Position numbers and translations under genes: made by a program
From: a virus
Length of the DNA: 64,000 bases
Virus record (IMG/VR): IMGVR_UViG_3300032285_001888
Coordinates: 8,934-72,933 of that record
Strand: one strand, 5' to 3'
Part shown: positions 1 through 64,000 of the stretch, in pieces
Numbering within the stretch: position 1 is the first letter of the stretch
Layout: each line of letters opens with the position of its first letter
The notes under the pieces: model-generated
The model's input: only the letters and a program-made list of their open reading frames with translations
What the model was told of the DNA's origin: nothing
Database searches by the model: none

Positions 1-1
1 T

Positions 2-181
2 ACTGCACAACGCCCTGCATTTATTAATACCACAACAGGTATGATGCGTTTTAGTACAGAAAATCAATACGTTGAAGTTTATAACGGCACAGGTTGGACT
101 AGTGTTGCAGGTCTTAGCAGTGGTGTTACAGCTAGCCAAGCTAGCGACATAGCGTTAGGTGTTGTAATAAGTTTAGGATAA
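2..181 (+). CDS. 3' end of a virion structural/fibre protein (partial, runs off the left edge)
   Basis: Open frame from position 2, TAQRPAFINTTTGMMRFSTENQYVEVYNGTGWTSV...LG*, ending at TAA 179-181. The G-x-x-R-F...E-x-Y-x-G-x-x-W motif is typical of phage fibre C-termini. Confidence 0.7.
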   Translation, partial: TAQRPAFINTTTGMMRFSTENQYVEVYNGTGWTSVAGLSSGVTASQASDIALGVVISLG

Positions 182-184
182 ACA

Positions 185-736
185 ATGACCACAGTATTTA
201 AAAATTCAATTCAAAATAATATAAGTCCCCCACTATCTGTAACCACAGTAACAGCTAGTAGCCCCAGTGCAAACTATGTTACTTTAGGATTTGCCGCCCA
301 AGCAATTACACCATTTCCAATAGGATCATATATCTATGTTTCCGGTATAAGTGTGTCTGGGTACAACGGTTATCAAACCGTAACAGGAGCAACTCTTAGT
401 TCGGTAACTTATGCAAATACGACCACTGGTGCGGCAACAGGTGGTACTATCACTACAGTGTTATGGCAATCAAATGCCGGTGCTAAAACCACAGTTATCG
501 GGATAAGTCTTACAAATACCACTGCAAATATTATTACAGGGTCAGTTCAACTTCAAGACACAGTGGCATCGACTACAGCCTACTATGCAAATAACATAGT
601 TATACCTGGTTATCAAAGTTTAAGACTAGTATCTCAAGGAGAAAAACTTATCCTTGGGCCCAGTACAAATATGTTGATTACAACAAATACAGCCGGCAGT
701 CTTGATGCTATAGCAAGTTACGTTGAAATTAGTTAA
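185..736 (+). CDS. Small virion protein with an inserted ~70-aa beta module
   Basis: 183-aa ORF in the structural operon. The C-terminal half (TTVIGISLTN...IASYVEIS) resembles 23077..23448; the N-terminal insert matches a module repeated in the giant fibres. Confidence 0.65.
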   Translation: MTTVFKNSIQNNISPPLSVTTVTASSPSANYVTLGFAAQAITPFPIGSYIYVSGISVSGYNGYQTVTGATLSSVTYANTTTGAATGGTITTVLWQSNAGAKTTVIGISLTNTTANIITGSVQLQDTVASTTAYYANNIVIPGYQSLRLVSQGEKLILGPSTNMLITTNTAGSLDAIASYVEIS

Positions 737-747
737 AGGATAAAAGT

Positions 748-1128
748 ATGTCATACTATGTTGGTGGTGATCTAAACTCAAGCGATTTATTAGGCGAAGG
801 CAATCCCAGATATTTCTATGGATTACAACGTCTAGATGACGGTACACTTTATTTTTATAAAGTAGATCAAATAACATCTACAGCATCGATCCCGCTTAAC
901 GTGCCAGGATCAAGTGCTAACAACTTTGAAAACTTTGAATATGGAGTTGACTATTTTGACGGACGTAGTGCTACAACGCACACACGACCATATCCAAACT
1001 TAATTTTTGATCAGTATCGTTGGGACAGCAAAAACTGTTATTATTACATTGACAGTCAAGGTAACCTAGTAGTTCGAATAAATCAAACATACACGTATAC
1101 TCAATTGCAAACAGTGTCGGCAATCTAA
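748..1128 (+). CDS. Hypothetical virion-associated protein
   Basis: 126-aa ORF with an AAGGA Shine-Dalgarno sequence upstream, tightly packed in the structural operon. Confidence 0.7.
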   Translation: MSYYVGGDLNSSDLLGEGNPRYFYGLQRLDDGTLYFYKVDQITSTASIPLNVPGSSANNFENFEYGVDYFDGRSATTHTRPYPNLIFDQYRWDSKNCYYYIDSQGNLVVRINQTYTYTQLQTVSAI

Positions 1129-1143
1129 TAGGAAAAGAATAAC

Positions 1144-4100
1144 ATGGCAGCAGAATTTAAAATTGGCAGATTACGATTTACATGGCAAGGTCCGTGGACT
1201 CCTAATACTACCTATATCAAAGATGCGATAGTAAGCTATCAAGGTAAAACCTATGTTTGTTTAATCGCTAACACTAGTAACTCAACAAACTTTTATAATG
1301 ACCTGTACTATGTAACACAGTCTGGTGCAAGTACACCATTGTGGAATTTAATTATAGATGGTAAAACATTTACAGGCCAATGGGTTAGCGGTACAGCCTA
1401 TGCTCTTGGAAATATTGCAATCTTTGGTGGCCAGATTTATTATGCTAACACAAATCACACTGCTACAACCTTTGCTAGCCAAACATCCTATTGGACCTTG
1501 TACACTCAGTTTCCTAATTGGCACGTTTCTTGGACTATTAATACAGTTTACGGCATAGGTGATGTAGTCAAGTATGGCGGCATTGTTTATTCTTGTATTG
1601 CCAATCACACCAGCGCCGCAACTACCGCACTAGGATTAGAAGCTGATCAAGCAAGTTGGAAAATATTTTACAGCGGAGTAGAATATAAAGGTACATGGGC
1701 TAGTGGAACAAGATATAAAGTTAACGATCTTGCAAAACTAGGTGCCAACATTTATAAATGTGCAACTTCTAATGCAGATAATACATTTACATTGGCCAAC
1801 TGGAGTCTATGGTTGCCTGGTCTAGAGTATGCACCAACTAATCCGTGGAGCAATGGTGCAAACTATCAAGTAGGTGATGTAGTTGAGTACGGCGGTTACA
1901 CATATATTGGAAAAACAACTAACAACTCCGGCAATATTCCAAGTACTAGTGGTAGCAATTGGTCTTTGTTTACTCAAGGATTCTCATTCTCTGGAGAATG
2001 GAACAGTAATAGTAGTTACATAGTTGGAACCATAGTTCGCCGTCATGGAAGACTATATTCTGCCAACACAAATAATTCTAATCAAGACCCATCGGCATTT
2101 AGTATTGCAACTACCTATGTTGCTGCCGGAAGTTCTGGAACATTGCTAAACGTTGAATCTGGGATTGGTATCGCTCCGGGTATGTATGTAATAGGCAACG
2201 GGTTTACACAAGGACAAACTGTAGTTAGTGTAAGTGTTAACGCAATTACTCTAAGTGCCGGACCAGATTCAACAGCTACACTAACTGCTTCTCAGGCATT
2301 AAACTTTGTCGGTATCAACTATGCCTACTGGAATTTATTAATTCCAGGTACACAGTGGACTAAGACATGGGTACTCAACACTTTCTACACGGTAGGCGAT
2401 ATTGCCGTTTGGCAAAATACAACCTATGTATGTGTTCAAAGCCATACAGCAAGTCTTACTTCGGGAATCGGTCAAGCTATCAACAGACCAGACCTTGATA
2501 CTACAAATGCCTATTGGGTGATTTATGTAACTCATGCTAGAAAAAACGCCATGAACACCCAAGGCGATTTAGAATACTATACTAGTGCCTCATCGGGATA
2601 TACAGCATTACCAATTGGCACAAACTCATATTCGCTAAGAAGCACTAGTTCTACACCAACATGGACAAATATCAATACTGTAACAAACGTATACTACGTG
2701 TGCGCTACTACAGGACAAAATGCCGCAGGCTACGGATCTACATGGGACAAGCCATTTAAGAGCATAGCCTATGCATGTAATCTAGTAAGTGCAGGAACTC
2801 AGTATCCAAACACTGTGGCCTTATTGAATGCTAATAAGTCGTGGATTTTAGCAGAAATGATACAGTGGGCAAGATATCAAATTGCAAATAACATAAGTCC
2901 TTATACCTCAAGTTACGTATTAGATTCAACTAAAGCTTCTAGAGATGCTGGATATATTATAGATGCAATAGCATATGACCTAGGGCGTGGCGGTAATAGT
3001 CAAACTATCGCGGCAGCATTAAGTTTCTTTGCATTTAACCAAACTAATGTATTTTATAGTAGTGCAGTCGCTGTGGATGTGCCATATTACATTCCTATGT
3101 TGAACTACTTGTCTAGTTTGATTACCTATGCTATAACCCAGCAAGCACCAAGTCCGGTAGCAAGTTACCAAATAACTAATAGCATAACTCCGGTTATATA
3201 TCAAACTACCGGGTTATCCGGAGCAGAACCCTCTGTAACAGCCAATGGATTAGCACCAGCGTTATTAAACTATATTATTACAGCATTATCAACACAAAGT
3301 ACTTACGCATTGCCAAGTCCAAATACCGGTATTAGCATTACTATTTTTGTTAAAACTGGAACTTTCAGCGAACCGTTGCCGATATCGGTACCAGAAAATA
3401 CAGCTATTGTCGGCGACGAACTCCGAGGTGCTATTGTACAACCAGCTATTAGCATTAAAACAACAGCTACAGCTAGCAATTCTGTTACCAATACTTTTAC
3501 AGCAAGTAATATCAGCTTAATGACAGACCAAATGCCGGTGATGTTTGCTAATCCAATAATACAAAATGTCATCGGAACGACCTATGCAGGATTCGGCGGG
3601 ATAACAACCGGTCAAAAATACTATGTAGTAGGTTCAACAGTTAATAGCTCAACTAATCAGTTTGGTATAACAGGCACGACAGGAACCTACACTTATGTAT
3701 CGGCAGCTAACATATCTAGTGCAGGATCTACAGCAACATTTTCAGTTAGCGCACTAAGTACCGGATTGTATTCTGTGTCAGCGAGTTACGGTGGTACTGG
3801 TTATGTATCTGGAGACAGACTTAGAATCGCTGGCGGTATAGTTGGAGCGCCAACATTTGCGGCCACAGCACTAGTATCCGGACTAACCTACACCATCACG
3901 ACAGTTGGAACAACTACGTGGACTACTGGCGGCGCAGGCTATAATACCATTGGAACATCATTTGTATATAACGGTGCAACATTAACCGGTACTGGTACAG
4001 CAAATTTATCTGTAAATGACGTTAATATTGTAGTTAATACAATATCAGGTGCAGGAACAACTGGGCCAATTTTAGCAATTACTCCTTCGGGATCTACAGT

Positions 4101-7100
4101 GGTACAACTATCAACCTATGTTGGTGGAAACATGACCGTTTATGCCGGAGATAGTTTAAAAGACATGTTCCGTTTGCGTAATGGAACTGGTCTTCGTAAC
4201 ATGACATTCAACGGACTAGTAGGTACACTAGGACAAATTGACAGTAATCTAATCCAACGTCCTACTGGAGGAAGCTACGCATGTTTAGATCCAGGTACTG
4301 GACCTAACGATACAACAGCTTGGATTTTCCGTCGTAGTCCTTATGTACAAAACGTTACTGCTTTTGGCGACGGCTGTACCGCTCTTAAGATCGACGGTAC
4401 CCTACATAACGGTGGAAATAAATCAATAGTATGTAACGATTTTACTCACATTGTCAACGACGGAATTGGAATATGGTGTACCGGACCAGGAGCGTTAACT
4501 GAAGCGGTATCTGTGTTCTCATACTACGGCTATTCAGGTTATATGGCCGAAGCAGGTGGACGTATTCGTGCTACCAACGGTAACTCATCATACGGAATAT
4601 ATGGTGTTATTGCAACCGGTTATGATATAACAGAAAGTCCTGCTACTGGAATTATATTCAATCAGTCGTCTCAAATACAAGCTACAGTTCAAAGTTCATA
4701 CGGCTCGTCTGCACAGTTATTGAGACTAAGCTATGCAAATGCAGGGTCTGCGTATTACATACCAACTACAAACTTGTTAAATTACAGCAATAACTTTATT
4801 GGAGCAAATTGGACATCAGACGGTAATGTTGTTTTCAGTAAAAATACTACATCACTAACAGGTAATACCGAAGCATGGACTTTGCAAGGTCTGACATCGG
4901 GTCCTGACGGAAGTTATGTTTATCAAAATATTGCTATTCCTGCTGCCGGTGCAACATACTCGTCTGTTAGTGCAGTTAACGTAAGCGGTACTGGACTAGG
5001 TGCAACATTCAATATTACAGTAACTAGTACAGCCTATATAGTTACTACAAGCAGTCCGGGAAGCGGTTATGTTTCCGGCAATCAACTTTTTGTTTCCGGC
5101 GGCCAACTAGGTGGTGTTAACAGTGTAAACGATTGCGTTATTACAGTATTTTCATTAAGTGGCGGTAGCGGAATAGGAACAGTGACTGCCACAGGTACTG
5201 TACCTGTTAATAGTGCTTTAAATTATACTGTTAGTCTTTATGTTAAACAAGGAACAGCTAGCAGTATTGATGTGTACGGACTATTTACTGGAAGTAATTC
5301 TTTAACCAGCGGAATTAACTATAATTTTGTAACAGGTGCAGTGACTTCTAAAAATATTCCAGTATCAGGATCTAGTGCAGGGTTCTTACCAGTGCAGTAT
5401 GGAGCCATTAATCAAGCTATCGCCAGTACCGGCAATACCGTTGGTTGGTATAGACTATGGATGACGATCAATGACACCACTGGTTTAAACTCAAATTTAC
5501 AATTTAGAATTTACCCAAGGGGTTACTCTGGTACGGCAGGGCAATATACCTATGTATATGGAGCTCAAGTTGAGCTTTCTACGAGTACATACAAGCCAAA
5601 TTTCTATCTCGAAGTGGCATCAACTTCAAAATATACAGCGTATGCTAATCTAAACATTACAGGATCGGGAACTGGAGTAGTTACTATTGCTGACGAAGTA
5701 AGAAGTGCTAGCGTATTCCAGACCTATGTAACTACAGATTCAACAGGTATAACAGGTGGTGCTGGCTACTTAACAGCTAGTAATAATGCTCAAAGCGGTA
5801 CCAATCAATACGTACAGTTATCAACATCTGATACAAATACAAATGCAAATTATACTGGAATGCGTGTGTTTATTAATAGCGGAACTGGTGCTGGACAGTA
5901 CGGTTATATTAGCTATTTTGATAGTCGTACAACTGGAGGCACTCCAAAATTTGCATGGGTGTTGAAAGAATCATTTACTAGTCTGCAGATAATCAGTACA
6001 AATCAGGGAACTGGTTTGTTTACACTAAATGCAACTTCTAATACTAGCACCCTTTATCTAAATCAGCCAGTGCAGTTTATCCCAACATACTACACTACTG
6101 TGGTAGGATCAACTAATTTATTACAAACTTTTGTAAGATCTGCAAAGGGCGGAACAGACAATTATTTTACTTGCGACAGTACGTTAGGACTTGCAGGTAA
6201 TATGGCTGTTACATTCAGTGCCCAAGTAGGACAAGCTATATTCAGTAACGTGGTTGCAGGCTATACTTATTATGTTGTTCCTGGAACAATTACAAGCACC
6301 ACATTCCAAATAAGTGCAAACTACGCCGGAACTGTTTATCAGCTAAACAGTGTTAATAGCGGAACAATGGTAATGAACTTTACTGCAAATAATAATTACC
6401 TACAAGCTAACACACTTAATATGGTTGTAAATTATCCGATTCAATTTACAGGAACAGCATTGGGTGGAGTTTCTGATAGTGTAGTTTATTATATCAATGA
6501 AATTATTGACGCAAATAATTTTACTATTTCAACAACACTAGTAACGGCTACTGCAACTGCAACTACTGCAGGATCTACTACAGGATTGGCCTATAACTAT
6601 TGGGGATCAAATCCTCCATTACTAACAGTCAATTCTACAAGTTCTTTAATACCATTGAATCCTATACTCTTTACTAACACAGTATTTGATCAAGTAGTAG
6701 ATAGTCAAAAATACTATATTGCAAGTATACAAGATTCGACACATATTACTATAGCATCATCATTGCTATCAGTAAATATGACAGCTACTGCTACAGGTAC
6801 TAATCTTATTACGGTTGCAAGTACAACAGGATTCCAACAAAATCAGCCTATTGTATTCTATGGAACTACGTGGGAAACAAACTTAATTTCAGGAACTATC
6901 TACTATATTCTAGCGGTCAACAGCGTAGGAACTAATGGAACATTTACCATAAGTCAAACACCTGGTGCTGGAGCAATACAGATGAATGGCGGCACCGGAC
7001 TCATGACTGCAAAAACATGCCCGGCTGCGCTTCAGTTTACCGGTGGTCTAACAGGCACTATGACTGGCAGTAGTACTAATACTGTAAAAACCTTGACTCT

Positions 7101-9672
7101 GAGTAGTTCAGGCGCTATGACTGCTACGTTCTCGACTAGTTTATTTGGAGGATCGAGTGTTACTATTGGACAGACATATTATGTGCAATCGATTCCTAGT
7201 ACTACTGGAAGCACTTTTGGTGTTTCACTAGCACAAGGCACAATAAGCGGCACATCAACATCGGCTACCCCAATATCATTACAGACTAAAACTGGATCAA
7301 TGAATGTGGCCGCGGTTGGGTGGGATCATATTAATCCTGGAACGCAGATTGCATCTGTGCTAGATAACTCAAGTACGTATTTTATTGAGCCACTCTTAAC
7401 TTATCTTGCTCCTGCATTCGGCCAAACAACTTATACAAGTGCTGTAGCATTAGGAGCCGCAAGTTGGACTTCAATGGCCTACGGATTAAACTACTGGATA
7501 GCGATGCCAAGCACGGGGCAGACTGCCGCAGGGTCGAGCGACGGGCAAACATGGACTAGTTTAAGTCTACCGTCGAGTCAAACATGGACTGGAATAGCAT
7601 ACGGTAACGGTTACTATGTTGCTGTTGCTAGCGGATATGGAAGTGCTATTGTTAGTAAAGGAGCAGGTCTAGGATGGAGAGTTAACGCACTAACAACTTC
7701 AACTACTTGGTCAAATATTGTCTACGGTAATGGCACATTTGTTGCTTTTGCATCTGGAACCAATACAGGAGCATATAGTACTAACTACGGATCAACATGG
7801 ACTAGCTGTCAAACATTTTCAAATCTAACAATTACCGGATTCACAGTTAGTGGCGGAACAGCTACAGCAACGTTTGCTACACAACCTTTTGCTCCATTTA
7901 CAACTTCCTCGACAATTACAGTATCAGGATTTAGCCCTTTACAAACCACCGGAACAGTTAATAACGTTAACGGAACATTTACAGTTGCTAGTTGTTCTAC
8001 AACACAGGTTACATTTGCCTTAACTGGAACATATACATCGAGTATTCTAGGAACAATTAGCGGATTCCGTACAGGCTTACCTACTAGTAGTACCTGGACC
8101 AGCATGGCCTATGGTAACGGATTATTTGTGGCAATTGCTTCTGGTAGTGCTGCCGCGGCCTATAGCACAGACGGAAGAACATGGATTGCAAGCACTTTAC
8201 CTGCTAGTAGCACCTGGACTAGTGTTGCTTACGGTCAACAAACATTTGTTGCAGTTAGTAGCACAACTAGAACACCGGCTTATACACAAGATGGAAAAAC
8301 TTGGTACAGCAGTAATATCGCTATAACAGCTTCTGTAGTTGTGTATGGGCAAGGAGTATGGACTGCATTAAACAGCGGAACTACTGTGGCTTATACAACT
8401 GAAGATTGTCTACAATGGACCTATCAAGCCGTAGCTTCGCAGTTATATAATACGTGTACAGCATTTGGAATAACAGCATCAACTTATATGGGTGTTATAC
8501 CCGGATTATCTGGTCAAAGTGTTGGTAGTATAATTAGTGCAGGCTGTAGAACTAAAGGTAGGGCATCAGTTACTTCGGGAATCATTACTAGTGTTAGTGA
8601 ATTTGAGCCAGGCTCGGGATATGTTATGGGAGGAGTAAGTTCAACATTTGCTACTCCAAGTTTAACAGTTACAGATCCAAACGTGACTACTACGGTTACA
8701 ACACTTCAACGTGTTAGCAACGGTACACTAAGTAGTCCAAGCTTCTATAACAAAGGCGCAGGATATAATAGTAATTCTACAGTAGTACTAGTCACAGGCT
8801 CGGGATATGCTGATCAATATCAAATAGGACTAACTGTTATTTTAAATAACCTATCGAGATTGCCTAGCCCTGGTGATAACTTAACCATAGCAGGCATTAG
8901 TCAAATATATAAAGTTACTAGTGCCTATGCAGTATTTGGAACCAGTGCACCTAACTACGAAGCCAACGTTGCTGTAAGTCCTGCAATTACAACTGCTAAT
9001 GCAACTGCAAATGGTACCATAGTGAGCATCCGTACAAAATATAGTCAAGCTCGACTAACAAATCACGACTTCTTGTATATCGGATCGGGAGATTTAATTG
9101 CATCGCTGTATCCAGCAACCAGTAATGCTCTAGCATTTCCTAATAATCAAACAGTTGAAGCTAACTATGGTCGTGTGTTCTACACCAGTACTGACCAAGA
9201 CGGTAACTTCAAAGTTGGTAGTTTATTTGGAGTACAACAAGCAACAGGTATTGTTACATTGAGTGCAAGTCAATTTGGACTAACTGGATTGAATAGTTTG
9301 AGTCTAGGCGGTATCAGTGTAGGCGGATCAAGCGTGGTTATTCAACAATTCAGTACAGACAGCACGTTCAGCGCCAACAGTGATGCAGTGGTCCCAACAC
9401 AAAAAGCTATTAAGACATACTTAACCAGTCGATTGAGCCAAGGTGGCGCAAATACATTTACAGGACAACTAACGGCAGGTACCGTTGTAGTCGGAGGTCC
9501 TAACTATATTAAATCTACAATTCCAAACGGCGTCACAGGGTCTAATGTAAAAATGGCACAGAAGGTGTACTTTGGACAAAGCCCAGGTCTCGGAGCAGTT
9601 AACGTAGGCGTCGACGGTAATATGGCGGCATTGGACTTTTTTGCTAGAAATGCATTCCGCAGAAACAGCTAA
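1144..9672 (+). CDS. Giant modular virion fibre/adhesin protein A (CBM5/12-like Trp repeats, beta-helix region, propeller-like repeats)
   Basis: 2842 aa. N-terminal W-x4-Y-x3-D-x-V-x-Y-x-G-x2-Y-x-C repeats, VGDELR and SPYVQNVT beta-helix-type segments, W-x-x-x-AYGNG-x-FVA repeats, and a C-terminal HDFLYIG...GRVFYTSTDQDGNF block shared with the next gene. Confidence 0.8.
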   Translation: MAAEFKIGRLRFTWQGPWTPNTTYIKDAIVSYQGKTYVCLIANTSNSTNFYNDLYYVTQSGASTPLWNLIIDGKTFTGQWVSGTAYALGNIAIFGGQIYYANTNHTATTFASQTSYWTLYTQFPNWHVSWTINTVYGIGDVVKYGGIVYSCIANHTSAATTALGLEADQASWKIFYSGVEYKGTWASGTRYKVNDLAKLGANIYKCATSNADNTFTLANWSLWLPGLEYAPTNPWSNGANYQVGDVVEYGGYTYIGKTTNNSGNIPSTSGSNWSLFTQGFSFSGEWNSNSSYIVGTIVRRHGRLYSANTNNSNQDPSAFSIATTYVAAGSSGTLLNVESGIGIAPGMYVIGNGFTQGQTVVSVSVNAITLSAGPDSTATLTASQALNFVGINYAYWNLLIPGTQWTKTWVLNTFYTVGDIAVWQNTTYVCVQSHTASLTSGIGQAINRPDLDTTNAYWVIYVTHARKNAMNTQGDLEYYTSASSGYTALPIGTNSYSLRSTSSTPTWTNINTVTNVYYVCATTGQNAAGYGSTWDKPFKSIAYACNLVSAGTQYPNTVALLNANKSWILAEMIQWARYQIANNISPYTSSYVLDSTKASRDAGYIIDAIAYDLGRGGNSQTIAAALSFFAFNQTNVFYSSAVAVDVPYYIPMLNYLSSLITYAITQQAPSPVASYQITNSITPVIYQTTGLSGAEPSVTANGLAPALLNYIITALSTQSTYALPSPNTGISITIFVKTGTFSEPLPISVPENTAIVGDELRGAIVQPAISIKTTATASNSVTNTFTASNISLMTDQMPVMFANPIIQNVIGTTYAGFGGITTGQKYYVVGSTVNSSTNQFGITGTTGTYTYVSAANISSAGSTATFSVSALSTGLYSVSASYGGTGYVSGDRLRIAGGIVGAPTFAATALVSGLTYTITTVGTTTWTTGGAGYNTIGTSFVYNGATLTGTGTANLSVNDVNIVVNTISGAGTTGPILAITPSGSTVVQLSTYVGGNMTVYAGDSLKDMFRLRNGTGLRNMTFNGLVGTLGQIDSNLIQRPTGGSYACLDPGTGPNDTTAWIFRRSPYVQNVTAFGDGCTALKIDGTLHNGGNKSIVCNDFTHIVNDGIGIWCTGPGALTEAVSVFSYYGYSGYMAEAGGRIRATNGNSSYGIYGVIATGYDITESPATGIIFNQSSQIQATVQSSYGSSAQLLRLSYANAGSAYYIPTTNLLNYSNNFIGANWTSDGNVVFSKNTTSLTGNTEAWTLQGLTSGPDGSYVYQNIAIPAAGATYSSVSAVNVSGTGLGATFNITVTSTAYIVTTSSPGSGYVSGNQLFVSGGQLGGVNSVNDCVITVFSLSGGSGIGTVTATGTVPVNSALNYTVSLYVKQGTASSIDVYGLFTGSNSLTSGINYNFVTGAVTSKNIPVSGSSAGFLPVQYGAINQAIASTGNTVGWYRLWMTINDTTGLNSNLQFRIYPRGYSGTAGQYTYVYGAQVELSTSTYKPNFYLEVASTSKYTAYANLNITGSGTGVVTIADEVRSASVFQTYVTTDSTGITGGAGYLTASNNAQSGTNQYVQLSTSDTNTNANYTGMRVFINSGTGAGQYGYISYFDSRTTGGTPKFAWVLKESFTSLQIISTNQGTGLFTLNATSNTSTLYLNQPVQFIPTYYTTVVGSTNLLQTFVRSAKGGTDNYFTCDSTLGLAGNMAVTFSAQVGQAIFSNVVAGYTYYVVPGTITSTTFQISANYAGTVYQLNSVNSGTMVMNFTANNNYLQANTLNMVVNYPIQFTGTALGGVSDSVVYYINEIIDANNFTISTTLVTATATATTAGSTTGLAYNYWGSNPPLLTVNSTSSLIPLNPILFTNTVFDQVVDSQKYYIASIQDSTHITIASSLLSVNMTATATGTNLITVASTTGFQQNQPIVFYGTTWETNLISGTIYYILAVNSVGTNGTFTISQTPGAGAIQMNGGTGLMTAKTCPAALQFTGGLTGTMTGSSTNTVKTLTLSSSGAMTATFSTSLFGGSSVTIGQTYYVQSIPSTTGSTFGVSLAQGTISGTSTSATPISLQTKTGSMNVAAVGWDHINPGTQIASVLDNSSTYFIEPLLTYLAPAFGQTTYTSAVALGAASWTSMAYGLNYWIAMPSTGQTAAGSSDGQTWTSLSLPSSQTWTGIAYGNGYYVAVASGYGSAIVSKGAGLGWRVNALTTSTTWSNIVYGNGTFVAFASGTNTGAYSTNYGSTWTSCQTFSNLTITGFTVSGGTATATFATQPFAPFTTSSTITVSGFSPLQTTGTVNNVNGTFTVASCSTTQVTFALTGTYTSSILGTISGFRTGLPTSSTWTSMAYGNGLFVAIASGSAAAAYSTDGRTWIASTLPASSTWTSVAYGQQTFVAVSSTTRTPAYTQDGKTWYSSNIAITASVVVYGQGVWTALNSGTTVAYTTEDCLQWTYQAVASQLYNTCTAFGITASTYMGVIPGLSGQSVGSIISAGCRTKGRASVTSGIITSVSEFEPGSGYVMGGVSSTFATPSLTVTDPNVTTTVTTLQRVSNGTLSSPSFYNKGAGYNSNSTVVLVTGSGYADQYQIGLTVILNNLSRLPSPGDNLTIAGISQIYKVTSAYAVFGTSAPNYEANVAVSPAITTANATANGTIVSIRTKYSQARLTNHDFLYIGSGDLIASLYPATSNALAFPNNQTVEANYGRVFYTSTDQDGNFKVGSLFGVQQATGIVTLSASQFGLTGLNSLSLGGISVGGSSVVIQQFSTDSTFSANSDAVVPTQKAIKTYLTSRLSQGGANTFTGQLTAGTVVVGGPNYIKSTIPNGVTGSNVKMAQKVYFGQSPGLGAVNVGVDGNMAALDFFARNAFRRNS

Positions 9673-9692
9673 AAACTATAAAAAGCAAATCA

Positions 9693-9700
9693 TATAAATA
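9693..9700 (+). promoter_or_regulatory. T4-type late promoter TATAAATA
   Basis: Exact T4 late consensus in the intergenic gap, followed by the SD GAGGA and the ATG at 9721. Confidence 0.7.
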
Positions 9701-9720
9701 CTATCAGAGGATGATAAAAA

Positions 9721-12700
9721 ATGGCAGAATATAAACTAGGTAGAATTAAACCTGTATATCAAGGATCATGGACCGCAGGCGGATCATATGTAGTTGACGA
9801 TATTGTTACAGTAGGTGGAAAAACCTATATTTGTGTAATATCTAACACAGCGTCTGGCTCTTTCAATACAGATTTAACTGCAAATCCGTCACTATGGAAC
9901 ATAATTGCAGACGGAAGTACTTGGCGCGGAACATGGCAAAATGCTACTACTTATAATATAGGTGACTTAGCATTGTATGGCGGAGTGCTTTATCAAGCTA
10001 CAACAGCACACTCTAGTACTAGTGCTACTGCTACAATAACCGCTGCCACAGCTAGTGCTAACGGTAGCACAGCAACAATTGGTTTTGCTCAACAAGTAGT
10101 ACAACCATACCTAGTTGGAGCAACTATCACAGTTGCCGGATTCTCATCACAAACAGCATTTAATGGATCATTTACTGTAACAGCATGTACAACGACTACA
10201 GTAAGTTATACTCTAGCACAGACATTAACTGGTACAACAATGGGTACTGTAACTGGCCCAAGTCAATTAGGGTTAGAAAATAGTCAGTATAATGCTATCA
10301 GCGGAGTATCAATTGGTGCTAACGGAACATTTGCAGGCTCAGCAACATTAAACGTAGGTATGGCAGTTGTTGTTAGTGGAACTAGCAGTAACGGAAGCAT
10401 TACAGGTTATACTAATCCTACAACATATTATATCATTGCAACTAATGGTGTTAACACAGGATTTACTCTAAGTGCTACTCAGGGCGGAGCTCCGGTTGGA
10501 ACTGTTGCAGGCACCGGTGCTGGACTAACATTCAACATAGCATATTGGGTTCCATATTCAAGCAATATCAATTGGATTGGTGCTTGGACAACTAATACAC
10601 GCTATAAATTAAACGACTTAGTTAGCTACGGTGGTTACACTTATGTTTGTAATCTAGCACACGTATCAGCTAATACAGCAACCTTAGGACTAGAACAAGA
10701 CCAAAGTAAGTGGTCAACATTTAATGCTGGAATATTTTATCAAGGAAGTTGGAGTTCATCAAGTGTTCGCTATCGTGTAAACGACGTAGTAACCTATGGT
10801 GCAGATCTTTGGATTTGTACAACTGCTCATACATCTAGCACATCATTCGCATCTGCTAACTTTAGTTTGTTTGTTGCAGGTTTTGAATATTTAAACTCAT
10901 GGAGCGCAAGCACTACTTACGTTCAAGGTGACGTAGTTAGTTATGGTGGTAATACATATATTGCCCTACAAAATCATTCAGGTCAAACTCCAAGTACTGC
11001 ACTCACATACTGGCAACCATTTACAACCGGTTTAACATTTGCCGGTGCATGGACAACAACTCCAACTGGGATACAAACAGGACAAACTGGTTATAGAATC
11101 GGAGATGTTGTAACTGTTGACGGTTATACATATCTAGCAGTTGCTGATAACGCTGTACAAACTGTAACAGCAACAGCAGTAACTAATCCAACAGCTACAA
11201 TGCCTTCGACTACTATAAGTACTCTTGGTGCGTTAAACATCGGCGGAACTGTAACAGGTACTGTTGCTATTGGCATGTATCTAAGTGGCGGTGGGCTAAC
11301 AACTAACACATATTACATCACAGGCGGAAGCGGAACAAGTTGGACAACTAACTATACCGGTACAGCTATTGCTAGTACTACTATCACAGGTACACATAAT
11401 TTAGTTAGTTTACCAAGTATTATAATAACAGCCGCGAGCGCATCAGGCGGAACTGCTACATTAACCTATGCTACACAATCAGCTGTACCGTTTGTTGCAG
11501 GACAATACATCACTGTTGCAGGTGTTACACCAGCAGGATTTAACGGAACGTATGTTGTTACAGGTTCACCTACCACAACACAAGTAACTTATGCACTAAC
11601 TGGTACACTTACTGGATCAGCATTTGGTACAGTTGCTGGAACTACAACTAACTTGGTAACAGGATTACCAATTACTTTTGGATCAGCACTAGGCGGATTA
11701 TTAACAACTCAACAATACTATGTAAGAGATATCCCAACAGGCGGCACAACATTTAGTGTCAGCACAACATCGGGCGGAGTTCCTGTACTATTAACAGCAT
11801 CTTCAGCAAATACAACACTGGGTACAACAAATCCAAAACCACCATTTGCAACCTATTGGGGACAACTAAACTCTGGTATTAAGTGGAATCCTAGTTACAA
11901 TACATATACCGGTCTTAGTGCTACAAACGTAACAGGTACAGGTGTAGGCGCACAATTTACAGTGCTAGCTAGAAATACAACATATACTGTCACAGTAACT
12001 AACGGCGGATCTGGATATTCGCAGACTGCAGGCTCTAACACAATTAAGATCCTAGGTACAAGCCTAGGCGGTGTGAGCCCAGCCAACGATCTAACCATGA
12101 CTATCTCATCAGTTGCTAGCGGTGTAATTCAAACTGGCGGAGTGACTGTAGTTGGTATCAGTGTAACATGGGCGAGCTCAACAACTTATGTTGCAGGCGA
12201 CACAGTACTATGGGGAGTTAGTACATATATTTGTATACTAGCACACGTAGGCGCTACAGGAAATCGTCCTGATAATGACACAACAGGTACATATTGGAAC
12301 TTGATGGCATCCGGTACAGAACAAGCTGTTCTTACCACACAAGGTGACATGTTCTATTATGGATCTACTGGTCCGACACGACTACCGATTGGTACAGACG
12401 GTCAAATTCTCCGTGTTAACAATAATATTCCAGCATGGCAATATTATGGTCAAATTAATAATTTAGTTTATGTTTCACCTGCCGGCTCAGACGTTACTAC
12501 TGCTGGACAAGGTACAACTATTGATAAGCCTTGGCAAAGTGTTCGTTATGCTTGCCAACAAGTAGAAGATGGTTACTTAAATCCTAATACTAAATTCTTA
12601 ATGACTGCTAATAAACAGTTTATGATGAAAGAAGTTAATAACTATATCTATTATCAATATAGTGTTAACGTAACAGGAACTTCAAGCAATACTATAACCG

Positions 12701-15700
12701 TTGGTGGTTCAAGCACAGTAGCACAGACAACTACAGCTAACCTATATATCGGCATGCCAATTGTATTCACTACAAGTTCTGGTAGTATTGTTGCCGGTAC
12801 AACATATTATGTTGCCCAAGTGTTAACAGGAACAACGTTTACTATTGCAACAAGCTATGCAAATGCACTTGTACCAACCTTATTTGCAGTAGGCACAGGT
12901 AGTGCCAACGTTGGAACATACAGTTATAGTCAAAGTAAAACTGAGCGTGATGCCGGTTTAGTTATCCAAGGTTTAATTTTTGATATTACACACAATGGTA
13001 CATACCAAACAACTACTAACGTTCAAGCATATTTCACATCAACCGGTGCAACATTTACATCTGGAGTTAGCGCATACGATGTAATTCCTTTTAACTTGAG
13101 TTTGAACTATCTTGCAAATACTCTAATTCCAAACGTACTAGCTAATACTACACCAAGTACTAACTATCAGTTAATATTAAATCCAAGTATCGCAACAACA
13201 GGTGCAAGTGGTACTAGTACAGTTGCTACAATTACATATACTGGTTCAGCATTTGCTGTAGGTAGCTATATAACAGTAGCTGGAGTTACACCACTAGGAT
13301 ATAACGGTACATGGCAAGTGACCGCAAGTAGTTCAGGAAGTGTAAGCTTCTTGAGTTCAACTACTGGTAGTCAGACAGTTGCTGGTACGGTACAAACAGC
13401 CAAGGCTATTCAACAGATTAATTCAAGTTATACTGTTGAAAGCGGAACACAGACAAAAGCACAAACATTAATAGGCTATTTGACCAGCTGTTTATCAGCA
13501 GGTACAACTAACAATGTATTGCCTGCTGTTATTAATCCAGCTACTACTATCAGTATTAAAACTGGTACTTACAATGAAATTCTTCCAATAAACGTGCCAG
13601 CTTATACTGCACTAGTTGGTGATGAATTACGTTCAACAGTTGTGCAACCGTTTGCGGCTGATCCAGTATTGGCTACAGTTGTACCTAAGGCAGTAGTTGC
13701 TCTGAATAGAATTAAAGCATTGATTCCAAACTTGATGAGTAATACAACAATTACTCCAACTACTGGAAACACCGCAACACAAGTTACAAGCCTACCAGCG
13801 GCAAGCACAGGTAGTACCCTTGCTATTACTAATTTGCAAACAAGTTTTAATATTGTATTGCAACTAGTGTCTAACGGTCTAGGCGGCGAACCTGTTATTG
13901 TAATGCCACAGCCAACAGGTTATAGTGGCGGATCAATAACTAACACAGCGTATGCTACTACTTCGGGTAGCAACCCAACTGGTACTACAACTGGTTATGC
14001 AACTGCATTTACACAGATTCGTCAGAACTATAATTTCTTAATTACAGAAACACTTGTATACCTAATTGCTAATCCAGGAACCTCTGGTTTTACAGGACAA
14101 GCTGGTCAATATAATTTAGGTGTTAGAGATATTACCTATATACTAGACAGTCTATTATATGACTTAACTTATGGCGGAAATACACAAAGTTTAATTGCAG
14201 GTGCGGCATATTATTCACTAAACATTTTACAAATTACCAGTGCGCAATCGGCGGCTTATCAAGCGGCATTGACTCGTTTAAGAGCGGCCATTGTTACAGT
14301 TGCACGAGGAACAGCTTTTAGTGCAACATCGGGTAATAACGTTGTACAAGTCACAGTAGGTGGTGATGGTGGCGTAGCAGCCGCTAACTTTGCAGGCGAT
14401 CGTGTACAAAACGTTATAAACTGGATTGCAAACGGCACTGCTGATGCTACAGTTGCTCCTTATATCGGAGCACAAAGCATTGCACTACAAACTGCCTACA
14501 ACGCAGTATCAGCTTTAAACAGCAACATTGCTAGCGATGCACAGTATTGGGTTTATAAGTATTATCAAGGTGTAACTTATAGTAATCCAACATTAATCAA
14601 TCGTGATGCCGGCCTAATTGCGACTTATACTGCATATGACATGGTGTTTGGTAGTAACTTTAATGCTATTCAAATTGGTCGTGCATTTAATCGTGCTAAT
14701 ACAAGTGCTACAAACTTACGAAGTGCAACTAGCGGACAACTAGCACCTACGCTCGGTGCAATCAACTTCATGTACTACAAGATGAAACAGATTGCAGCCA
14801 GTGGAGCAGTAGCACAGATTCAAACTACTATTGATGATATTACAGCCTATATGCAAGGCGGCCCAGCGGCTCCTGCACAAATTATATGGCCACAGCCTGC
14901 ACTAGCAACAATAGCTACTAGTACTGGAGCATCCGGCGGCGCAACATACACTAGCGTATCTGGAACTACATTATCCGGCGGCGGATCAAGTGCTGTGTTT
15001 ACTATTGTACGAGCATACAACGGTAATGGATATTATAATTATACCATCACTCCAACTACCCCTGGATCAAGTTATACAGTTGGTAGTTTAATTAAAATTC
15101 TTGGAACAAGTATCGGCGGCTACACTCCAGTTAATGATATTATTATCAGAGTAACACAGGTAAACTCTGGTGCTATCCAATATGCTACATATTCTGACAC
15201 ATCATCTGCGGCCGGAATGTTAGAAGCTAACCGCGCATTCTTAATTGCTGAAGCAGTTGCATATTTTACCACCAACTACAGTTCATTAGTATCTAATCCT
15301 AACTACAGTCTTGCTAAAACACAGCGCGATATGGGTTACATCTTAGATGGTATACACTATGATTTAGTCTACGGCGGAAACTGGGCAAGTTCTAATGCTG
15401 GTATGGCTTATTATTCAGCACTGTATGGCACACAAATATCAGCAGGATTTGGAGCGGCATTTGCGGCAACTATCAACTGGGTAAGCACACTAGCTCAGCA
15501 AGTAGTAGTCAATACCACTGTAGGAAGCCCTGTCCAAGCAACAGTAACTCAAACACTACAAGTAGGTGCCGGCTTAATTGGTGCTAGCACTCATGCGGCC
15601 ACATTAGCTCAGTTGTTTGTAACCGTAACTGCTATTGTAACTAACGGATTAACAACTGGTGTTCCAACAGCAACGATCGTAACTATTAGCGGTACTAATA

Positions 15701-18700
15701 CATTCACTACTGGCACAACTGCAAATACAATTACTAATACTAACGGTACAGCAGTAACAATAACAGCGGCAAGTTATATCCAAGGTACTCCAATCGCAAC
15801 TGGTGCCTCTGTAACAACAACTAGCGGATTAGCAATTAATACAACTTATTATGTTGCGGCTACAATTACTAACTCTACAACAGTTACACTAGCAACTACA
15901 CTAGCTAACGCCTTGGCTGGAACAGCAATTACGTTCACTGGTGGATCAACAGCAATCAGCAACGGTGCAGTAACAGTTGGGTCAGCTAATCACGGACTAA
16001 GTGCTGGCGATATGATTATCCCGCAGTCAACTAGTAACGGATTGACTTCGACTATTATCGGTAGCACAGTTACTCCTTATTATGTCATCAGCACAGGTTT
16101 AACAACTACACAGTTCCAATTGTCAAATAGTTATAACGGTACAGCGATCAGTACATTTACTAACGGTACAGGTTTATCTCTAGCTATTCAGACTATTAAC
16201 ATGCCGCAGTTGAATACTGCAAATGCAACTACATTATCTGCATGGACTGCGGTAAGTGCGAGTGTACCAACATACCAGTCTGGTTCAACAGCATCATTTA
16301 CTGCTACAATTAACGGTACAACCACACTAAACGTTACCGCAGTAGCATCTGGTACTATTGCTTTAGGTATGAGTATAACTGGAACAGGCTTAGGTGGTGG
16401 AGCAACTATTACAGCATTTGGCACAGGCCTAGGCGGAACCGGCACATATATTATGAGTGTTGCGGCAACTAGCGGTACTGTTGCTATTCCAGTAACTGGA
16501 GTAACCGTGGCTGCGGTTAGCCAAGCTAGTGTTGTTGGTTACATTAATACCAACTATACTGCATTCCAATATCTATCAGCTTACACACAACGTGATGTAT
16601 TCAACGTTACACTAGCTATGTTCTTAGACACACTACTAGGTAGCAACTTTGCTACAGTCCAAGCTGGCCGAGCCTACAATAGAACGCAAGACTATAAAGT
16701 ACAAGGATATGAATTAACTGTAACAGTGGCGGCCTTAAACTACTTACAGACACTAGTAGCAACTACCCTATCAAGTTCGACATATACTTCACAACTAACT
16801 ACAGCTACTAACAATATTAATACAATTATTAGTTACGTTGGCTCAAGTCAATATGTTCAACCACAGGTGAATGGAACTGTAACCTACAATAATAGTGCAG
16901 ATATTATCAAAGGTGCTGAAATATTACGTGCTAATATTCCATTCTTGCAAGCTGAAGTATCAGCTTACTATACTTCTCTGTACTCTTATGCTATAACTTC
17001 GACAACAACTAGTACGAACGTAATTACAACAGGTTCAGCACATAGTTTTGTTGTTAATGATCCTATACAATTTACACCAACTACTGCATCAACAACTGCT
17101 ACAGCATCTAATGCAAACAGTGAAATTACTCTTAATAGCCTAACAGGAATTATTGTTGGAGGAAGTGTAGCATTTAGTACTAGCTTTGGTAATGTTATCG
17201 CAGGTACTACGTACTATGTGTTAACAGCTACCGGCGGCAAAATAACAGTTTCGTCAGCAAGTCCAGGCGGAGCATTATTTGTAACTGGTGTTGTAGCTAG
17301 CACTTCTAGCGCAGTAACATATACTGGTTTTGTATCTGGTAATCTAAGTGCTAATACAGTGTACTATATTGCAAGTGTACCGAGTACAACTACATTTACT
17401 GTAACCACTATTGAAGGATTCACCAACGTTAATACAGGTACTACAGGAACAGTAGTTAGTTTGCAGACAGTATCAACTCCAGCATTTAACGTAGTTTACT
17501 ATGCTCCAACTGTACTAACACAAACTGATATTAACTACTATCTAAACGGTATTGTCTATGACCTACAATATACAGGTAACTACAGAAGTTTACGTTATGC
17601 ACAGGTACTGTTAAATTCCGTTAACGGTTCTGCTCAAAGCAATTTCTTCTTAGTAAGAAATGCTAGTGGTATTCGTAATATGACCATGACAGGTCTAACA
17701 GGATATTTAAGCACTGCTAGCGTGGCATTTGGAACAAAACGTCCAACAGCTGGCGCCTACTCAAGTTTAGATCCAGGATTTGGACCAAACGACAGCAATG
17801 CTTGGATTTATTCACGTAGTTGCTATGTACAAAACTGTACAATGTTTGGATATGCAGTATATGGTGCTAAAGTTGATGGTGCATTGCACTCTGGCGGTTA
17901 CCATTCTATGGTTGCTAACGATTATACTTGTATTATTGGTGATGGTATTGGTTGGATGACAACTGGTGCAGGTTCGTTATCAGAACTTGTTTCGGTGTTC
18001 AACTACTATAGCTATGCAGGTTATATGGCAGAGTTAGGCGGACGTATCCGTGCTACTAACGGTAACTCATCATACGGTGTATACGGAGTAGTTGCTGAAG
18101 GAGTTGACACTACAGAAGTTCCATTGTATGCAACTTTAAATAATCGTGCAAACCCAGCAACAATTACCAACGTTGTAACTGATGCTCAAGCACAGGTATA
18201 TAGATTTGAATACGGAAATGCCGGTACGAACTACACAAGTAGTGTGCCAAGCATCAGCGGTTCTGGTTATAACTCGGCAGTATTCCAAGACGAATTTAGA
18301 AATGCGTCTATGTTTGAAACACGCCTAATTGACAAAGCTGACGGTAATGGTACTGGCGGCAGCAGTTATGTGACAGCTACTAACGTATCACAAGGTGGTA
18401 CTACCGGTTTAATTACCATCGCGGCAACTGACACTGCATTAACTAATGCCTACAACGGTGATCGCATCCAGCTCACAGCAGGTACAGGTGTTGGACAATA
18501 TGCTAACATCTTAACTTATACTAACAGCAGTAAAGTTGCACAGATCATCAAAGACTCATTTACACCAATTAGTGTAACAGCGTCAACCGCTACTACAGGT
18601 GTTAACACAACATCTGGTGTAATTACCACCAACTCATATTGGGGTACAGTATTGGCACCATGCGGCACGGTAACGGGTACTTTTGCTCCAGGTATGGTAT

Positions 18701-21700
18701 TAACCAGTGCTGGTACAATCACAGCCGGTACTTATATTACTAGTGCGGCAAACTCGGCAACATTAACTACAACAAGTATTACAAGCTCGGGCGGAAGTTT
18801 AGCAGGTACAGTTAGCCTAATCAGTGGTGCAGGCACAGCAGTAGCACCATGGGCCGCAACAATTACATTGAGCTCAGGAACAACTGCCGCACTAGTTGTT
18901 GGCGCTCAATTTGTTGCAACAGCAGGCGGTGGTACAATATATGGCGGATCACCAACTAGCGTAACAGTCACAGCTATTACTAGTTCAACCGTGTTTACCT
19001 ATGCAGTAGTCGGCGGCACAACACCGACAGCAGGTACAGTAACCGCAATTACTCAAGCAGTATTAGCCGCAAGTGCCGCAAGCAACTTGTTACCAGGCAT
19101 GGCATTAGCCACAGTTTCTACCCCAGCTTATGTTGCAGGACAAATTTCAGCAACTGGTACAATCGTTGCAACTGCTACATTTACTGGTACAAGCGGTACA
19201 AATACAATTACCCTAAGTACATTTACTGTTGGTAGCATTGCAACAGTTCTAGTAGGACAATTTATTGGCCCAATTAGTGGTATTCCAGCTAACACCTTTG
19301 TTACAGCAGTTAATCCTGTTACTAACATAATAACTATTAGTACTACATTATACGGCGCAGTTAGCGGTTCGGCAAGTACCTACACAGCAGGTGGTGCAGG
19401 AACATACGCACTAACTGCCGCAAGTTTTGCTACTATTACCGGTACTCCAACAACAGCTACTAGCTGGCCATTAAGTACAAGTCAAAGTCAGTATTCAGCT
19501 ACTGTTACAGGTACACTGTATTCATTGACTGTGGCAAGCACAGCTAATATCTACAACGGTATGCCAATATACCTTGGAACGGCAGTTGCAACATTAAGTG
19601 CAACAACATTGTACTATGCACAAGCTGTGACCAGTACTGGTTTCAGTGTTACAACTAATGCAGGTTATCCTGGTGCAGGTACTATTGCTACAGTTACAAC
19701 AACTACTACAGCAACCGTAACAGTAACAGCTACAAGCATTGTTAATAACTTAATCACAGCCGCAAATACTCTAACTGCTGGACAGACATTGACATTTGGT
19801 ACAGCGTTTACTGGAGTTGATACAGGAACTACATACTGGGTTAATGCAACTAACTTAACAACTAGTTCGTTCGCCATAAGTACAAGCCCTTTCAGTGGTA
19901 CGACTGTAACTATTACCAGTACTAATCCTTCGGTTAGTTCGACTGGTACTATCGGTACAGCAGTATATGCCGCAGGTTGGGATCATGTGTTGCCTGGATT
20001 TGTAAGTGCAACATTTGGAACACCTTCAACAACTATATCATATACAAATGCACTAGATTTAACCAGTGCATATATCATTGAACCACGTGTTAGTTACAGT
20101 GCTCCGGCTTATCTTCCAACGGCCAGAACAATTACCAGCGGTAGTTATTCAAGTCTAACCTACGGCGCAGGCTACTTTGTTGCATTAAACACTAGTGGAA
20201 CAGCAGTACAATATTCAACTAATGGAACAACTTGGAGTGCAGGCGGAGCATTACCAACAAGCACTACTTGGAGTAACGTAGTATACGGTGGTGGCCAAGG
20301 TGCTAGAGCAACAGCAGTTGTTGGCGGATTTGGCGGAGCAGGCGCCGTACTAACAGCAGTTATAGGTACAGGAACAACTGCTACACAAATTGTTAGCGTT
20401 ACAATCGTTAACGGTGGATATAATTATACAACACCACCAAACATTGTGTTCGTAAGTAGTAACGGCCCTGGTACTGGTGCAACTGCAACATGTACTGTGT
20501 TAAACGGTGCAATTACATCAGTCACAATGACCATTAACGGATCAGGATATACTGCGGCTCCTATAGTTACAGCCAATACCGGTATAGTTAGTAGTATAAC
20601 TATGAACACATGGGGTAAAAACTATTATAGTACTCCAACGGTTACTGTTGCACAGCCACAGGGATTAACACCAACAGTGTATCCTGTTAGTTCATCGGTA
20701 ACACAAAATACCTACTACCAAACAACTGCTGGTAGAATTTATCAGTGCGTAACTGCTGGTACAACTAGCAGTACTACACCGACATTTGACTATACAACAG
20801 CTACAGGCTACACTAACATTCAAAACGGTACTGCATATTTTACCTATATTGCAACTCAGGCAAGCGGAACAGCCGCTTATAGCAATGGTTCGATAACATC
20901 TATAGCACTAACCAATGCAGGTTATGGATACAATGCAGTTCCAGCAGTGACGATTGTAGACGGATCGGCAGCGTTTGTAGCTATTAGTTATTCAACTACT
21001 AGCCAAACTTATATTGCTACAAGTACTGCGGCAGGTATTCCAGCAACTGGTTGGAGCGCAATTGGTACAGGATCTAATGCTTACATAGCGATATCAAATA
21101 TCTACGGTATAACCTATGGTAATAATATCTATGTAGCAGTTGGCGGAGCTAACGGGACAGCAACAGCATTGTCTACAAGTTCTCCACAATCTTATACTAA
21201 CTGGGTTACAAGAACATTAACTGCTATTAGTGCAGGTTACTATTCGTCTGTAGCATTTGGTGCAGGCGGTAATAGTTCAGGTACATTTATTGCTATCAAC
21301 TATGGTGGTAATATAACCAGTATTTCTAACAACGGTTCAACATGGACTGCTGGCGGAACATTACCAAGCACACAACCTTGGACCAGCATTGCCTACGGTA
21401 ACAACAGATTTGTTGCTCTAGCAAAAACTGGAGCAGTGGCCTACACAGTTAACTACGGTACTAACTGGTATGCAAGTCCAGTGTCTAATGGTTCTTTCCC
21501 TAGCACGTTAAGTCCAAGCTATGTATGGACACAGATAAGTTATGCAGAAGGTGTGTTTGTCGCTATCAGCCAGACTAACGTAAGTGCTACAAGCCCAGAC
21601 GGTATTACTTGGACCTTACGTACAATGCCAAGCTCAACGAACTGGAGTGCAATAGCATTTGGTAATCCAAATAATATTTCAAGCACAGTAATAGGAAGCC

Positions 21701-23055
21701 AGCCAATATGGGCGGCCGTGAGTAGTACAACAGGCACTGCGGCAGCAAGTATACGTACTGGAGCAACTCCACTAGGACGTATGAAGGTAGCTAGCGGTGC
21801 TATTACAGAGATACGACTAATCGAACCAGGCGGCGGCTTTGCCAAAGGTAACGTTTCAGCTACGACTGTAAGTACTAACTTGATCACTGTAGATGACACT
21901 ACTGGATTGAGCACAAGTATCGCTAATAATCAACCGATTGAATTTAGTGTTGCTAGTGGCGGCCTAACAACTAATACAACATACTATGTAATTGGATCGA
22001 CTGTTACCAGTACTCAGTTTAGCGTAACTGCAACTGCTGGTAGCACAACAGCAGTAACACTTACAACGACTGCTCCGACTGGTATGATTTATACTGCCGG
22101 TCCTATAGTAACACAATTTGATCCTAACAAGGTTAACACAGCAGGCACTCGTGTGCGTATGAGCGACGGAGTATTGGCTAATCCAAGTTTCACTAATCGA
22201 GGATTAAACAACGCTACCGCTACAGCAGTAACAGCAGGCGATGGATATGCTGATCTATATCAGAATTCAAGTTACATAAACGTAAGTGGAGTCTACTCAA
22301 TCCCAACTGCAGGTGCTAACGTACAGTTTGCCGCAATCACTGGCACTAGCCAATGGTATAAGCTGGTAACAGTTTCGAACATATTAGGTATTGCTGGTAA
22401 TTATTCAGCAACGTTCCAGATTAATCCAGCATTAAGTACACTACTAGCACCAGCTAACGGTAACTTAATCACTACTCGACTAAAATACAGTCAAGTTCGA
22501 CTAACTGGACATGACTTCTTGTACATCGGTACTGGTAATCAAACACAAACAAACTACCCTAATGTGATTCCTGGTAATGCTATACAGGCTAATCAGAGCT
22601 ATGCTACAGGCGGCGGACGTGTGTTCTTTACAAGTACTGACCAAGACGGTAACTTTAACGTTGGTAACTTGTTCGGAGTTCAACAGTCAACTGGTACTGC
22701 TACATTGAACGCTAGTGCGTTTGCCCTAAGCGGATTGCAGAGTTTGACATTAGGTAACTTGTCAGTTGGTGTTGGATCAGCGACTATTACTAGTTTCTCA
22801 ACAGATCCCTACTTTACAGCTAATAGTGATAGTGTTGTACCAACACAGAAAGCTATTAAATCTTACATTACAGCCCAAATTGGTGGCGGATCAAGCTCGT
22901 TGAACGTAAATACTATCACATCAGGACAGATTTACATCGCCGGCAATACGATAAGTAATACAACAGGTAATCAAATCTTGGTAACAAGTAAGATGACATT
23001 TACCGGCGGAATTGACGGGGCACCAGTTGCTCTTGTGTTCTTCGGTCAGAGATAA
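9721..23055 (+). CDS. Giant modular virion fibre/adhesin protein B (paralogue of 1144..9672)
   Basis: 4444 aa with the same scaffold order (MAEYKLGRI start, Trp repeats, TQGD...LPIGT, VGDELR, GGRIRATNGNSSYG, GWDH, AYGN repeats, HDFLYIG...TSTDQDGNF) and many more inserted modules. Confidence 0.8.
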   Translation: MAEYKLGRIKPVYQGSWTAGGSYVVDDIVTVGGKTYICVISNTASGSFNTDLTANPSLWNIIADGSTWRGTWQNATTYNIGDLALYGGVLYQATTAHSSTSATATITAATASANGSTATIGFAQQVVQPYLVGATITVAGFSSQTAFNGSFTVTACTTTTVSYTLAQTLTGTTMGTVTGPSQLGLENSQYNAISGVSIGANGTFAGSATLNVGMAVVVSGTSSNGSITGYTNPTTYYIIATNGVNTGFTLSATQGGAPVGTVAGTGAGLTFNIAYWVPYSSNINWIGAWTTNTRYKLNDLVSYGGYTYVCNLAHVSANTATLGLEQDQSKWSTFNAGIFYQGSWSSSSVRYRVNDVVTYGADLWICTTAHTSSTSFASANFSLFVAGFEYLNSWSASTTYVQGDVVSYGGNTYIALQNHSGQTPSTALTYWQPFTTGLTFAGAWTTTPTGIQTGQTGYRIGDVVTVDGYTYLAVADNAVQTVTATAVTNPTATMPSTTISTLGALNIGGTVTGTVAIGMYLSGGGLTTNTYYITGGSGTSWTTNYTGTAIASTTITGTHNLVSLPSIIITAASASGGTATLTYATQSAVPFVAGQYITVAGVTPAGFNGTYVVTGSPTTTQVTYALTGTLTGSAFGTVAGTTTNLVTGLPITFGSALGGLLTTQQYYVRDIPTGGTTFSVSTTSGGVPVLLTASSANTTLGTTNPKPPFATYWGQLNSGIKWNPSYNTYTGLSATNVTGTGVGAQFTVLARNTTYTVTVTNGGSGYSQTAGSNTIKILGTSLGGVSPANDLTMTISSVASGVIQTGGVTVVGISVTWASSTTYVAGDTVLWGVSTYICILAHVGATGNRPDNDTTGTYWNLMASGTEQAVLTTQGDMFYYGSTGPTRLPIGTDGQILRVNNNIPAWQYYGQINNLVYVSPAGSDVTTAGQGTTIDKPWQSVRYACQQVEDGYLNPNTKFLMTANKQFMMKEVNNYIYYQYSVNVTGTSSNTITVGGSSTVAQTTTANLYIGMPIVFTTSSGSIVAGTTYYVAQVLTGTTFTIATSYANALVPTLFAVGTGSANVGTYSYSQSKTERDAGLVIQGLIFDITHNGTYQTTTNVQAYFTSTGATFTSGVSAYDVIPFNLSLNYLANTLIPNVLANTTPSTNYQLILNPSIATTGASGTSTVATITYTGSAFAVGSYITVAGVTPLGYNGTWQVTASSSGSVSFLSSTTGSQTVAGTVQTAKAIQQINSSYTVESGTQTKAQTLIGYLTSCLSAGTTNNVLPAVINPATTISIKTGTYNEILPINVPAYTALVGDELRSTVVQPFAADPVLATVVPKAVVALNRIKALIPNLMSNTTITPTTGNTATQVTSLPAASTGSTLAITNLQTSFNIVLQLVSNGLGGEPVIVMPQPTGYSGGSITNTAYATTSGSNPTGTTTGYATAFTQIRQNYNFLITETLVYLIANPGTSGFTGQAGQYNLGVRDITYILDSLLYDLTYGGNTQSLIAGAAYYSLNILQITSAQSAAYQAALTRLRAAIVTVARGTAFSATSGNNVVQVTVGGDGGVAAANFAGDRVQNVINWIANGTADATVAPYIGAQSIALQTAYNAVSALNSNIASDAQYWVYKYYQGVTYSNPTLINRDAGLIATYTAYDMVFGSNFNAIQIGRAFNRANTSATNLRSATSGQLAPTLGAINFMYYKMKQIAASGAVAQIQTTIDDITAYMQGGPAAPAQIIWPQPALATIATSTGASGGATYTSVSGTTLSGGGSSAVFTIVRAYNGNGYYNYTITPTTPGSSYTVGSLIKILGTSIGGYTPVNDIIIRVTQVNSGAIQYATYSDTSSAAGMLEANRAFLIAEAVAYFTTNYSSLVSNPNYSLAKTQRDMGYILDGIHYDLVYGGNWASSNAGMAYYSALYGTQISAGFGAAFAATINWVSTLAQQVVVNTTVGSPVQATVTQTLQVGAGLIGASTHAATLAQLFVTVTAIVTNGLTTGVPTATIVTISGTNTFTTGTTANTITNTNGTAVTITAASYIQGTPIATGASVTTTSGLAINTTYYVAATITNSTTVTLATTLANALAGTAITFTGGSTAISNGAVTVGSANHGLSAGDMIIPQSTSNGLTSTIIGSTVTPYYVISTGLTTTQFQLSNSYNGTAISTFTNGTGLSLAIQTINMPQLNTANATTLSAWTAVSASVPTYQSGSTASFTATINGTTTLNVTAVASGTIALGMSITGTGLGGGATITAFGTGLGGTGTYIMSVAATSGTVAIPVTGVTVAAVSQASVVGYINTNYTAFQYLSAYTQRDVFNVTLAMFLDTLLGSNFATVQAGRAYNRTQDYKVQGYELTVTVAALNYLQTLVATTLSSSTYTSQLTTATNNINTIISYVGSSQYVQPQVNGTVTYNNSADIIKGAEILRANIPFLQAEVSAYYTSLYSYAITSTTTSTNVITTGSAHSFVVNDPIQFTPTTASTTATASNANSEITLNSLTGIIVGGSVAFSTSFGNVIAGTTYYVLTATGGKITVSSASPGGALFVTGVVASTSSAVTYTGFVSGNLSANTVYYIASVPSTTTFTVTTIEGFTNVNTGTTGTVVSLQTVSTPAFNVVYYAPTVLTQTDINYYLNGIVYDLQYTGNYRSLRYAQVLLNSVNGSAQSNFFLVRNASGIRNMTMTGLTGYLSTASVAFGTKRPTAGAYSSLDPGFGPNDSNAWIYSRSCYVQNCTMFGYAVYGAKVDGALHSGGYHSMVANDYTCIIGDGIGWMTTGAGSLSELVSVFNYYSYAGYMAELGGRIRATNGNSSYGVYGVVAEGVDTTEVPLYATLNNRANPATITNVVTDAQAQVYRFEYGNAGTNYTSSVPSISGSGYNSAVFQDEFRNASMFETRLIDKADGNGTGGSSYVTATNVSQGGTTGLITIAATDTALTNAYNGDRIQLTAGTGVGQYANILTYTNSSKVAQIIKDSFTPISVTASTATTGVNTTSGVITTNSYWGTVLAPCGTVTGTFAPGMVLTSAGTITAGTYITSAANSATLTTTSITSSGGSLAGTVSLISGAGTAVAPWAATITLSSGTTAALVVGAQFVATAGGGTIYGGSPTSVTVTAITSSTVFTYAVVGGTTPTAGTVTAITQAVLAASAASNLLPGMALATVSTPAYVAGQISATGTIVATATFTGTSGTNTITLSTFTVGSIATVLVGQFIGPISGIPANTFVTAVNPVTNIITISTTLYGAVSGSASTYTAGGAGTYALTAASFATITGTPTTATSWPLSTSQSQYSATVTGTLYSLTVASTANIYNGMPIYLGTAVATLSATTLYYAQAVTSTGFSVTTNAGYPGAGTIATVTTTTTATVTVTATSIVNNLITAANTLTAGQTLTFGTAFTGVDTGTTYWVNATNLTTSSFAISTSPFSGTTVTITSTNPSVSSTGTIGTAVYAAGWDHVLPGFVSATFGTPSTTISYTNALDLTSAYIIEPRVSYSAPAYLPTARTITSGSYSSLTYGAGYFVALNTSGTAVQYSTNGTTWSAGGALPTSTTWSNVVYGGGQGARATAVVGGFGGAGAVLTAVIGTGTTATQIVSVTIVNGGYNYTTPPNIVFVSSNGPGTGATATCTVLNGAITSVTMTINGSGYTAAPIVTANTGIVSSITMNTWGKNYYSTPTVTVAQPQGLTPTVYPVSSSVTQNTYYQTTAGRIYQCVTAGTTSSTTPTFDYTTATGYTNIQNGTAYFTYIATQASGTAAYSNGSITSIALTNAGYGYNAVPAVTIVDGSAAFVAISYSTTSQTYIATSTAAGIPATGWSAIGTGSNAYIAISNIYGITYGNNIYVAVGGANGTATALSTSSPQSYTNWVTRTLTAISAGYYSSVAFGAGGNSSGTFIAINYGGNITSISNNGSTWTAGGTLPSTQPWTSIAYGNNRFVALAKTGAVAYTVNYGTNWYASPVSNGSFPSTLSPSYVWTQISYAEGVFVAISQTNVSATSPDGITWTLRTMPSSTNWSAIAFGNPNNISSTVIGSQPIWAAVSSTTGTAAASIRTGATPLGRMKVASGAITEIRLIEPGGGFAKGNVSATTVSTNLITVDDTTGLSTSIANNQPIEFSVASGGLTTNTTYYVIGSTVTSTQFSVTATAGSTTAVTLTTTAPTGMIYTAGPIVTQFDPNKVNTAGTRVRMSDGVLANPSFTNRGLNNATATAVTAGDGYADLYQNSSYINVSGVYSIPTAGANVQFAAITGTSQWYKLVTVSNILGIAGNYSATFQINPALSTLLAPANGNLITTRLKYSQVRLTGHDFLYIGTGNQTQTNYPNVIPGNAIQANQSYATGGGRVFFTSTDQDGNFNVGNLFGVQQSTGTATLNASAFALSGLQSLTLGNLSVGVGSATITSFSTDPYFTANSDSVVPTQKAIKSYITAQIGGGSSSLNVNTITSGQIYIAGNTISNTTGNQILVTSKMTFTGGIDGAPVALVFFGQR

Positions 23056-23076
23056 CATAAATTTTGGAGAAATAAT

Positions 23077-23448
23077 ATGGCAGCAGGATCAGGTATAAAA
23101 TTTACACAAGCCTTAACAGCAGGTAATATTGCAACGCTTAACCCAGTTTACTACACAGTACCAACTGGCTATTATGGTGTATACAATATTTCTTTTACTA
23201 ACACATCGTCAGCCGCTCAGACAATTAGATTGTATATTGGTGCAAGTACAAGTGGTAGTCCGGTCGCTAGCGAAATATTTGAATATCAAACTACTATCGT
23301 TGCTAACGGTGTATTTGAGCGTACAGGTATTGTAGCGGCAGCTGGATCAAACTTTATTGTAGGTAGTTCAGGCGGTTCAGGCGGTGCTGGTACATCAACT
23401 GGCGCAGTAAACTTAAACATCTACGGTATTGAAACTTCAACATCATAA
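23077..23448 (+). CDS. Small virion protein
   Basis: 123 aa with a GGAGA SD. The YTVP...ISFTN...FERTGIV...IYGIETS pattern is related to the C-terminal half of 185..736. Confidence 0.7.
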   Translation: MAAGSGIKFTQALTAGNIATLNPVYYTVPTGYYGVYNISFTNTSSAAQTIRLYIGASTSGSPVASEIFEYQTTIVANGVFERTGIVAAAGSNFIVGSSGGSGGAGTSTGAVNLNIYGIETSTS

Positions 23449-23460
23449 TAAGAGATTAAC

Positions 23461-24066
23461 ATGGCAAGATATAATACAGTTATAGCAACTAGTTCGACGG
23501 CCACTGGGGTTGCAACTACTCCTCAGAACGGTCAATTTACAACAATTACAGGATCAGCAGGCACTGTTACACTAGCCGCTCCTAGTACATGTACAGGACA
23601 AACACAAGGTTTTTGGAATACTACCGGCGGAGCCGCAGTACTATCAACACCTAGTGGCGCAATTAACTTCCTTACAAATACTGGTAGTGCTAACTATACA
23701 ATGGCCAATAATAGTGTAATATTTTTAACTAGCGATGGAACTAATTATGTTGTAACTGGTACAGTTGGTGCGCAGATGGTTAACGTAAACGTAAGTGGTA
23801 CATATACTGCTTCCGCTCAACAGTTTTTATGGGTTAACACATCGAGTGCGGCCTTTACAATAACACTGCCGGCGGCACCGAGTCAAGGTGATACTATCCG
23901 TATAGTAGATATTACAAACACATTTAACACTAACAACTTGACCATTGCCCCAAACAGTCTTCCTATCATGGGAAGTGTGGCCAATATGACAGTAGCAACC
24001 CAAGGTGCGGCATTTGATATGATTTATTATGATGCAACACGCGGTTGGAGACTATTTACAATTTAA
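23461..24066 (+). CDS. Fibre/baseplate adaptor-like protein with two tandem beta modules
   Basis: 201 aa with two related units (GTVTLAAP...FLTSDGTNYV; FTITLPAAPSQGDTIRIVD...YYDATRGW). The second resembles the module seen in T4 gp9/gp10/gp34-type fibre-attachment proteins. Confidence 0.6.
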   Translation: MARYNTVIATSSTATGVATTPQNGQFTTITGSAGTVTLAAPSTCTGQTQGFWNTTGGAAVLSTPSGAINFLTNTGSANYTMANNSVIFLTSDGTNYVVTGTVGAQMVNVNVSGTYTASAQQFLWVNTSSAAFTITLPAAPSQGDTIRIVDITNTFNTNNLTIAPNSLPIMGSVANMTVATQGAAFDMIYYDATRGWRLFTI

Positions 24067-24075
24067 GGTTAAACG

Positions 24076-25020
24076 ATGGCAACATATTCTAGTTTTAAAC
24101 AGATACCTGCAGACGGCCTTGTTGCTAATACTATTGTAACCGGTAACATAGCGGCCAATACAGTTACTGCCGCTAACATTGCCACTAATGCTGTTCCGGC
24201 TAGTGCAATTAGCGGTACTGCTACAAGTGCTACTCTAGCTACTACTATTAATTTAAGTGGTAAAACTGTTACTTACAGAGCAATTACCGGTTCAGATTTT
24301 TCCGGCAGTGCGGCAATTGCCGGTGCAACACTAGCTTCGGGAGCCGCTACAAGTAATATCGGATTTACTCCGATCAATCAAAGCGGTGACACATTATCAG
24401 GCGTACTAACAGTACCATCGGGATCAGCAAGTAGTCCGAGTATACAATATTCGGGAAGCTCTAATACTGGTATCAATATCACTACTAATAACGTAGCCAT
24501 TGTAGCTGGTGGTTCAACAGCAGTTAACTTTGACTCTAACGGATACATTACTAGACCAAATCATCCAATATTTGCCGCTGTTGGCACAGCTGGATGGCTG
24601 TATGCTCCTAGCTATGGCGGTACTGGAGAATACGAATCTGGATCAATCGAAGGTTGGAGCACTAGCCATCAATATGGTGGCTCAAACTTTAGTGGAGCAC
24701 CGGGTCGATTTACAGCACCGGTATCCGGATACTATATGTTTCATACATGGTGGTATATTTTAAATGACGCCAATACTCCGCCAAACTATGTACACTGGTT
24801 TGTACGTAGAAATAATAGTCGTAGCTGGACTGCAGGTGGTCGAAGCCCGTATATCATGAGTATGCATCAAAATCAACATAGCTATGATGATGGCTATCCA
24901 CACTCGTCACTAATAGATATGAGTGCTGGAGATTTTGTTAGTCTAGGAATGGTGTGGCACGGTAACAGTAGTAGACAACACTCTAGTCATCATCTATTCA
25001 GTGGATATTTAATAGGATAA
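24076..25020 (+). CDS. Short fibre protein with C-terminal C1q-like domain (paralogue 1)
   Basis: N-terminal 10-residue IxxxxIAxx repeats, FTPINQSGD neck, C1q signature GRFTAPVSGYYMF and terminal FSGYLIG. Confidence 0.75.
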   Translation: MATYSSFKQIPADGLVANTIVTGNIAANTVTAANIATNAVPASAISGTATSATLATTINLSGKTVTYRAITGSDFSGSAAIAGATLASGAATSNIGFTPINQSGDTLSGVLTVPSGSASSPSIQYSGSSNTGINITTNNVAIVAGGSTAVNFDSNGYITRPNHPIFAAVGTAGWLYAPSYGGTGEYESGSIEGWSTSHQYGGSNFSGAPGRFTAPVSGYYMFHTWWYILNDANTPPNYVHWFVRRNNSRSWTAGGRSPYIMSMHQNQHSYDDGYPHSSLIDMSAGDFVSLGMVWHGNSSRQHSSHHLFSGYLIG

Positions 25021-25023
25021 CAC

Positions 25024-25995
25024 ATGGCAACGTATTCAAGCTTCAAAAAAATAGACACTCAAGGGATAATTTCCGCAAACGTTACTAAGGACGATATAGC
25101 TCCGGGCGGAATTCCTAGCTCAGCTTTTTCTAGCAATAGTGTTAGAACATCGGACATTGCGGCAGCAAGTATCGGTACAAATCAACTTGCAAACACTCTA
25201 GACTTTAGTGGCAAGACTATGACTTATCGTCCGTTTGTTAATGCGGATTTTGCCGCTGGATCTATTAGCGGAACACAACTTGCTAGCGGTGCTATCACTA
25301 CTAACATTGGATATACTACTTTAAATAAAGCAGGCGACTCAACTACTGGGCCATTGATACTACCTGCAGGATCAGTTGGGGCACCGTCAATTGCCGCCAG
25401 TAACAATACTAATACAGGAATTTATTTTCCAGCGTCGAGTCAGATCAATATCGCAACTGCTGGAAGTCTAGCTAGTAACTTTGTAAACAACGGAAGTAGC
25501 ACCATTAGCCAGGTTCAACCTAGTATTCCAGCGTTTCATGCAACTGGCAACGGTGGTTGGTTTTATGGCAACTCATTTGGCGGATGCAGTCGCTGGGGAG
25601 AATTGATCAACGGATTTCCTGGAGGTTGGCAAGTTGGCGCACAAAAAGGCGGAAGCAATATAGGAACTCCTGGAAGATTTACGGCGCCAGTCGCCGGATG
25701 GTATAATTTTTATGCCCAAGAGTATATGTATAGCGACACTAATAATAGTAACAGCTATATCCACTGGAACATCGGGTACAATGGTAGCCCGTCAACTGAT
25801 AGAAATACTGGTCGTACACCGCATACAATTTATGGACATGGAAATAGTGGAAACTACGTTCCGGGCATTGTAACAACTTTAGAAATTTATCTAAATGCTA
25901 CCGATTATACGATCCCCCAACCATACTGGGGCGGTGGCTGTACTGGGCGTATACACGGTGACCATGCACTATGGTGTGGATACTTAATAGGATAA
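25024..25995 (+). CDS. Short fibre protein with C-terminal C1q-like domain (paralogue 2)
   Basis: MATYSSFK start, LNKAGD neck, GRFTAPVAGWYNF, terminal WCGYLIG. Confidence 0.75.
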   Translation: MATYSSFKKIDTQGIISANVTKDDIAPGGIPSSAFSSNSVRTSDIAAASIGTNQLANTLDFSGKTMTYRPFVNADFAAGSISGTQLASGAITTNIGYTTLNKAGDSTTGPLILPAGSVGAPSIAASNNTNTGIYFPASSQINIATAGSLASNFVNNGSSTISQVQPSIPAFHATGNGGWFYGNSFGGCSRWGELINGFPGGWQVGAQKGGSNIGTPGRFTAPVAGWYNFYAQEYMYSDTNNSNSYIHWNIGYNGSPSTDRNTGRTPHTIYGHGNSGNYVPGIVTTLEIYLNATDYTIPQPYWGGGCTGRIHGDHALWCGYLIG

Positions 25996-26000
25996 TCTAA

Positions 26001-26978
26001 ATGGCAGCTTACTCAAGTTTTAAAAGAATTGCAACCGACTCGTTTGTTGCTAATACATTAAATAGTACAGACTTTGCCGCAGGCGCAATAACGCTTGGTA
26101 ACCTTGCTCCCGGCGCTGTTAATGCAACGACACTGGCTACAAATGCTATCGGAACAGCACAGCTAGCAAGCACTCTTGATCTCAGCAACGGCGGTGCAAA
26201 CACTGTAACTTATCGTACAGTTGCTAATTCTGATATTAGTTCAAGTGCTAATATTCCAGCAGGCGCACTAGCTAGTGGTGCCGCAACAACAAACTTAGGT
26301 TTCACTCCATTAAATAAATCCGGTAGCAGTATGACTGGCGCACTGCAAATTACGCAAGGTAGTGCCGGTGCACCTCCAGTTGCACTAACAGGTAATACGA
26401 ATACCGGTATATTTTTTGCTAACGATAACACTGTACGTATTACCACTGCTGGCACAGAACGTGCAAGGTTTGATCCAAGCGGTAGATTTCTAAGAGGAAC
26501 TAGTCAAACGGCTGGAACTCCTATGTTCCAGGGACACGGCACGGGTGGTTGGTTATATAACAATAATATTGGATCAGGTACTAGCTGGCAGGAAATAAAC
26601 TCAAACTTTGGCTGGACTGGTTACCAGCGTAATGGCAGTGGATTTAGCTACAATAACGGGCGTTATACAGCACCTGTGGCTGGACACTACCATTTCCAAT
26701 GGCTAACTTATGCCCATAATGACAACAGCTGGAATAATACTAACGGCTACATTCATATGGCTCTTGGGAAAAACGGCAACGTTAGTCCGTGGAGTGGTCG
26801 TTGTCCGCACGGCATTTGGATGCACGGTAACGGTAGTCCGCATCCTAGCGGAATCAGTTGGAGGGTGGATCTATATCTAAGTGCCGGTGATTACGCTAGT
26901 GTGTTCCCGAACTGGACCAATAATAACAGTAGATTCCATGCAAGTCATTCATTCTTTAATGGGTATTTGATCGGATAA
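26001..26978 (+). CDS. Short fibre protein with C-terminal C1q-like domain (paralogue 3)
   Basis: MAAYSSFK start, FTPLNKSG neck, GRYTAPVAGHYHF, terminal FNGYLIG. Confidence 0.75.
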   Translation: MAAYSSFKRIATDSFVANTLNSTDFAAGAITLGNLAPGAVNATTLATNAIGTAQLASTLDLSNGGANTVTYRTVANSDISSSANIPAGALASGAATTNLGFTPLNKSGSSMTGALQITQGSAGAPPVALTGNTNTGIFFANDNTVRITTAGTERARFDPSGRFLRGTSQTAGTPMFQGHGTGGWLYNNNIGSGTSWQEINSNFGWTGYQRNGSGFSYNNGRYTAPVAGHYHFQWLTYAHNDNSWNNTNGYIHMALGKNGNVSPWSGRCPHGIWMHGNGSPHPSGISWRVDLYLSAGDYASVFPNWTNNNSRFHASHSFFNGYLIG

Positions 26979-27000
26979 ATATACGGGAGACATATTAAAC

Positions 27001-27696
27001 ATGACACAGAAATTTTCAATACACCTTTCTATAGCAGAAAGCAGAATGTTACATCACCTTACTAAAGATCCCGACGACTGGATTAGAAATCTTATAGAGT
27101 GGAGAGTTAGAATAGTTGAAGATAGTTTATATCCACAAATAAAGCAACAGCTAATAGACGCAGGCGCAACATCTATTCCCGCTACTAGAGAAGGAATGAT
27201 TGCGGCTGGCAATCTACAGCCAAAAGATCCAAACTGGACTCCAGTGCAACGCGAGCATATAACTAATGACAACTGTGATATTCATACTATTGAATTAGCC
27301 GATGACGAAATTACAGTATTAGAATGGATGTATGAAAATCCTCACGAACACATACACGACTGGATTGTTGAAAGATGCCAGATTGGTATTAAAGAAAAAG
27401 CCGAGTTTGTTACCAAAGAATTACTAGCTGATCCTAGATGGACTGACCCTATTCCATTAGATCCAGAAGAAGTTCTTGATTTAATAGAGATGAGAACCGT
27501 GCATGATCATATGGAGCTTACAGGCGCGGCAACACGCGATCTAGTCGAAAATTCAGCCAACTCTGATCACGTGCCCTTAACTGTGCCATTTCATCGATAC
27601 CTACATCATGATGATGTACCAGCATTTCCTACACCGTCTAGAGGACCAGACTCGGAAGCAGGGCCAAATACTACTCCGCATCCGGAAGCTAGATAA
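27001..27696 (+). CDS. Hypothetical acidic protein with internal duplication; possible fibre assembly chaperone
   Basis: 231 aa with a GGAGA SD and an upstream TAAATA. Two related halves (IHLS.AE...DPDDWI.N.IEWR; IELA.DE...NPHEHI.DWIVER). Lies directly after the C1q fibres. Confidence 0.6.
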   Translation: MTQKFSIHLSIAESRMLHHLTKDPDDWIRNLIEWRVRIVEDSLYPQIKQQLIDAGATSIPATREGMIAAGNLQPKDPNWTPVQREHITNDNCDIHTIELADDEITVLEWMYENPHEHIHDWIVERCQIGIKEKAEFVTKELLADPRWTDPIPLDPEEVLDLIEMRTVHDHMELTGAATRDLVENSANSDHVPLTVPFHRYLHHDDVPAFPTPSRGPDSEAGPNTTPHPEAR

Positions 27697-27700
27697 AATT

Positions 27701-27725
27701 AAAAAGCACCCTAGGGTGCTTTTTT
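27701..27725. terminator. Bidirectional intrinsic terminator
   Basis: Perfect palindrome AAAAAGCACCCT|AGGGTGCTTTTT with A/T tracts on both sides, between convergent operons. Confidence 0.9.
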
Positions 27726-29343
27726 AATCTTCATTATTAAAGTGTGTTTGTTTAAGATACTGGTAATGACTAGGACATTTAGCCGCCGTAAGTTCATTTT
27801 GAACTTTTTTACGATTCCAATAATTTAATGTATTCTGCGTTAAATAACCAGTCTTGAGATGGGACGGAGTGATATATAAATCATCGTATAGATCTTTTTC
27901 CATGGAATATCTGTTAAGTGGAATTGTATGATTACCTACGAAAATATCAGGAATACCACCAGTATGAAATCCTAGCTCATGTTTTTGTAACATCGAACCT
28001 GCTAGCTCCGAAGACATTGTATGCAATTCTGCTAGTTGCTTATCAACCAATCTGTGTTCAACTTCTACTTGTTCAGTAACATGTTTCCAGTAGGGAGTAT
28101 CACGTCTTGAAGACATTGAGTAGTGGAGCGTAACAAAAACTTTAAAAGTTTTCATAGTCACATTGGCCATATAATTAAACCAATCTACGTGTATTTTATT
28201 AACTTGCTCATGCTCTAAAGTTTGATATAATAAAATCAACATTTCTTGCACACTATATAGGCCTGTGCTTTCTAACGGTTCGATAAATGCATAACTTAAC
28301 CCAACTCCTACTACATTTTTTTCCCAACATTTATCGTGACATCCATTTTTAATTTTAACTAGTCTAAATTCTAAGTTATCGGCACGATTAGGATCTAGAT
28401 ATGTCATCTTGTCGCTGTTAAGATATGCTTTATATTCTGCTAATGCATCTTCTTCACTAATAAATTTAGTGCTAAAAACATATCCGCTACCTATACGATG
28501 ATATAACGGAATGTTCCATACCCAACCGTTGTTATAGGCTGTGCAATTGGTAACATTTTCCATCTCTAGTTCTTTATCATGATACGGCACATGACAAGTC
28601 CACGCACGATCATTTGGCAACCACTTGTTAAAACTTTCAAAAGGAACACCCATCGTCTGCTCTAGTAGCAATGATCTAAATCCAGAACAGTCGACAAATA
28701 AGTCTCCTTTGACGTGTTCACCGTTCTGTAGTACTAGATAGTCAATGTAACCGTCATCTTCTTTAACAATATCAGTAATATGTTGTTTTATGTAGGTAAC
28801 ACCGTTAGGTATAGCAAATTTATCTTTTAGAAATATTCCAAATTTTGCCGCATCCATATGATATGCTACATCATTCTTAAAACTATAATTTTCTAGTTTA
28901 TGTTTTTTATTATCGCATATTTTATTATTGTAAATTAGTGGCATGCAACTATACATACACTCGTAGAAATCATTCCAGGGAGTTTCGGGATGTTTTAATT
29001 TTTTGTAGTACCAGTCATGTATTCCGTTGGTTGTATTCTTAATATCCTTAATGCCAAACGGATAATAAAATGCTTCGCCTTTTTTATAAAAATCTGTAAA
29101 TTTAATGCTTAATTTATGAGTAGCATTACAGTGAGGCATCCAATCTTCATCCTCTAAATCTAGTAAATGCAGAAATAAGTTCAATGTGCCCAGAGTCGAT
29201 TCACCAACTCCTACTGTAGGGATATCAGGACTTTCTACTAGGGTGATTTCTTTAGAAGGAAATTTCTTAGAAAGCAAGGCCGCTGTCATCCATCCCGCAC
29301 TTCCACCACCTACAATGACGATTTTTTCTATGGGTTTTTTCAT
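27724..29343 (-). CDS. Flavin-dependent halogenase, tryptophan halogenase family
   Basis: GGGSAG FAD loop, VGESTL, catalytic Lys in NATHKLSIKF, GWVWNIPL (WxWxIP) and FIEPLESTG. Confidence 0.9.
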   Translation of the reverse strand: MKKPIEKIVIVGGGSAGWMTAALLSKKFPSKEITLVESPDIPTVGVGESTLGTLNLFLHLLDLEDEDWMPHCNATHKLSIKFTDFYKKGEAFYYPFGIKDIKNTTNGIHDWYYKKLKHPETPWNDFYECMYSCMPLIYNNKICDNKKHKLENYSFKNDVAYHMDAAKFGIFLKDKFAIPNGVTYIKQHITDIVKEDDGYIDYLVLQNGEHVKGDLFVDCSGFRSLLLEQTMGVPFESFNKWLPNDRAWTCHVPYHDKELEMENVTNCTAYNNGWVWNIPLYHRIGSGYVFSTKFISEEDALAEYKAYLNSDKMTYLDPNRADNLEFRLVKIKNGCHDKCWEKNVVGVGLSYAFIEPLESTGLYSVQEMLILLYQTLEHEQVNKIHVDWFNYMANVTMKTFKVFVTLHYSMSSRRDTPYWKHVTEQVEVEHRLVDKQLAELHTMSSELAGSMLQKHELGFHTGGIPDIFVGNHTIPLNRYSMEKDLYDDLYITPSHLKTGYLTQNTLNYWNRKKVQNELTAAKCPSHYQYLKQTHFNNED

Positions 29344-29347
29344 TTTT

Positions 29348-30559
29348 TTATTCTTTAAAATAGTTATAATTCAGTTTTTTATCAATAATCCTAAGATTAG
29401 TAGGACTAAAAAACCATGGTGTTCCCACTAACGGAGTTCCTTGCGCATCGTTTTTTTTGTATTCAGCTACTGTATCTGCAAACATTTTACTCTTATTTAA
29501 TCTAGTGATAGCCTTATGCCTGGCAAAATTCCAAAACTTACTATCAAACATCGAGCCGCCGTGATATAGATAAGATAACATATCTTCCAAGGATTTTGCC
29601 ATTCCATCAAAATTAGTATTCATAAAGAATGAATCATATTTTTTTGTGTTTGATAAATGCTGGGCAAACATATCAGCAATAGCTACGTAGCAAAATATAG
29701 AACTTGCACTTAAAGGTTCAAAAAATAAAGCTCTATTACCGTTAAGCAGTATCCGGCCATCCATTATTTTTTTAGAGTAATAGGATTTAAACTTATATTC
29801 TATAACATCTTCTTTTTCAATTTTTTTAGAAAACATAGTTGACATTTCTGTCAACGCACTAGCATCATCGGTTAGATCACTATTAAACAAATATCCATAA
29901 GTATGTCTAGTAGTCAATGGAATTCCAAATGTCCAACCATGCTCGGTTGCGATGTGTTCTGTATATAGTTCTAGTTCCGCTAGGTGTGGTGGAACACTAT
30001 AGACAAAACATGTATTAACCGGAGAGCAATCGCTGATATGATAGTTTGTATAATCTGTTGGGAATCCTCTACAATCAATTACATAATCAAATTTTTCAAT
30101 ATTATCGTTTATTTTTATGTTAGCACAATTAAACCCATTTTCTATACTTTCAACTTTACCTTCTAAAACTTTAAATTTTTTAGGCCATAAATCTTTAAAT
30201 CTTTTAAATGCAAAATCTTTCAATTTAAAATTATTAAAATGTGCGGCAACACCGGCACCGAACAACGGATTAACCCAATCATGTTCTCGCCAGTTTATAT
30301 ATTTTGTTCCAAATTTAAAAGTGCCATCTAATTCTTTTAGATCTTCAACATGACTAAATTGCATTCCGGTTTGTAAGGCGGCTATAAAATTAGGATTAGT
30401 ACTTTCACCTATACCTAAGATAGGTGTTTCCGGATCATACACAGACACAACGTCCCATTTGTTAGATAACCAAGGCAACAGTACTGATAATGTAACGATT
30501 CCGGCGGATCCTACTCCAACAACTGCTAGTCGAAATTGTTTATTTGAACTCGGGACCAT
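29348..30559 (-). CDS. Divergent tryptophan-halogenase-family flavoprotein
   Basis: GVGSAG, IGEST, GTFKFG and IDCRGF are present, but GWTFGIPL and FFEPLSASS deviate from the halogenase motifs. Confidence 0.8.
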   Translation of the reverse strand: MVPSSNKQFRLAVVGVGSAGIVTLSVLLPWLSNKWDVVSVYDPETPILGIGESTNPNFIAALQTGMQFSHVEDLKELDGTFKFGTKYINWREHDWVNPLFGAGVAAHFNNFKLKDFAFKRFKDLWPKKFKVLEGKVESIENGFNCANIKINDNIEKFDYVIDCRGFPTDYTNYHISDCSPVNTCFVYSVPPHLAELELYTEHIATEHGWTFGIPLTTRHTYGYLFNSDLTDDASALTEMSTMFSKKIEKEDVIEYKFKSYYSKKIMDGRILLNGNRALFFEPLSASSIFCYVAIADMFAQHLSNTKKYDSFFMNTNFDGMAKSLEDMLSYLYHGGSMFDSKFWNFARHKAITRLNKSKMFADTVAEYKKNDAQGTPLVGTPWFFSPTNLRIIDKKLNYNYFKE

Positions 30560-31115
30560 ATATCCAACCTACAATAACATGCCTAGTTCCTTTAGTTACT
30601 GGAGTTACGCGATGTGTACAAAACGAAGGAAATATTGTAATGTATCCTTGCTTCCTTACCGTCGGATCATTATGTGCCGGCATAAATTCTAAATCTCCGC
30701 CCTCGTACTCCGCTGGATCAGTTAACTGAATACTAAAGGATAATTTTCTGATATGAGTATCTTGTATTAAATCAGTATGCCATATATAATGATCACCCCT
30801 ATCTGCTGTATATTTAAAAACAAGAATAGGATCTTTTGAAAATAGACCGTCTAGGTGATATCTAAATGTTTCAGAATTTGTTCTAAAAATAGACCTAAAG
30901 ATATTATCCTCTAATTCTGTAGTTATTCCTGACCTAGAAAGAAGAACACTTCTGTGTTGTTTAGCAGTAATAAATTGACCAAACTTAAAAACCGTGCCCT
31001 CAATCCACCCAGATGATGATGCAATAATTTCATTACATTTTTCAACTGATAAAAATGGATATGTGATAGCTCGAGGTAAAGGTTTCCTTGTAGCTAAGGG
31101 CTTGTCTACTATCAT
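30540..31115 (-). CDS. 2OG-Fe(II) dioxygenase, prolyl-4-hydroxylase/PKHD-like
   Basis: WHTD...RKLSFSIQL...YEGGDL...HRVTPVTKGTR: HxD...H triad plus the 2OG-binding Arg. Confidence 0.9.
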   Translation of the reverse strand: MIVDKPLATRKPLPRAITYPFLSVEKCNEIIASSSGWIEGTVFKFGQFITAKQHRSVLLSRSGITTELEDNIFRSIFRTNSETFRYHLDGLFSKDPILVFKYTADRGDHYIWHTDLIQDTHIRKLSFSIQLTDPAEYEGGDLEFMPAHNDPTVRKQGYITIFPSFCTHRVTPVTKGTRHVIVGWIYGPEFK

Positions 31116-32734
31116 TATTCTTTACCGGCGTATATATTATCTCGAAGATATTCATAATGTGACGGTGCTGTTTCTATTAGTGAATTAATATATTCTTTCT
31201 TTTGATCCCAATAATCTTGTGTTTGAGATGTAAAGAACTCAGGAGCCTGCCCATGACGTGCTTCAATTAACTGTTTAACTATTGATAGTTGTGTTTTGCT
31301 TACAGGCAGAACATCCATGCCTACTAAAATATCAGGCATTCCACCCATACTTGCATCTCCTGGTAAATGATGCATCTGAAGTAGTTTGACAGCAAGGTCA
31401 CTACCGGCGGTAGGTATCTGATTAAAACTACGATCAAGCATTAGTGAATCCATCTCAATCTCTTCAGTTACATGTTGCCAGTAAGGAGTATCACGTCTTG
31501 ACGAAAATACATAATGGTATGCTACAAAATTTCTAAAGCCATCCATAGTTAGATTACAAATATAGTTAAAGTGATCAACATGGATCTTATTAACTTGCTT
31601 GTTGCGCAGTGTTTCGCATAGTTTTAATAACATTTCTTGCACACTTAGCAAGCCTGTACTTTCTAATGGTTCTACAAATGCATAACTTAGTCCAATTCCT
31701 ACACAGTTTTTATGCCAAGCACGTTCATGTACTCCGTTTTTTATCTCAATGAGCCTGAATTCTAAGAATTCAGACCTTATAGGATTAGGCAATCGCATTT
31801 TATCACTATTTAAATATGTCTTGTACTCTTCTAATGCCTGCTCTTTACTGATAAATTTATCACAGAATACATAACCACTTCCTATTCTGTTGTACAGCGG
31901 GATATTCCACACCCAACCGTTATTAATAGCTGTACAGTTGGTAACATTTTCCATTTCTCTATTCTTATCTGCATAGGGAATATGAGTCACCCATGCATGA
32001 TTGTTAGGCAAGTGACTTGAATATGAATAGAACGGTACTCCCATTGTTTGTTCTAGTAGTAAAGATTTAAATCCTGTGCAGTCTATATACAGGTCGGCCT
32101 CCACTATATCCCCATTATCTAATTTTAATCCATTAATATAGCCGTCTTCTTCTAATAGTACACCTTCAATATTTGCACTAATATGGACTACTCCGTTAGG
32201 AATACACACTTTTTCTTTTAGAAATTCACCAAACAAGGTAGCATCCATATGATATGCACTATCGTTTTTCCAGCTGAAACCTGGAAGCTGTCCCTCTTTA
32301 TTATCAAATATTTTACTTTGATAAATCATAGGCATTGAACTGTAAACACTTTCATAAAAATCATTTTTATCTAGATCTGGATTTAAGATCTTTTTAACAT
32401 ACCAGTCAGTTGCACCTTGCTGTGTATTTTGCAGATCTTTAACTCCAAACGGGTAATAAAAGGATTCGCCTTTTTCGTAAAAATCTGTAAATTTAATAGC
32501 TAATTTATAAGTGGCATTGCAGTAGGACATCCAATCTTCGTCTTTGAGTCCTAAAAGTCCAAGATATTGATTGATTGTGCCTAGTGTTGACTCTCCTACT
32601 CCGATGATTGGAATATCGGGACTTTCGATAAGTGCCACTTCCATGTCCGGAAATTGAGTTGACAGCATAGCCGCCGACATCCAGCCAGAACTTCCGCCAC
32701 CGGCAATAATAATTCGTTTAATTGGTTTTTTCAT
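31115..32734 (-). CDS. Flavin-dependent halogenase, tryptophan halogenase family
   Basis: GGGSSG, VGESTL, NATYKLAIKF, GWVWNIPL and FVEPLESTG; close paralogue of 27724..29343. Confidence 0.9.
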   Translation of the reverse strand: MKKPIKRIIIAGGGSSGWMSAAMLSTQFPDMEVALIESPDIPIIGVGESTLGTINQYLGLLGLKDEDWMSYCNATYKLAIKFTDFYEKGESFYYPFGVKDLQNTQQGATDWYVKKILNPDLDKNDFYESVYSSMPMIYQSKIFDNKEGQLPGFSWKNDSAYHMDATLFGEFLKEKVCIPNGVVHISANIEGVLLEEDGYINGLKLDNGDIVEADLYIDCTGFKSLLLEQTMGVPFYSYSSHLPNNHAWVTHIPYADKNREMENVTNCTAINNGWVWNIPLYNRIGSGYVFCDKFISKEQALEEYKTYLNSDKMRLPNPIRSEFLEFRLIEIKNGVHERAWHKNCVGIGLSYAFVEPLESTGLLSVQEMLLKLCETLRNKQVNKIHVDHFNYICNLTMDGFRNFVAYHYVFSSRRDTPYWQHVTEEIEMDSLMLDRSFNQIPTAGSDLAVKLLQMHHLPGDASMGGMPDILVGMDVLPVSKTQLSIVKQLIEARHGQAPEFFTSQTQDYWDQKKEYINSLIETAPSHYEYLRDNIYAGKE

Positions 32735-32758
32735 AGTTAGTCCTTTTAACCCTTTGGG

Positions 32759-32764
32759 TATTTA
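32759..32764 (-). promoter_or_regulatory. Putative late promoter (TAAATA) inside the enzyme cluster
   Basis: ATAAATA on the - strand in the 40-bp gap upstream of halogenase 31115..32734, followed by an AAGGA SD. Confidence 0.55.
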
Positions 32765-32774
32765 TTGATGTATT

Positions 32775-33410
32775 TTAAACGTAGACAACATTCTGGTTAT
32801 CTCTAGAATCTCTAAAGTAGTCTCTATGAAAATTCCAAGATATTGAAATACGAGTACTGTCTGTCTTATTTTCATTTACACAATGTTGCAACCATCCGGG
32901 GAATAAAACAATTTTACCTACTGCTGGTTTTACTTCTGCATATTTTTCTACCATATTTCCAAACGGAAATACTTCTTGTTGCAGCCACGGAACTGGATTC
33001 ATTATACCAAAATCACCATCTTTTCCGGTAGTCTGAAAGTAGTAAGAACCGGATATAAGCGCATCTTGATGTTGATGCCAGTCTTGTTTTTCTCCCTTTG
33101 ATGTTTTATTAATCCAGCTATGCCTTAGAGATACAGGAACAGGATGCCATGCCTGTGTCTTATCAATGTATATCTTAAGATGTTTTTCAATATATGCCCT
33201 TAAATGCACTAGTTCAAAATCTTGTATTGTATTATGACGTGCTTTAATGTTAGTTTGAACACCATCATTCCATCCTGGCGGATTTGAAAACGAATCAGTA
33301 GCCTCAATAAGTGGTAATTTCTTTTTAATCTCGTCTTGAATAAGGAAAATTTCTTGAGAAGTTCCTTGATGTTCATAGATTACGGTTGGGAACAGAGGTC
33401 TTATCGGCAT
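32775..33410 (-). CDS. Putative 2OG-Fe(II) oxygenase (TIGR02466-like, HxH type)
   Basis: SWIN...WHQH...ISGSYY...LFPGWLQHCV...RISISWN. Confidence 0.85.
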   Translation of the reverse strand: MPIRPLFPTVIYEHQGTSQEIFLIQDEIKKKLPLIEATDSFSNPPGWNDGVQTNIKARHNTIQDFELVHLRAYIEKHLKIYIDKTQAWHPVPVSLRHSWINKTSKGEKQDWHQHQDALISGSYYFQTTGKDGDFGIMNPVPWLQQEVFPFGNMVEKYAEVKPAVGKIVLFPGWLQHCVNENKTDSTRISISWNFHRDYFRDSRDNQNVVYV

Positions 33411-34109
33411 TTATAGTCCCTTATCTTTTAAAAGTTTTTTGCGTTTAAAATACTGTCCGTTAAGGGTAAATGCTACCTGCCCTACTTGTTTGATATATTC
33501 ATCCATAGAAACTGTGTGCATTTTAATATCGATATCAGATTCCGATAATGGTATTATGTGAGCTAGTTCTTTATTCAGCGGAATAGTTAGTTCCTTAGGA
33601 TACATCACTTTTGGTATTAGTAAATTTACACTTGTAGTATGTTGATATTTGTAATCAACTACTCCGTTTACAACAAACGGTTTAAACTGATCGTCGTGCC
33701 AAAAACAATTAGTGTATAAAAAATTGACTCCAGTTTTTTCTTTAATTCTCCACGGGCTTACTAACTTTGCATGGAAATGATTTTTAAGAAAATCTTCGCC
33801 CCATTGTTTGGAATTATGCGCTTCGATAGAATCTTCTGGGAACCATTTTAATAATCCGCCTTCGGTTCCTAGCCAAATCTCTTCCCAGCTTTGTAAAATA
33901 AATCCAGTCCTGTATAAGGTCCCGACACCTGGGCATGTCTTCATAGTGCCGCGCATAGGTCCGTTATGCTTTACTGTAGGTGGCAAGTTTTTCCAGAAGG
34001 GGGGTAATCTTTCTTCAGCATGCAATATAGGAAATAACTTTTCCACGTCTGGAACATGTGTAAAACAATCTAACACTATCTTGGGTTTTTTAAGAAAAAA
34101 TGAAAACAT
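33411..34109 (-). CDS. Uncharacterised protein, paralogue family X copy 1
   Basis: PPFWKNLP...TMKTCPG...TGFIL...KLVSPWRIK...GVVD...IIP; related to the next two ORFs. Confidence 0.7.
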   Translation of the reverse strand: MFSFFLKKPKIVLDCFTHVPDVEKLFPILHAEERLPPFWKNLPPTVKHNGPMRGTMKTCPGVGTLYRTGFILQSWEEIWLGTEGGLLKWFPEDSIEAHNSKQWGEDFLKNHFHAKLVSPWRIKEKTGVNFLYTNCFWHDDQFKPFVVNGVVDYKYQHTTSVNLLIPKVMYPKELTIPLNKELAHIIPLSESDIDIKMHTVSMDEYIKQVGQVAFTLNGQYFKRKKLLKDKGL

Positions 34110-34113
34110 CGAA

Positions 34114-34815
34114 TTACCTATAAGTTTTTTTTGTATGCATCAGCTGTGCGTATAGACCAGACCAATAAGTACCGAGTCTATATTTAAAACTAGATTTGTT
34201 TATTTCATCGCTCCTGAACCCAGACGACATTTGCCAGTCTTCTCTTTTAAAAGGAAAAACAACCATCAAGGGGTCCCCCGGACTTATCATAAATTCTTCT
34301 TGTTTAACAAGACCAACAAATCCAATCGGTTCGTCATGTTTATCAGTATCAACCACTCCTGGGAATAGCGAATATTCTTTTCGCATATGATAAAATGGGT
34401 CGAATAACATACAACTGTAGCCAGGCGGAGTCTTAATATACCAGGGATTATTTAATTTTAGATAATGATTCTTATACCCAGCATATTCAAATTGAGCTTG
34501 CCACCAGGGATGCTTGCTAATAACATCATTTGTATCTCTAGATCTAGTATCAAAGTCCTTGATAAACCTAGGATCTATTTTTTGTTTTATTTGAACTTCA
34601 TAAGATGCACGTATAATATAGCCGGTGGTCATGTAGTCTAATACAGGAACACATCTTTTAATGGTCGGAGTATGCGGTTTAGTATAGGGAGAAATCTCCG
34701 GAATCTCAATAGGAGTATCTTTGTACCATTCGGGTATCATTTTACCTGCCGGAAGAACCGGAAACATTTCTAATGCTTCAACATCGGATGTAGTAAATTC
34801 TATTATATTAGTCAT
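34114..34815 (-). CDS. Uncharacterised protein, paralogue family X copy 2
   Basis: PEWYKDTP...TIKRCVPVLDYMTTGY...PWYIKTPPGYS...PGVVDTD...GDPLMVVFPFKRE. Confidence 0.7.
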   Translation of the reverse strand: MTNIIEFTTSDVEALEMFPVLPAGKMIPEWYKDTPIEIPEISPYTKPHTPTIKRCVPVLDYMTTGYIIRASYEVQIKQKIDPRFIKDFDTRSRDTNDVISKHPWWQAQFEYAGYKNHYLKLNNPWYIKTPPGYSCMLFDPFYHMRKEYSLFPGVVDTDKHDEPIGFVGLVKQEEFMISPGDPLMVVFPFKREDWQMSSGFRSDEINKSSFKYRLGTYWSGLYAQLMHTKKTYR

Positions 34816-35567
34816 TTGAATTCTTTAGGAGTATGAAACATACGTTGATAAATGTTATACAAGTAAAATTTTGATCGTTTTAAGATATCGCCAGATACAA
34901 TTTCTGATTCCCATGTATCACGTTTAAATGGAATAATCTGTAATACTGGATCTCCTGCCACAAATCTTACCTCAGTGTCAGTGCCAGACATAAATCCCAC
35001 CACAGGAATTTTTTCATTAAATTTGTCAGTATCAATTATTGCAGGCATTATATTAACATCTGTTCGGAAAAAATAATAAGGTTGCATGATTAGACAACTA
35101 TATCCCGGCGGCGTTATTATAGACCAATCTAGTGTAAACTTAAAATAGTTTGCCGGACTTTTTTTATCCTGCATCTTTGCCGGACACTCGGGATTAAAAT
35201 ATACATTAACCGGGTTACTTGAATGCAATCCCATTTCCTGTTCAGTTTTTACAAAACCTGTACCGGGTTCTCTTTGTTTATACTTTTCTTCAGTAGCACC
35301 AGCTTTAACTATAGTCATTTGCGGAACAAAATTAACAAGTTTTTCTTGTATTCGATTCTCATATCCAGCACGAAGGATGTATCCTGAATTTAATAAATCA
35401 TCAACTGGCACACATGCACGTATGTTTCTGACAGCATTTTCATCAAACTTGTAAGATTGTCTCGGACCTTGCAACCCAGTATACCATGAAGGTAGCATAT
35501 CTTTAGCAGGAACAGGTGGCCAATGTTGTTTTAAAAGTTCATCGTCTGTTTTAAATTTAATTTTCAT
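34812..35567 (-). CDS. Uncharacterised protein, paralogue family X copy 3
   Basis: PSWY...NIRACVPVDDLLNSGY...WSIITPPGYS...PAIIDTD...GDPVLQIIPFKRD. Confidence 0.7.
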   Translation of the reverse strand: MKIKFKTDDELLKQHWPPVPAKDMLPSWYTGLQGPRQSYKFDENAVRNIRACVPVDDLLNSGYILRAGYENRIQEKLVNFVPQMTIVKAGATEEKYKQREPGTGFVKTEQEMGLHSSNPVNVYFNPECPAKMQDKKSPANYFKFTLDWSIITPPGYSCLIMQPYYFFRTDVNIMPAIIDTDKFNEKIPVVGFMSGTDTEVRFVAGDPVLQIIPFKRDTWESEIVSGDILKRSKFYLYNIYQRMFHTPKEFK

Positions 35568-36160
35568 TCGGGCATCTCGTCAGCTTCTAACAACCAAGTT
35601 GTTAATATATATTTGTCTGTACTACCAATGGGGGGATTTCCTCTATGTGTGTGAGTCCAATCGGCCGGCCAAATTAATAATTTATTTTTTTTAGGTTTAA
35701 TTCTAATATTTTGATATAAAAATTCAGTTTCGCCAGCATCGTCTATGTCGTTCATGTATAATTGTACAACTAATCTACGCTTGGAGTCATCCTTTAAGGC
35801 TTCATAATGCCATTGATGAAACCCACCACCGGGTACAATTTTTTTCATTTTGATTTGCTCTGCTTTAAATGATAACTCTTGTAAAATACTAAATTTATCA
35901 GCGTATATAGGAATTATTTGCTTCCACAATACATCTAAGAAGTGGTTTATGTATTCGGGATGCAAGGTGTTAATTACCTTTGGATCTAAAAAATACAGTT
36001 GCTCATCGTCTTTCCAATGCTTTGGAATTTTATCTTGTTGATGTAGTTTTAAAGATGATATTTTATCATAGTAGGCAATAACTTCGTTGAAGTATGTATT
36101 CTTAAAATAGTTTTCAAAAATACCGATAAAGCCAACGAATTCGTATTTTTCAAAATTCAT
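35564..36160 (-). CDS. 2OG-Fe(II) oxygenase (HxE type)
   Basis: GGGFHQWHYE...YMND...GETEF...WPADWTHTHRGNPP...KYILTTW. Confidence 0.85.
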   Translation of the reverse strand: MNFEKYEFVGFIGIFENYFKNTYFNEVIAYYDKISSLKLHQQDKIPKHWKDDEQLYFLDPKVINTLHPEYINHFLDVLWKQIIPIYADKFSILQELSFKAEQIKMKKIVPGGGFHQWHYEALKDDSKRRLVVQLYMNDIDDAGETEFLYQNIRIKPKKNKLLIWPADWTHTHRGNPPIGSTDKYILTTWLLEADEMPE

Positions 36161-36855
36161 TTGACTATCTCTGCTAATTTGACTCGGTAATTACCTGCAA
36201 TCGATATTCTAACATCGTCAGAAGTATAAAACGGATGAACTTGATGATGCAGATCTGCAGGAAATATACAGATGCGACCTTCCCAAGACTTGTCTACGGG
36301 TAACGAAAAAATAGATTGCTTACCTAGAACATCTGGATAAATGAATTCAAATTGTGCAGATCTGTTTTTTATTAAATCAGGATTGGCTAAATTCTCTTGT
36401 TCGTCTTTGATATTATAGGGAACGTATGCCCAAATTACAAAACTATAAATTCCAGTATGGTTATGCAGGGGCATAAATTCTCCCGCACGTTGAAAATTTA
36501 GCCACATTCTTTCTAAGTCTAAGTTTATATCACTATTAGTTACATCCGTGGTGAAATTAAACATTTTATTGAAGTAGTTATATTTAGATTCGTAAAAACT
36601 TACCAACTTTAATACTTCTTTATTCATGTCACTATATAAGTCTGGAGAAAAATAGTAATCGTCAGAATATCCTGCTTTTTTCTTATGGAAGAATCTTAGC
36701 ATGTCTTTAGCTTCTGCTGGGTCTTTTCCTTTATCGAGGAAATCCTGCCGCATTACTTCAACTTCTTTTTTGATCCGTTGGAACAAGAAGGGGTTTAGTT
36801 GGTCGACTAGAACTCCAACGTTTGGTAAATCTTGCATCATTGCTGTGGCACTCAT
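36157..36855 (-). CDS. Putative 2OG-Fe(II) oxygenase (HxH type)
   Basis: WLNFQ...PLHNHTG.YSFVIW...FPADLHHQVHPF...RISIAGN. Confidence 0.85.
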   Translation of the reverse strand: MSATAMMQDLPNVGVLVDQLNPFLFQRIKKEVEVMRQDFLDKGKDPAEAKDMLRFFHKKKAGYSDDYYFSPDLYSDMNKEVLKLVSFYESKYNYFNKMFNFTTDVTNSDINLDLERMWLNFQRAGEFMPLHNHTGIYSFVIWAYVPYNIKDEQENLANPDLIKNRSAQFEFIYPDVLGKQSIFSLPVDKSWEGRICIFPADLHHQVHPFYTSDDVRISIAGNYRVKLAEIVK

Positions 36856-36872
36856 AGCAATAATTATCTAAT

Positions 36873-38405
36873 TTACAGTGGGCGTTTGGTAGTCTTGGCA
36901 GAATACTTTATAAAGTTGATGAAATCGGAGTACTTCATCTTATCTTTAACAGTTTGAGCTATCATTTCTTCATAGTCATATATAGACCTAGCTTGTGATA
37001 CAGGCTTCAAATCATCTAGTAGATTTTTTGATATTGAGGGATGTAGTTTTCCTATACCCGAAAGGACATAGCTATACAACCCCCAGTCTGCATTGCCAAA
37101 CATGATGTCAAAGTCTCTGTTAGTAGGAGTTCGAACTTTGCAACTTTCTAGTAGTTCTTTAACAAAATCTGTAGCAGTTTCTCCACTAGTAATATATTTC
37201 CAGAATTCGCTATCAGTCCTCCCACCCATGTAATGTATAACTAGGAAGTCTTTTAGAGAATCATATAATTTAGCTGTGCGTCGGTTATACAGGTTAATAT
37301 TTCCATCGTTTACAGTGGCTTCTAATGTAGGTTTTAAAAATTCAACTGTAAAGTTTAGCAGTTGCACTATAGTAGTATGTATACTAGTTGCTTCTAATGG
37401 TTCAGCAAACGCAGAAGCTAGCCCTATAGCTAGACAATTCTTTTCCCATGCCTTTTCTAATCTGCCAGTATCAAATTTTAAAGTTCTAATAGGAGTTATT
37501 TTTCTTCCTAATATTGTTTCTATCTCTGCATGTGCTTGATCCGGAGTTATAAAGTTATCGTCAAATACATAACCGCATCCCTTACGATCCTGCACAGGAA
37601 TTTGCCACATCCATCCTGCTCGTTGAGCCCATGCTGTAGTCCATAGTTCAGGCGTTTCTGTTTCTGTTTCATAGTCTAGTAAAAAAGGTATTGCAGAATT
37701 TACTGGCAAATTTTTCTGATAGCTAACCCATTTTACTTCTAGTTTTTTCATAAGAACTTGTTTAAAACCGCTAGCATCTATAAAAAAGCCGCCATCTACT
37801 AGCTTTCCAGATTTTAACAATAACGAGGCAATACTACCTTGTTCGTTTAGATTAACATCTATAATTTCATCGTCAATATGGTTAACTGTATCCTTACGAA
37901 GTGTAATTTTTTTAAAATAAGCACCAACCTTGTGCGCATCAAAATGCAATGCACTATCTAAATTTCTATCAAAAGTAAAATTACTTTTACTAAATGGTGA
38001 TATTCCAAGATCTACCGCCTGACCATGTAATGAGCTTAGATGATTTTTGTTTTTATCTAACACGTGATAATGAGCAAAAATCCCATCCATTATAATATTT
38101 GTACTAGAAGTTCCTACAATAGGACCAAAATATTGTTGATTTAAATCAGGCGTCCAAGCCCGATGCATTATTCCATATTTTAATGTTGCGCCTGTTTCTC
38201 TTAGGAATTCTAATATGTCACAGCCGCTGTCGAAAATATCGTTTTTAATTATCGATGTTAATAATCCTGTTGATCCCTCGCCTGCACCAATAATACCAAT
38301 TTGGGAAGATTCTATTACAGTCACCGAATGCATAGGGCGCATCTTGCTAATCATCAAGGCAGCTATCCACCCTGCTGTACCTCCACCTACAATAACTATT
38401 TTCAT
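36873..38405 (-). CDS. Flavin-dependent halogenase, tryptophan halogenase family
   Basis: GGGTAG, GAGEGST, GATLKYGI, HFDA, GWMWQIPV and FAEPLEATSIH. Confidence 0.9.
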   Translation of the reverse strand: MKIVIVGGGTAGWIAALMISKMRPMHSVTVIESSQIGIIGAGEGSTGLLTSIIKNDIFDSGCDILEFLRETGATLKYGIMHRAWTPDLNQQYFGPIVGTSSTNIIMDGIFAHYHVLDKNKNHLSSLHGQAVDLGISPFSKSNFTFDRNLDSALHFDAHKVGAYFKKITLRKDTVNHIDDEIIDVNLNEQGSIASLLLKSGKLVDGGFFIDASGFKQVLMKKLEVKWVSYQKNLPVNSAIPFLLDYETETETPELWTTAWAQRAGWMWQIPVQDRKGCGYVFDDNFITPDQAHAEIETILGRKITPIRTLKFDTGRLEKAWEKNCLAIGLASAFAEPLEATSIHTTIVQLLNFTVEFLKPTLEATVNDGNINLYNRRTAKLYDSLKDFLVIHYMGGRTDSEFWKYITSGETATDFVKELLESCKVRTPTNRDFDIMFGNADWGLYSYVLSGIGKLHPSISKNLLDDLKPVSQARSIYDYEEMIAQTVKDKMKYSDFINFIKYSAKTTKRPL

Positions 38406-39001
38406 TTTGGTATATCCTTGTCTAGAGCAAATATAACATTTATAACAAACCTGTCGTTACTTATGATAGGATTACTACCTGCATGAAATAAATTGCTAGG
38501 GAAAACCACTATCCTTCCCTGTTTTGGCACAACTGCTTCCTTGATCGTTAATGAAGTAATACTACTATCCTCACTATAGATTTCGTTAAAAATATATGTA
38601 GGACCATCACTGTTGTTAATATAATACACTGCGGTAGTCCACGCAACATTTCCGTCATCAGTGTGTGCTAAATTATAGCTAAGTTCTTTCCTATTATTAA
38701 TGATGCTAGTATGATTAATCTTAATACGTTGCAACATTCCTATAGCGCCAAATTCTTTTTCTATAGCATCCATTAAAGGTTTAAGAAAAATAAAAAACAT
38801 TGACTTGTGTCTAGATAGATGGTCAAATGCAATATGATAAAATTGACTACTATCTTGTGTGTTAGCATCTTCTAAGACGTTTTGTCCTTGTATTCCCAAG
38901 GCTGTTTTATCTTTAAATTTCCATGTTAGTTTACTATCCATGGCATCTACCAATGCTTGCTGAAAGTCAAGAGAGACAAATTCATCTATAACTGTAATCA
39001 T
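38402..39001 (-). CDS. 2OG-Fe(II) oxygenase
   Basis: AHTD...AVYYINNSDGPT...FHAGSNP...RFVIN. Confidence 0.85.
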   Translation of the reverse strand: MITVIDEFVSLDFQQALVDAMDSKLTWKFKDKTALGIQGQNVLEDANTQDSSQFYHIAFDHLSRHKSMFFIFLKPLMDAIEKEFGAIGMLQRIKINHTSIINNRKELSYNLAHTDDGNVAWTTAVYYINNSDGPTYIFNEIYSEDSSITSLTIKEAVVPKQGRIVVFPSNLFHAGSNPIISNDRFVINVIFALDKDIPK

Positions 39002-39634
39002 TTATAACCCTTCGGTATCACTTATGCGGCGTAGCATAATATTCATAGCAACAACAACTCTCAATGTTCCGGTTTCGTGCCGGGGAGTATGATGTTCAAC
39101 CCATGACGGAAATACTATCACATCACTTTCTTCTACTGTTGGCATTTGTTTATTAGGATAGTAAATTGACGGTACATAGTTTTTATTTTTAGTTGGAATA
39201 ACAGATTTCTTTTGTCGAGCGCACGGGTCGCAAAAAATAGTTCCGTATGCATCATCTAGCACAACATAGTGTACCGCAGACCATTGAATAGTTTTAGGTC
39301 CACCGGTGTGATCGTGAACAAATTCAGAAGTAGTGTTAGTAGTAAATCCGTACCAACAAGTAAATTTAAAAGTCCATCCGTTATTAAAATCAACTCCGGT
39401 GCTTTCTAAGAATTTCTTAACGTCATCTTCGTAGAATTTTGATAACATAGCCCATGGTACTTTTACAGCGCCGGGGCAGTAATCAGTATAGATGTTAGCA
39501 AGTACATCGTTAGCAGGCTCATTTAAAAAATTCTGATACACATTATCCATCAGATATTTTTTGATTTTATCATGATTAGATGCTTTAAATTTAAAAACGT
39601 TTGTTGTAAAAATTGGAATACTATCTATATCCAT
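39002..39634 (-). CDS. Putative 2OG-Fe(II) oxygenase (HxH type)
   Basis: VHDH...WSAVHY...FPSWVEHHTP...RVVVAMN. Confidence 0.8.
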   Translation of the reverse strand: MDIDSIPIFTTNVFKFKASNHDKIKKYLMDNVYQNFLNEPANDVLANIYTDYCPGAVKVPWAMLSKFYEDDVKKFLESTGVDFNNGWTFKFTCWYGFTTNTTSEFVHDHTGGPKTIQWSAVHYVVLDDAYGTIFCDPCARQKKSVIPTKNKNYVPSIYYPNKQMPTVEESDVIVFPSWVEHHTPRHETGTLRVVVAMNIMLRRISDTEGL

Positions 39635-39636
39635 AT

Positions 39637-40317
39637 CTACACCTCAGGCCTATCATACTTGTATTGGTCTATAAAGAACAAAAGAGTTGTTCGCGTCTCT
39701 CCCGAAGCGGTTCTGAAATTATTAGGTCTATGCCACGATTTAGCATCATAGGCTAGTATTCTATTAAAAATATTACCTATTCTAATAGTCTCTTCAAAAT
39801 TTTCATGATTAGCGTTAAGATCTTTTTTGTATGCTTCGGTAGCTACTCCGGAAGTATTAAATTCTTTTCTAGATGGGAAATCAACCTTTTCAAAATCTTG
39901 CGATCCTTTTTTAAGGAATATAGAAGTACCGCTATTAAAGTTTTTCTCAAATTGATTAAGATATACTAGCCCTGCTAGATTGACGTCATCACTGTGTATC
40001 CATCCTTCATTGGCATCAACATCATCATACACATCGTTTTTATGAAAACTTACATGAATTACAAATCTGCTAATACCTGGAAATATTTCTCTTGCTATTT
40101 TTTTTGCAAAAAAGACTCCAAACTCTTTAGTAGCAGGGTCTATAGACTCTAGTAAGTTTATAGTACGCTTACCAGGCCATCTAGTGTCACCTGTATATTC
40201 TTGTTTATTTGCTAGATCTAGTATTGTTTGTGTATCTTCAAAGAAGTTATCTTTACAAACTAATGTACCTGCCAAGGGGTGAAAGGTTTTATCCATGTTA
40301 AATAATGTGGGATTCAT
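39637..40317 (-). CDS. 2OG-Fe(II) oxygenase-like protein
   Basis: DNFF...WPGKRT...WIHSD...AGLVYL...SGTS...FNR...WHRP...RTTLLFF. Confidence 0.8.
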   Translation of the reverse strand: MNPTLFNMDKTFHPLAGTLVCKDNFFEDTQTILDLANKQEYTGDTRWPGKRTINLLESIDPATKEFGVFFAKKIAREIFPGISRFVIHVSFHKNDVYDDVDANEGWIHSDDVNLAGLVYLNQFEKNFNSGTSIFLKKGSQDFEKVDFPSRKEFNTSGVATEAYKKDLNANHENFEETIRIGNIFNRILAYDAKSWHRPNNFRTASGETRTTLLFFIDQYKYDRPEV

Positions 40318-40904
40318 GCTAGTTTCCTGGCAATATTAAAAACCATTGTAATACGACCTTCGTCTGTATTTCTAGATTTTGGAACTAGATGCGGCAACCA
40401 TGACTCCCACATTACAAGTAATCCTGCTTTGGGGGTTATTGTAATTTCATTTATATTAGTTTGTGTATCTTCTAGTTTTGGTAAAGATACAAATTGTCTA
40501 AACGGTCGAGGATCAGTTATTATTAGCGGCGCTGAATCTTCAGGAACCTGAAGATATAGTAGACCGGATAATATCGATCCCGGATGCGTATGCTCATCAT
40601 GAGACGCACCGTCAAACATTTCGCTTACGAATATAAACGTATCAAATGTAAGTTCCTTATCATTGTATCCAATATCTTTTAGATACTTTCTACCTATTTT
40701 TTCTATAGCATCTTTAAATGGTTTAACATCTGTCCTGTCTGCTATCCCACCTGGATTCCTATATCCATAGGAAGTTGTATACCCCCATTTGGTTTTAGAA
40801 ATACTAGTATCTTCTAAATATTTTTTTGCTACTGGCAACATTGAATTAGCTAAAATTAATTGCATTTCTGATAGAATTGCCGTAGGAAAAATATACTGTA
40901 TCAC
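40314..40904 (-). CDS. Putative 2OG-Fe(II) oxygenase (TIGR02466-like, HxH type)
   Basis: IFPT...HTHPGSILSGLLYL...DPRP...SWLPHLVP...RITMVFN. Confidence 0.85.
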   Translation of the reverse strand: MIQYIFPTAILSEMQLILANSMLPVAKKYLEDTSISKTKWGYTTSYGYRNPGGIADRTDVKPFKDAIEKIGRKYLKDIGYNDKELTFDTFIFVSEMFDGASHDEHTHPGSILSGLLYLQVPEDSAPLIITDPRPFRQFVSLPKLEDTQTNINEITITPKAGLLVMWESWLPHLVPKSRNTDEGRITMVFNIARKLA

Positions 40905-41503
40905 AGCGAAGGGCCCTTAGGATTACGTATTAAATCAAAGGCATGAAAATAATTTGGACCTAATGCTTTTACATAATGTAAAAAAATCTGAATGCATTCT
41001 ACTCCTGTAAATTTTTCTCTCCAATGGTCAGCTGTCATACCTTTATAAATCATTGCCTCACCGGGCCGTAGTGTGATACTAGCAGATGAGCCATCGGGTT
41101 TTTTAATGAAAATAGGCCAAGCATCTCCACTAATATTAAGAGTAACACTTATTTCACATGCTTCGGCATCTATATGGGGTTTTAATTCTGCCCCCATTTT
41201 ATACCATCTTGCGTATGCGTATGTAGGATAAAGTCGCTCCCCTACTAGATCATTCATAAGAAAGATTTTTGAACGCAATAAGTGTTCGGCAACACTCCAT
41301 CCGTACGATGCTGGAGAACCGGGAACTTGAGGATCCGGCTTCTTAAATTTTTCTATACAGTGTTTTTTAAAAGATTTTGCAATCTCCTCCAACGAGCCAG
41401 GATGCAGAAAATTTTCTACTACAAAATAGTTGTTTTCTTCTAATTCATCTCTTAAGTTTTTTTGAAGAAAGCTATCCTGATAGACGGTGTGTGTTCTTCT
41501 CAT
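40901..41503 (-). CDS. 2OG-Fe(II) oxygenase
   Basis: PTYAYARWY...LKPHID...CEISVTL...WPIF...HWRE...QIFLHYV. Confidence 0.85.
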   Translation of the reverse strand: MRRTHTVYQDSFLQKNLRDELEENNYFVVENFLHPGSLEEIAKSFKKHCIEKFKKPDPQVPGSPASYGWSVAEHLLRSKIFLMNDLVGERLYPTYAYARWYKMGAELKPHIDAEACEISVTLNISGDAWPIFIKKPDGSSASITLRPGEAMIYKGMTADHWREKFTGVECIQIFLHYVKALGPNYFHAFDLIRNPKGPSL

Positions 41504-41505
41504 AA

Positions 41506-41841
41506 TTAATCAAATTTAAATTCGACAGGGCCAACAGGCTCGTCCGGATCAATCACACACCATGCATCGCTTTCTGGCATGCACCAAAACGTTTCTCCAC
41601 CGATGAGTATTTTTGATCCAGCAGCCGGATGGAACATTATTTCGTCGCCTACCTTAACACTCATTGGAATAAGTATTGCAGTTTTTTCAGAGATCTTTCC
41701 GGGACCTGCCGCCACTACTACACCTTTTGATGTTTTTTCATCTTGCGATGCGATCGGTATGTAAATACCACCCGCTGAAGCCTTTTCAGCTTCTACTCTT
41801 TTGACTAATAGTCTATCATGGACTGGTCTTAAAACTGGCAT
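41506..41841 (-). CDS. groES: Co-chaperonin GroES (Cpn10)
   Basis: LRPVHDRLLVKR, mobile loop AGGIYIP, GVVVAAGPG and VKVGD; AGGAGA SD upstream. Confidence 0.92.
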   Translation of the reverse strand: MPVLRPVHDRLLVKRVEAEKASAGGIYIPIASQDEKTSKGVVVAAGPGKISEKTAILIPMSVKVGDEIMFHPAAGSKILIGGETFWCMPESDAWCVIDPDEPVGPVEFKFD

Positions 41842-41851
41842 TTTCTCTCCT

Positions 41852-42301
41852 TTAAATTAAATCTACTAAATCAAATACTGTTTGCAATTTAGTACGAATA
41901 GTTTTTGAACTAAAACTATTCCTTAGTCCCTGATGTAACGGTTTAGGAGTACGATCCATCGTAGCCCACGCCCACCCCTGGTGTTCATCGCTTAGTACAG
42001 GAACGAATTCTGTGTCGATCACACACAAGTAGGTATGAAAGTTGAACACACGATCGTTGCTCACAAAGGTTTCTAAAGGAATAGTTTTGATTATTTTGGG
42101 ATGACTACTGATTTCTTCAGTAATTTCACGCTGTAGTCCCTGCCAAGGCGTTTCGCCTGTGACATTAGTACCGCCTACTAGTCCCCAGGTGCCCTCATGT
42201 TTACCTGTGGCCTTTTGTAGCAGTAGAAAACGTCTTGTAGATTTGGCATAAAATAATGCTCCGCTACAGACTATTTGTTCTTTTACAGTATGATTTTCCA
42301 T
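41852..42301 (-). CDS. Nudix hydrolase
   Basis: Nudix box G-x5-E-x7-REITEEI (GGTNVTGETPWQGLQREITEEI). Confidence 0.88.
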   Translation of the reverse strand: MENHTVKEQIVCSGALFYAKSTRRFLLLQKATGKHEGTWGLVGGTNVTGETPWQGLQREITEEISSHPKIIKTIPLETFVSNDRVFNFHTYLCVIDTEFVPVLSDEHQGWAWATMDRTPKPLHQGLRNSFSSKTIRTKLQTVFDLVDLI

Positions 42302-43752
42302 TGTGCGGCAGTATATTCACCCTCGAAGCTCTTGACCCATGAAACACCGTTCCATAGGTATTGAACTCCTGTGTATATATTCGTCTGCCATATCATAGTG
42401 TCGTGTTCTTGGTTACTGTTAAAAATAACTTGCCAAGCTGTTCCGGTATATTCTATGATGTCATTTGCATAAGCTACTAGTGGCCCCCACACTGTTGACG
42501 GGCTATCATTTATGCTACTGCCGATATCTTCTATGATAAGATAACGCTTGCCCGCAGTCATACCTGTAGGAATATAAGTTTGCGGATTAATAATAGCATC
42601 AAATGTTCCTGGGCTGTTTGGCCTACGACTAGCCGCGGCATTATAGTGTGTAATATCTGTGCTAAGATATCCTTTACTATCAATACCGGTATTGCTAGGA
42701 TACGTGTCCGGATTGTAATTAATCTGTAACAATTTCGTATCTAGACTATTAACTGCTATGGTGCCTATAACAAAATTGCCACTGGGCTGTTGTAGATAAA
42801 TCTGACTAGATCCCGCAGTATATTGCCCGGGATATCGTTGGAATAATTCGCTCCAATCAACCGCAGTTCCGGTACTTACAGGGATATCTAGTGTAGGTTC
42901 CATAGGAACATATCCGTCCGTACCATCATATAATCTGGCCTGTCCGTTATAGACCTGTATGGTATATCCGGTGATAGTAGTAGTTTCTGTAGCTAGTAAT
43001 TGTCCGAGACTAGGAGTAGTACCGTCTGTTTGAAGTGTAGGATCTATGCCAAGTCCTTCTATATATCCTGCAGGATACGCTGTTGATCCTTGATGTATAT
43101 TGCTGATAATTTTTGTAATAACACCAAGATGTTTGACCTTAACTGGGGGACTAATCCAAATAGGTGATTCTAAAGTTAAACTAGCAACATCTATAGCCGT
43201 GTCTGTTCCTTGTGGTACTTGTCGACTTGACCAAGTAGTATCGGTTAGATTTAGTACACTGATACTGGTCCAGTCGATATAGTTGTCTGTAGTTTGTATT
43301 TCAAGACTGGGATTAAACAAGACTAAAATCTGCTCCATGATCTGTAGTTTCTGATCAGTGCTTGATGCCCAGATATCACATTTCATTTTTAAATTAAATG
43401 GTGTAGGCATTAAACGTTCTACAGTATAGTTACGTCCTTGTGCCGAAGTATACTTACCTGTGGTGTTGTTTACATCACGCTCGCGGAAGTGTAGTTTGCC
43501 CACATAAGTTTGATCAGCTAGTCTATTACGATCTAGTTCTAAACCTGTTATATAAACTGATATGCGAGGTATGTTACTGATAGTGTTTTCTGAATTTTGA
43601 TTTAGAATACTAGCAACTTGTCGATCTGCATCACCGTATGTTACAGGTACCTGATGTAGAGTACCGTCACCGTACTTGACTACAAAGTTACTGAATACAC
43701 GAATCGTCTGTGTAAGATATCGTCTTATTTGCCCGTCGTAGAAAAACTGCAT
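42283..43752 (-). CDS. Tail sheath stabiliser/terminator (T4 gp15-like) with C-terminal extension
   Basis: FFYD.QIRRY...F.NF...VPVTYG...PRIS...MPTPFNL...QIMEQILVLFNP, characteristic of gp15 homologues; adjacent to gp14. Confidence 0.75.
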   Translation of the reverse strand: MQFFYDGQIRRYLTQTIRVFSNFVVKYGDGTLHQVPVTYGDADRQVASILNQNSENTISNIPRISVYITGLELDRNRLADQTYVGKLHFRERDVNNTTGKYTSAQGRNYTVERLMPTPFNLKMKCDIWASSTDQKLQIMEQILVLFNPSLEIQTTDNYIDWTSISVLNLTDTTWSSRQVPQGTDTAIDVASLTLESPIWISPPVKVKHLGVITKIISNIHQGSTAYPAGYIEGLGIDPTLQTDGTTPSLGQLLATETTTITGYTIQVYNGQARLYDGTDGYVPMEPTLDIPVSTGTAVDWSELFQRYPGQYTAGSSQIYLQQPSGNFVIGTIAVNSLDTKLLQINYNPDTYPSNTGIDSKGYLSTDITHYNAAASRRPNSPGTFDAIINPQTYIPTGMTAGKRYLIIEDIGSSINDSPSTVWGPLVAYANDIIEYTGTAWQVIFNSNQEHDTMIWQTNIYTGVQYLWNGVSWVKSFEGEYTAAQWKIIL

Positions 43753-45212
43753 TAGAAGTCCGCCTTAGGTCTGAGTGCAGTGGATAGACTTGATCTTTCT
43801 GCTTCTCTTGTGTTATATAGTGTTACACTCCACTGTCCTGTAGTAGGTATGACTTGCTGTACGCCATTGATCGTGGGTAAATTAATTCGCAAGCAAGCAC
43901 TTACTGTGCCAACTGGGCTAGTATAATTATAAGAAGTGTATAAGGTTGTTGGATAATCGCTTAGTGCAAATCCTAGTGTAGTAGTACCACCTATCTTGAC
44001 CACAGCATACTTGGCCACACTACCGGTAGCAAATAATATTCGTGTATTGATTACTGTGGCATTGATGGTTAGATTAACAACATCAGTAGCTACTTCACTG
44101 TTATAGGTGTAATTATTGTTATTGATGAAACTAGTCTTGAGTGTACTACGAGCATCAGTTTGTGTCATATCCATGCGTACAGCATCCTCTACTTTGATCC
44201 AACTATTACCTTCGAATCTAAATAGTCTGTTAGGTAAAAAATCTGTTCGCAGATAAAAATCATTCTCTCCAGGATTATCCGGAAACTGTACACCAAACCC
44301 AAATGCATATCCGTTATCTGGATAACCATCACCTATTAAGTATCCAGTGTAACCAGTTCGAACAGGAACGCCGGCATTTTCGTTAGCGAGATAATTTATC
44401 TGACTAGCATCTAATGATGATTCATCTGCTGTCTGCACTACAGGTTTGCCGGTAGCAGGATCTACTGCCAGTGTATAAAATTGACGAGTTTCGTATCCGC
44501 TCTTAGGCGCATCTGCTTGACCTTGTGCCACTACTTGATTACCCACATTCAACACAGTGTTATAATTACTGAGTAACTCAGCTAGGGTGCTATTAGCACC
44601 GACAATAGGATCACCGTTGCTATCTGCTAATGGTGCATTGAATATAGATGTAAACTGTTGTTGATTTGCTACCTTCTTAAGTTTTAGTCTGTAGAGATGA
44701 GGCATCCAGGTTGCTGAAAATCCTTCGCTTGCACGGCCCACGTCAGTAACTTGATAGTATCTAGGCAAGCTGACATTATAATTATTCAGGGCAAAGTCAT
44801 CACGCAAGTGTGGTAGTTCTAGTACATCGCCAGTAATAGGTTTACGCCCTAGTATTTTTTGTATGTCGTTAATATGTACAGTCATGTAGACTGTGTCGTT
44901 TTCAATAAAGAGTCCAAATTGACTTACGTTAAAATCAATATTTTGTACATTGTAAAGTCCACGGATTCTATAGATCTCTTTATCGTAAGTACGATCGCGA
45001 TTTTCTAAAAACAATAAATCTTGAATATTTGTTACGCTAGTATTAGCATAGTTAGGTGTAGCCGCAGTGGCATTATCAGCAGTGGTATTAGCACCTAGGT
45101 ATTTGTGCCAATAAACGTCGGTTCCGCCCACAGTAAACATCTCTGAGGCCTGTCGGTCAATGAACTTGTAGTCCTTGCCTTTTTCTGGTTTGTATAGGGA
45201 TAAGCGTGGCAT
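43752..45212 (-). CDS. Neck/head-closure protein (T4 gp14-like), extended
   Basis: GGTDVY...DLLFLENRDR.Y...SQFGLF...GDVLELP pattern; lies between the gp13- and gp15-like genes. Confidence 0.7.
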   Translation of the reverse strand: MPRLSLYKPEKGKDYKFIDRQASEMFTVGGTDVYWHKYLGANTTADNATAATPNYANTSVTNIQDLLFLENRDRTYDKEIYRIRGLYNVQNIDFNVSQFGLFIENDTVYMTVHINDIQKILGRKPITGDVLELPHLRDDFALNNYNVSLPRYYQVTDVGRASEGFSATWMPHLYRLKLKKVANQQQFTSIFNAPLADSNGDPIVGANSTLAELLSNYNTVLNVGNQVVAQGQADAPKSGYETRQFYTLAVDPATGKPVVQTADESSLDASQINYLANENAGVPVRTGYTGYLIGDGYPDNGYAFGFGVQFPDNPGENDFYLRTDFLPNRLFRFEGNSWIKVEDAVRMDMTQTDARSTLKTSFINNNNYTYNSEVATDVVNLTINATVINTRILFATGSVAKYAVVKIGGTTTLGFALSDYPTTLYTSYNYTSPVGTVSACLRINLPTINGVQQVIPTTGQWSVTLYNTREAERSSLSTALRPKADF

Positions 45213-45218
45213 AGTAAC

Positions 45219-45240
45219 ATATTTATCGATAGCTAAATAT
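45219..45240. promoter_or_regulatory. Divergent pair of late promoters
   Basis: ATATTTA-tcgatagc-TAAATAT gives TAAATA on the - strand (45220-45225) for gp14 and on the + strand (45234-45239) for gp13. Confidence 0.65.
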
Positions 45241-45257
45241 AGTAAGAGGACAAAAAC

Positions 45258-46046
45258 ATGGCAGATTCACTACCGTCAAGTACCCAAAGTACATCAACTC
45301 AAGAACGTAATAAAGTGTTTGATTATGTTAAACTCATGCTGGGCGACGGTATGATAGAAGTAGAGTTGGATCCAGTACACTACGAAATGGCCTTAGATCG
45401 CGCACTAAATCGCATGCGCCAACGTAGCCCTAACGCTGTAGAAGAAAGCTACATGTTCTTAGAACTAATACAGGACGAAAATGAATACAGATTACCTGAT
45501 GAAGTTATTACAGTCCGTCAAGTTTTTCGTAGAGCTATCGGCTCAAGAACTGGTATTGGTGCAGGCGGTACTTTATTTGAACCGTTTAATTTAGCCTACA
45601 CAAACACCTACTTGATGTCAGGTAGCATGATGGGCGGGCTAGCAACCTATGATGCCTTTGCTGGCTATCAGAAACTAGTTGGACGTATGTTTGGTAGTTA
45701 TATTGAGTTTCTCTGGAAACCTACTACACACATTTTAAATATTTTACAACGTCCTTTCGCACAAGGTGAACAGATCCTAGTGCAGACCTATAACTATCGT
45801 CCAGATTGGGTGCTTTTACAAGATCCCTATGCTAAACAATGGTTGCGTGATTACACACTAGCAACTGCTAAAGAAATGCTAGGTGAGGCACGCTCTAAGT
45901 TTGGGTCTATATCGGGTCCAAGCAGTCCTGTAACACTTAACGGCACAGCATTGAAAAGCGAAGCTAAAGAAATGATCGAAAAATTGGACAAGGAATTAGA
46001 AATGCTAGTTCCAGGCGGATCGGGCTATTATTTCGTAATAGGTTAA
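45258..46046 (+). CDS. Neck protein (T4 gp13-like head-tail adaptor)
   Basis: YVKLMLG...VELD...WLRDYTLA.AK..LG..RSKF...VTLNG..L..EA..E..KL; GAGGA SD. Confidence 0.85.
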   Translation: MADSLPSSTQSTSTQERNKVFDYVKLMLGDGMIEVELDPVHYEMALDRALNRMRQRSPNAVEESYMFLELIQDENEYRLPDEVITVRQVFRRAIGSRTGIGAGGTLFEPFNLAYTNTYLMSGSMMGGLATYDAFAGYQKLVGRMFGSYIEFLWKPTTHILNILQRPFAQGEQILVQTYNYRPDWVLLQDPYAKQWLRDYTLATAKEMLGEARSKFGSISGPSSPVTLNGTALKSEAKEMIEKLDKELEMLVPGGSGYYFVIG

Positions 46047-46047
46047 A

Positions 46048-46263
46048 ATGACTAACGAAGAATATCTAGAAGCTTTAAAAAAATATAATCAATCAAAACA
46101 GCCAGTACTCACAGAAGAACAAACTTCAATGAAGTCTCGGATGTCTATTTGTAGGTCTTGCGAGTTTTTTAACCCTACACTAACTTTATGTAAAAAATGT
46201 GGTTGTGTTATGTCAATAAAAACATTCCTACCAAAATCCAAGTGCCCAGTTGGCAAGTGGTAA
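46048..46263 (+). CDS. Small Cys-rich (zinc-binding) protein
   Basis: R..IC.SC...C.KCGC.M..K......CP.GKW. Confidence 0.7.
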   Translation: MTNEEYLEALKKYNQSKQPVLTEEQTSMKSRMSICRSCEFFNPTLTLCKKCGCVMSIKTFLPKSKCPVGKW

Positions 46264-46279
46264 TTTGAACTAAAAATTC

Positions 46280-46309
46280 TTGACCCCTGTAATAAAAGTG
46301 TTATATACT
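46280..46309 (+). promoter_or_regulatory. Sigma70-like promoter upstream of dNMP kinase
   Basis: TTGACC-N18-TATACT in the intergenic gap. Confidence 0.55.
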
Positions 46310-46332
46310 AGCACTACTTACAGGGGATTCTT

Positions 46333-47028
46333 ATGATCATTGGCGTATGCGGGTTTATTGGTTCTGGCAAAGATACTATTGCCGATTACTTGACTAACTT
46401 TCACGGATTTCGACGAGAATCATTTGCCAACAGTCTCAAGGATGCAGTAAGTCACGTGTTTGGTTGGGACCGCACAATGCTAGAAGGCCGCACAAAATCA
46501 GCTCGTGAATGGCGTGAACAAGTAGATCCATGGTGGGCCGAACGCCTAAACATGCCTAATCTTACTCCTCGTTGGGTACTGCAATACTGGGGTACAGAAG
46601 TATGTCGTCGAGCATTTCATGATGATATCTGGATTGCCGCACTAGAAAACAAACTTCGCAACAGCAAAGACGACATTGTTATTAGCGACTGCCGTTTCCC
46701 TAACGAAATTAAAAGTATTAAGGCCGCCGGTGGCATTGTTATCCGTGTAAAACGAGGTGATGATCCCGAATGGTACAATGATGCCGCAGACATGAACGCT
46801 GGAGATCGTTGTATGAATTGGGCACTAGCTAAAAATCGTATGGAAAAACTAGGAATACATGCTAGCGAAACTGCCTGGGTTGGAACTAAGTTTGATGCAG
46901 TATTAACCAACGATGGCACCATAGACGAGCTGATGACTAAAGTTAAAGATCTGGTACAAGATCACCCTGCTTCCACTTCACCCCTTCCTTATGTAGAACT
47001 CGCTGGCAGTTTGCACACACAGTCTTGA
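46333..47028 (+). CDS. Deoxynucleoside monophosphate kinase (T4 gp1-like)
   Basis: IIGVCGFIGSGKDT P-loop, FA..LKD, TPRWVLQ.WGTE, ISDCRFPNE and HASE. Confidence 0.9.
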   Translation: MIIGVCGFIGSGKDTIADYLTNFHGFRRESFANSLKDAVSHVFGWDRTMLEGRTKSAREWREQVDPWWAERLNMPNLTPRWVLQYWGTEVCRRAFHDDIWIAALENKLRNSKDDIVISDCRFPNEIKSIKAAGGIVIRVKRGDDPEWYNDAADMNAGDRCMNWALAKNRMEKLGIHASETAWVGTKFDAVLTNDGTIDELMTKVKDLVQDHPASTSPLPYVELAGSLHTQS

Positions 47029-47269
47029 GATTAATGTGATGGCAGTTGTCTAGATTGCCATCAACATGAAACACAGCAAATACTTCATTGTGGGCACTTT
47101 TAAACCCACATTTATCACAGCTATTCTTAATTCTATAGCCAGCACGATGCCAACGTGCTACTCCCCTACCGCCAAGACATAGTTCGCATTTACGTCTATA
47201 GTAAGTGCGTCCGTTCTTGCGATAGTTAACAGCGGCAGGTCTTAGGCCGCATATACATAGTGGTCTCAT
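46943..47269 (-). CDS. Zinc-ribbon/HNH-like protein
   Basis: CxC and CxxC pairs plus HVDGN..N....NL..VCANC; TAAATA lies 5 nt upstream of the ATG. Confidence 0.7.
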   Translation of the reverse strand: MRPLCICGLRPAAVNYRKNGRTYYRRKCELCLGGRGVARWHRAGYRIKNSCDKCGFKSAHNEVFAVFHVDGNLDNCHHINLKTVCANCQRVLHKEGVKWKQGDLVPDL

Positions 47270-47336
47270 GCAAATATTTAAGCCTTTTTCGCCCCTTTTC
47301 TAGACGCTATAACTGCGCCAAAAAGTCCAAATGCCA

Positions 47337-47342
47337 TAAATA
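47337..47342 (+). promoter_or_regulatory. Putative late promoter for tail sheath/tube
   Basis: CATAAATA upstream of the GGAGA SD and ATG 47375. Confidence 0.6.
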
Positions 47343-47374
47343 CATTAACAGTATGTCATCATGGAGATAACACA

Positions 47375-50300
47375 ATGGCTCAATTAAGTTCACCAGGAAT
47401 AAGCGTAACGGTTGTTAACGAATCGTTCTACACACCCGCTGCCCCAGGTACCGTACCCCTAATCGTTGTTGCTTCGGCAGCAAACAAAATGAATTCAGCT
47501 GGAACAGGCATTGCTCCAGGAACACTGACAGCAAACGCTGGTGCAGTATATCTACTAACAAGTCAAGCAGACCTTGGCGCAACATTTGGTATTCCTTACT
47601 TCCAAACTGATGCTAGTGGTAATCCAGTTAATGCAGGCGAAACTAACGAATATGGTCTACAAGCGGCCTACAGCTTTTTAGGTGTAAGTAATCAAGCATA
47701 CGTTGTTCGTGCTCCAATCGACCTCGGACAAATAACAGGTTCAACAAGCATACCAACTGGCAGTCCAACTGCAGGAACATACTGGTGGAATACTACAGCA
47801 ACAAACTATGGTGTTTTCCAATGGAATGCTGGCGCCGCTACTACAACAAACGGACAGACATTCCAAGAACAACAGTCAATTAATAACCTAACAGTTATCA
47901 CTAACACAGCATATTTGAGCTCGTCAACAGGCTTAGATCTGTTAGACGTATATGATGCTCCTTTAGCTAGCTATGGTGCTCCAGGTAACTATGCAGTAGT
48001 AGCAAACAGTTCAGCTACAAACACAAACATTCTATGGTTCAAGTCTTACACTACAGCCAATGACGGAACAGGCGGAACAACTGTTACCGCTAGCAACAGT
48101 AGCTGGGTACAAGTTGGTACACCAGCGTGGACAGCAAGTTGGCCAACAGTTACTACTACAGCCGCTAGCCCAACATTTACTGCTAGCCAGACTATCGTAA
48201 TTAACACAAATACGATTGTCAATGCCGGTACGACTCTAGCAGGACTAGCCACAGCGATCAACGGTAGTGCGGCCCTAACCACAGCAGGTATTTCAGCTAG
48301 TGTTCAAAACGGTTTCTTAAACATCTATTCAACAGGTGCTCAAGTTACTATCGCGGCTGGTACTATGTCTCTAACAACATTAGGTATCACAGCTGGTACA
48401 TATAATCCACCGGTGTTAACTATTGCTCCACACTATCAAGTTCCACAATACGGTAACTATTCATCAGGAATACTAACTGGTACAACTGGATTCCCAACAG
48501 GTAGCTTATGGATTAAAACAACCACAGTTAACCTAGGTGCTAATTTTAATATCGAATACTACAACGGCACAACTGCTAGCTGGATGCAACAGTCTATTCC
48601 ACAGATTTATGCTAATAATCAAACAGCAATGGCTTCACTAGATCCACTAGGTGGCGGAGCTAATATTCCAGTTGGTCAGGTCTACATCAAGTATAATGAT
48701 ACAGAAGAAACTAGAACAATTAACAGTATCACATATCCGTCTTATGCTAACTACAAGGTTTTCTATCGCACTTCAACTGGCGCTACAACTGTAACGTCAA
48801 ACATTATTACAGCAAGTACATTTACTAGTGGTTCAAACACAATCGTAGCTGTTTCATCTAGCCAGATTGGCAGTGGTACACTAACATCAGCACCACAAGT
48901 AAGTGGCGCGGCTGTTACATTTACTGCTTCAGGTAATGCTACAACAGACGCACAGGCATTTGTTACAGCATTTAACAATGCTACACAAACACTAACTAAC
49001 GTCGTAGCTAGCATCAATGCAAATAATCAAATCGTGATATCACATACACAAGGTGGTGATATACGCTTTACTGACGGTACTAATACTCCGATCAGAGCGG
49101 CCTTTACTACTAGCGGTACATTAGGTATTAGCAATTTCTTTGCCGCACCTAACTCAACAGGTAGCGATGGCAAGTACTTAGTTTCTGCCTGGGCTAACAC
49201 AACCACAGTTACTGGCAGTACTCCTTGGGTAACAGTAAGTGCAACAGCACCTACAACAACTCCAGCTAACGGTACACTATGGTATGATACAGTAATTACT
49301 GATCTAGATATCATGATCAATGATGGCTCACGTTGGAGAGGTTACTGCTCAACAGCAGGTAAGGTTGTAGTCAACCAAGGCGTAGGTTATGCAAATTCCG
49401 CAACTTCAACCGACATCAATGGTCCTATTATTTCAGCAACACAACCGACTACTAACTCAACAGGTGCTAGTTTACAGCACGGTGATTTATGGTTAAATTC
49501 AAGCAACACAGAAGCTTGGCCAACACTGTACAAGTATAATTCACTAACAAAAGCATGGGTACTAGTTACTAACAGCGACCATACAACACAAAACGGAATT
49601 GTATTTGCCGATGCACGTTGGTACGATGACAGCACAAACTCAGCTAGCGCAAAATCAGGCGCCGCAAGTCCACAAACTGTTGCAGGCGCCGCAACTGGCA
49701 CATTGATCACTAGTGACTTTGTAGACTTTGACGCTCCTAACCCAGCACTATATCCAAAAGGTATGTTGCTATGGAACCTACGTCGTTCAGGATTCAACGT
49801 CAAGAAATATGTAGTTGGTTACGTTAACACAGCCGCACAAAATACAATCGTAAATGGCGCAGGCGTAGCACCATACATGACTTACTACTATCCAGATCGT
49901 TGGGTTACAGCAAGTCCTAATGATTATCTAGGTGTTGGACAGTTTGGACGTAAAGCTCAACGTGCAGTTGTTGTAGCTTCACTAAACGGATTAATCAACA
50001 GCAATCAGAATATACGCAACGAAGACAGTCTTGTATACGACTTGTTATCTTGCCCAGGTTACCTTGAAACAACAAGTTCATTGGTTAGCCTAAACACAGG
50101 ACGTGGTGGACTATCATTTATCATAGCAGATGCTCCAGCTCGTTTAACACCGGATGCAACAAGCCTAAATGCTTGGGGTAGCAATATCAAGAATGCTACA
50201 GGTGACGGTGAAGTTGGTTTAATCACAACTAGCGAAAACGTTGGTGTTTATTATCCATGGGCAGAAACTACAGACTTATACGGTAATAATATTGCTGTTC

Positions 50301-50899
50301 CTCCAAGTCACATCATGTTACGTACAATCGCACTAAGTGACAACGTTTCTTATCCATGGTTTGCACCAGCTGGTGTACGTCGTGGCGGTGTAACAAATGC
50401 TAGTTCAGTAGGTTATGTAGTTGGACAAACAGGTGTATTCCAACCAACATCATTGAATACAGGACAGCGAAATACACTATCAACAATACAGGTTAATCCG
50501 ATTACCTACATCGGTGGAACAGGTCTAGTGGTATACGGACAGTACACTCGTTCGTTAGTTGCTAGCGCAGTAAATCGTATCAACGTTGCACGTCTAGTGA
50601 TTTATCTACGTTACCAATTGAATGCTATTGCTAAGCCATATGTATTTGAACCAAACGATACAATTACACGTAATTCGATCAAGCAACAAATTGAAAAATT
50701 ATTGCTTAACCTAACAGGTGAACGTGCTCTATATGACCATCTAGTAGTATGTGATACAACTAACAACACTCCAAGCAGAATAGATGCTAATGAGTTGCAT
50801 GTTGATATAGCTATTGAGCCGGTTAAGGCCGTGGAGTTTATTTACATTCCATTGCGTTTAGAGAACACTGGCGCTATTGCTGGTTTAGGTAGCAAATAA
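47375..50899 (+). CDS. Contractile tail sheath protein (T4 gp18-like) with large insertion
   Basis: N-terminal LSSPGISVTVVNES and C-terminal PWFAPAG.RRG, RINVARL, FEPND..TR and IEPVKAVEFIYI. Confidence 0.93.
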   Translation: MAQLSSPGISVTVVNESFYTPAAPGTVPLIVVASAANKMNSAGTGIAPGTLTANAGAVYLLTSQADLGATFGIPYFQTDASGNPVNAGETNEYGLQAAYSFLGVSNQAYVVRAPIDLGQITGSTSIPTGSPTAGTYWWNTTATNYGVFQWNAGAATTTNGQTFQEQQSINNLTVITNTAYLSSSTGLDLLDVYDAPLASYGAPGNYAVVANSSATNTNILWFKSYTTANDGTGGTTVTASNSSWVQVGTPAWTASWPTVTTTAASPTFTASQTIVINTNTIVNAGTTLAGLATAINGSAALTTAGISASVQNGFLNIYSTGAQVTIAAGTMSLTTLGITAGTYNPPVLTIAPHYQVPQYGNYSSGILTGTTGFPTGSLWIKTTTVNLGANFNIEYYNGTTASWMQQSIPQIYANNQTAMASLDPLGGGANIPVGQVYIKYNDTEETRTINSITYPSYANYKVFYRTSTGATTVTSNIITASTFTSGSNTIVAVSSSQIGSGTLTSAPQVSGAAVTFTASGNATTDAQAFVTAFNNATQTLTNVVASINANNQIVISHTQGGDIRFTDGTNTPIRAAFTTSGTLGISNFFAAPNSTGSDGKYLVSAWANTTTVTGSTPWVTVSATAPTTTPANGTLWYDTVITDLDIMINDGSRWRGYCSTAGKVVVNQGVGYANSATSTDINGPIISATQPTTNSTGASLQHGDLWLNSSNTEAWPTLYKYNSLTKAWVLVTNSDHTTQNGIVFADARWYDDSTNSASAKSGAASPQTVAGAATGTLITSDFVDFDAPNPALYPKGMLLWNLRRSGFNVKKYVVGYVNTAAQNTIVNGAGVAPYMTYYYPDRWVTASPNDYLGVGQFGRKAQRAVVVASLNGLINSNQNIRNEDSLVYDLLSCPGYLETTSSLVSLNTGRGGLSFIIADAPARLTPDATSLNAWGSNIKNATGDGEVGLITTSENVGVYYPWAETTDLYGNNIAVPPSHIMLRTIALSDNVSYPWFAPAGVRRGGVTNASSVGYVVGQTGVFQPTSLNTGQRNTLSTIQVNPITYIGGTGLVVYGQYTRSLVASAVNRINVARLVIYLRYQLNAIAKPYVFEPNDTITRNSIKQQIEKLLLNLTGERALYDHLVVCDTTNNTPSRIDANELHVDIAIEPVKAVEFIYIPLRLENTGAIAGLGSK

Positions 50900-50911
50900 A
50901 GGAGAAATTAA

Positions 50912-51544
50912 ATGGCAATCGCGGCACTATCAAATTTTACAGTACCATTAGCTTCAGATCAAAGCGCAGGTTCACAAGGCATGCTAATGCCAAAGTTGAA
51001 ATACAGATTTCGTATTTCATTTGAAAACTTTGGTGTAAGCACTCCTACAACTGAGCTAACAAAACAAGTTGCGGAAGCATCTCGTCCACAAGTTAAATTT
51101 ACTGATCAAGTTATTGAAATTTACAACAGCAAGATCCACTATGCAGGCAAACCATCCTGGGAACCAATCCCAATCAAACTACGTGACGATGTCACAGGTG
51201 CTGTTAGCAAGCTAGTAGGCGAGCAAAATCAGAAACAATTTGACTTTTTTGAACAAAGTTCAGCGGCTTCAGCAGGTGATTATAAGTTTACCATGCGTAT
51301 CGAAATCCTTGACGGTGGTAACGGCAATATGGTTCCAAGCGTTCTTGAAACATGGGTATGCTATGGTTGCTATGTTGAATCAACTAACTGGCAAGATTTA
51401 AAATACAGCGAGCAAGGCCCTGCTATGATTGACTTGTCAATACGATTCGATAATGCAGTACAAATTGCTCCAGTTCCAGCTATCGGTAGCCCAACACCGG
51501 TAATGAACAATGCCAAAACTGGTAATAACGTACTAGGCGCATAA
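50912..51544 (+). CDS. Tail tube protein (T4 gp19-like)
   Basis: Immediately follows the sheath. PKLKYRFR...RP...YAGKPSW.PI...RDD...W..YGC...L.Y...I.L.IRFD. Confidence 0.88.
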   Translation: MAIAALSNFTVPLASDQSAGSQGMLMPKLKYRFRISFENFGVSTPTTELTKQVAEASRPQVKFTDQVIEIYNSKIHYAGKPSWEPIPIKLRDDVTGAVSKLVGEQNQKQFDFFEQSSAASAGDYKFTMRIEILDGGNGNMVPSVLETWVCYGCYVESTNWQDLKYSEQGPAMIDLSIRFDNAVQIAPVPAIGSPTPVMNNAKTGNNVLGA

Positions 51545-51548
51545 TACT

Positions 51549-51571
51549 AAGCCTGCACTTGCAGGCTTTTT
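51549..51571 (+). terminator. Intrinsic terminator after the tail tube gene
   Basis: AAGCCTGCA-CT-TGCAGGCTT hairpin followed by a T tract. Confidence 0.8.
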
Positions 51572-51618
51572 ATTGACTACCCATTAACTACGCACTTTAT
51601 ACATAGAATAAATACTGT

Positions 51619-52632
51619 ATGGCATTCACATCCAACGATCATTTAAAGTCCGATGCATTTACCTATCTACGTGACTGGCGACATGCCGCAGACTTGTTTA
51701 ATGCTGACCAGTTTAGGCTTGCTCCTAAGTTTGGTTTTCAATTCCATGTGGCATTTGGTATCAATACAGGTGCATTACAAAATACTGCCCTAGTGCAACG
51801 CTACGGTTCTGAAATTAACATGCTGGTTAAAAGTGTAGCATTGCCTAGTTATACAGTTAGTATAGAAACACTGAATCAATACAACAGAAAAAAGAATGTT
51901 CAGTACTATCACAAGCCCGGTGACATTGATATTAAATTCCACGATGATAACATGGGATTGATCAATCAACTATGGCAAAATTATTATAGTTACTACTATG
52001 CAGATCCAATGTCTGCAAAAGTCTCCGGGGCCTACGCAAGGAACGCTACCCAGAGCAGTAATTATATTCCTACTAGTTACGGTCTTGATAATGGAAGTAC
52101 TGATCCATTTTTTAATTATATAAAAATCTATCAAATGGCTCGTCACGAATATGTAGAGTACATACTAAGCAATCCTATTATCACCAGCTGGAATCACAAT
52201 CGACTAGATTATGCCGATACCAAGACACGCGAGTTCGACATGAAGATCATGTACGAAGCTGTTAGCTATAACGTTGGTTCTGTAGACCCGGCTATAGATC
52301 CATCGGGCGGAGTTGAAGGGTTTGGCGACACACACTATGATCACGGAATGAGCCCCCAACAGGGTATCAACCCCGATCCAACAGTAATTAATCCCAGCTT
52401 TGTAGAAAGTTTAAATCTAGAAGGCGCTGCCGGCTCTATACTAGCCAGTGTAATAAATCAAATAGCCAGTGCCCAGAATACTATAGCTCCAATTAATGCT
52501 TCAGGTACTGCTGGACTATTGACTCCGCCCGCAGGAACAAACGTTGGTGGACTATCGGGCGTAGCATTTCCACAAAGTAGCACTGTAGCTAACACAGGCA
52601 CAACAGCTTCATCATCAGGGATACAAGCATGA
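51619..52632 (+). CDS. Tail tube-like/baseplate tube initiator protein
   Basis: Tube-fold pattern LVKSV.LP.Y.V..E..NQYN.K...I.FHDD...L.NP.I......L.Y......M...YE, plus a low-complexity tail. Confidence 0.65.
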   Translation: MAFTSNDHLKSDAFTYLRDWRHAADLFNADQFRLAPKFGFQFHVAFGINTGALQNTALVQRYGSEINMLVKSVALPSYTVSIETLNQYNRKKNVQYYHKPGDIDIKFHDDNMGLINQLWQNYYSYYYADPMSAKVSGAYARNATQSSNYIPTSYGLDNGSTDPFFNYIKIYQMARHEYVEYILSNPIITSWNHNRLDYADTKTREFDMKIMYEAVSYNVGSVDPAIDPSGGVEGFGDTHYDHGMSPQQGINPDPTVINPSFVESLNLEGAAGSILASVINQIASAQNTIAPINASGTAGLLTPPAGTNVGGLSGVAFPQSSTVANTGTTASSSGIQA

Positions 52633-52997
52633 TAACAGGAAATTTACCAGTCTCTATACATGCAGATACTACTAGTGTAAAAATGTTCTTTGATAATTAT
52701 TTTGCCACACAGGTAAGTTTTCCTGCGGCAGAAATCGATGCTACAGTAGGATTTTTTGCTAAAAGAGGTTTTGATTCATCTAGTGCTAACTCGACAGCTA
52801 TTATCTTACTTAATCAAGCTAGGGTTGAAAATGTATCAGTGTTTAGTTTACTTGACAAATTAAAAGGACTAACCGATGTACAGTTAGGTCAAGTTGTTGC
52901 TCAAGTTTTAAATGCCTATAGAGAAAAGACCAGTTTGTTAGGTTACAGAACTGCGGTAGTTACTGACACGTTCGAAGCTCGCAACATCTTAATATAA
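52629..52997 (+). CDS. Hypothetical protein
   Basis: 122-aa ORF coupled by an ATGA overlap within the structural operon. Confidence 0.65.
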   Translation: MITGNLPVSIHADTTSVKMFFDNYFATQVSFPAAEIDATVGFFAKRGFDSSSANSTAIILLNQARVENVSVFSLLDKLKGLTDVQLGQVVAQVLNAYREKTSLLGYRTAVVTDTFEARNILI

Positions 52998-52998
52998 A

Positions 52999-53427
52999 AT
53001 GTCTAAGTTTGCTCGCGGCAAGTTCAGTATGAAACATCCTGAAAAGTATGTGGGCAACAAGATGCCTACATACCGTAGTAGTTGGGAATGGAGTTTTATG
53101 AACTTTTGTGACAACAATGATAGTGTAGTCAAATGGGCGAGTGAAGCTATACAAATCCCCTACATCGATCCCCTAACAGAAAAACATACAGTATATGTAC
53201 CTGATTTTTTTATACAATATGTAGATAAAAACGGTCGCATGCAACTAGAGCTAATCGAAATAAAACCTGCTAGTCAAACAGTTTTAGAACGAGTTGGCAA
53301 GAGTGTACACAATCAAAGCCAGTTTATTAAGAATCAAGCCAAGTGGGCCGCTGCCGGAAACTGGTGTAAACAACAGGGCCTAAAATTCCGTATTCTTAAT
53401 GAAAATGACATATTCAGCCATCGCTAG
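52999..53427 (+). CDS. Head completion nuclease (T4 gp4-like, TnsA-type PD-(D/E)xK)
   Basis: P.KY.G....YRSSWE..FM..CD...W.SE...IPY...Y.PDF...LIEIKP...NQAKW.AA. Confidence 0.9.
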   Translation: MSKFARGKFSMKHPEKYVGNKMPTYRSSWEWSFMNFCDNNDSVVKWASEAIQIPYIDPLTEKHTVYVPDFFIQYVDKNGRMQLELIEIKPASQTVLERVGKSVHNQSQFIKNQAKWAAAGNWCKQQGLKFRILNENDIFSHR

Positions 53428-53441
53428 GTATAAGTAATAAT

Positions 53442-53921
53442 ATGACTAAGAAACTAGAAGAAGTTCTAAATCTTCCTGAAAGTAAGAAAATTGTCAAGGA
53501 AGAAGAAAAGAAGCAAGTTAAAGCTGATATAGCCCAGCCGTTCCTTCGCGACATTAGCGAGTTTGATAAAATTTCAGCCGCACTCCCGCAGGTAAAGGGA
53601 CTAGGGGATATAGGCGATGCCGAACTAGACGAACTAGCCCAAAAAGCCAAAGATGCCTACGAGGATATCATGGACTTAGGTATGAATGTAGAAGCTAGAT
53701 ACAGCGGACGTCTATTTGAAGTAGCCGCTAGCATGCTAGGACATGCTATTACGGCTAAAACTGCTAAATTAGACAAGAAATTAAAAATGATTGATCTACA
53801 GATTAAGAAGCAAAAAATGGATCAAGATGCTAACAATGATGACAGCGTTACTATACAAGGCGATGGTGTTATCATCACAGATCGCAATAGTTTGCTCGAG
53901 AAATTAAAGAATTTAAAATAA
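53442..53921 (+). CDS. Probable terminase small subunit
   Basis: Helical protein with R.FEVA..ML and a coiled coil ending ...DRNSLL, resembling gp16-like proteins; lies upstream of the large terminase. Confidence 0.55.
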   Translation: MTKKLEEVLNLPESKKIVKEEEKKQVKADIAQPFLRDISEFDKISAALPQVKGLGDIGDAELDELAQKAKDAYEDIMDLGMNVEARYSGRLFEVAASMLGHAITAKTAKLDKKLKMIDLQIKKQKMDQDANNDDSVTIQGDGVIITDRNSLLEKLKNLK

Positions 53922-53942
53922 ATATATGACTAGGATCATACT

Positions 53943-54575
53943 ATGAAATCATTCAAACACTACTTAACAGAAAGCACTAAGGTCTACGAATTTAAGATCA
54001 AAATTGCTGGCCCTCATACTAAAGAAGCAGTTGCACAGATTAAAGCTAGTCTAGCTGAATTCCATTGCGCTAAAGTTTCTTCTGGTAAAACCACACCTAT
54101 TAGCGAGCGCCAAGCAGACTTTCCAGAACACAGAAATACAGAAATGACTGTGTATGATATCGAAACTAATTATCCAGCTACTAGCTTACAAATACGTGAT
54201 CGTATTGCAGTAGGACTAGGAGTAACACACAATCATGTTAAAGTGCATAGTGTATACGAAGAACTAGAAAATGAAATTAATCATCAGCATGACGAACTCA
54301 CGGGTGAAGCATTAGTTGGAAAAGAACAAGATCCAAGTAATAACGGCAGTATGGTCAATGACGAATACAAATATAATCTACTAAAAGAATTAGGTAAAAC
54401 AAAACATCAGGGCACACAGTTTAAAGGATATAATGATCAAATCCTAGCTGACAGTGTTCCCGGCCTTGCTCCAGAATATCGTAAAGAAAAACAATCTAAG
54501 CAAGATGGTAAACACTTGAGTACTATTGGCACAACGCAAAATAAAATGCCTGCTATAGTTAAAGGAGCAAGATAA
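53943..54575 (+). CDS. Probable internal head protein with capsid-targeting-like N-terminus
   Basis: Starts MKSFKHYLTE, which resembles the T4 internal-protein targeting leader; TAAATA at 53919. Confidence 0.55.
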   Translation: MKSFKHYLTESTKVYEFKIKIAGPHTKEAVAQIKASLAEFHCAKVSSGKTTPISERQADFPEHRNTEMTVYDIETNYPATSLQIRDRIAVGLGVTHNHVKVHSVYEELENEINHQHDELTGEALVGKEQDPSNNGSMVNDEYKYNLLKELGKTKHQGTQFKGYNDQILADSVPGLAPEYRKEKQSKQDGKHLSTIGTTQNKMPAIVKGAR

Positions 54576-55276
54576 TGAATTTAAAAGATTTGATCGCAAA
54601 AATGGATGCTATTGAAGAAGGCGTCGAAATGAAAGCCACCGAATGTGGCGAAATGCCAATGCCGGGAGCAGTGATGTCAATCGGCCCACAAGCTCATCAA
54701 GGTCAACAAGATAATGTGTCAATGACTATTAATGTCAACGGACAAGGTGAAGGCGGTCTTCGTAGCATTATGAATATCCTACGTGATATTGAAGCCGGTG
54801 AAGCACCAATGGACGACGAGGAACCTATGATGGGCACGGAAGAAATTCTAAATGTCCAAGGTGACGAAAGCCCATTGTCTGTATCACCAGATGAAGACAT
54901 GGAAGAAGTTATCGGAGACGATGAACACAAGTGGGGCAATGCGGCACACGGTGGTCACGGTCATCATACACATGGCATAGAAGCAGTAACATTTAGTGGT
55001 GACGATATGAACGGTAAAGGTAAGATTAGCCCTGTATCACGTGCTCCTGGTACTAACTCGTTACGTGAGCCTAGCCAATTTGACGAAGCACTAGTTGATC
55101 GTTTACAAGCTATGTACCAAGAAATTAAAGAAGCAGGCGATAAAAGAACAATGAGTCGTGCGGCCAAAGGTATTATGAAATACGGCAAAAAAGGCATGCA
55201 GGCATTACGTGATGCAGAAGCGGAAGGCAAAGACTTAGAGCCAGTACGTACCAAATACAACAAATATAAAAAGTAA
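54575..55276 (+). CDS. Hypothetical acidic, Met/His-rich protein (possible head core protein)
   Basis: 233 aa with an AAGGAG SD, an acidic low-complexity core, a His cluster and a basic C-terminal module. Confidence 0.65.
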   Translation: MNLKDLIAKMDAIEEGVEMKATECGEMPMPGAVMSIGPQAHQGQQDNVSMTINVNGQGEGGLRSIMNILRDIEAGEAPMDDEEPMMGTEEILNVQGDESPLSVSPDEDMEEVIGDDEHKWGNAAHGGHGHHTHGIEAVTFSGDDMNGKGKISPVSRAPGTNSLREPSQFDEALVDRLQAMYQEIKEAGDKRTMSRAAKGIMKYGKKGMQALRDAEAEGKDLEPVRTKYNKYKK

Positions 55277-55308
55277 TTCGTCGCAGTTAGCACTCTGTTT
55301 CCAGTGCC

Positions 55309-55336
55309 AAATAGACCCTCCGGGGTCTATTTTTTT
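55309..55336 (+). terminator. Intrinsic terminator
   Basis: AAATAGACCC-TCCG-GGGTCTATTT hairpin followed by further T residues. Confidence 0.85.
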
Positions 55337-55349
55337 CAGTAAATACATT

Positions 55350-56951
55350 ATGGCAAAATCACTAGACGGCGTCTTAACCAAAAAAGCGCATACTAAAGAA
55401 AAGTTTACAGAGGAACAGGTACAGCACTTGTTAAAGTGTGCTGACCCCAAAGACGGCTATCTCCACTTTGCTAAAAACTTCTTCCATATTCAGCATCCTG
55501 TTAAAGGTAAAGTTAAGTTTGAGCCTTTTGAATATCAAGAAAGACTACTAGCCGCCTATCACGATTATCGTTTTAACATCAACATGCTACCACGTCAAAG
55601 TGGTAAGACAACTTGTGCATCTAGTTATTTGTTGTGGTATGCCATGTTCCATCCAGATCAAACTATTCTAGTTGCCGCACACAAGTACACAGGCTCACAA
55701 GAAATTATGCAACGTATCCGCTATGGATACGAGCTTTGCGATGACTACATACGTGCAGGTGTGGTTAACTATAATAAAGGGAGTATTGAATTTGAAAACG
55801 GATCTAGAATTGTTTCAGCTACTACTACTGGTAACACCGGTCGTGGTATGTCCATATCCTTACTATATTGCGATGAGTTTGCGTTCGTACAGCCTAATAT
55901 TGCTACAGAATTTTGGACATCAATTAGCCCGACACTAGCAACTGGTGGTCGAGCAATTATCACATCAACACCCAACAGTGATGAAGATGAATTTGCTATT
56001 ATTTGGAAGGAATCACAAGACTTTTTTGACGAGTTCGGCAATGCACGAACTGACGGTAAGGGTCGTAACGGATTTCACGGATTCCGTGCCGAGTGGCATG
56101 AACATCCAGATCGTGACGAAGAGTGGAAAAGAATTGAAACAGGACGCATTGGTGTAGAACGTTTCCGTCGTGAGTATGGATGCGAATTCTTAGTATATGA
56201 TGAAACACTAATTAGCAGTCTTAAACTTATCGACATGGTAGGCAGAGAACCAGCTTGGAAAATGGGGCAGGTACGGTGGTACAAGAAACCAGAGAAAGAT
56301 AAGGTATATTTAATTGCCTTAGATCCTAGCTTAGGAACAGGCGGCGACTACGGTGCTATCGAAGTATTTGAAATGCCCGCTATGATACAAGTAGCAGAGT
56401 GGCAACATAATATAACACCTATACAACAACAAGTTAAGATATTTAGAGATGTACTAAAATATCTCGCAGACGAAATAGGTGAAAATAGTTATAGTAGCAT
56501 CTATTGGAGTGTAGAAAATAACACTGTGGGAGAAAGTGCGCTAGTTGTTATCGACAATCTAGGAGAAGAAACTTTTCCCGGTGTGTTCCTAAGCGAACCT
56601 TCACGAAAGGGTCACGTAAAGAAATTTCGAAAAGGATTCAACACAACACACGGTACTAAAATTGCGGCGTGCGCCAAGGCCAAATTCCTAATTGAAGAGG
56701 AAAAAATGACCATAAACAGTAGACCCTTAATATCTGAATTTAAAACATATATTGCTGCCGGTACTACTTTTAAAGCTAAAGAAGGCCAGCATGATGACCT
56801 AGTATCTGCTGTATTATTAGTAGTACGTATGAGTGTAGTGCTAGCAGAATGGGATCCGCAAGTTCTAGAGCGTATTAGGGTAACTAGCGATTGGGCTCAA
56901 GATCCAGAATTTGAGCCACCTATGCCTATATTCGTATCTTCGGGTATGTGA
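55350..56951 (+). CDS. terL: Terminase large subunit (T4 gp17-like)
   Basis: Walker A PRQSGKTT, Walker B LLYCDEFAF, coupling motif ITSTPN, and nuclease motifs IALDPS and HDDLV. Confidence 0.96.
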   Translation: MAKSLDGVLTKKAHTKEKFTEEQVQHLLKCADPKDGYLHFAKNFFHIQHPVKGKVKFEPFEYQERLLAAYHDYRFNINMLPRQSGKTTCASSYLLWYAMFHPDQTILVAAHKYTGSQEIMQRIRYGYELCDDYIRAGVVNYNKGSIEFENGSRIVSATTTGNTGRGMSISLLYCDEFAFVQPNIATEFWTSISPTLATGGRAIITSTPNSDEDEFAIIWKESQDFFDEFGNARTDGKGRNGFHGFRAEWHEHPDRDEEWKRIETGRIGVERFRREYGCEFLVYDETLISSLKLIDMVGREPAWKMGQVRWYKKPEKDKVYLIALDPSLGTGGDYGAIEVFEMPAMIQVAEWQHNITPIQQQVKIFRDVLKYLADEIGENSYSSIYWSVENNTVGESALVVIDNLGEETFPGVFLSEPSRKGHVKKFRKGFNTTHGTKIAACAKAKFLIEEEKMTINSRPLISEFKTYIAAGTTFKAKEGQHDDLVSAVLLVVRMSVVLAEWDPQVLERIRVTSDWAQDPEFEPPMPIFVSSGM

Positions 56952-56961
56952 TAAATATAAC

Positions 56962-59400
56962 ATGAACAAGAATTTAAATAAAATTGCGCAAGATCTCTAT
57001 GGGAAGATCGAAACTCGGTTTCCTAACATCAAGATCGGTGACGAAAATGCTGGTGTTTTAAGCAAAAAGACCGATATTCCTAATGCACGTTTTTTCGAGT
57101 TTGAATATGAAGATGACGGTGAGAAGCTAGGAACTATTGCTATTACGCTAGATGAAGATGACGGCATTGTTATACAAGTCGGCGGAAAACTTGCTGATAG
57201 TAAGCACTACGGCGCATTTAGATTTATTCGCAGTTTTAGACAATTTGCTAAAAACCGCCTGCTAAAATTCCATGTGCAAAATATCGGTAAAGATCATCTA
57301 GACAAACGTGATTATAATTTTCAAGCGAAACCTAAGGAAGAACCAGTTATGCAACCGCAACAACAACCTGTGATGGAAAGTAAGATGTATGGTAATGCTC
57401 GTATGAGTTACCAGGACCTAGGCGAAGCACGTCTAGTAATTAAACATAGCCAACCAGTTAATCCAGAGATTGCCGCAGGACGCACAATGCACATCGACAG
57501 TATCTATGTTGAGAACTCACAAGGCGAGCGTTTTAAATATCCGTTCAAGCATCTTAGCGGTGCTCGCGCAATGGCCGAACATCTTAAGCACGGCGGTATT
57601 CCTTATGACAGCATCGGTAAACATATCACTAGTTTGAGTGAAGAACTAGCACAACTACGCAAGTTTAAAGGCTATGTTACACGCAACGATACTCTAGCAG
57701 AAGCTATGAATGATATTACACCGCGTGTACTAGAGCGTATTGAAGCAGTTAAAAAAGAAGTAGAGATGCTACAGCGTCCGGCATACTATGAAACATTTGC
57801 TGAATCATTTGAAGATCAAGAAGACCAAATGATACCAGAAGATATCATGAGTGATTGGATTGATCGTTTGACAATCCGTACATTCAACGAAGAATTAAAA
57901 ACAGCATTTCCTTACATCTTCCGTTTAGTTGATGAAACATCTATCCCAACTAAAGATGTGAACCCGGATGATTTATTAGATGAAGCTGGTGCTGGTTCAA
58001 AACAAGCCGCTATTGCTATTTCTAAAAAAGAATCAGGCAAATATGACAAAGATGGCAAGCGTTTGAAAGAATCACCAGAAGACCAGTTTGAGTCATTCCT
58101 AGATAGCATAATGACTGAAGCAGAAAATGAAGGGCACAACGATTTGTTTAGTCCAGATGTTGACACAAGAACACAAGCTCTTGATCAACTTAAAGGCATG
58201 ATGACTGGTGGTAAAAAACTACTAGCCGGACAAGGTGGTATGAATGCATTGTCTAGTATAAAAGGCATCATAGACAGCGATTATCTAAACAATGAACTTT
58301 CAGCTCTAAGCGGTGACGACGATGCAGGGTCAGTTATTAAGACATACCTCGATAAAATAGGTGACGGCCAAATTAGAGAACCTAAAGCACCTAAAGCTAA
58401 ATCTATCGCACAAGAAATTATCGCTAGTCAAGTGTTAAACAGCACCGAAGGTGATGAACCTCCAATCGGTGGCGATGAAGTATCGGGAATGCCGCCAGAA
58501 GCAGGAGTAGTTCCTCCGGCAGCACCTATGCCTCCTCCAGAGCCGCTTCCTGGTGCAGAAGCAGGAGCTCCTCCGGTTGATATGACAATGCCTCCACCAG
58601 AAGCAGGTGTAGTTCCTCCGCCAGCGCCTCCCGCACCGCCAGTTGCTGAAAGTAGCGGTATGTCTAGAATCAAAGCAAAGATTATTAAAGCAATGGAGTG
58701 TGGTGCTAAACCAGACGATGTATTAGATTTTGGTCACAGAACAATGACATTTGCAGAAGCTTGTAATGCCTGCGGAATTGTTCCACAAGAACAAAATCAC
58801 ATAGAGCCTCTAAAAGAAATTATCAAATCAATCGCCGGATTCTTCAATCCGCAAAAACGCAATTTCACAATCGGCGGCACACGTTGCAAAATTAAAGTTC
58901 TAAAAGATTTTAAAAATGGTGCATTTAAAGGTGCAACTCCGCATCACGTCAAGAAAGTTATTACCATGATTGATCAGTTAGATCCTAGTGAAGAGAATGG
59001 TAACGAACTAGGTCATATCCGTCATTTATCAGGGATGAAATCTCAACCAGGTAATCCACAAGATATAAAGTTATCAGTCGCTGAAGAAGACACTTTACAG
59101 GGATTCGATGTTAATAGTTTTATACAACAACTAACAGCTCTTAGTAAAAATCCAAATCAGATTCCAGCGGCAATGGATGCTCTTGGACAAAAAGCACCGG
59201 ACCTAATTAAAAATGGTCTCGGCCAAGTACTACAAAAAGTAGCACAAGATGCTCCGGACCAAGACATGGATCTGCCTGGAATGAAGATGAACCCACAGCA
59301 GATGATGAAAGGTATGATGGACAAGATAAATCAACAAGAAAGTGTCGGTTTCCAAAGTGAAGAACTAAGCAGAATAGTCAGTTTGGTACATCATAGATAA
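56962..59400 (+). CDS. Large acidic hypothetical protein with Pro-rich repeat (possible head/core protein)
   Basis: The ORF track starts at 56911, overlapping terL. The more likely start is ATG 56962, 4 nt after TAAATA. Modular low-complexity C-terminal half. Confidence 0.7.
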   Translation: MNKNLNKIAQDLYGKIETRFPNIKIGDENAGVLSKKTDIPNARFFEFEYEDDGEKLGTIAITLDEDDGIVIQVGGKLADSKHYGAFRFIRSFRQFAKNRLLKFHVQNIGKDHLDKRDYNFQAKPKEEPVMQPQQQPVMESKMYGNARMSYQDLGEARLVIKHSQPVNPEIAAGRTMHIDSIYVENSQGERFKYPFKHLSGARAMAEHLKHGGIPYDSIGKHITSLSEELAQLRKFKGYVTRNDTLAEAMNDITPRVLERIEAVKKEVEMLQRPAYYETFAESFEDQEDQMIPEDIMSDWIDRLTIRTFNEELKTAFPYIFRLVDETSIPTKDVNPDDLLDEAGAGSKQAAIAISKKESGKYDKDGKRLKESPEDQFESFLDSIMTEAENEGHNDLFSPDVDTRTQALDQLKGMMTGGKKLLAGQGGMNALSSIKGIIDSDYLNNELSALSGDDDAGSVIKTYLDKIGDGQIREPKAPKAKSIAQEIIASQVLNSTEGDEPPIGGDEVSGMPPEAGVVPPAAPMPPPEPLPGAEAGAPPVDMTMPPPEAGVVPPPAPPAPPVAESSGMSRIKAKIIKAMECGAKPDDVLDFGHRTMTFAEACNACGIVPQEQNHIEPLKEIIKSIAGFFNPQKRNFTIGGTRCKIKVLKDFKNGAFKGATPHHVKKVITMIDQLDPSEENGNELGHIRHLSGMKSQPGNPQDIKLSVAEEDTLQGFDVNSFIQQLTALSKNPNQIPAAMDALGQKAPDLIKNGLGQVLQKVAQDAPDQDMDLPGMKMNPQQMMKGMMDKINQQESVGFQSEELSRIVSLVHHR
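58495..58627 (+). repeat. Imperfect direct repeat encoding PEAGVVPP
   Basis: CCAGAAGCAGGAGTAGTTCCTCCG (58495) and CCAGAAGCAGGTGTAGTTCCTCCG (58596), with a partial third copy GAAGCAGGAGCTCCTCCG between them. Confidence 0.8.
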
Positions 59401-59436
59401 TTGAGTAAACTGCTAAGATTTAGAGCACAATTCCTC

Positions 59437-59465
59437 TTGTAGAACTAAATAAAAGTGCGTATACT
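59437..59465 (+). promoter_or_regulatory. Sigma70-like promoter with nested TAAATA, upstream of the ssb gene
   Basis: TTGTAG-N17-TATACT; the spacer contains TAAATA. Confidence 0.6.
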
Positions 59466-59548
59466 ATGTGTATGCACTTTTTGTTTTACAGGTGTAAAAC
59501 AAATATAGGCACAAAAAGCAATCAAAGGCTATTAATAGGAGAACAATT

Positions 59549-60529
59549 ATGGCAACTTTAGCTGAAATACGAGCAAAACTTAAGGCATCAGAATCAAAAG
59601 GTTCTGGAGAACGTACAGGCGGAGATAATTCAATTTATCCGTTTTGGAATCTCAAAGAAGGCGGCGAATCTACTCTACGATTCCTACCAGACGGCAATTC
59701 AGATAACACATTTTTCTGGGTTGAACGTGCAATGATCAAACTTCCCTTTGCAGGCATCAAAGGCGAATCAGAAAGCAAAAACATCACAGTACAAGTACCC
59801 TGCATGGAAATGTATGGCGATACTTGCCCAATTTTATCAGAAGTGCGTCCTTGGTTCAAGGATCCAGCACTAGAAGATATGGGTCGTAAGTACTGGAAAA
59901 AACGCAGTTATATTTTCCAAGGTTTCGTTGTTGAAGACGGTCTTGCAGAAAAAGAAACACCAGAAAATCCAATCCGTCGTTTCATCATCGGACCTCAGAT
60001 TTTCCAATCAATCCGTGCCGCACTAGTGGACCCAGAGTTGGAAGATTTGCCAACTGACTTTGTACATGGCCTAGACTATCGTATGAAGAAAACATCAAAA
60101 GGTGGATATGCTGACTACTCAACTTCAAGTTGGGCACGTCGTGAGCGTCCATTGAATGATGAAGAAAATGCCGCAGTTAAACAACATGGCTTGTATAACT
60201 TGAGCGACTTCCTACCTAAGAAGCCAGGTGAAGTTGAATTAAAAGTTATGAAAGAAATGTTTGAGGCATCAGTTGACGGTGAGCCATATGACTTGGAACG
60301 CTGGGGTCAATACTTCAAGCCAGCAGGTGTAGGCCAGAACACTGGCGATCCTGTAAAAGCAACTCCTAAGACAAGTGCTCCGGTCGATAATGATATCGAT
60401 CCAGATGACATTCCTGCTCCAGTAGCAAAAGCTACACCTACTCCAGCACCAAAAGCTGAAGCGGCAGCAGGTGGCGATAGTCGTGCCCAAGACATCTTGG
60501 CAATGATTCGTAATCGTCAAAAAGCGTAA
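59549..60529 (+). CDS. Single-stranded DNA-binding protein (T4 gp32-like)
   Basis: LRFLPD...CMEMYGDTCPI...YWKKRSY...IGPQIF...GGYADYSTS and an acidic C-terminal region; precedes uvsX. Confidence 0.9.
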   Translation: MATLAEIRAKLKASESKGSGERTGGDNSIYPFWNLKEGGESTLRFLPDGNSDNTFFWVERAMIKLPFAGIKGESESKNITVQVPCMEMYGDTCPILSEVRPWFKDPALEDMGRKYWKKRSYIFQGFVVEDGLAEKETPENPIRRFIIGPQIFQSIRAALVDPELEDLPTDFVHGLDYRMKKTSKGGYADYSTSSWARRERPLNDEENAAVKQHGLYNLSDFLPKKPGEVELKVMKEMFEASVDGEPYDLERWGQYFKPAGVGQNTGDPVKATPKTSAPVDNDIDPDDIPAPVAKATPTPAPKAEAAAGGDSRAQDILAMIRNRQKA

Positions 60530-60587
60530 ACGGCTAGGGCCTCTGCAACCTAGTTGTACGCCCTGGTTATCTATTTAGGAGAATTAT

Positions 60588-61643
60588 ATGGCCACAAAGG
60601 CATTCGATTTATCGAAATTTAGAAAGACCTTGACCAAGTCAATTGACGGTCTAGGTGTAGGATTTAATGATCCTACAGATTGGATTAGTACAGGCAACTT
60701 TGCTTTGAACTATCTGATCAGTGGCGACTTTAATAAAGGTGTTCCACTTGGCAAAGTTACTGTATTTGCCGGCGAATCCGGAGCAGGTAAAAGTTTTATC
60801 TGTTCAGGTAATCTAGTACGCAATGCTCAGAAAGATGGCATTTATGTTATCTTGATCGACAGCGAAAACGCACTTGATGAAAAATGGCTACACGACCTAG
60901 GTGTTGATACTAGCGAAGACAAATTGCTAAAACTCAATATGGCCATGATCGATGATGTGGCTAAAACCATTCACGAATTTACTAAAGAGTACAAGGAAAT
61001 GACTGACCGTCCGAAGGTCCTCTTTGTCATAGACAGCCTTGGTATGCTCTTAACTCCAACTGATATTAACCAGTTTGAAGCAGGTGATTTGAAAGGTGAC
61101 ATGGGCCGTAAGCCTAAGGCATTGACAGCACTAGTTCGTAACTGTGTCAACATGTTCGGTAACCTAAACGTAGGTATGGTTTGTACAAATCACACATACG
61201 CAAGCCAAGATATGTTTGATCCTGATGACAAGATCAGTGGTGGACAAGGATTTGTCTACGCATCTAGTATTGTTGTTGCTATGAAAAAACTCAAACTTAA
61301 GACTGATGAAAACGGTGTTAAGACTAGTGAAGTACATGGTATCCGAGCCGCTTGCAAGATTATGAAGACACGCTATGCCAAGCCTTTTGAGTCACTACAG
61401 ATTGAAATTCCGTATGAAACAGGTATGAATCCCTATTCAGGCCTAGTTGATTTGTTTGAAAAACACGGACTACTAGTACAGTCAGGAAACAGACTCAAGC
61501 ATGTGGATCCAACCACCGGAGAAGAATTCTTATTCTACCGAAAAGAATGGAAAGATGATAAATTAGATATGATAATGAAGAATTTCAGTATCAAACCTTT
61601 AACAACAACCATTCCTGAGGAGACAGAAGAAAATGTTGAATGA
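60588..61643 (+). CDS. uvsX: RecA-like recombinase UvsX
   Basis: ISTG..ALN..ISG, Walker A GESGAGKS, DSENALD, VIDSLG, NHTY and SGG.G..YASS. Confidence 0.93.
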   Translation: MATKAFDLSKFRKTLTKSIDGLGVGFNDPTDWISTGNFALNYLISGDFNKGVPLGKVTVFAGESGAGKSFICSGNLVRNAQKDGIYVILIDSENALDEKWLHDLGVDTSEDKLLKLNMAMIDDVAKTIHEFTKEYKEMTDRPKVLFVIDSLGMLLTPTDINQFEAGDLKGDMGRKPKALTALVRNCVNMFGNLNVGMVCTNHTYASQDMFDPDDKISGGQGFVYASSIVVAMKKLKLKTDENGVKTSEVHGIRAACKIMKTRYAKPFESLQIEIPYETGMNPYSGLVDLFEKHGLLVQSGNRLKHVDPTTGEEFLFYRKEWKDDKLDMIMKNFSIKPLTTTIPEETEENVE

Positions 61644-61866
61644 ACAACAAATCGGTGATATCTGGGTACTATTTTCCGACTACATTGATAAAAAGCAAGT
61701 TGAAGTTGTAGCTGAACGCTATGTAGATTTACTAGCAGATTTTGGAACTACTGATAGAATCATGCAAGGTTCTATGGGCGTAGATCCAATTTTAGATCAA
61801 GCTATTGAGTACTATATGGACGAAGATAGTGACGATGCAGATGACGTTGACGAATTGGAGTTTTAA
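61633..61866 (+). CDS. Small acidic hypothetical protein
   Basis: 77 aa, translationally coupled between uvsX and uvsY. Confidence 0.7.
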   Translation: MLNEQQIGDIWVLFSDYIDKKQVEVVAERYVDLLADFGTTDRIMQGSMGVDPILDQAIEYYMDEDSDDADDVDELEF

Positions 61867-62321
61867 TGGGGTGGTATTCTGAGGTTGCAAAAGATATTTC
61901 AAATATTCCCGATGCGGCAGTTTATTTTGAAGCTGAACTACTAGAAGCCAAGAAAGAATGCCGTGTCACCGGGAATGTTGAAAAAGCCGCGGCAGGAATG
62001 CCCGGTGTAGTTGAACAACGATTTGCACAACTGCAAGAAATTGAAGCAATTTTAGAATATCTTAACATTGAACTTCGAAGACTTAAGAGTCAACATTTTC
62101 GTAAGTATCTTGAAAGTTACCAACGTGCTCTTAGTAGTCGAGATTGTGAAAAATTTGTAGAAGGCGAGGCAGATGTAGTTGACTTTGAAAAAATTATCAA
62201 CGAGTTCGCCTTACTTCGCAACAAATGGCTAGGCATTACTAAAGCATTAGATCAAAAACAATGGATGTTAACTAATATCGTGAAACTACGTGTTGCAGGT
62301 ATGGAAGACGCAACATTATAA
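61866..62321 (+). CDS. uvsY: Recombination mediator UvsY
   Basis: Helical protein ending K.L..K.W.L.N.VKL..AG; located between uvsX and uvsW. Confidence 0.75.
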   Translation: MGWYSEVAKDISNIPDAAVYFEAELLEAKKECRVTGNVEKAAAGMPGVVEQRFAQLQEIEAILEYLNIELRRLKSQHFRKYLESYQRALSSRDCEKFVEGEADVVDFEKIINEFALLRNKWLGITKALDQKQWMLTNIVKLRVAGMEDATL

Positions 62322-62345
62322 TCAATTCGTCCAAAAGTTCGACTG

Positions 62346-62378
62346 TAGGCCTTAAATAAAATTGAGGCCTATTTTTTT
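62346..62378 (+). terminator. Intrinsic terminator after uvsY
   Basis: TAGGCCTTA...TGAGGCCTA stem followed by T7. Confidence 0.75.
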
Positions 62379-62386
62379 CTAAAAGG

Positions 62387-62415
62387 TTGCATTACTAGGA
62401 TCATAAGTGTATACT
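62387..62415 (+). promoter_or_regulatory. Sigma70-like promoter
   Basis: TTGCAT-N17-TATACT, 7 nt before ATG 62423. Confidence 0.7.
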
Positions 62416-62422
62416 AACTAAC

Positions 62423-63625
62423 ATGACTACCATAGATAAACTATTAGTAAAGATTATTAATCAACCTGATGACTACGCTAAAAATCTATTTGCAAAAAGA
62501 GATTTTGACGTGCTCAACAACCTATACGGTTCTATCAATGCTAACTTCTTCATCACAGAGAATCAAAGCAGACTCTTGGTAAAAATACTTAAAGAAAATC
62601 AGAAAAAATTATCAGATTTTTCGGAAGAACTTATTCCAGCATTAGATGCACCTGAGTGGTCAAGAAGCTTCCGTCATATAGAACAGGTAAAAAAACTCTA
62701 TATAGAGAAAACACCAGAAGATGTAATGGCACTGGTCATAGAATTTACCTTTAGTTCACAACTACGCAAAATTTTACTTGATCTAACCAAGCATTGTGAA
62801 AACTTAATAATCGGTTCAACAGGCAAAAAATACTATGCCGATCTAACTGAACGTAATATTGTTAAAATTGTCGACAGTCTAATGCCTTTAGGTTTTGATA
62901 TTGAGCCGACAGTGAAAAATCACTATGATACCATAAAATCTTGGTCTTTGATAGGCATTTCTGACCAGTTCCTAATTCCTAATATGCCTGGAAACAACTT
63001 CCAAAAACAGATTACCGCCGACCTGGGAATTGAAACAGCCATCGATCAAAACATCATTGTTGACCGTAGTATGCGCTATCAATACAGCTTGGAAAATCCG
63101 AGAAAAATCGGTGAAAATCTGACAGAAATTATTGCCAATCGATCTAAGACAAAAATATGGCTTGGCAAAGAAGAGTACGAACTAGCATCAATTATTAAGT
63201 CATTAACGGAATTAAAAAGACTACCACTGCTAGTAGTCTTCGATACCTTTGTCAATAACAAATATTTAGAAAATCTGGAAATTTTGTCAGATGCTTTAGA
63301 AAAAAATGGAATTTTTGACGGTATCGGAGTTTACTTCAGATTACCAAATGACGAGATTGGCACAAAATTTAATCAGCTAATCAAGGAAAAATCTTACAAT
63401 GTAAACTTAGATTCAGCAACAAAGGTGGCGGTTGTAATGAGCGGAAAATTACCGAAATTTTTCCTGAAAAATCCATGGCAACCTATGAGTGTAATAGCAC
63501 TAGATACCAAAATGGGCCTACGTCACGGTAAAACTAGTGTATACTCTAATTGCTGTGATCTTATAATCGAGTGGGCAGAAAAAGAAGTTTTATTTGAAAA
63601 CAAGGTAGTCGGCAGATGGCAGTAA
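62423..63625 (+). CDS. Hypothetical protein upstream of uvsW
   Basis: 400-aa ORF with no motif I recognise; overlaps the uvsW start. Confidence 0.7.
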   Translation: MTTIDKLLVKIINQPDDYAKNLFAKRDFDVLNNLYGSINANFFITENQSRLLVKILKENQKKLSDFSEELIPALDAPEWSRSFRHIEQVKKLYIEKTPEDVMALVIEFTFSSQLRKILLDLTKHCENLIIGSTGKKYYADLTERNIVKIVDSLMPLGFDIEPTVKNHYDTIKSWSLIGISDQFLIPNMPGNNFQKQITADLGIETAIDQNIIVDRSMRYQYSLENPRKIGENLTEIIANRSKTKIWLGKEEYELASIIKSLTELKRLPLLVVFDTFVNNKYLENLEILSDALEKNGIFDGIGVYFRLPNDEIGTKFNQLIKEKSYNVNLDSATKVAVVMSGKLPKFFLKNPWQPMSVIALDTKMGLRHGKTSVYSNCCDLIIEWAEKEVLFENKVVGRWQ

Positions 63626-64000
63626 GATTAATAATTAAAGACGAAGTTAATATAAAAATTGAAAACTTACCGCTAGATGTTCGTAAGAAATTAGCCAATA
63701 CTTTTAAATATGAGATTCCGTATGCTCGCTATCATCCTGCTTTTAAACTCGGTCGCTGGGACGGCATGGTTAGTTTGTTTGGACTCGGCGGAAATGGCTA
63801 CCTAAGTCAACTAGAACAGATACTAGGAATATTAGCCAAGCAAGGGATTACAGTTGAAGATGTAGAAGATCTACGAACTACTCCACATTTTAAATTTGAA
63901 CCAGTGACAGAAAACTACTGGGCAGACCAAGGAAAGGTTTGGCCAAAAGGGCACCAACAAGAAGGCCAACCTATTATGTTGCGTGATTATCAAGTTGAAG
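63616..64000 (+). CDS. uvsW: UvsW-like SF2 DNA helicase (partial, runs off the right edge)
   Basis: MAVRLIIKDEVNIKI...FKYEIPYARYHPAFKLGRWDG...MLRDYQVE: the N-terminal WDG motif and Q-motif of UvsW. Confidence 0.85.
   Translation, partial: MAVRLIIKDEVNIKIENLPLDVRKKLANTFKYEIPYARYHPAFKLGRWDGMVSLFGLGGNGYLSQLEQILGILAKQGITVEDVEDLRTTPHFKFEPVTENYWADQGKVWPKGHQQEGQPIMLRDYQVE

Follow-up and report, generated by a model that had tools for sequence, protein, structure and literature searches.

What a phage does with 16 back-to-back genes, most of them for oxygenases and halogenases, lodged between its distal tail-fiber genes and its neck genes is the question raised by the minus strand at positions 27724-41503 of the window, the 64,000-nt stretch analyzed here (positions 8,934 to 72,933 of IMG/VR virus record IMGVR_UViG_3300032285_001888; Table 1, with genes g1-g16 counted up from the low coordinate). 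The ORF list of the window bears out an earlier note on this DNA, which had described 16 consecutive, co-oriented, and often overlapping genes: neighboring genes are separated by -20 to +40 nt, with overlaps at 8 of the 15 junctions within the cassette. Four flavin-dependent halogenases, nine 2OG-Fe(II) oxygenases, and three paralogs (g6-g8) make up the set, and all 16 genes belong to already existing phage families. The G+C content of the cassette is 0.35 (0.32-0.38 for each of the 16 genes) vs 0.40-0.43 in both flanks. As the note had also stated, NRPS, PKS, and transporter families are absent from Pfam and PHROG scans of the window ORFs, and the same databases detect no host-like metabolic genes in the cassette slot.

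Table 1. Coordinates of the cassette, its flanking genes, and predicted transcription signals in the window
Feature	Position	Strand	Description
Distal fiber genes	23461..27696	+	Converge on the cassette
Terminator (predicted)	27701..27724	both	10-bp stem, 4-nt loop, A run before, T run after
g1	27724..29343	-	Flavin-dependent halogenase, VirX1 type, 539 aa
g2	29348..30559	-	Short divergent halogenase-family protein, 403 aa; Pfam match in two stretches
g3	30540..31115	-	P4H-like 2OG oxygenase; Oxy_3 E 2.5e-13; phrog_61
g4	31115..32734	-	Flavin-dependent halogenase, VirX1 type, 539 aa; g1 paralog
ATAAATA	32759..32765	-	Late-promoter-like; 25 nt before g4 start
g5	32775..33410	-	2OG-FeII_Oxy_5 E 9e-20; TIGR02466 72.7 bits, over its cut-off
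g6, g7, g8	33411..35567	-	phrog_7084/DUF6065 paralogs; dUTPase-like fold (g7 model)
g9	35564..36160	-	2OG-FeII_Oxy_3 oxygenase
g10	36157..36855	-	2OG-FeII_Oxy_5, Pfam E 1.6e-10
g11	36873..38405	-	Flavin-dependent halogenase, second subfamily, 510 aa
g12	38402..39001	-	Probable 2OG oxygenase; Oxy_3 23.8 bits, below cut-off 27
g13	39002..39634	-	2OG-FeII_Oxy_5, Pfam E 2e-8
g14	39637..40317	-	DUF6445 (2OG-oxygenase-like), 34.6 bits vs cut-off 24
g15	40314..40904	-	2OG-FeII_Oxy_5/TIGR02466 oxygenase
g16	40901..41503	-	2OG oxygenase, prolyl-hydroxylase-like fold (model); phrog_2954
GroES co-chaperonin	41506..41841	-	Pfam Cpn10 E 3.5e-24
Nudix	41852..42301	-	Heads the cassette transcription unit with gp15-like and gp14-like
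gp15-like	42283..43752	-	Same minus-strand unit as the cassette
gp14-like ORF	43752..45212	-	Named from position and a PHROG labeled 'virion structural protein'
ATAAATA	45220	-	Late-promoter-like; 8 nt before gp14 start

The four genes assigned earlier to the tryptophan halogenase family all match Pfam Trp_halogenase (g1, E 1e-115; g2, 4e-33; g4, 6e-110; g11, 2e-90). The best solved relative of g1 is VirX1, the halogenase of cyanophage Syn10 (PDB 6QGM, E 1e-116), which aligns over g1 residues 5-435 with the Lys, WxWxIP, EPLES, and FAD motifs conserved, although g1, a predicted halogenase, is only ~45% identical to it and may differ in activity and halide preference. g1 and g4 are 58% identical, and relatives carry distinct orthologs of each. 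The other two differ from VirX1 in belonging to other subfamilies: g11 has 29-31% identity to g1/g4 and 37% to its counterpart in Pelagibacter phage HTVC008M, also a halogenase, and g2, when aligned with RebH (E 3e-20), retains the Lys, has GWTFGIP at the WxWxIP position, and carries a Ser in place of the conserved Glu.

For the oxygenases, matches above the curated Pfam cut-offs were obtained to 2OG-FeII_Oxy_3 for g3 and g9 and to 2OG-FeII_Oxy_5 for g5, g10, g13, and g15. g3 also has a weak NCBIfam match to PKHD-type hydroxylases, and g9 is the most conserved gene of the cassette (72-82% in type-A relatives). Inspection by eye found H-T-D plus a distal His in g12, which matches phrog_274 (labeled 'DNA endonuclease V') at E 2e-23, and H-S-D plus a distal His in g14, whose homolog Syn9 gp52 has an additional weak Oxy_3 score. 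g16, the family of which is labeled 'ferrochelatase' in phage annotations, has no Pfam match; its AlphaFold model (pLDDT 92.8) adopts a 2OG-oxygenase fold, and H110, D112, and H176 are invariant among 52 homologs. Given this fold and these residues, together with the Pfam assignments, the count of nine oxygenases in the earlier note is correct. The top Foldseek match of g16 is the EF-Tu prolyl hydroxylase of P. putida (4IW3, E 6.5e-10, TM 0.67), in a fold match that is generic, as the small-molecule enzymes SnoN and HygX score nearly equally.

The remaining three genes had been described as paralogs of an unknown family. Their paralogy stands (BLASTP E 3e-33 for g7-g8 and 2e-7 for g6-g7; each matches phrog_7084), but the family is not unknown, as it corresponds to DUF6065 and is modeled with a dUTPase-like fold. 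By VIA-align, the g7 model (pLDDT 90.4) matches the ASFV dUTPase with Z 12.2 over 122 residues at 3.0 Å; ten dUTPase entries score Z of at least 9.6, and no cupin is found among the top 50 structure matches. DUF6065 is matched by 34 of 49 family members. A G-x-V-D-T-D stretch, which we take to resemble dUTPase motif III, is nearly always kept (D156 invariant; V155, T157, and D158 at ≥90%). The modeled fold could point to nucleotides; a ligand of that kind may suit it better than a protein would, which counts against an action on virion proteins. The cassette might then work on nucleotides or phage DNA, halogenating or hydroxylating bases or repairing DNA, with the paralogs binding (deoxy)nucleotides and Nudix and a dNMP kinase (gene at 46333-47028) taking part in the same chemistry. 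Consistent with such a role, the Nudix gene lies directly upstream, a canonical dUTPase (PF00692) was not found in any of five related large phage records, 2 of 90 g16 homologs carry the source name 'AlkB', and the Syn9 oxygenases have been suggested to take part in DNA repair (Weigele 2007, cited in an excerpt of PMC3037559). We nevertheless consider it improbable. In Pfam, no cassette oxygenase reaches E ≤0.01 with either AlkB or TET/JBP, the nucleic-acid oxygenase families; Pfam dUTPase is touched by a single one of the 49 g7-family members, at E 0.02, and no equivalent of the C-terminal motif V was seen in the family by eye. Nudix is kept in relatives without a cassette and therefore lies outside it, and late-type promoters would be at odds with the early need for DNA-precursor enzymes.

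That the cassette is expressed late is suggested by its promoter-like motifs. The TAAATA motifs reported earlier at 45220 and 32759 are ATAAATA elements, the latter occupying the sole intergenic gap of the cassette above 20 nt. Of the eight ATAAATA occurrences in the window, seven precede a start on their own strand by 1-45 nt, vs 21 of 583 for heptamers of the same composition, and the motif also precedes the sheath gene, the giant fiber gene, and others. No terminator-like site between 45212 and 27724 has more than 8 pairs in its stem, in agreement with the proposal that the cassette continues without interruption from gp14, gp15, Nudix, and groES. The hairpin lying between the stop of the 231-aa fiber-operon gene (27696) and that of g1 (27724) has the sequence of an intrinsic, bidirectional terminator common to the two converging operons, where the note had placed the end of the cassette. 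Late transcription would start at the late-type promoter of gp14 and at the internal ATAAATA before g4 and would halt at this terminator.

It is well supported that the cassette is no novel type of locus and instead represents an expanded member of an island already present in T4-like phages that infect aquatic bacteria. Sited between the distal tail-fiber genes and the neck genes gp13-gp15, this island combines flavin-dependent halogenases with a DUF6065 protein of the dUTPase fold and a set of 2OG-Fe(II)/JmjC oxygenases. The novelty implied by the earlier note was thus overstated, as clusters of the same kind are annotated in the cultured cyanophages Syn9 (gp41-gp54), S-RIM44 (genes 101-109), and, in a smaller version, Sf-CH11 (genes 92-96), each with, in the same order as here, fiber-tip paralogs, halogenase(s), a DUF6065-like gene, 2OG oxygenases, and neck genes. 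In Syn9, S-RIM44, and a further relative, G001, the order begins with fiber genes, Gly_rich_2 paralogs, a 153-164-aa gene, halogenase(s), and a g7-like gene and ends with Oxy_5/DUF6445/Oxy_3/JmjC_2 and a g16-like gene; neck genes close the run in Syn9 and S-RIM44, and the remainder of the G001 slot derives from tblastn matches only. This order is conserved even though gp15 is only 28% identical across these distant phages, and phages infecting Synechococcus, Prochlorococcus, and Pelagibacter carry related clusters. The present cassette has in common with the cyanomyovirus clusters the VirX1-type halogenase(s), phrog_7084/DUF6065, Oxy_5, DUF6445, Oxy_3, a last oxygenase labeled 'ferrochelatase', and a G+C content below that of the flanks. 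It differs in being larger, with four halogenases of three subtypes and three DUF6065 paralogs, in having no JmjC_2 gene, in facing C1q-like rather than Gly_rich_2 fiber tips, and in running convergent to the fiber genes after gp14-gp15-Nudix-GroES, whereas the cyanomyovirus clusters are co-directional with theirs. Its carrier also belongs to a jumbo-phage lineage, with gp15 closest to those of Phosso, Atu_ph07, and PA5oct.

Within this jumbo-phage clade, sequence comparison identifies the slot as a swap site. The DNA of one relative, L001, is 97% identical over 41853-53459; identity ends at 41853, and from exactly the Nudix stop onward, the enzyme set differs. GroES, which accompanies type-A cassettes in relatives, is inside the block replaced in L001. 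In one contig of run X2, 27728 is joined to 41853 through a weak junction with a shorter side of 28 nt, a hint that the variable block may end at the terminator on its low-coordinate side. Within the clade, the island and the fiber-tip genes are shown to be inherited and exchanged as one variable block, of which one limit is the stop codon of Nudix and the other lies within or beyond the fiber operon. Thirty-eight relatives extend at least 4 kb past Nudix. In 13 of them, tblastn detects no cassette-family gene, and 10 of the 13 have a fiber-gene homolog downstream in the fetched stretch, indicating that the enzymes are dispensable for fiber assembly. In three of the 13 (L017, L019, and L078), the slot encodes a radical SAM enzyme, and JmjC_2 occupies the equivalent slot of G001, Syn9, and S-RIM44; both are other enzyme classes known to modify proteins or peptides.

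Such variation would also fit a hyperplastic accessory island without a functional tie to the fibers, in which a fiber/neck module boundary that tolerates insertions accumulated auxiliary enzymes acting on host small molecules or on 2-oxoglutarate/nitrogen status. VirX1, the nearest solved halogenase, reportedly acts on small aromatic molecules, cassette-family genes at the site range from 0 to at least 14 among relatives, a G+C content below both flanks is typical of accessory genes, and the S-PM2 halogenase is located elsewhere, by tRNA and hli genes. In the excerpt of PMC2984593, citing Millard 2009, a variable, hyperplastic g15-g18 region within the structural module of cyanomyoviruses is described, and that of PMC3037559 includes a 2OG/nitrogen-stress proposal for cyanophage 2OG oxygenases. 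The g15-g18 region resembles the present slot in position by gp15 and in content that differs between close relatives, but host-derived metabolic genes are described there, whereas only phage-typical oxidative enzymes, and no host-like metabolic genes, occupy the slot here, which borders the fiber tips. The same families in the same order by fiber tips in Kyanoviridae and the jumbo clade also exceed what random accumulation would leave. In T4-like phages, genes for metabolic takeover usually belong to the early or middle classes, unlike the late-type signals here, and the carriers infect unrelated hosts, which makes a host-specific pathway unlikely. On balance, we regard an accessory island as unlikely, while giving it real weight.

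The fiber genes themselves encode a 201-aa fiber-anchor-like protein, three C1q-like paralogs of 314, 323, and 325 aa with an N-terminus in common, and an acidic 231-aa protein without family assignment; Pfam C1q matches the 314-aa protein, and PHROG tail proteins match the 201-aa and 325-aa proteins. In IMG/VR, the C1q-like protein was found at nine loci, and at all nine a cassette with a g1-like halogenase directly adjoins the C1q trio plus 231-aa gene; 15 further, more distant loci have a g7-like gene within ~2.5 kb of a convergent 201-aa-like fiber gene. Cassette divergence follows that of the C1q trio (Pearson r 0.94, n=12 contigs) and not that of gp15 (r 0.05, n=11), with the qualification that several contigs are near-identical, leaving ~5-6 effective lineages, and that all identities are relative to a single reference. 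A relative with a Gly_rich_2-type fiber-tip trio has a differing enzyme set. The linkage and co-variation with fiber genes that the earlier note had proposed to look for in relatives are therefore present, and the idea of fiber tailoring passes this genomic test. However, co-inheritance of contiguous genes within a variable region requires no functional link, and co-variation is expected regardless for genes lying between two recombination points. The difference in G+C content (0.43 for the fiber-tip genes vs 0.35 for the cassette) also means that the pair does not look like a single compositional unit.

Tentatively, and with somewhat less than even confidence, we favor the tailoring of virion proteins. 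The enzymes would act on late proteins made by the phage, above all the co-varying fiber-tip proteins, with the oxygenases relying on Fe(II), 2OG, and O2 to hydroxylate side chains and the halogenases acting on aromatic residues with host-reduced FADH2, O2, and halide. If so, differing enzyme sets would produce chemically differing virion surfaces. In favor of this reading are the late-type signals, the gene order kept across very distant phages, the linkage to fiber genes, the swap site, the radical SAM and JmjC_2 enzymes of the slot, and the unrelated hosts of the carriers; the relatives that lack a cassette, VirX1 as the nearest solved halogenase, and the difference in G+C content count against it. 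The protein prolyl hydroxylase nearest to g16 in fold is consistent with this role; we know of no flavin halogenase that acts on a folded protein. Purified virions of cyanophage S-SCSM2R yielded 23 proteins that include a 2OG oxygenase (PMC12801897, excerpt). Chemical or proteomic evidence of modified fiber residues was not found in the literature consulted.

The same fold match of g16 to an EF-Tu prolyl hydroxylase is also compatible with modification of non-fiber host or phage proteins at a diversifying arms-race locus, for counter-defense or takeover. The enzymes might, for example, hydroxylate ribosomal proteins or translation factors, or hide structural proteins from sensors of the host. 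Studied members of the JmjC_2 family, relatives of which are found in G001, Syn9, and S-RIM44, hydroxylate ribosomal proteins, and patchy content swapped between phages 97% identical in the flank is as seen in arms-race islands. Modification of structural proteins has been speculated to help evade defense (PMC12014285, excerpt). We consider this quite unlikely, since late expression fits host takeover poorly, the constant position beside the fiber tips is left unexplained, and the only PADLOC matches are two generic 2OG models that are CRISPR-Cas-associated by listing (PDLC01653 and PDLC01587; g3, g5, g9, and g12).

Tailoring of virion proteins, to return to the favored reading, has partial parallels. 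The earlier note had called the pathway 'RiPP-like', and flavin halogenases and oxygenases do decorate ribosomally made polypeptides in RiPP halogenase pathways. The term is unsuitable here because gaps of ≤40 nt leave no space for a precursor-peptide gene; the cassette has neither a leader peptide nor a precursor gene and likewise lacks a recognition-element protein, protease, and exporter. The mimivirus collagen lysyl hydroxylase is a virus-encoded hydroxylase of virion proteins. Together with the PBCV-1 prolyl 4-hydroxylase (work cited in an excerpt of PMC9301287), it provides a precedent for viral 2OG oxygenases acting on their own structural proteins, and the PBCV-1 enzyme (5C5T) ranks 26 among the g16 fold matches. 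Those systems differ in having no halogenases and in their collagen-like or Pro-rich repeat substrates; apart from one four-unit Gly/Ser run in a 123-aa protein, collagen-like G-X-Y repeats are absent from the fiber proteins here, which counts against their tailoring.

The 16 consecutive, co-oriented genes that the earlier note had described as a halogenase and 2OG-Fe(II) oxygenase cassette are real and were described correctly: minus-strand open reading frames, here called g1 to g16 in order of ascending coordinate, fill the interval, with neighbours separated by -20 to +40 nt. They form the last part of a transcription unit that runs from gp14 through gp15, the Nudix gene, and GroES into the cassette, and the terminator at its end also terminates the converging fibre operon. 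The heptamer ATAAATA, a shortened T4 late-promoter box, occurs eight times in the window, and seven of these copies lie 1-45 nt upstream of a same-strand start, in front of the genes for the 4444-aa fibre, the 231-aa protein, g4, gp14, the sheath, and two others; heptamers of the same composition are so placed in 21 of 583 instances (binomial P ~6e-10). ATAAATA is also rarer than its permutations (8 vs 12-41 copies), is sited almost only just before genes, and seems to be avoided away from gene starts. The full T4 late promoter, TATAAATA, is present once vs 9.5 copies expected by chance, and a scan of the window for sigma-70-like promoters showed no excess (72 found vs 76 expected from shuffles). 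Given the placement of ATAAATA before genes, we infer, reasonably but from sequence, that the cassette is transcribed late. A search for RNA runs containing the sequence found none, and two transcriptome papers make no mention of the cluster genes.

Coordinates of features in the window and in related loci (L numbers, IMG/VR relatives)
Feature	Location	Strand	Remark
Giant fibre genes (2842 aa, 4444 aa)	1144-9672, 9721-23055		
Full T4 late promoter	9693-9700		
231-aa gene	27001-27696		last gene of fibre operon
Terminator	27701-27724		10-bp hairpin between an A run and a T run
Cassette	27724-41503	-	16 genes, g1-g16
g12	38402-39001	-	phrog_274, labelled 'DNA endonuclease V'
g14	39637-40317	-	phrog_1644, labelled 'minor coat protein'
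g16	40901-41503	-	phrog_2954, labelled 'ferrochelatase'
gp14	45212		head of transcription unit
DUF6171 gene region (71 aa)	46048-46272		only other break in the L001 alignment
Radical SAM enzyme, L019	L019:12916-14373	-	~480 aa, Radical_SAM + Fer4_12
Radical SAM enzyme, L078	L078:14141-15583	-	~480 aa, Radical_SAM + Fer4_12
Candidate radical SAM enzyme, L017	L017:3496-4953	-	ORF sizes and order as in L019
706-aa open frame, L104	L104:1449-3569	-	opposite strand, between Nudix and GroES

The window spans the greater part of a virus contig of 72,933 bases, and Pfam and PHROG scans identify in it a T4-like phage structural module, with giant and small fibre proteins, neck proteins resembling gp13, gp14, and gp15, a sheath protein of 1174 aa, a tube protein, the large terminase, and proteins resembling gp32, UvsX, and UvsY. 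The gp15-like protein is nearest to those of the jumbo phages Phosso, Atu_ph07, and PA5oct (32-38% identity). Megablast found no close DNA match among deposited or cultured phages for either the cassette or positions 41506-50899; relatives in IMG/VR number in the hundreds, on contigs as long as 265 kb. Rfam and tRNA scans of the whole window returned no matches, and the only repeats within 27000-46000 reflect the paralogy of g1 and g4. Stretches of contigs matching the cassette and neck genes (26001-46000) at 94-100% identity were found in two metagenome runs, X3 and X5, labelled as freshwater and lake water metagenomes, with 97-100% pieces in the lake-water-labelled run; this halogenase-rich phage lineage therefore appears to inhabit low-halide water. 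Contig depth in the runs gives no basis for ranking genes.

The halogenase assignments of g1, g4, g11, and g2 rest on PF04820 scores of 387, 369, 304, and 115 bits, respectively (curated Pfam cut-off, 21). All four proteins have an N-terminal FAD-binding GxGxxG motif and a lysine aligned to the catalytic lysine of RebH and of VirX1 (6QGM), the solved halogenase of cyanophage Syn10. WxWxIP and the glutamate of E-P-L-E-S are present in g1, g4, and g11, with g1 and g4 sharing 58% identity, g1 matching VirX1 at E 1e-116, and g11 forming a separate subfamily. The short, divergent g2 has GWTFGIP at the WxWxIP position and serine for the conserved glutamate, retains the lysine, and may act on another class of substrate or be inactive. 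No flavin-reductase family was detected in the Pfam and PHROG scans of the window, and a host enzyme may be the flavin reductase for the predicted halogenases.

Among the remaining genes, g3, g5, g9, g10, g13, and g15 score above 2OG-oxygenase Pfam cut-offs, g14 scores above that of DUF6445, and the Oxy_3 match of g12 (23.8 bits) falls slightly under its cut-off of 27. By type, g3, g9, and g12 are P4H-like (Oxy_3), g5, g10, g13, and g15 belong to Oxy_5/TIGR02466, and g14 to DUF6445. Visual inspection of g3, g9, g12, and g14 reveals a putative iron-binding H-x-D/E ... H triad; in all four Oxy_5 proteins, the sequence reads H-x-H ... H. Although g16 has no Pfam match, its model (pLDDT 92.8), the one oxygenase fold examined, is the double-stranded beta-helix of 2OG oxygenases. 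It has at least 500 PDB matches at E <= 0.001, and among the top matches listed, all those named for a function are 2OG oxygenases, the nearest being the EF-Tu prolyl hydroxylase of Pseudomonas putida (E 6.5e-10). H110, D112, and H176 do not vary across 52 homologues, and the ferrochelatase label that PHROG attaches to g16 is contradicted by the fold and ruled out by the fold and iron triad together. The phage-database labels of g12 and g14 likewise belong to families resembling 2OG oxygenases, and RefSeq annotations of cyanophage Syn9 bear the identical three labels.

The paralogues g6, g7, and g8 constitute one family, corresponding to phrog_7084 and weakly to DUF6065, and members of the family are overwhelmingly viral. 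A model of g7 (pLDDT 90.4) aligns with dUTPases at Z 12.2 (rmsd 3.0 Å, 122 residues); the best 12 chains in the fold search are all dUTPases, ten dUTPase entries reach Z >= 9.6, unrelated rows appear from Z 4.7 down, and Foldseek E-values are only ~1e-3. The modelled g7 is thus predicted to have a trimeric-dUTPase-type beta fold, and with dUTPase-like chains and no cupin among the best 50, the idea that g6-g8 are hidden 2OG oxygenases or cupins was ruled out. This fold suggests that the cassette might instead serve nucleotide or DNA chemistry, a reading that we consider highly improbable. PF00692 does not match g7 and matches one of 49 family members at E 0.02, and a g7-family profile search found no dUTPase among PDB sequences. 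Of the dUTPase sequence motifs, the family retains only a G-x-V-D-T-D stretch, which we take to resemble motif III. Since these motifs and the PF00692 match are missing, g6-g8 should not be classed as dUTPases. The canonical trimeric dUTPase (PF00692) is also absent from all five large related records searched (G001, G002, G006, G007, and G008), one of them rated 98% complete, and at least three (G001, G006, and G007) carry a dUTPase-fold gene of the DUF6065 type.

It is clear that the cassette is homologous to and co-linear with gene clusters of cultured cyanophages. A search with the g1 protein returned 67 phage records, mainly from cyanomyoviruses, and in Syn9, S-RIM44, and Sf-CH11, the halogenase genes lie directly 3' of fibre or fibre-tip genes and are followed by genes of ~200 aa; gp13-gp15 end the run in S-RIM44 and Sf-CH11, and the Syn9 stretch examined stops short of the neck genes. 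According to Pfam and tblastn, Syn9 and S-RIM44 share families in a single order: two or three Gly_rich_2 fibre-tip paralogues, a 153-164-aa gene, two halogenases, a g7-like gene, Oxy_5, DUF6445, Oxy_3, and JmjC_2 genes, and a g16-like gene. Followed in the plus-strand direction, starting at the fibres, the window likewise proceeds from the distal fibre through halogenase(s), phrog_7084, a mixture of Oxy_5, Oxy_3, and DUF6445 genes, and phrog_2954 to gp13-gp15. The cassette is an enlarged, rearranged member of the cyanophage cluster type, here in a jumbo-phage lineage. Other arrangements exist, as Pelagibacter phage HTVC008M has four oxygenase genes and a g16-like gene divergent from gp13, with its halogenase between gp16 and gp17, and S-PM2 is an exception in which the halogenase lies near tRNA and hli genes. 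The 'RiPP-like' label applied in the earlier note is unsuitable because a precursor-peptide gene is absent; a RiPP biosynthetic cluster was rejected with gaps of at most 40 nt and all 16 open reading frames encoding enzymes or DUF6065 proteins.

In the portions of the literature available, halogenase and multiple 2OG-oxygenase genes of cyanophages have been on record since 2005-2010, and oxygenase gene counts reach 10 in S-CREM1 and 24 in S-SCSM1 (PMC9964418). The roles put forward there are no more than guesses: for the halogenases, protection against antibiotics or a 'transient' gene, and for the oxygenases, 2OG/nitrogen signalling or the repair of DNA (PMC3037559). A proposal that these clusters tailor phage fibres did not emerge from our search, which was incomplete and leaves its absence unproven.

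The position between the Nudix gene and the fibre-tip genes is a swap site. A gp15 search gave 80 loci, near-identical contigs retained, of which 38 extend at least 4 kb past Nudix; by tblastn with window proteins, 19 of these have at least five cassette-family genes, 6 have one to four, and 13 have none. Locus L001 shares 97% DNA identity with the window over 41853-53459, with identity stopping at the Nudix stop codon, beyond which it carries another halogenase/oxygenase set (30-48% protein identity) and no GroES. The other break in this alignment, at the DUF6171 gene, is a second small indel or replacement. G001, whose gp15 is 91% identical, has three Gly_rich_2 fibre-tip paralogues in place of the C1q-like trio (314, 323, and 325 aa), together with a different enzyme set that includes a JmjC_2 gene and is partly co-directional with the fibre operon. 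One contig from a further metagenome run, X2, links 27728 to 41853 and hints at another phage with the same terminator right after Nudix; because its shorter side spans only 28 nt (likeness threshold, 90), the joint weakly resembles a form without GroES and the cassette and is not proof of a deletion form. In L104, the inserted open frame lies at the edge of the variable block.

Six tblastn-poor relatives were inspected, four by Pfam (L019, L078, L028, and L026) and two by ORF listing (L017 and L061). A radical SAM enzyme occupies the slot in L019 and L078, flanked on one side by small unknown genes and on the other by a fibre protein that carries a Peptidase_S74 chaperone domain, and L078 has a g2-type halogenase in addition. 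The slot of L028 holds two oxygenases, and in L026 and L061, a giant fibre gene comes straight after Nudix.

The linkage to fibre genes that the earlier interpretation had set as a test was borne out in relatives, and the cassette is co-inherited with the fibre tips rather than the neck genes. In 9 of 9 loci with the C1q-like 325-aa protein, the C1q-like trio, the 231-aa gene, and a convergent cassette with a g1-like halogenase occur together. The expected co-variation was likewise found: mean identity of cassette proteins to the window tracks that of the C1q-like trio (Pearson 0.94, Spearman 0.79, n = 12 contigs), whereas it shows no correlation with gp15 identity (Pearson 0.05, n = 11), in a comparison with several near-identical contigs, a single reference, and best hits that may mix paralogues. 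Co-inheritance is in any case expected for contiguous genes. A g7-family search gave at least 599 viral stretches; among 80 examined, 12 (L102-L111, L139, and L144) have C1q-like or 231-aa-like fibre genes beside g7-like and other cassette-family genes, L139 showing weak matches and a g7-like gene alone. In 15 more distant stretches, a g7-like gene lies no more than ~2.5 kb from a convergent gene for a relative of the 201-aa fibre protein, and in many of the 80, often short contigs, a fibre homologue was not detected. G+C content is 0.35 in the cassette vs 0.43 in the fibre tips, a dip also seen in relatives, Syn9, and S-RIM44.

Given that this placement is conserved in very distant lineages and in both gene orientations, that other classes of protein-modifying enzyme replace it in the same slot, that the cluster is independent of host, and that one report lists a 2OG oxygenase as one of 23 proteins associated with the virions of a cyanophage (PMC12801897), we tentatively propose that the cassette enzymes target late proteins of the phage, chiefly the fibre tips. 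In the available text of a marine phage proteome (PMC12014285), the terms hydroxylation and halogen are absent and Met oxidation is the sole variable modification listed. A broader version, somewhat doubtful at present, is that aquatic T4-like phages, from cyanomyoviruses to the jumbo lineage, are equipped with swappable 'chemistry kits' made up of hydroxylases and halogenases, joined in certain lineages by radical SAM enzymes, and that these kits decorate receptor-binding fibre tips after translation, such that the installed hydroxyl and halogen groups, along with fibre sequence, would set host range or virion durability. An accessory island with small-molecule substrates is rather unlikely in our estimate. 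Still less probable is that the enzymes modify other proteins in the service of counter-defence or takeover; PADLOC returned no system-specific models, only the generic '2OG' models PDLC01653 and PDLC01587, listed as CRISPR-Cas-associated.

If fibre modification is true, these would be the first halogenated viral structural proteins, the abundance of 2OG oxygenases and halogenases in cyanophages would be explained, host recognition by phages would gain a chemical layer, and halogenases directed at proteins would have a new source. Should it prove false, the island is a well-delimited, mobile enzyme set, presumably expressed late, with small molecules or nucleotides as the place to look for its substrate. 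The value of the data lies in a comparative pattern (fibre-tip-adjacent order in two distant lineages, fibre-tip co-inheritance, exact swaps, and radical SAM alternatives) that allows a long-standing question to be tested in cultured phages.

An analogy to collagen, with G-X-Y repeats as P4H substrates, was abandoned because the fibre proteins lack collagen-like repeats save a four-unit Gly/Ser run in a 123-aa protein. The 231-aa protein is acidic and His/Trp-rich, matches no family in Pfam, PHROGs, NCBIfam, or PADLOC, and could serve as a chaperone for the fibres, or else as a partner of the cassette enzymes or their substrate. In relatives, its gene is invariably located between the C1q-like trio and the first halogenase and is the fastest-diverging of the block (23-57% identity). 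The two giant fibre genes adjoin, and both match one PHROG tail-fibre family, with their N- and C-terminal parts aligning to different portions of the profile.
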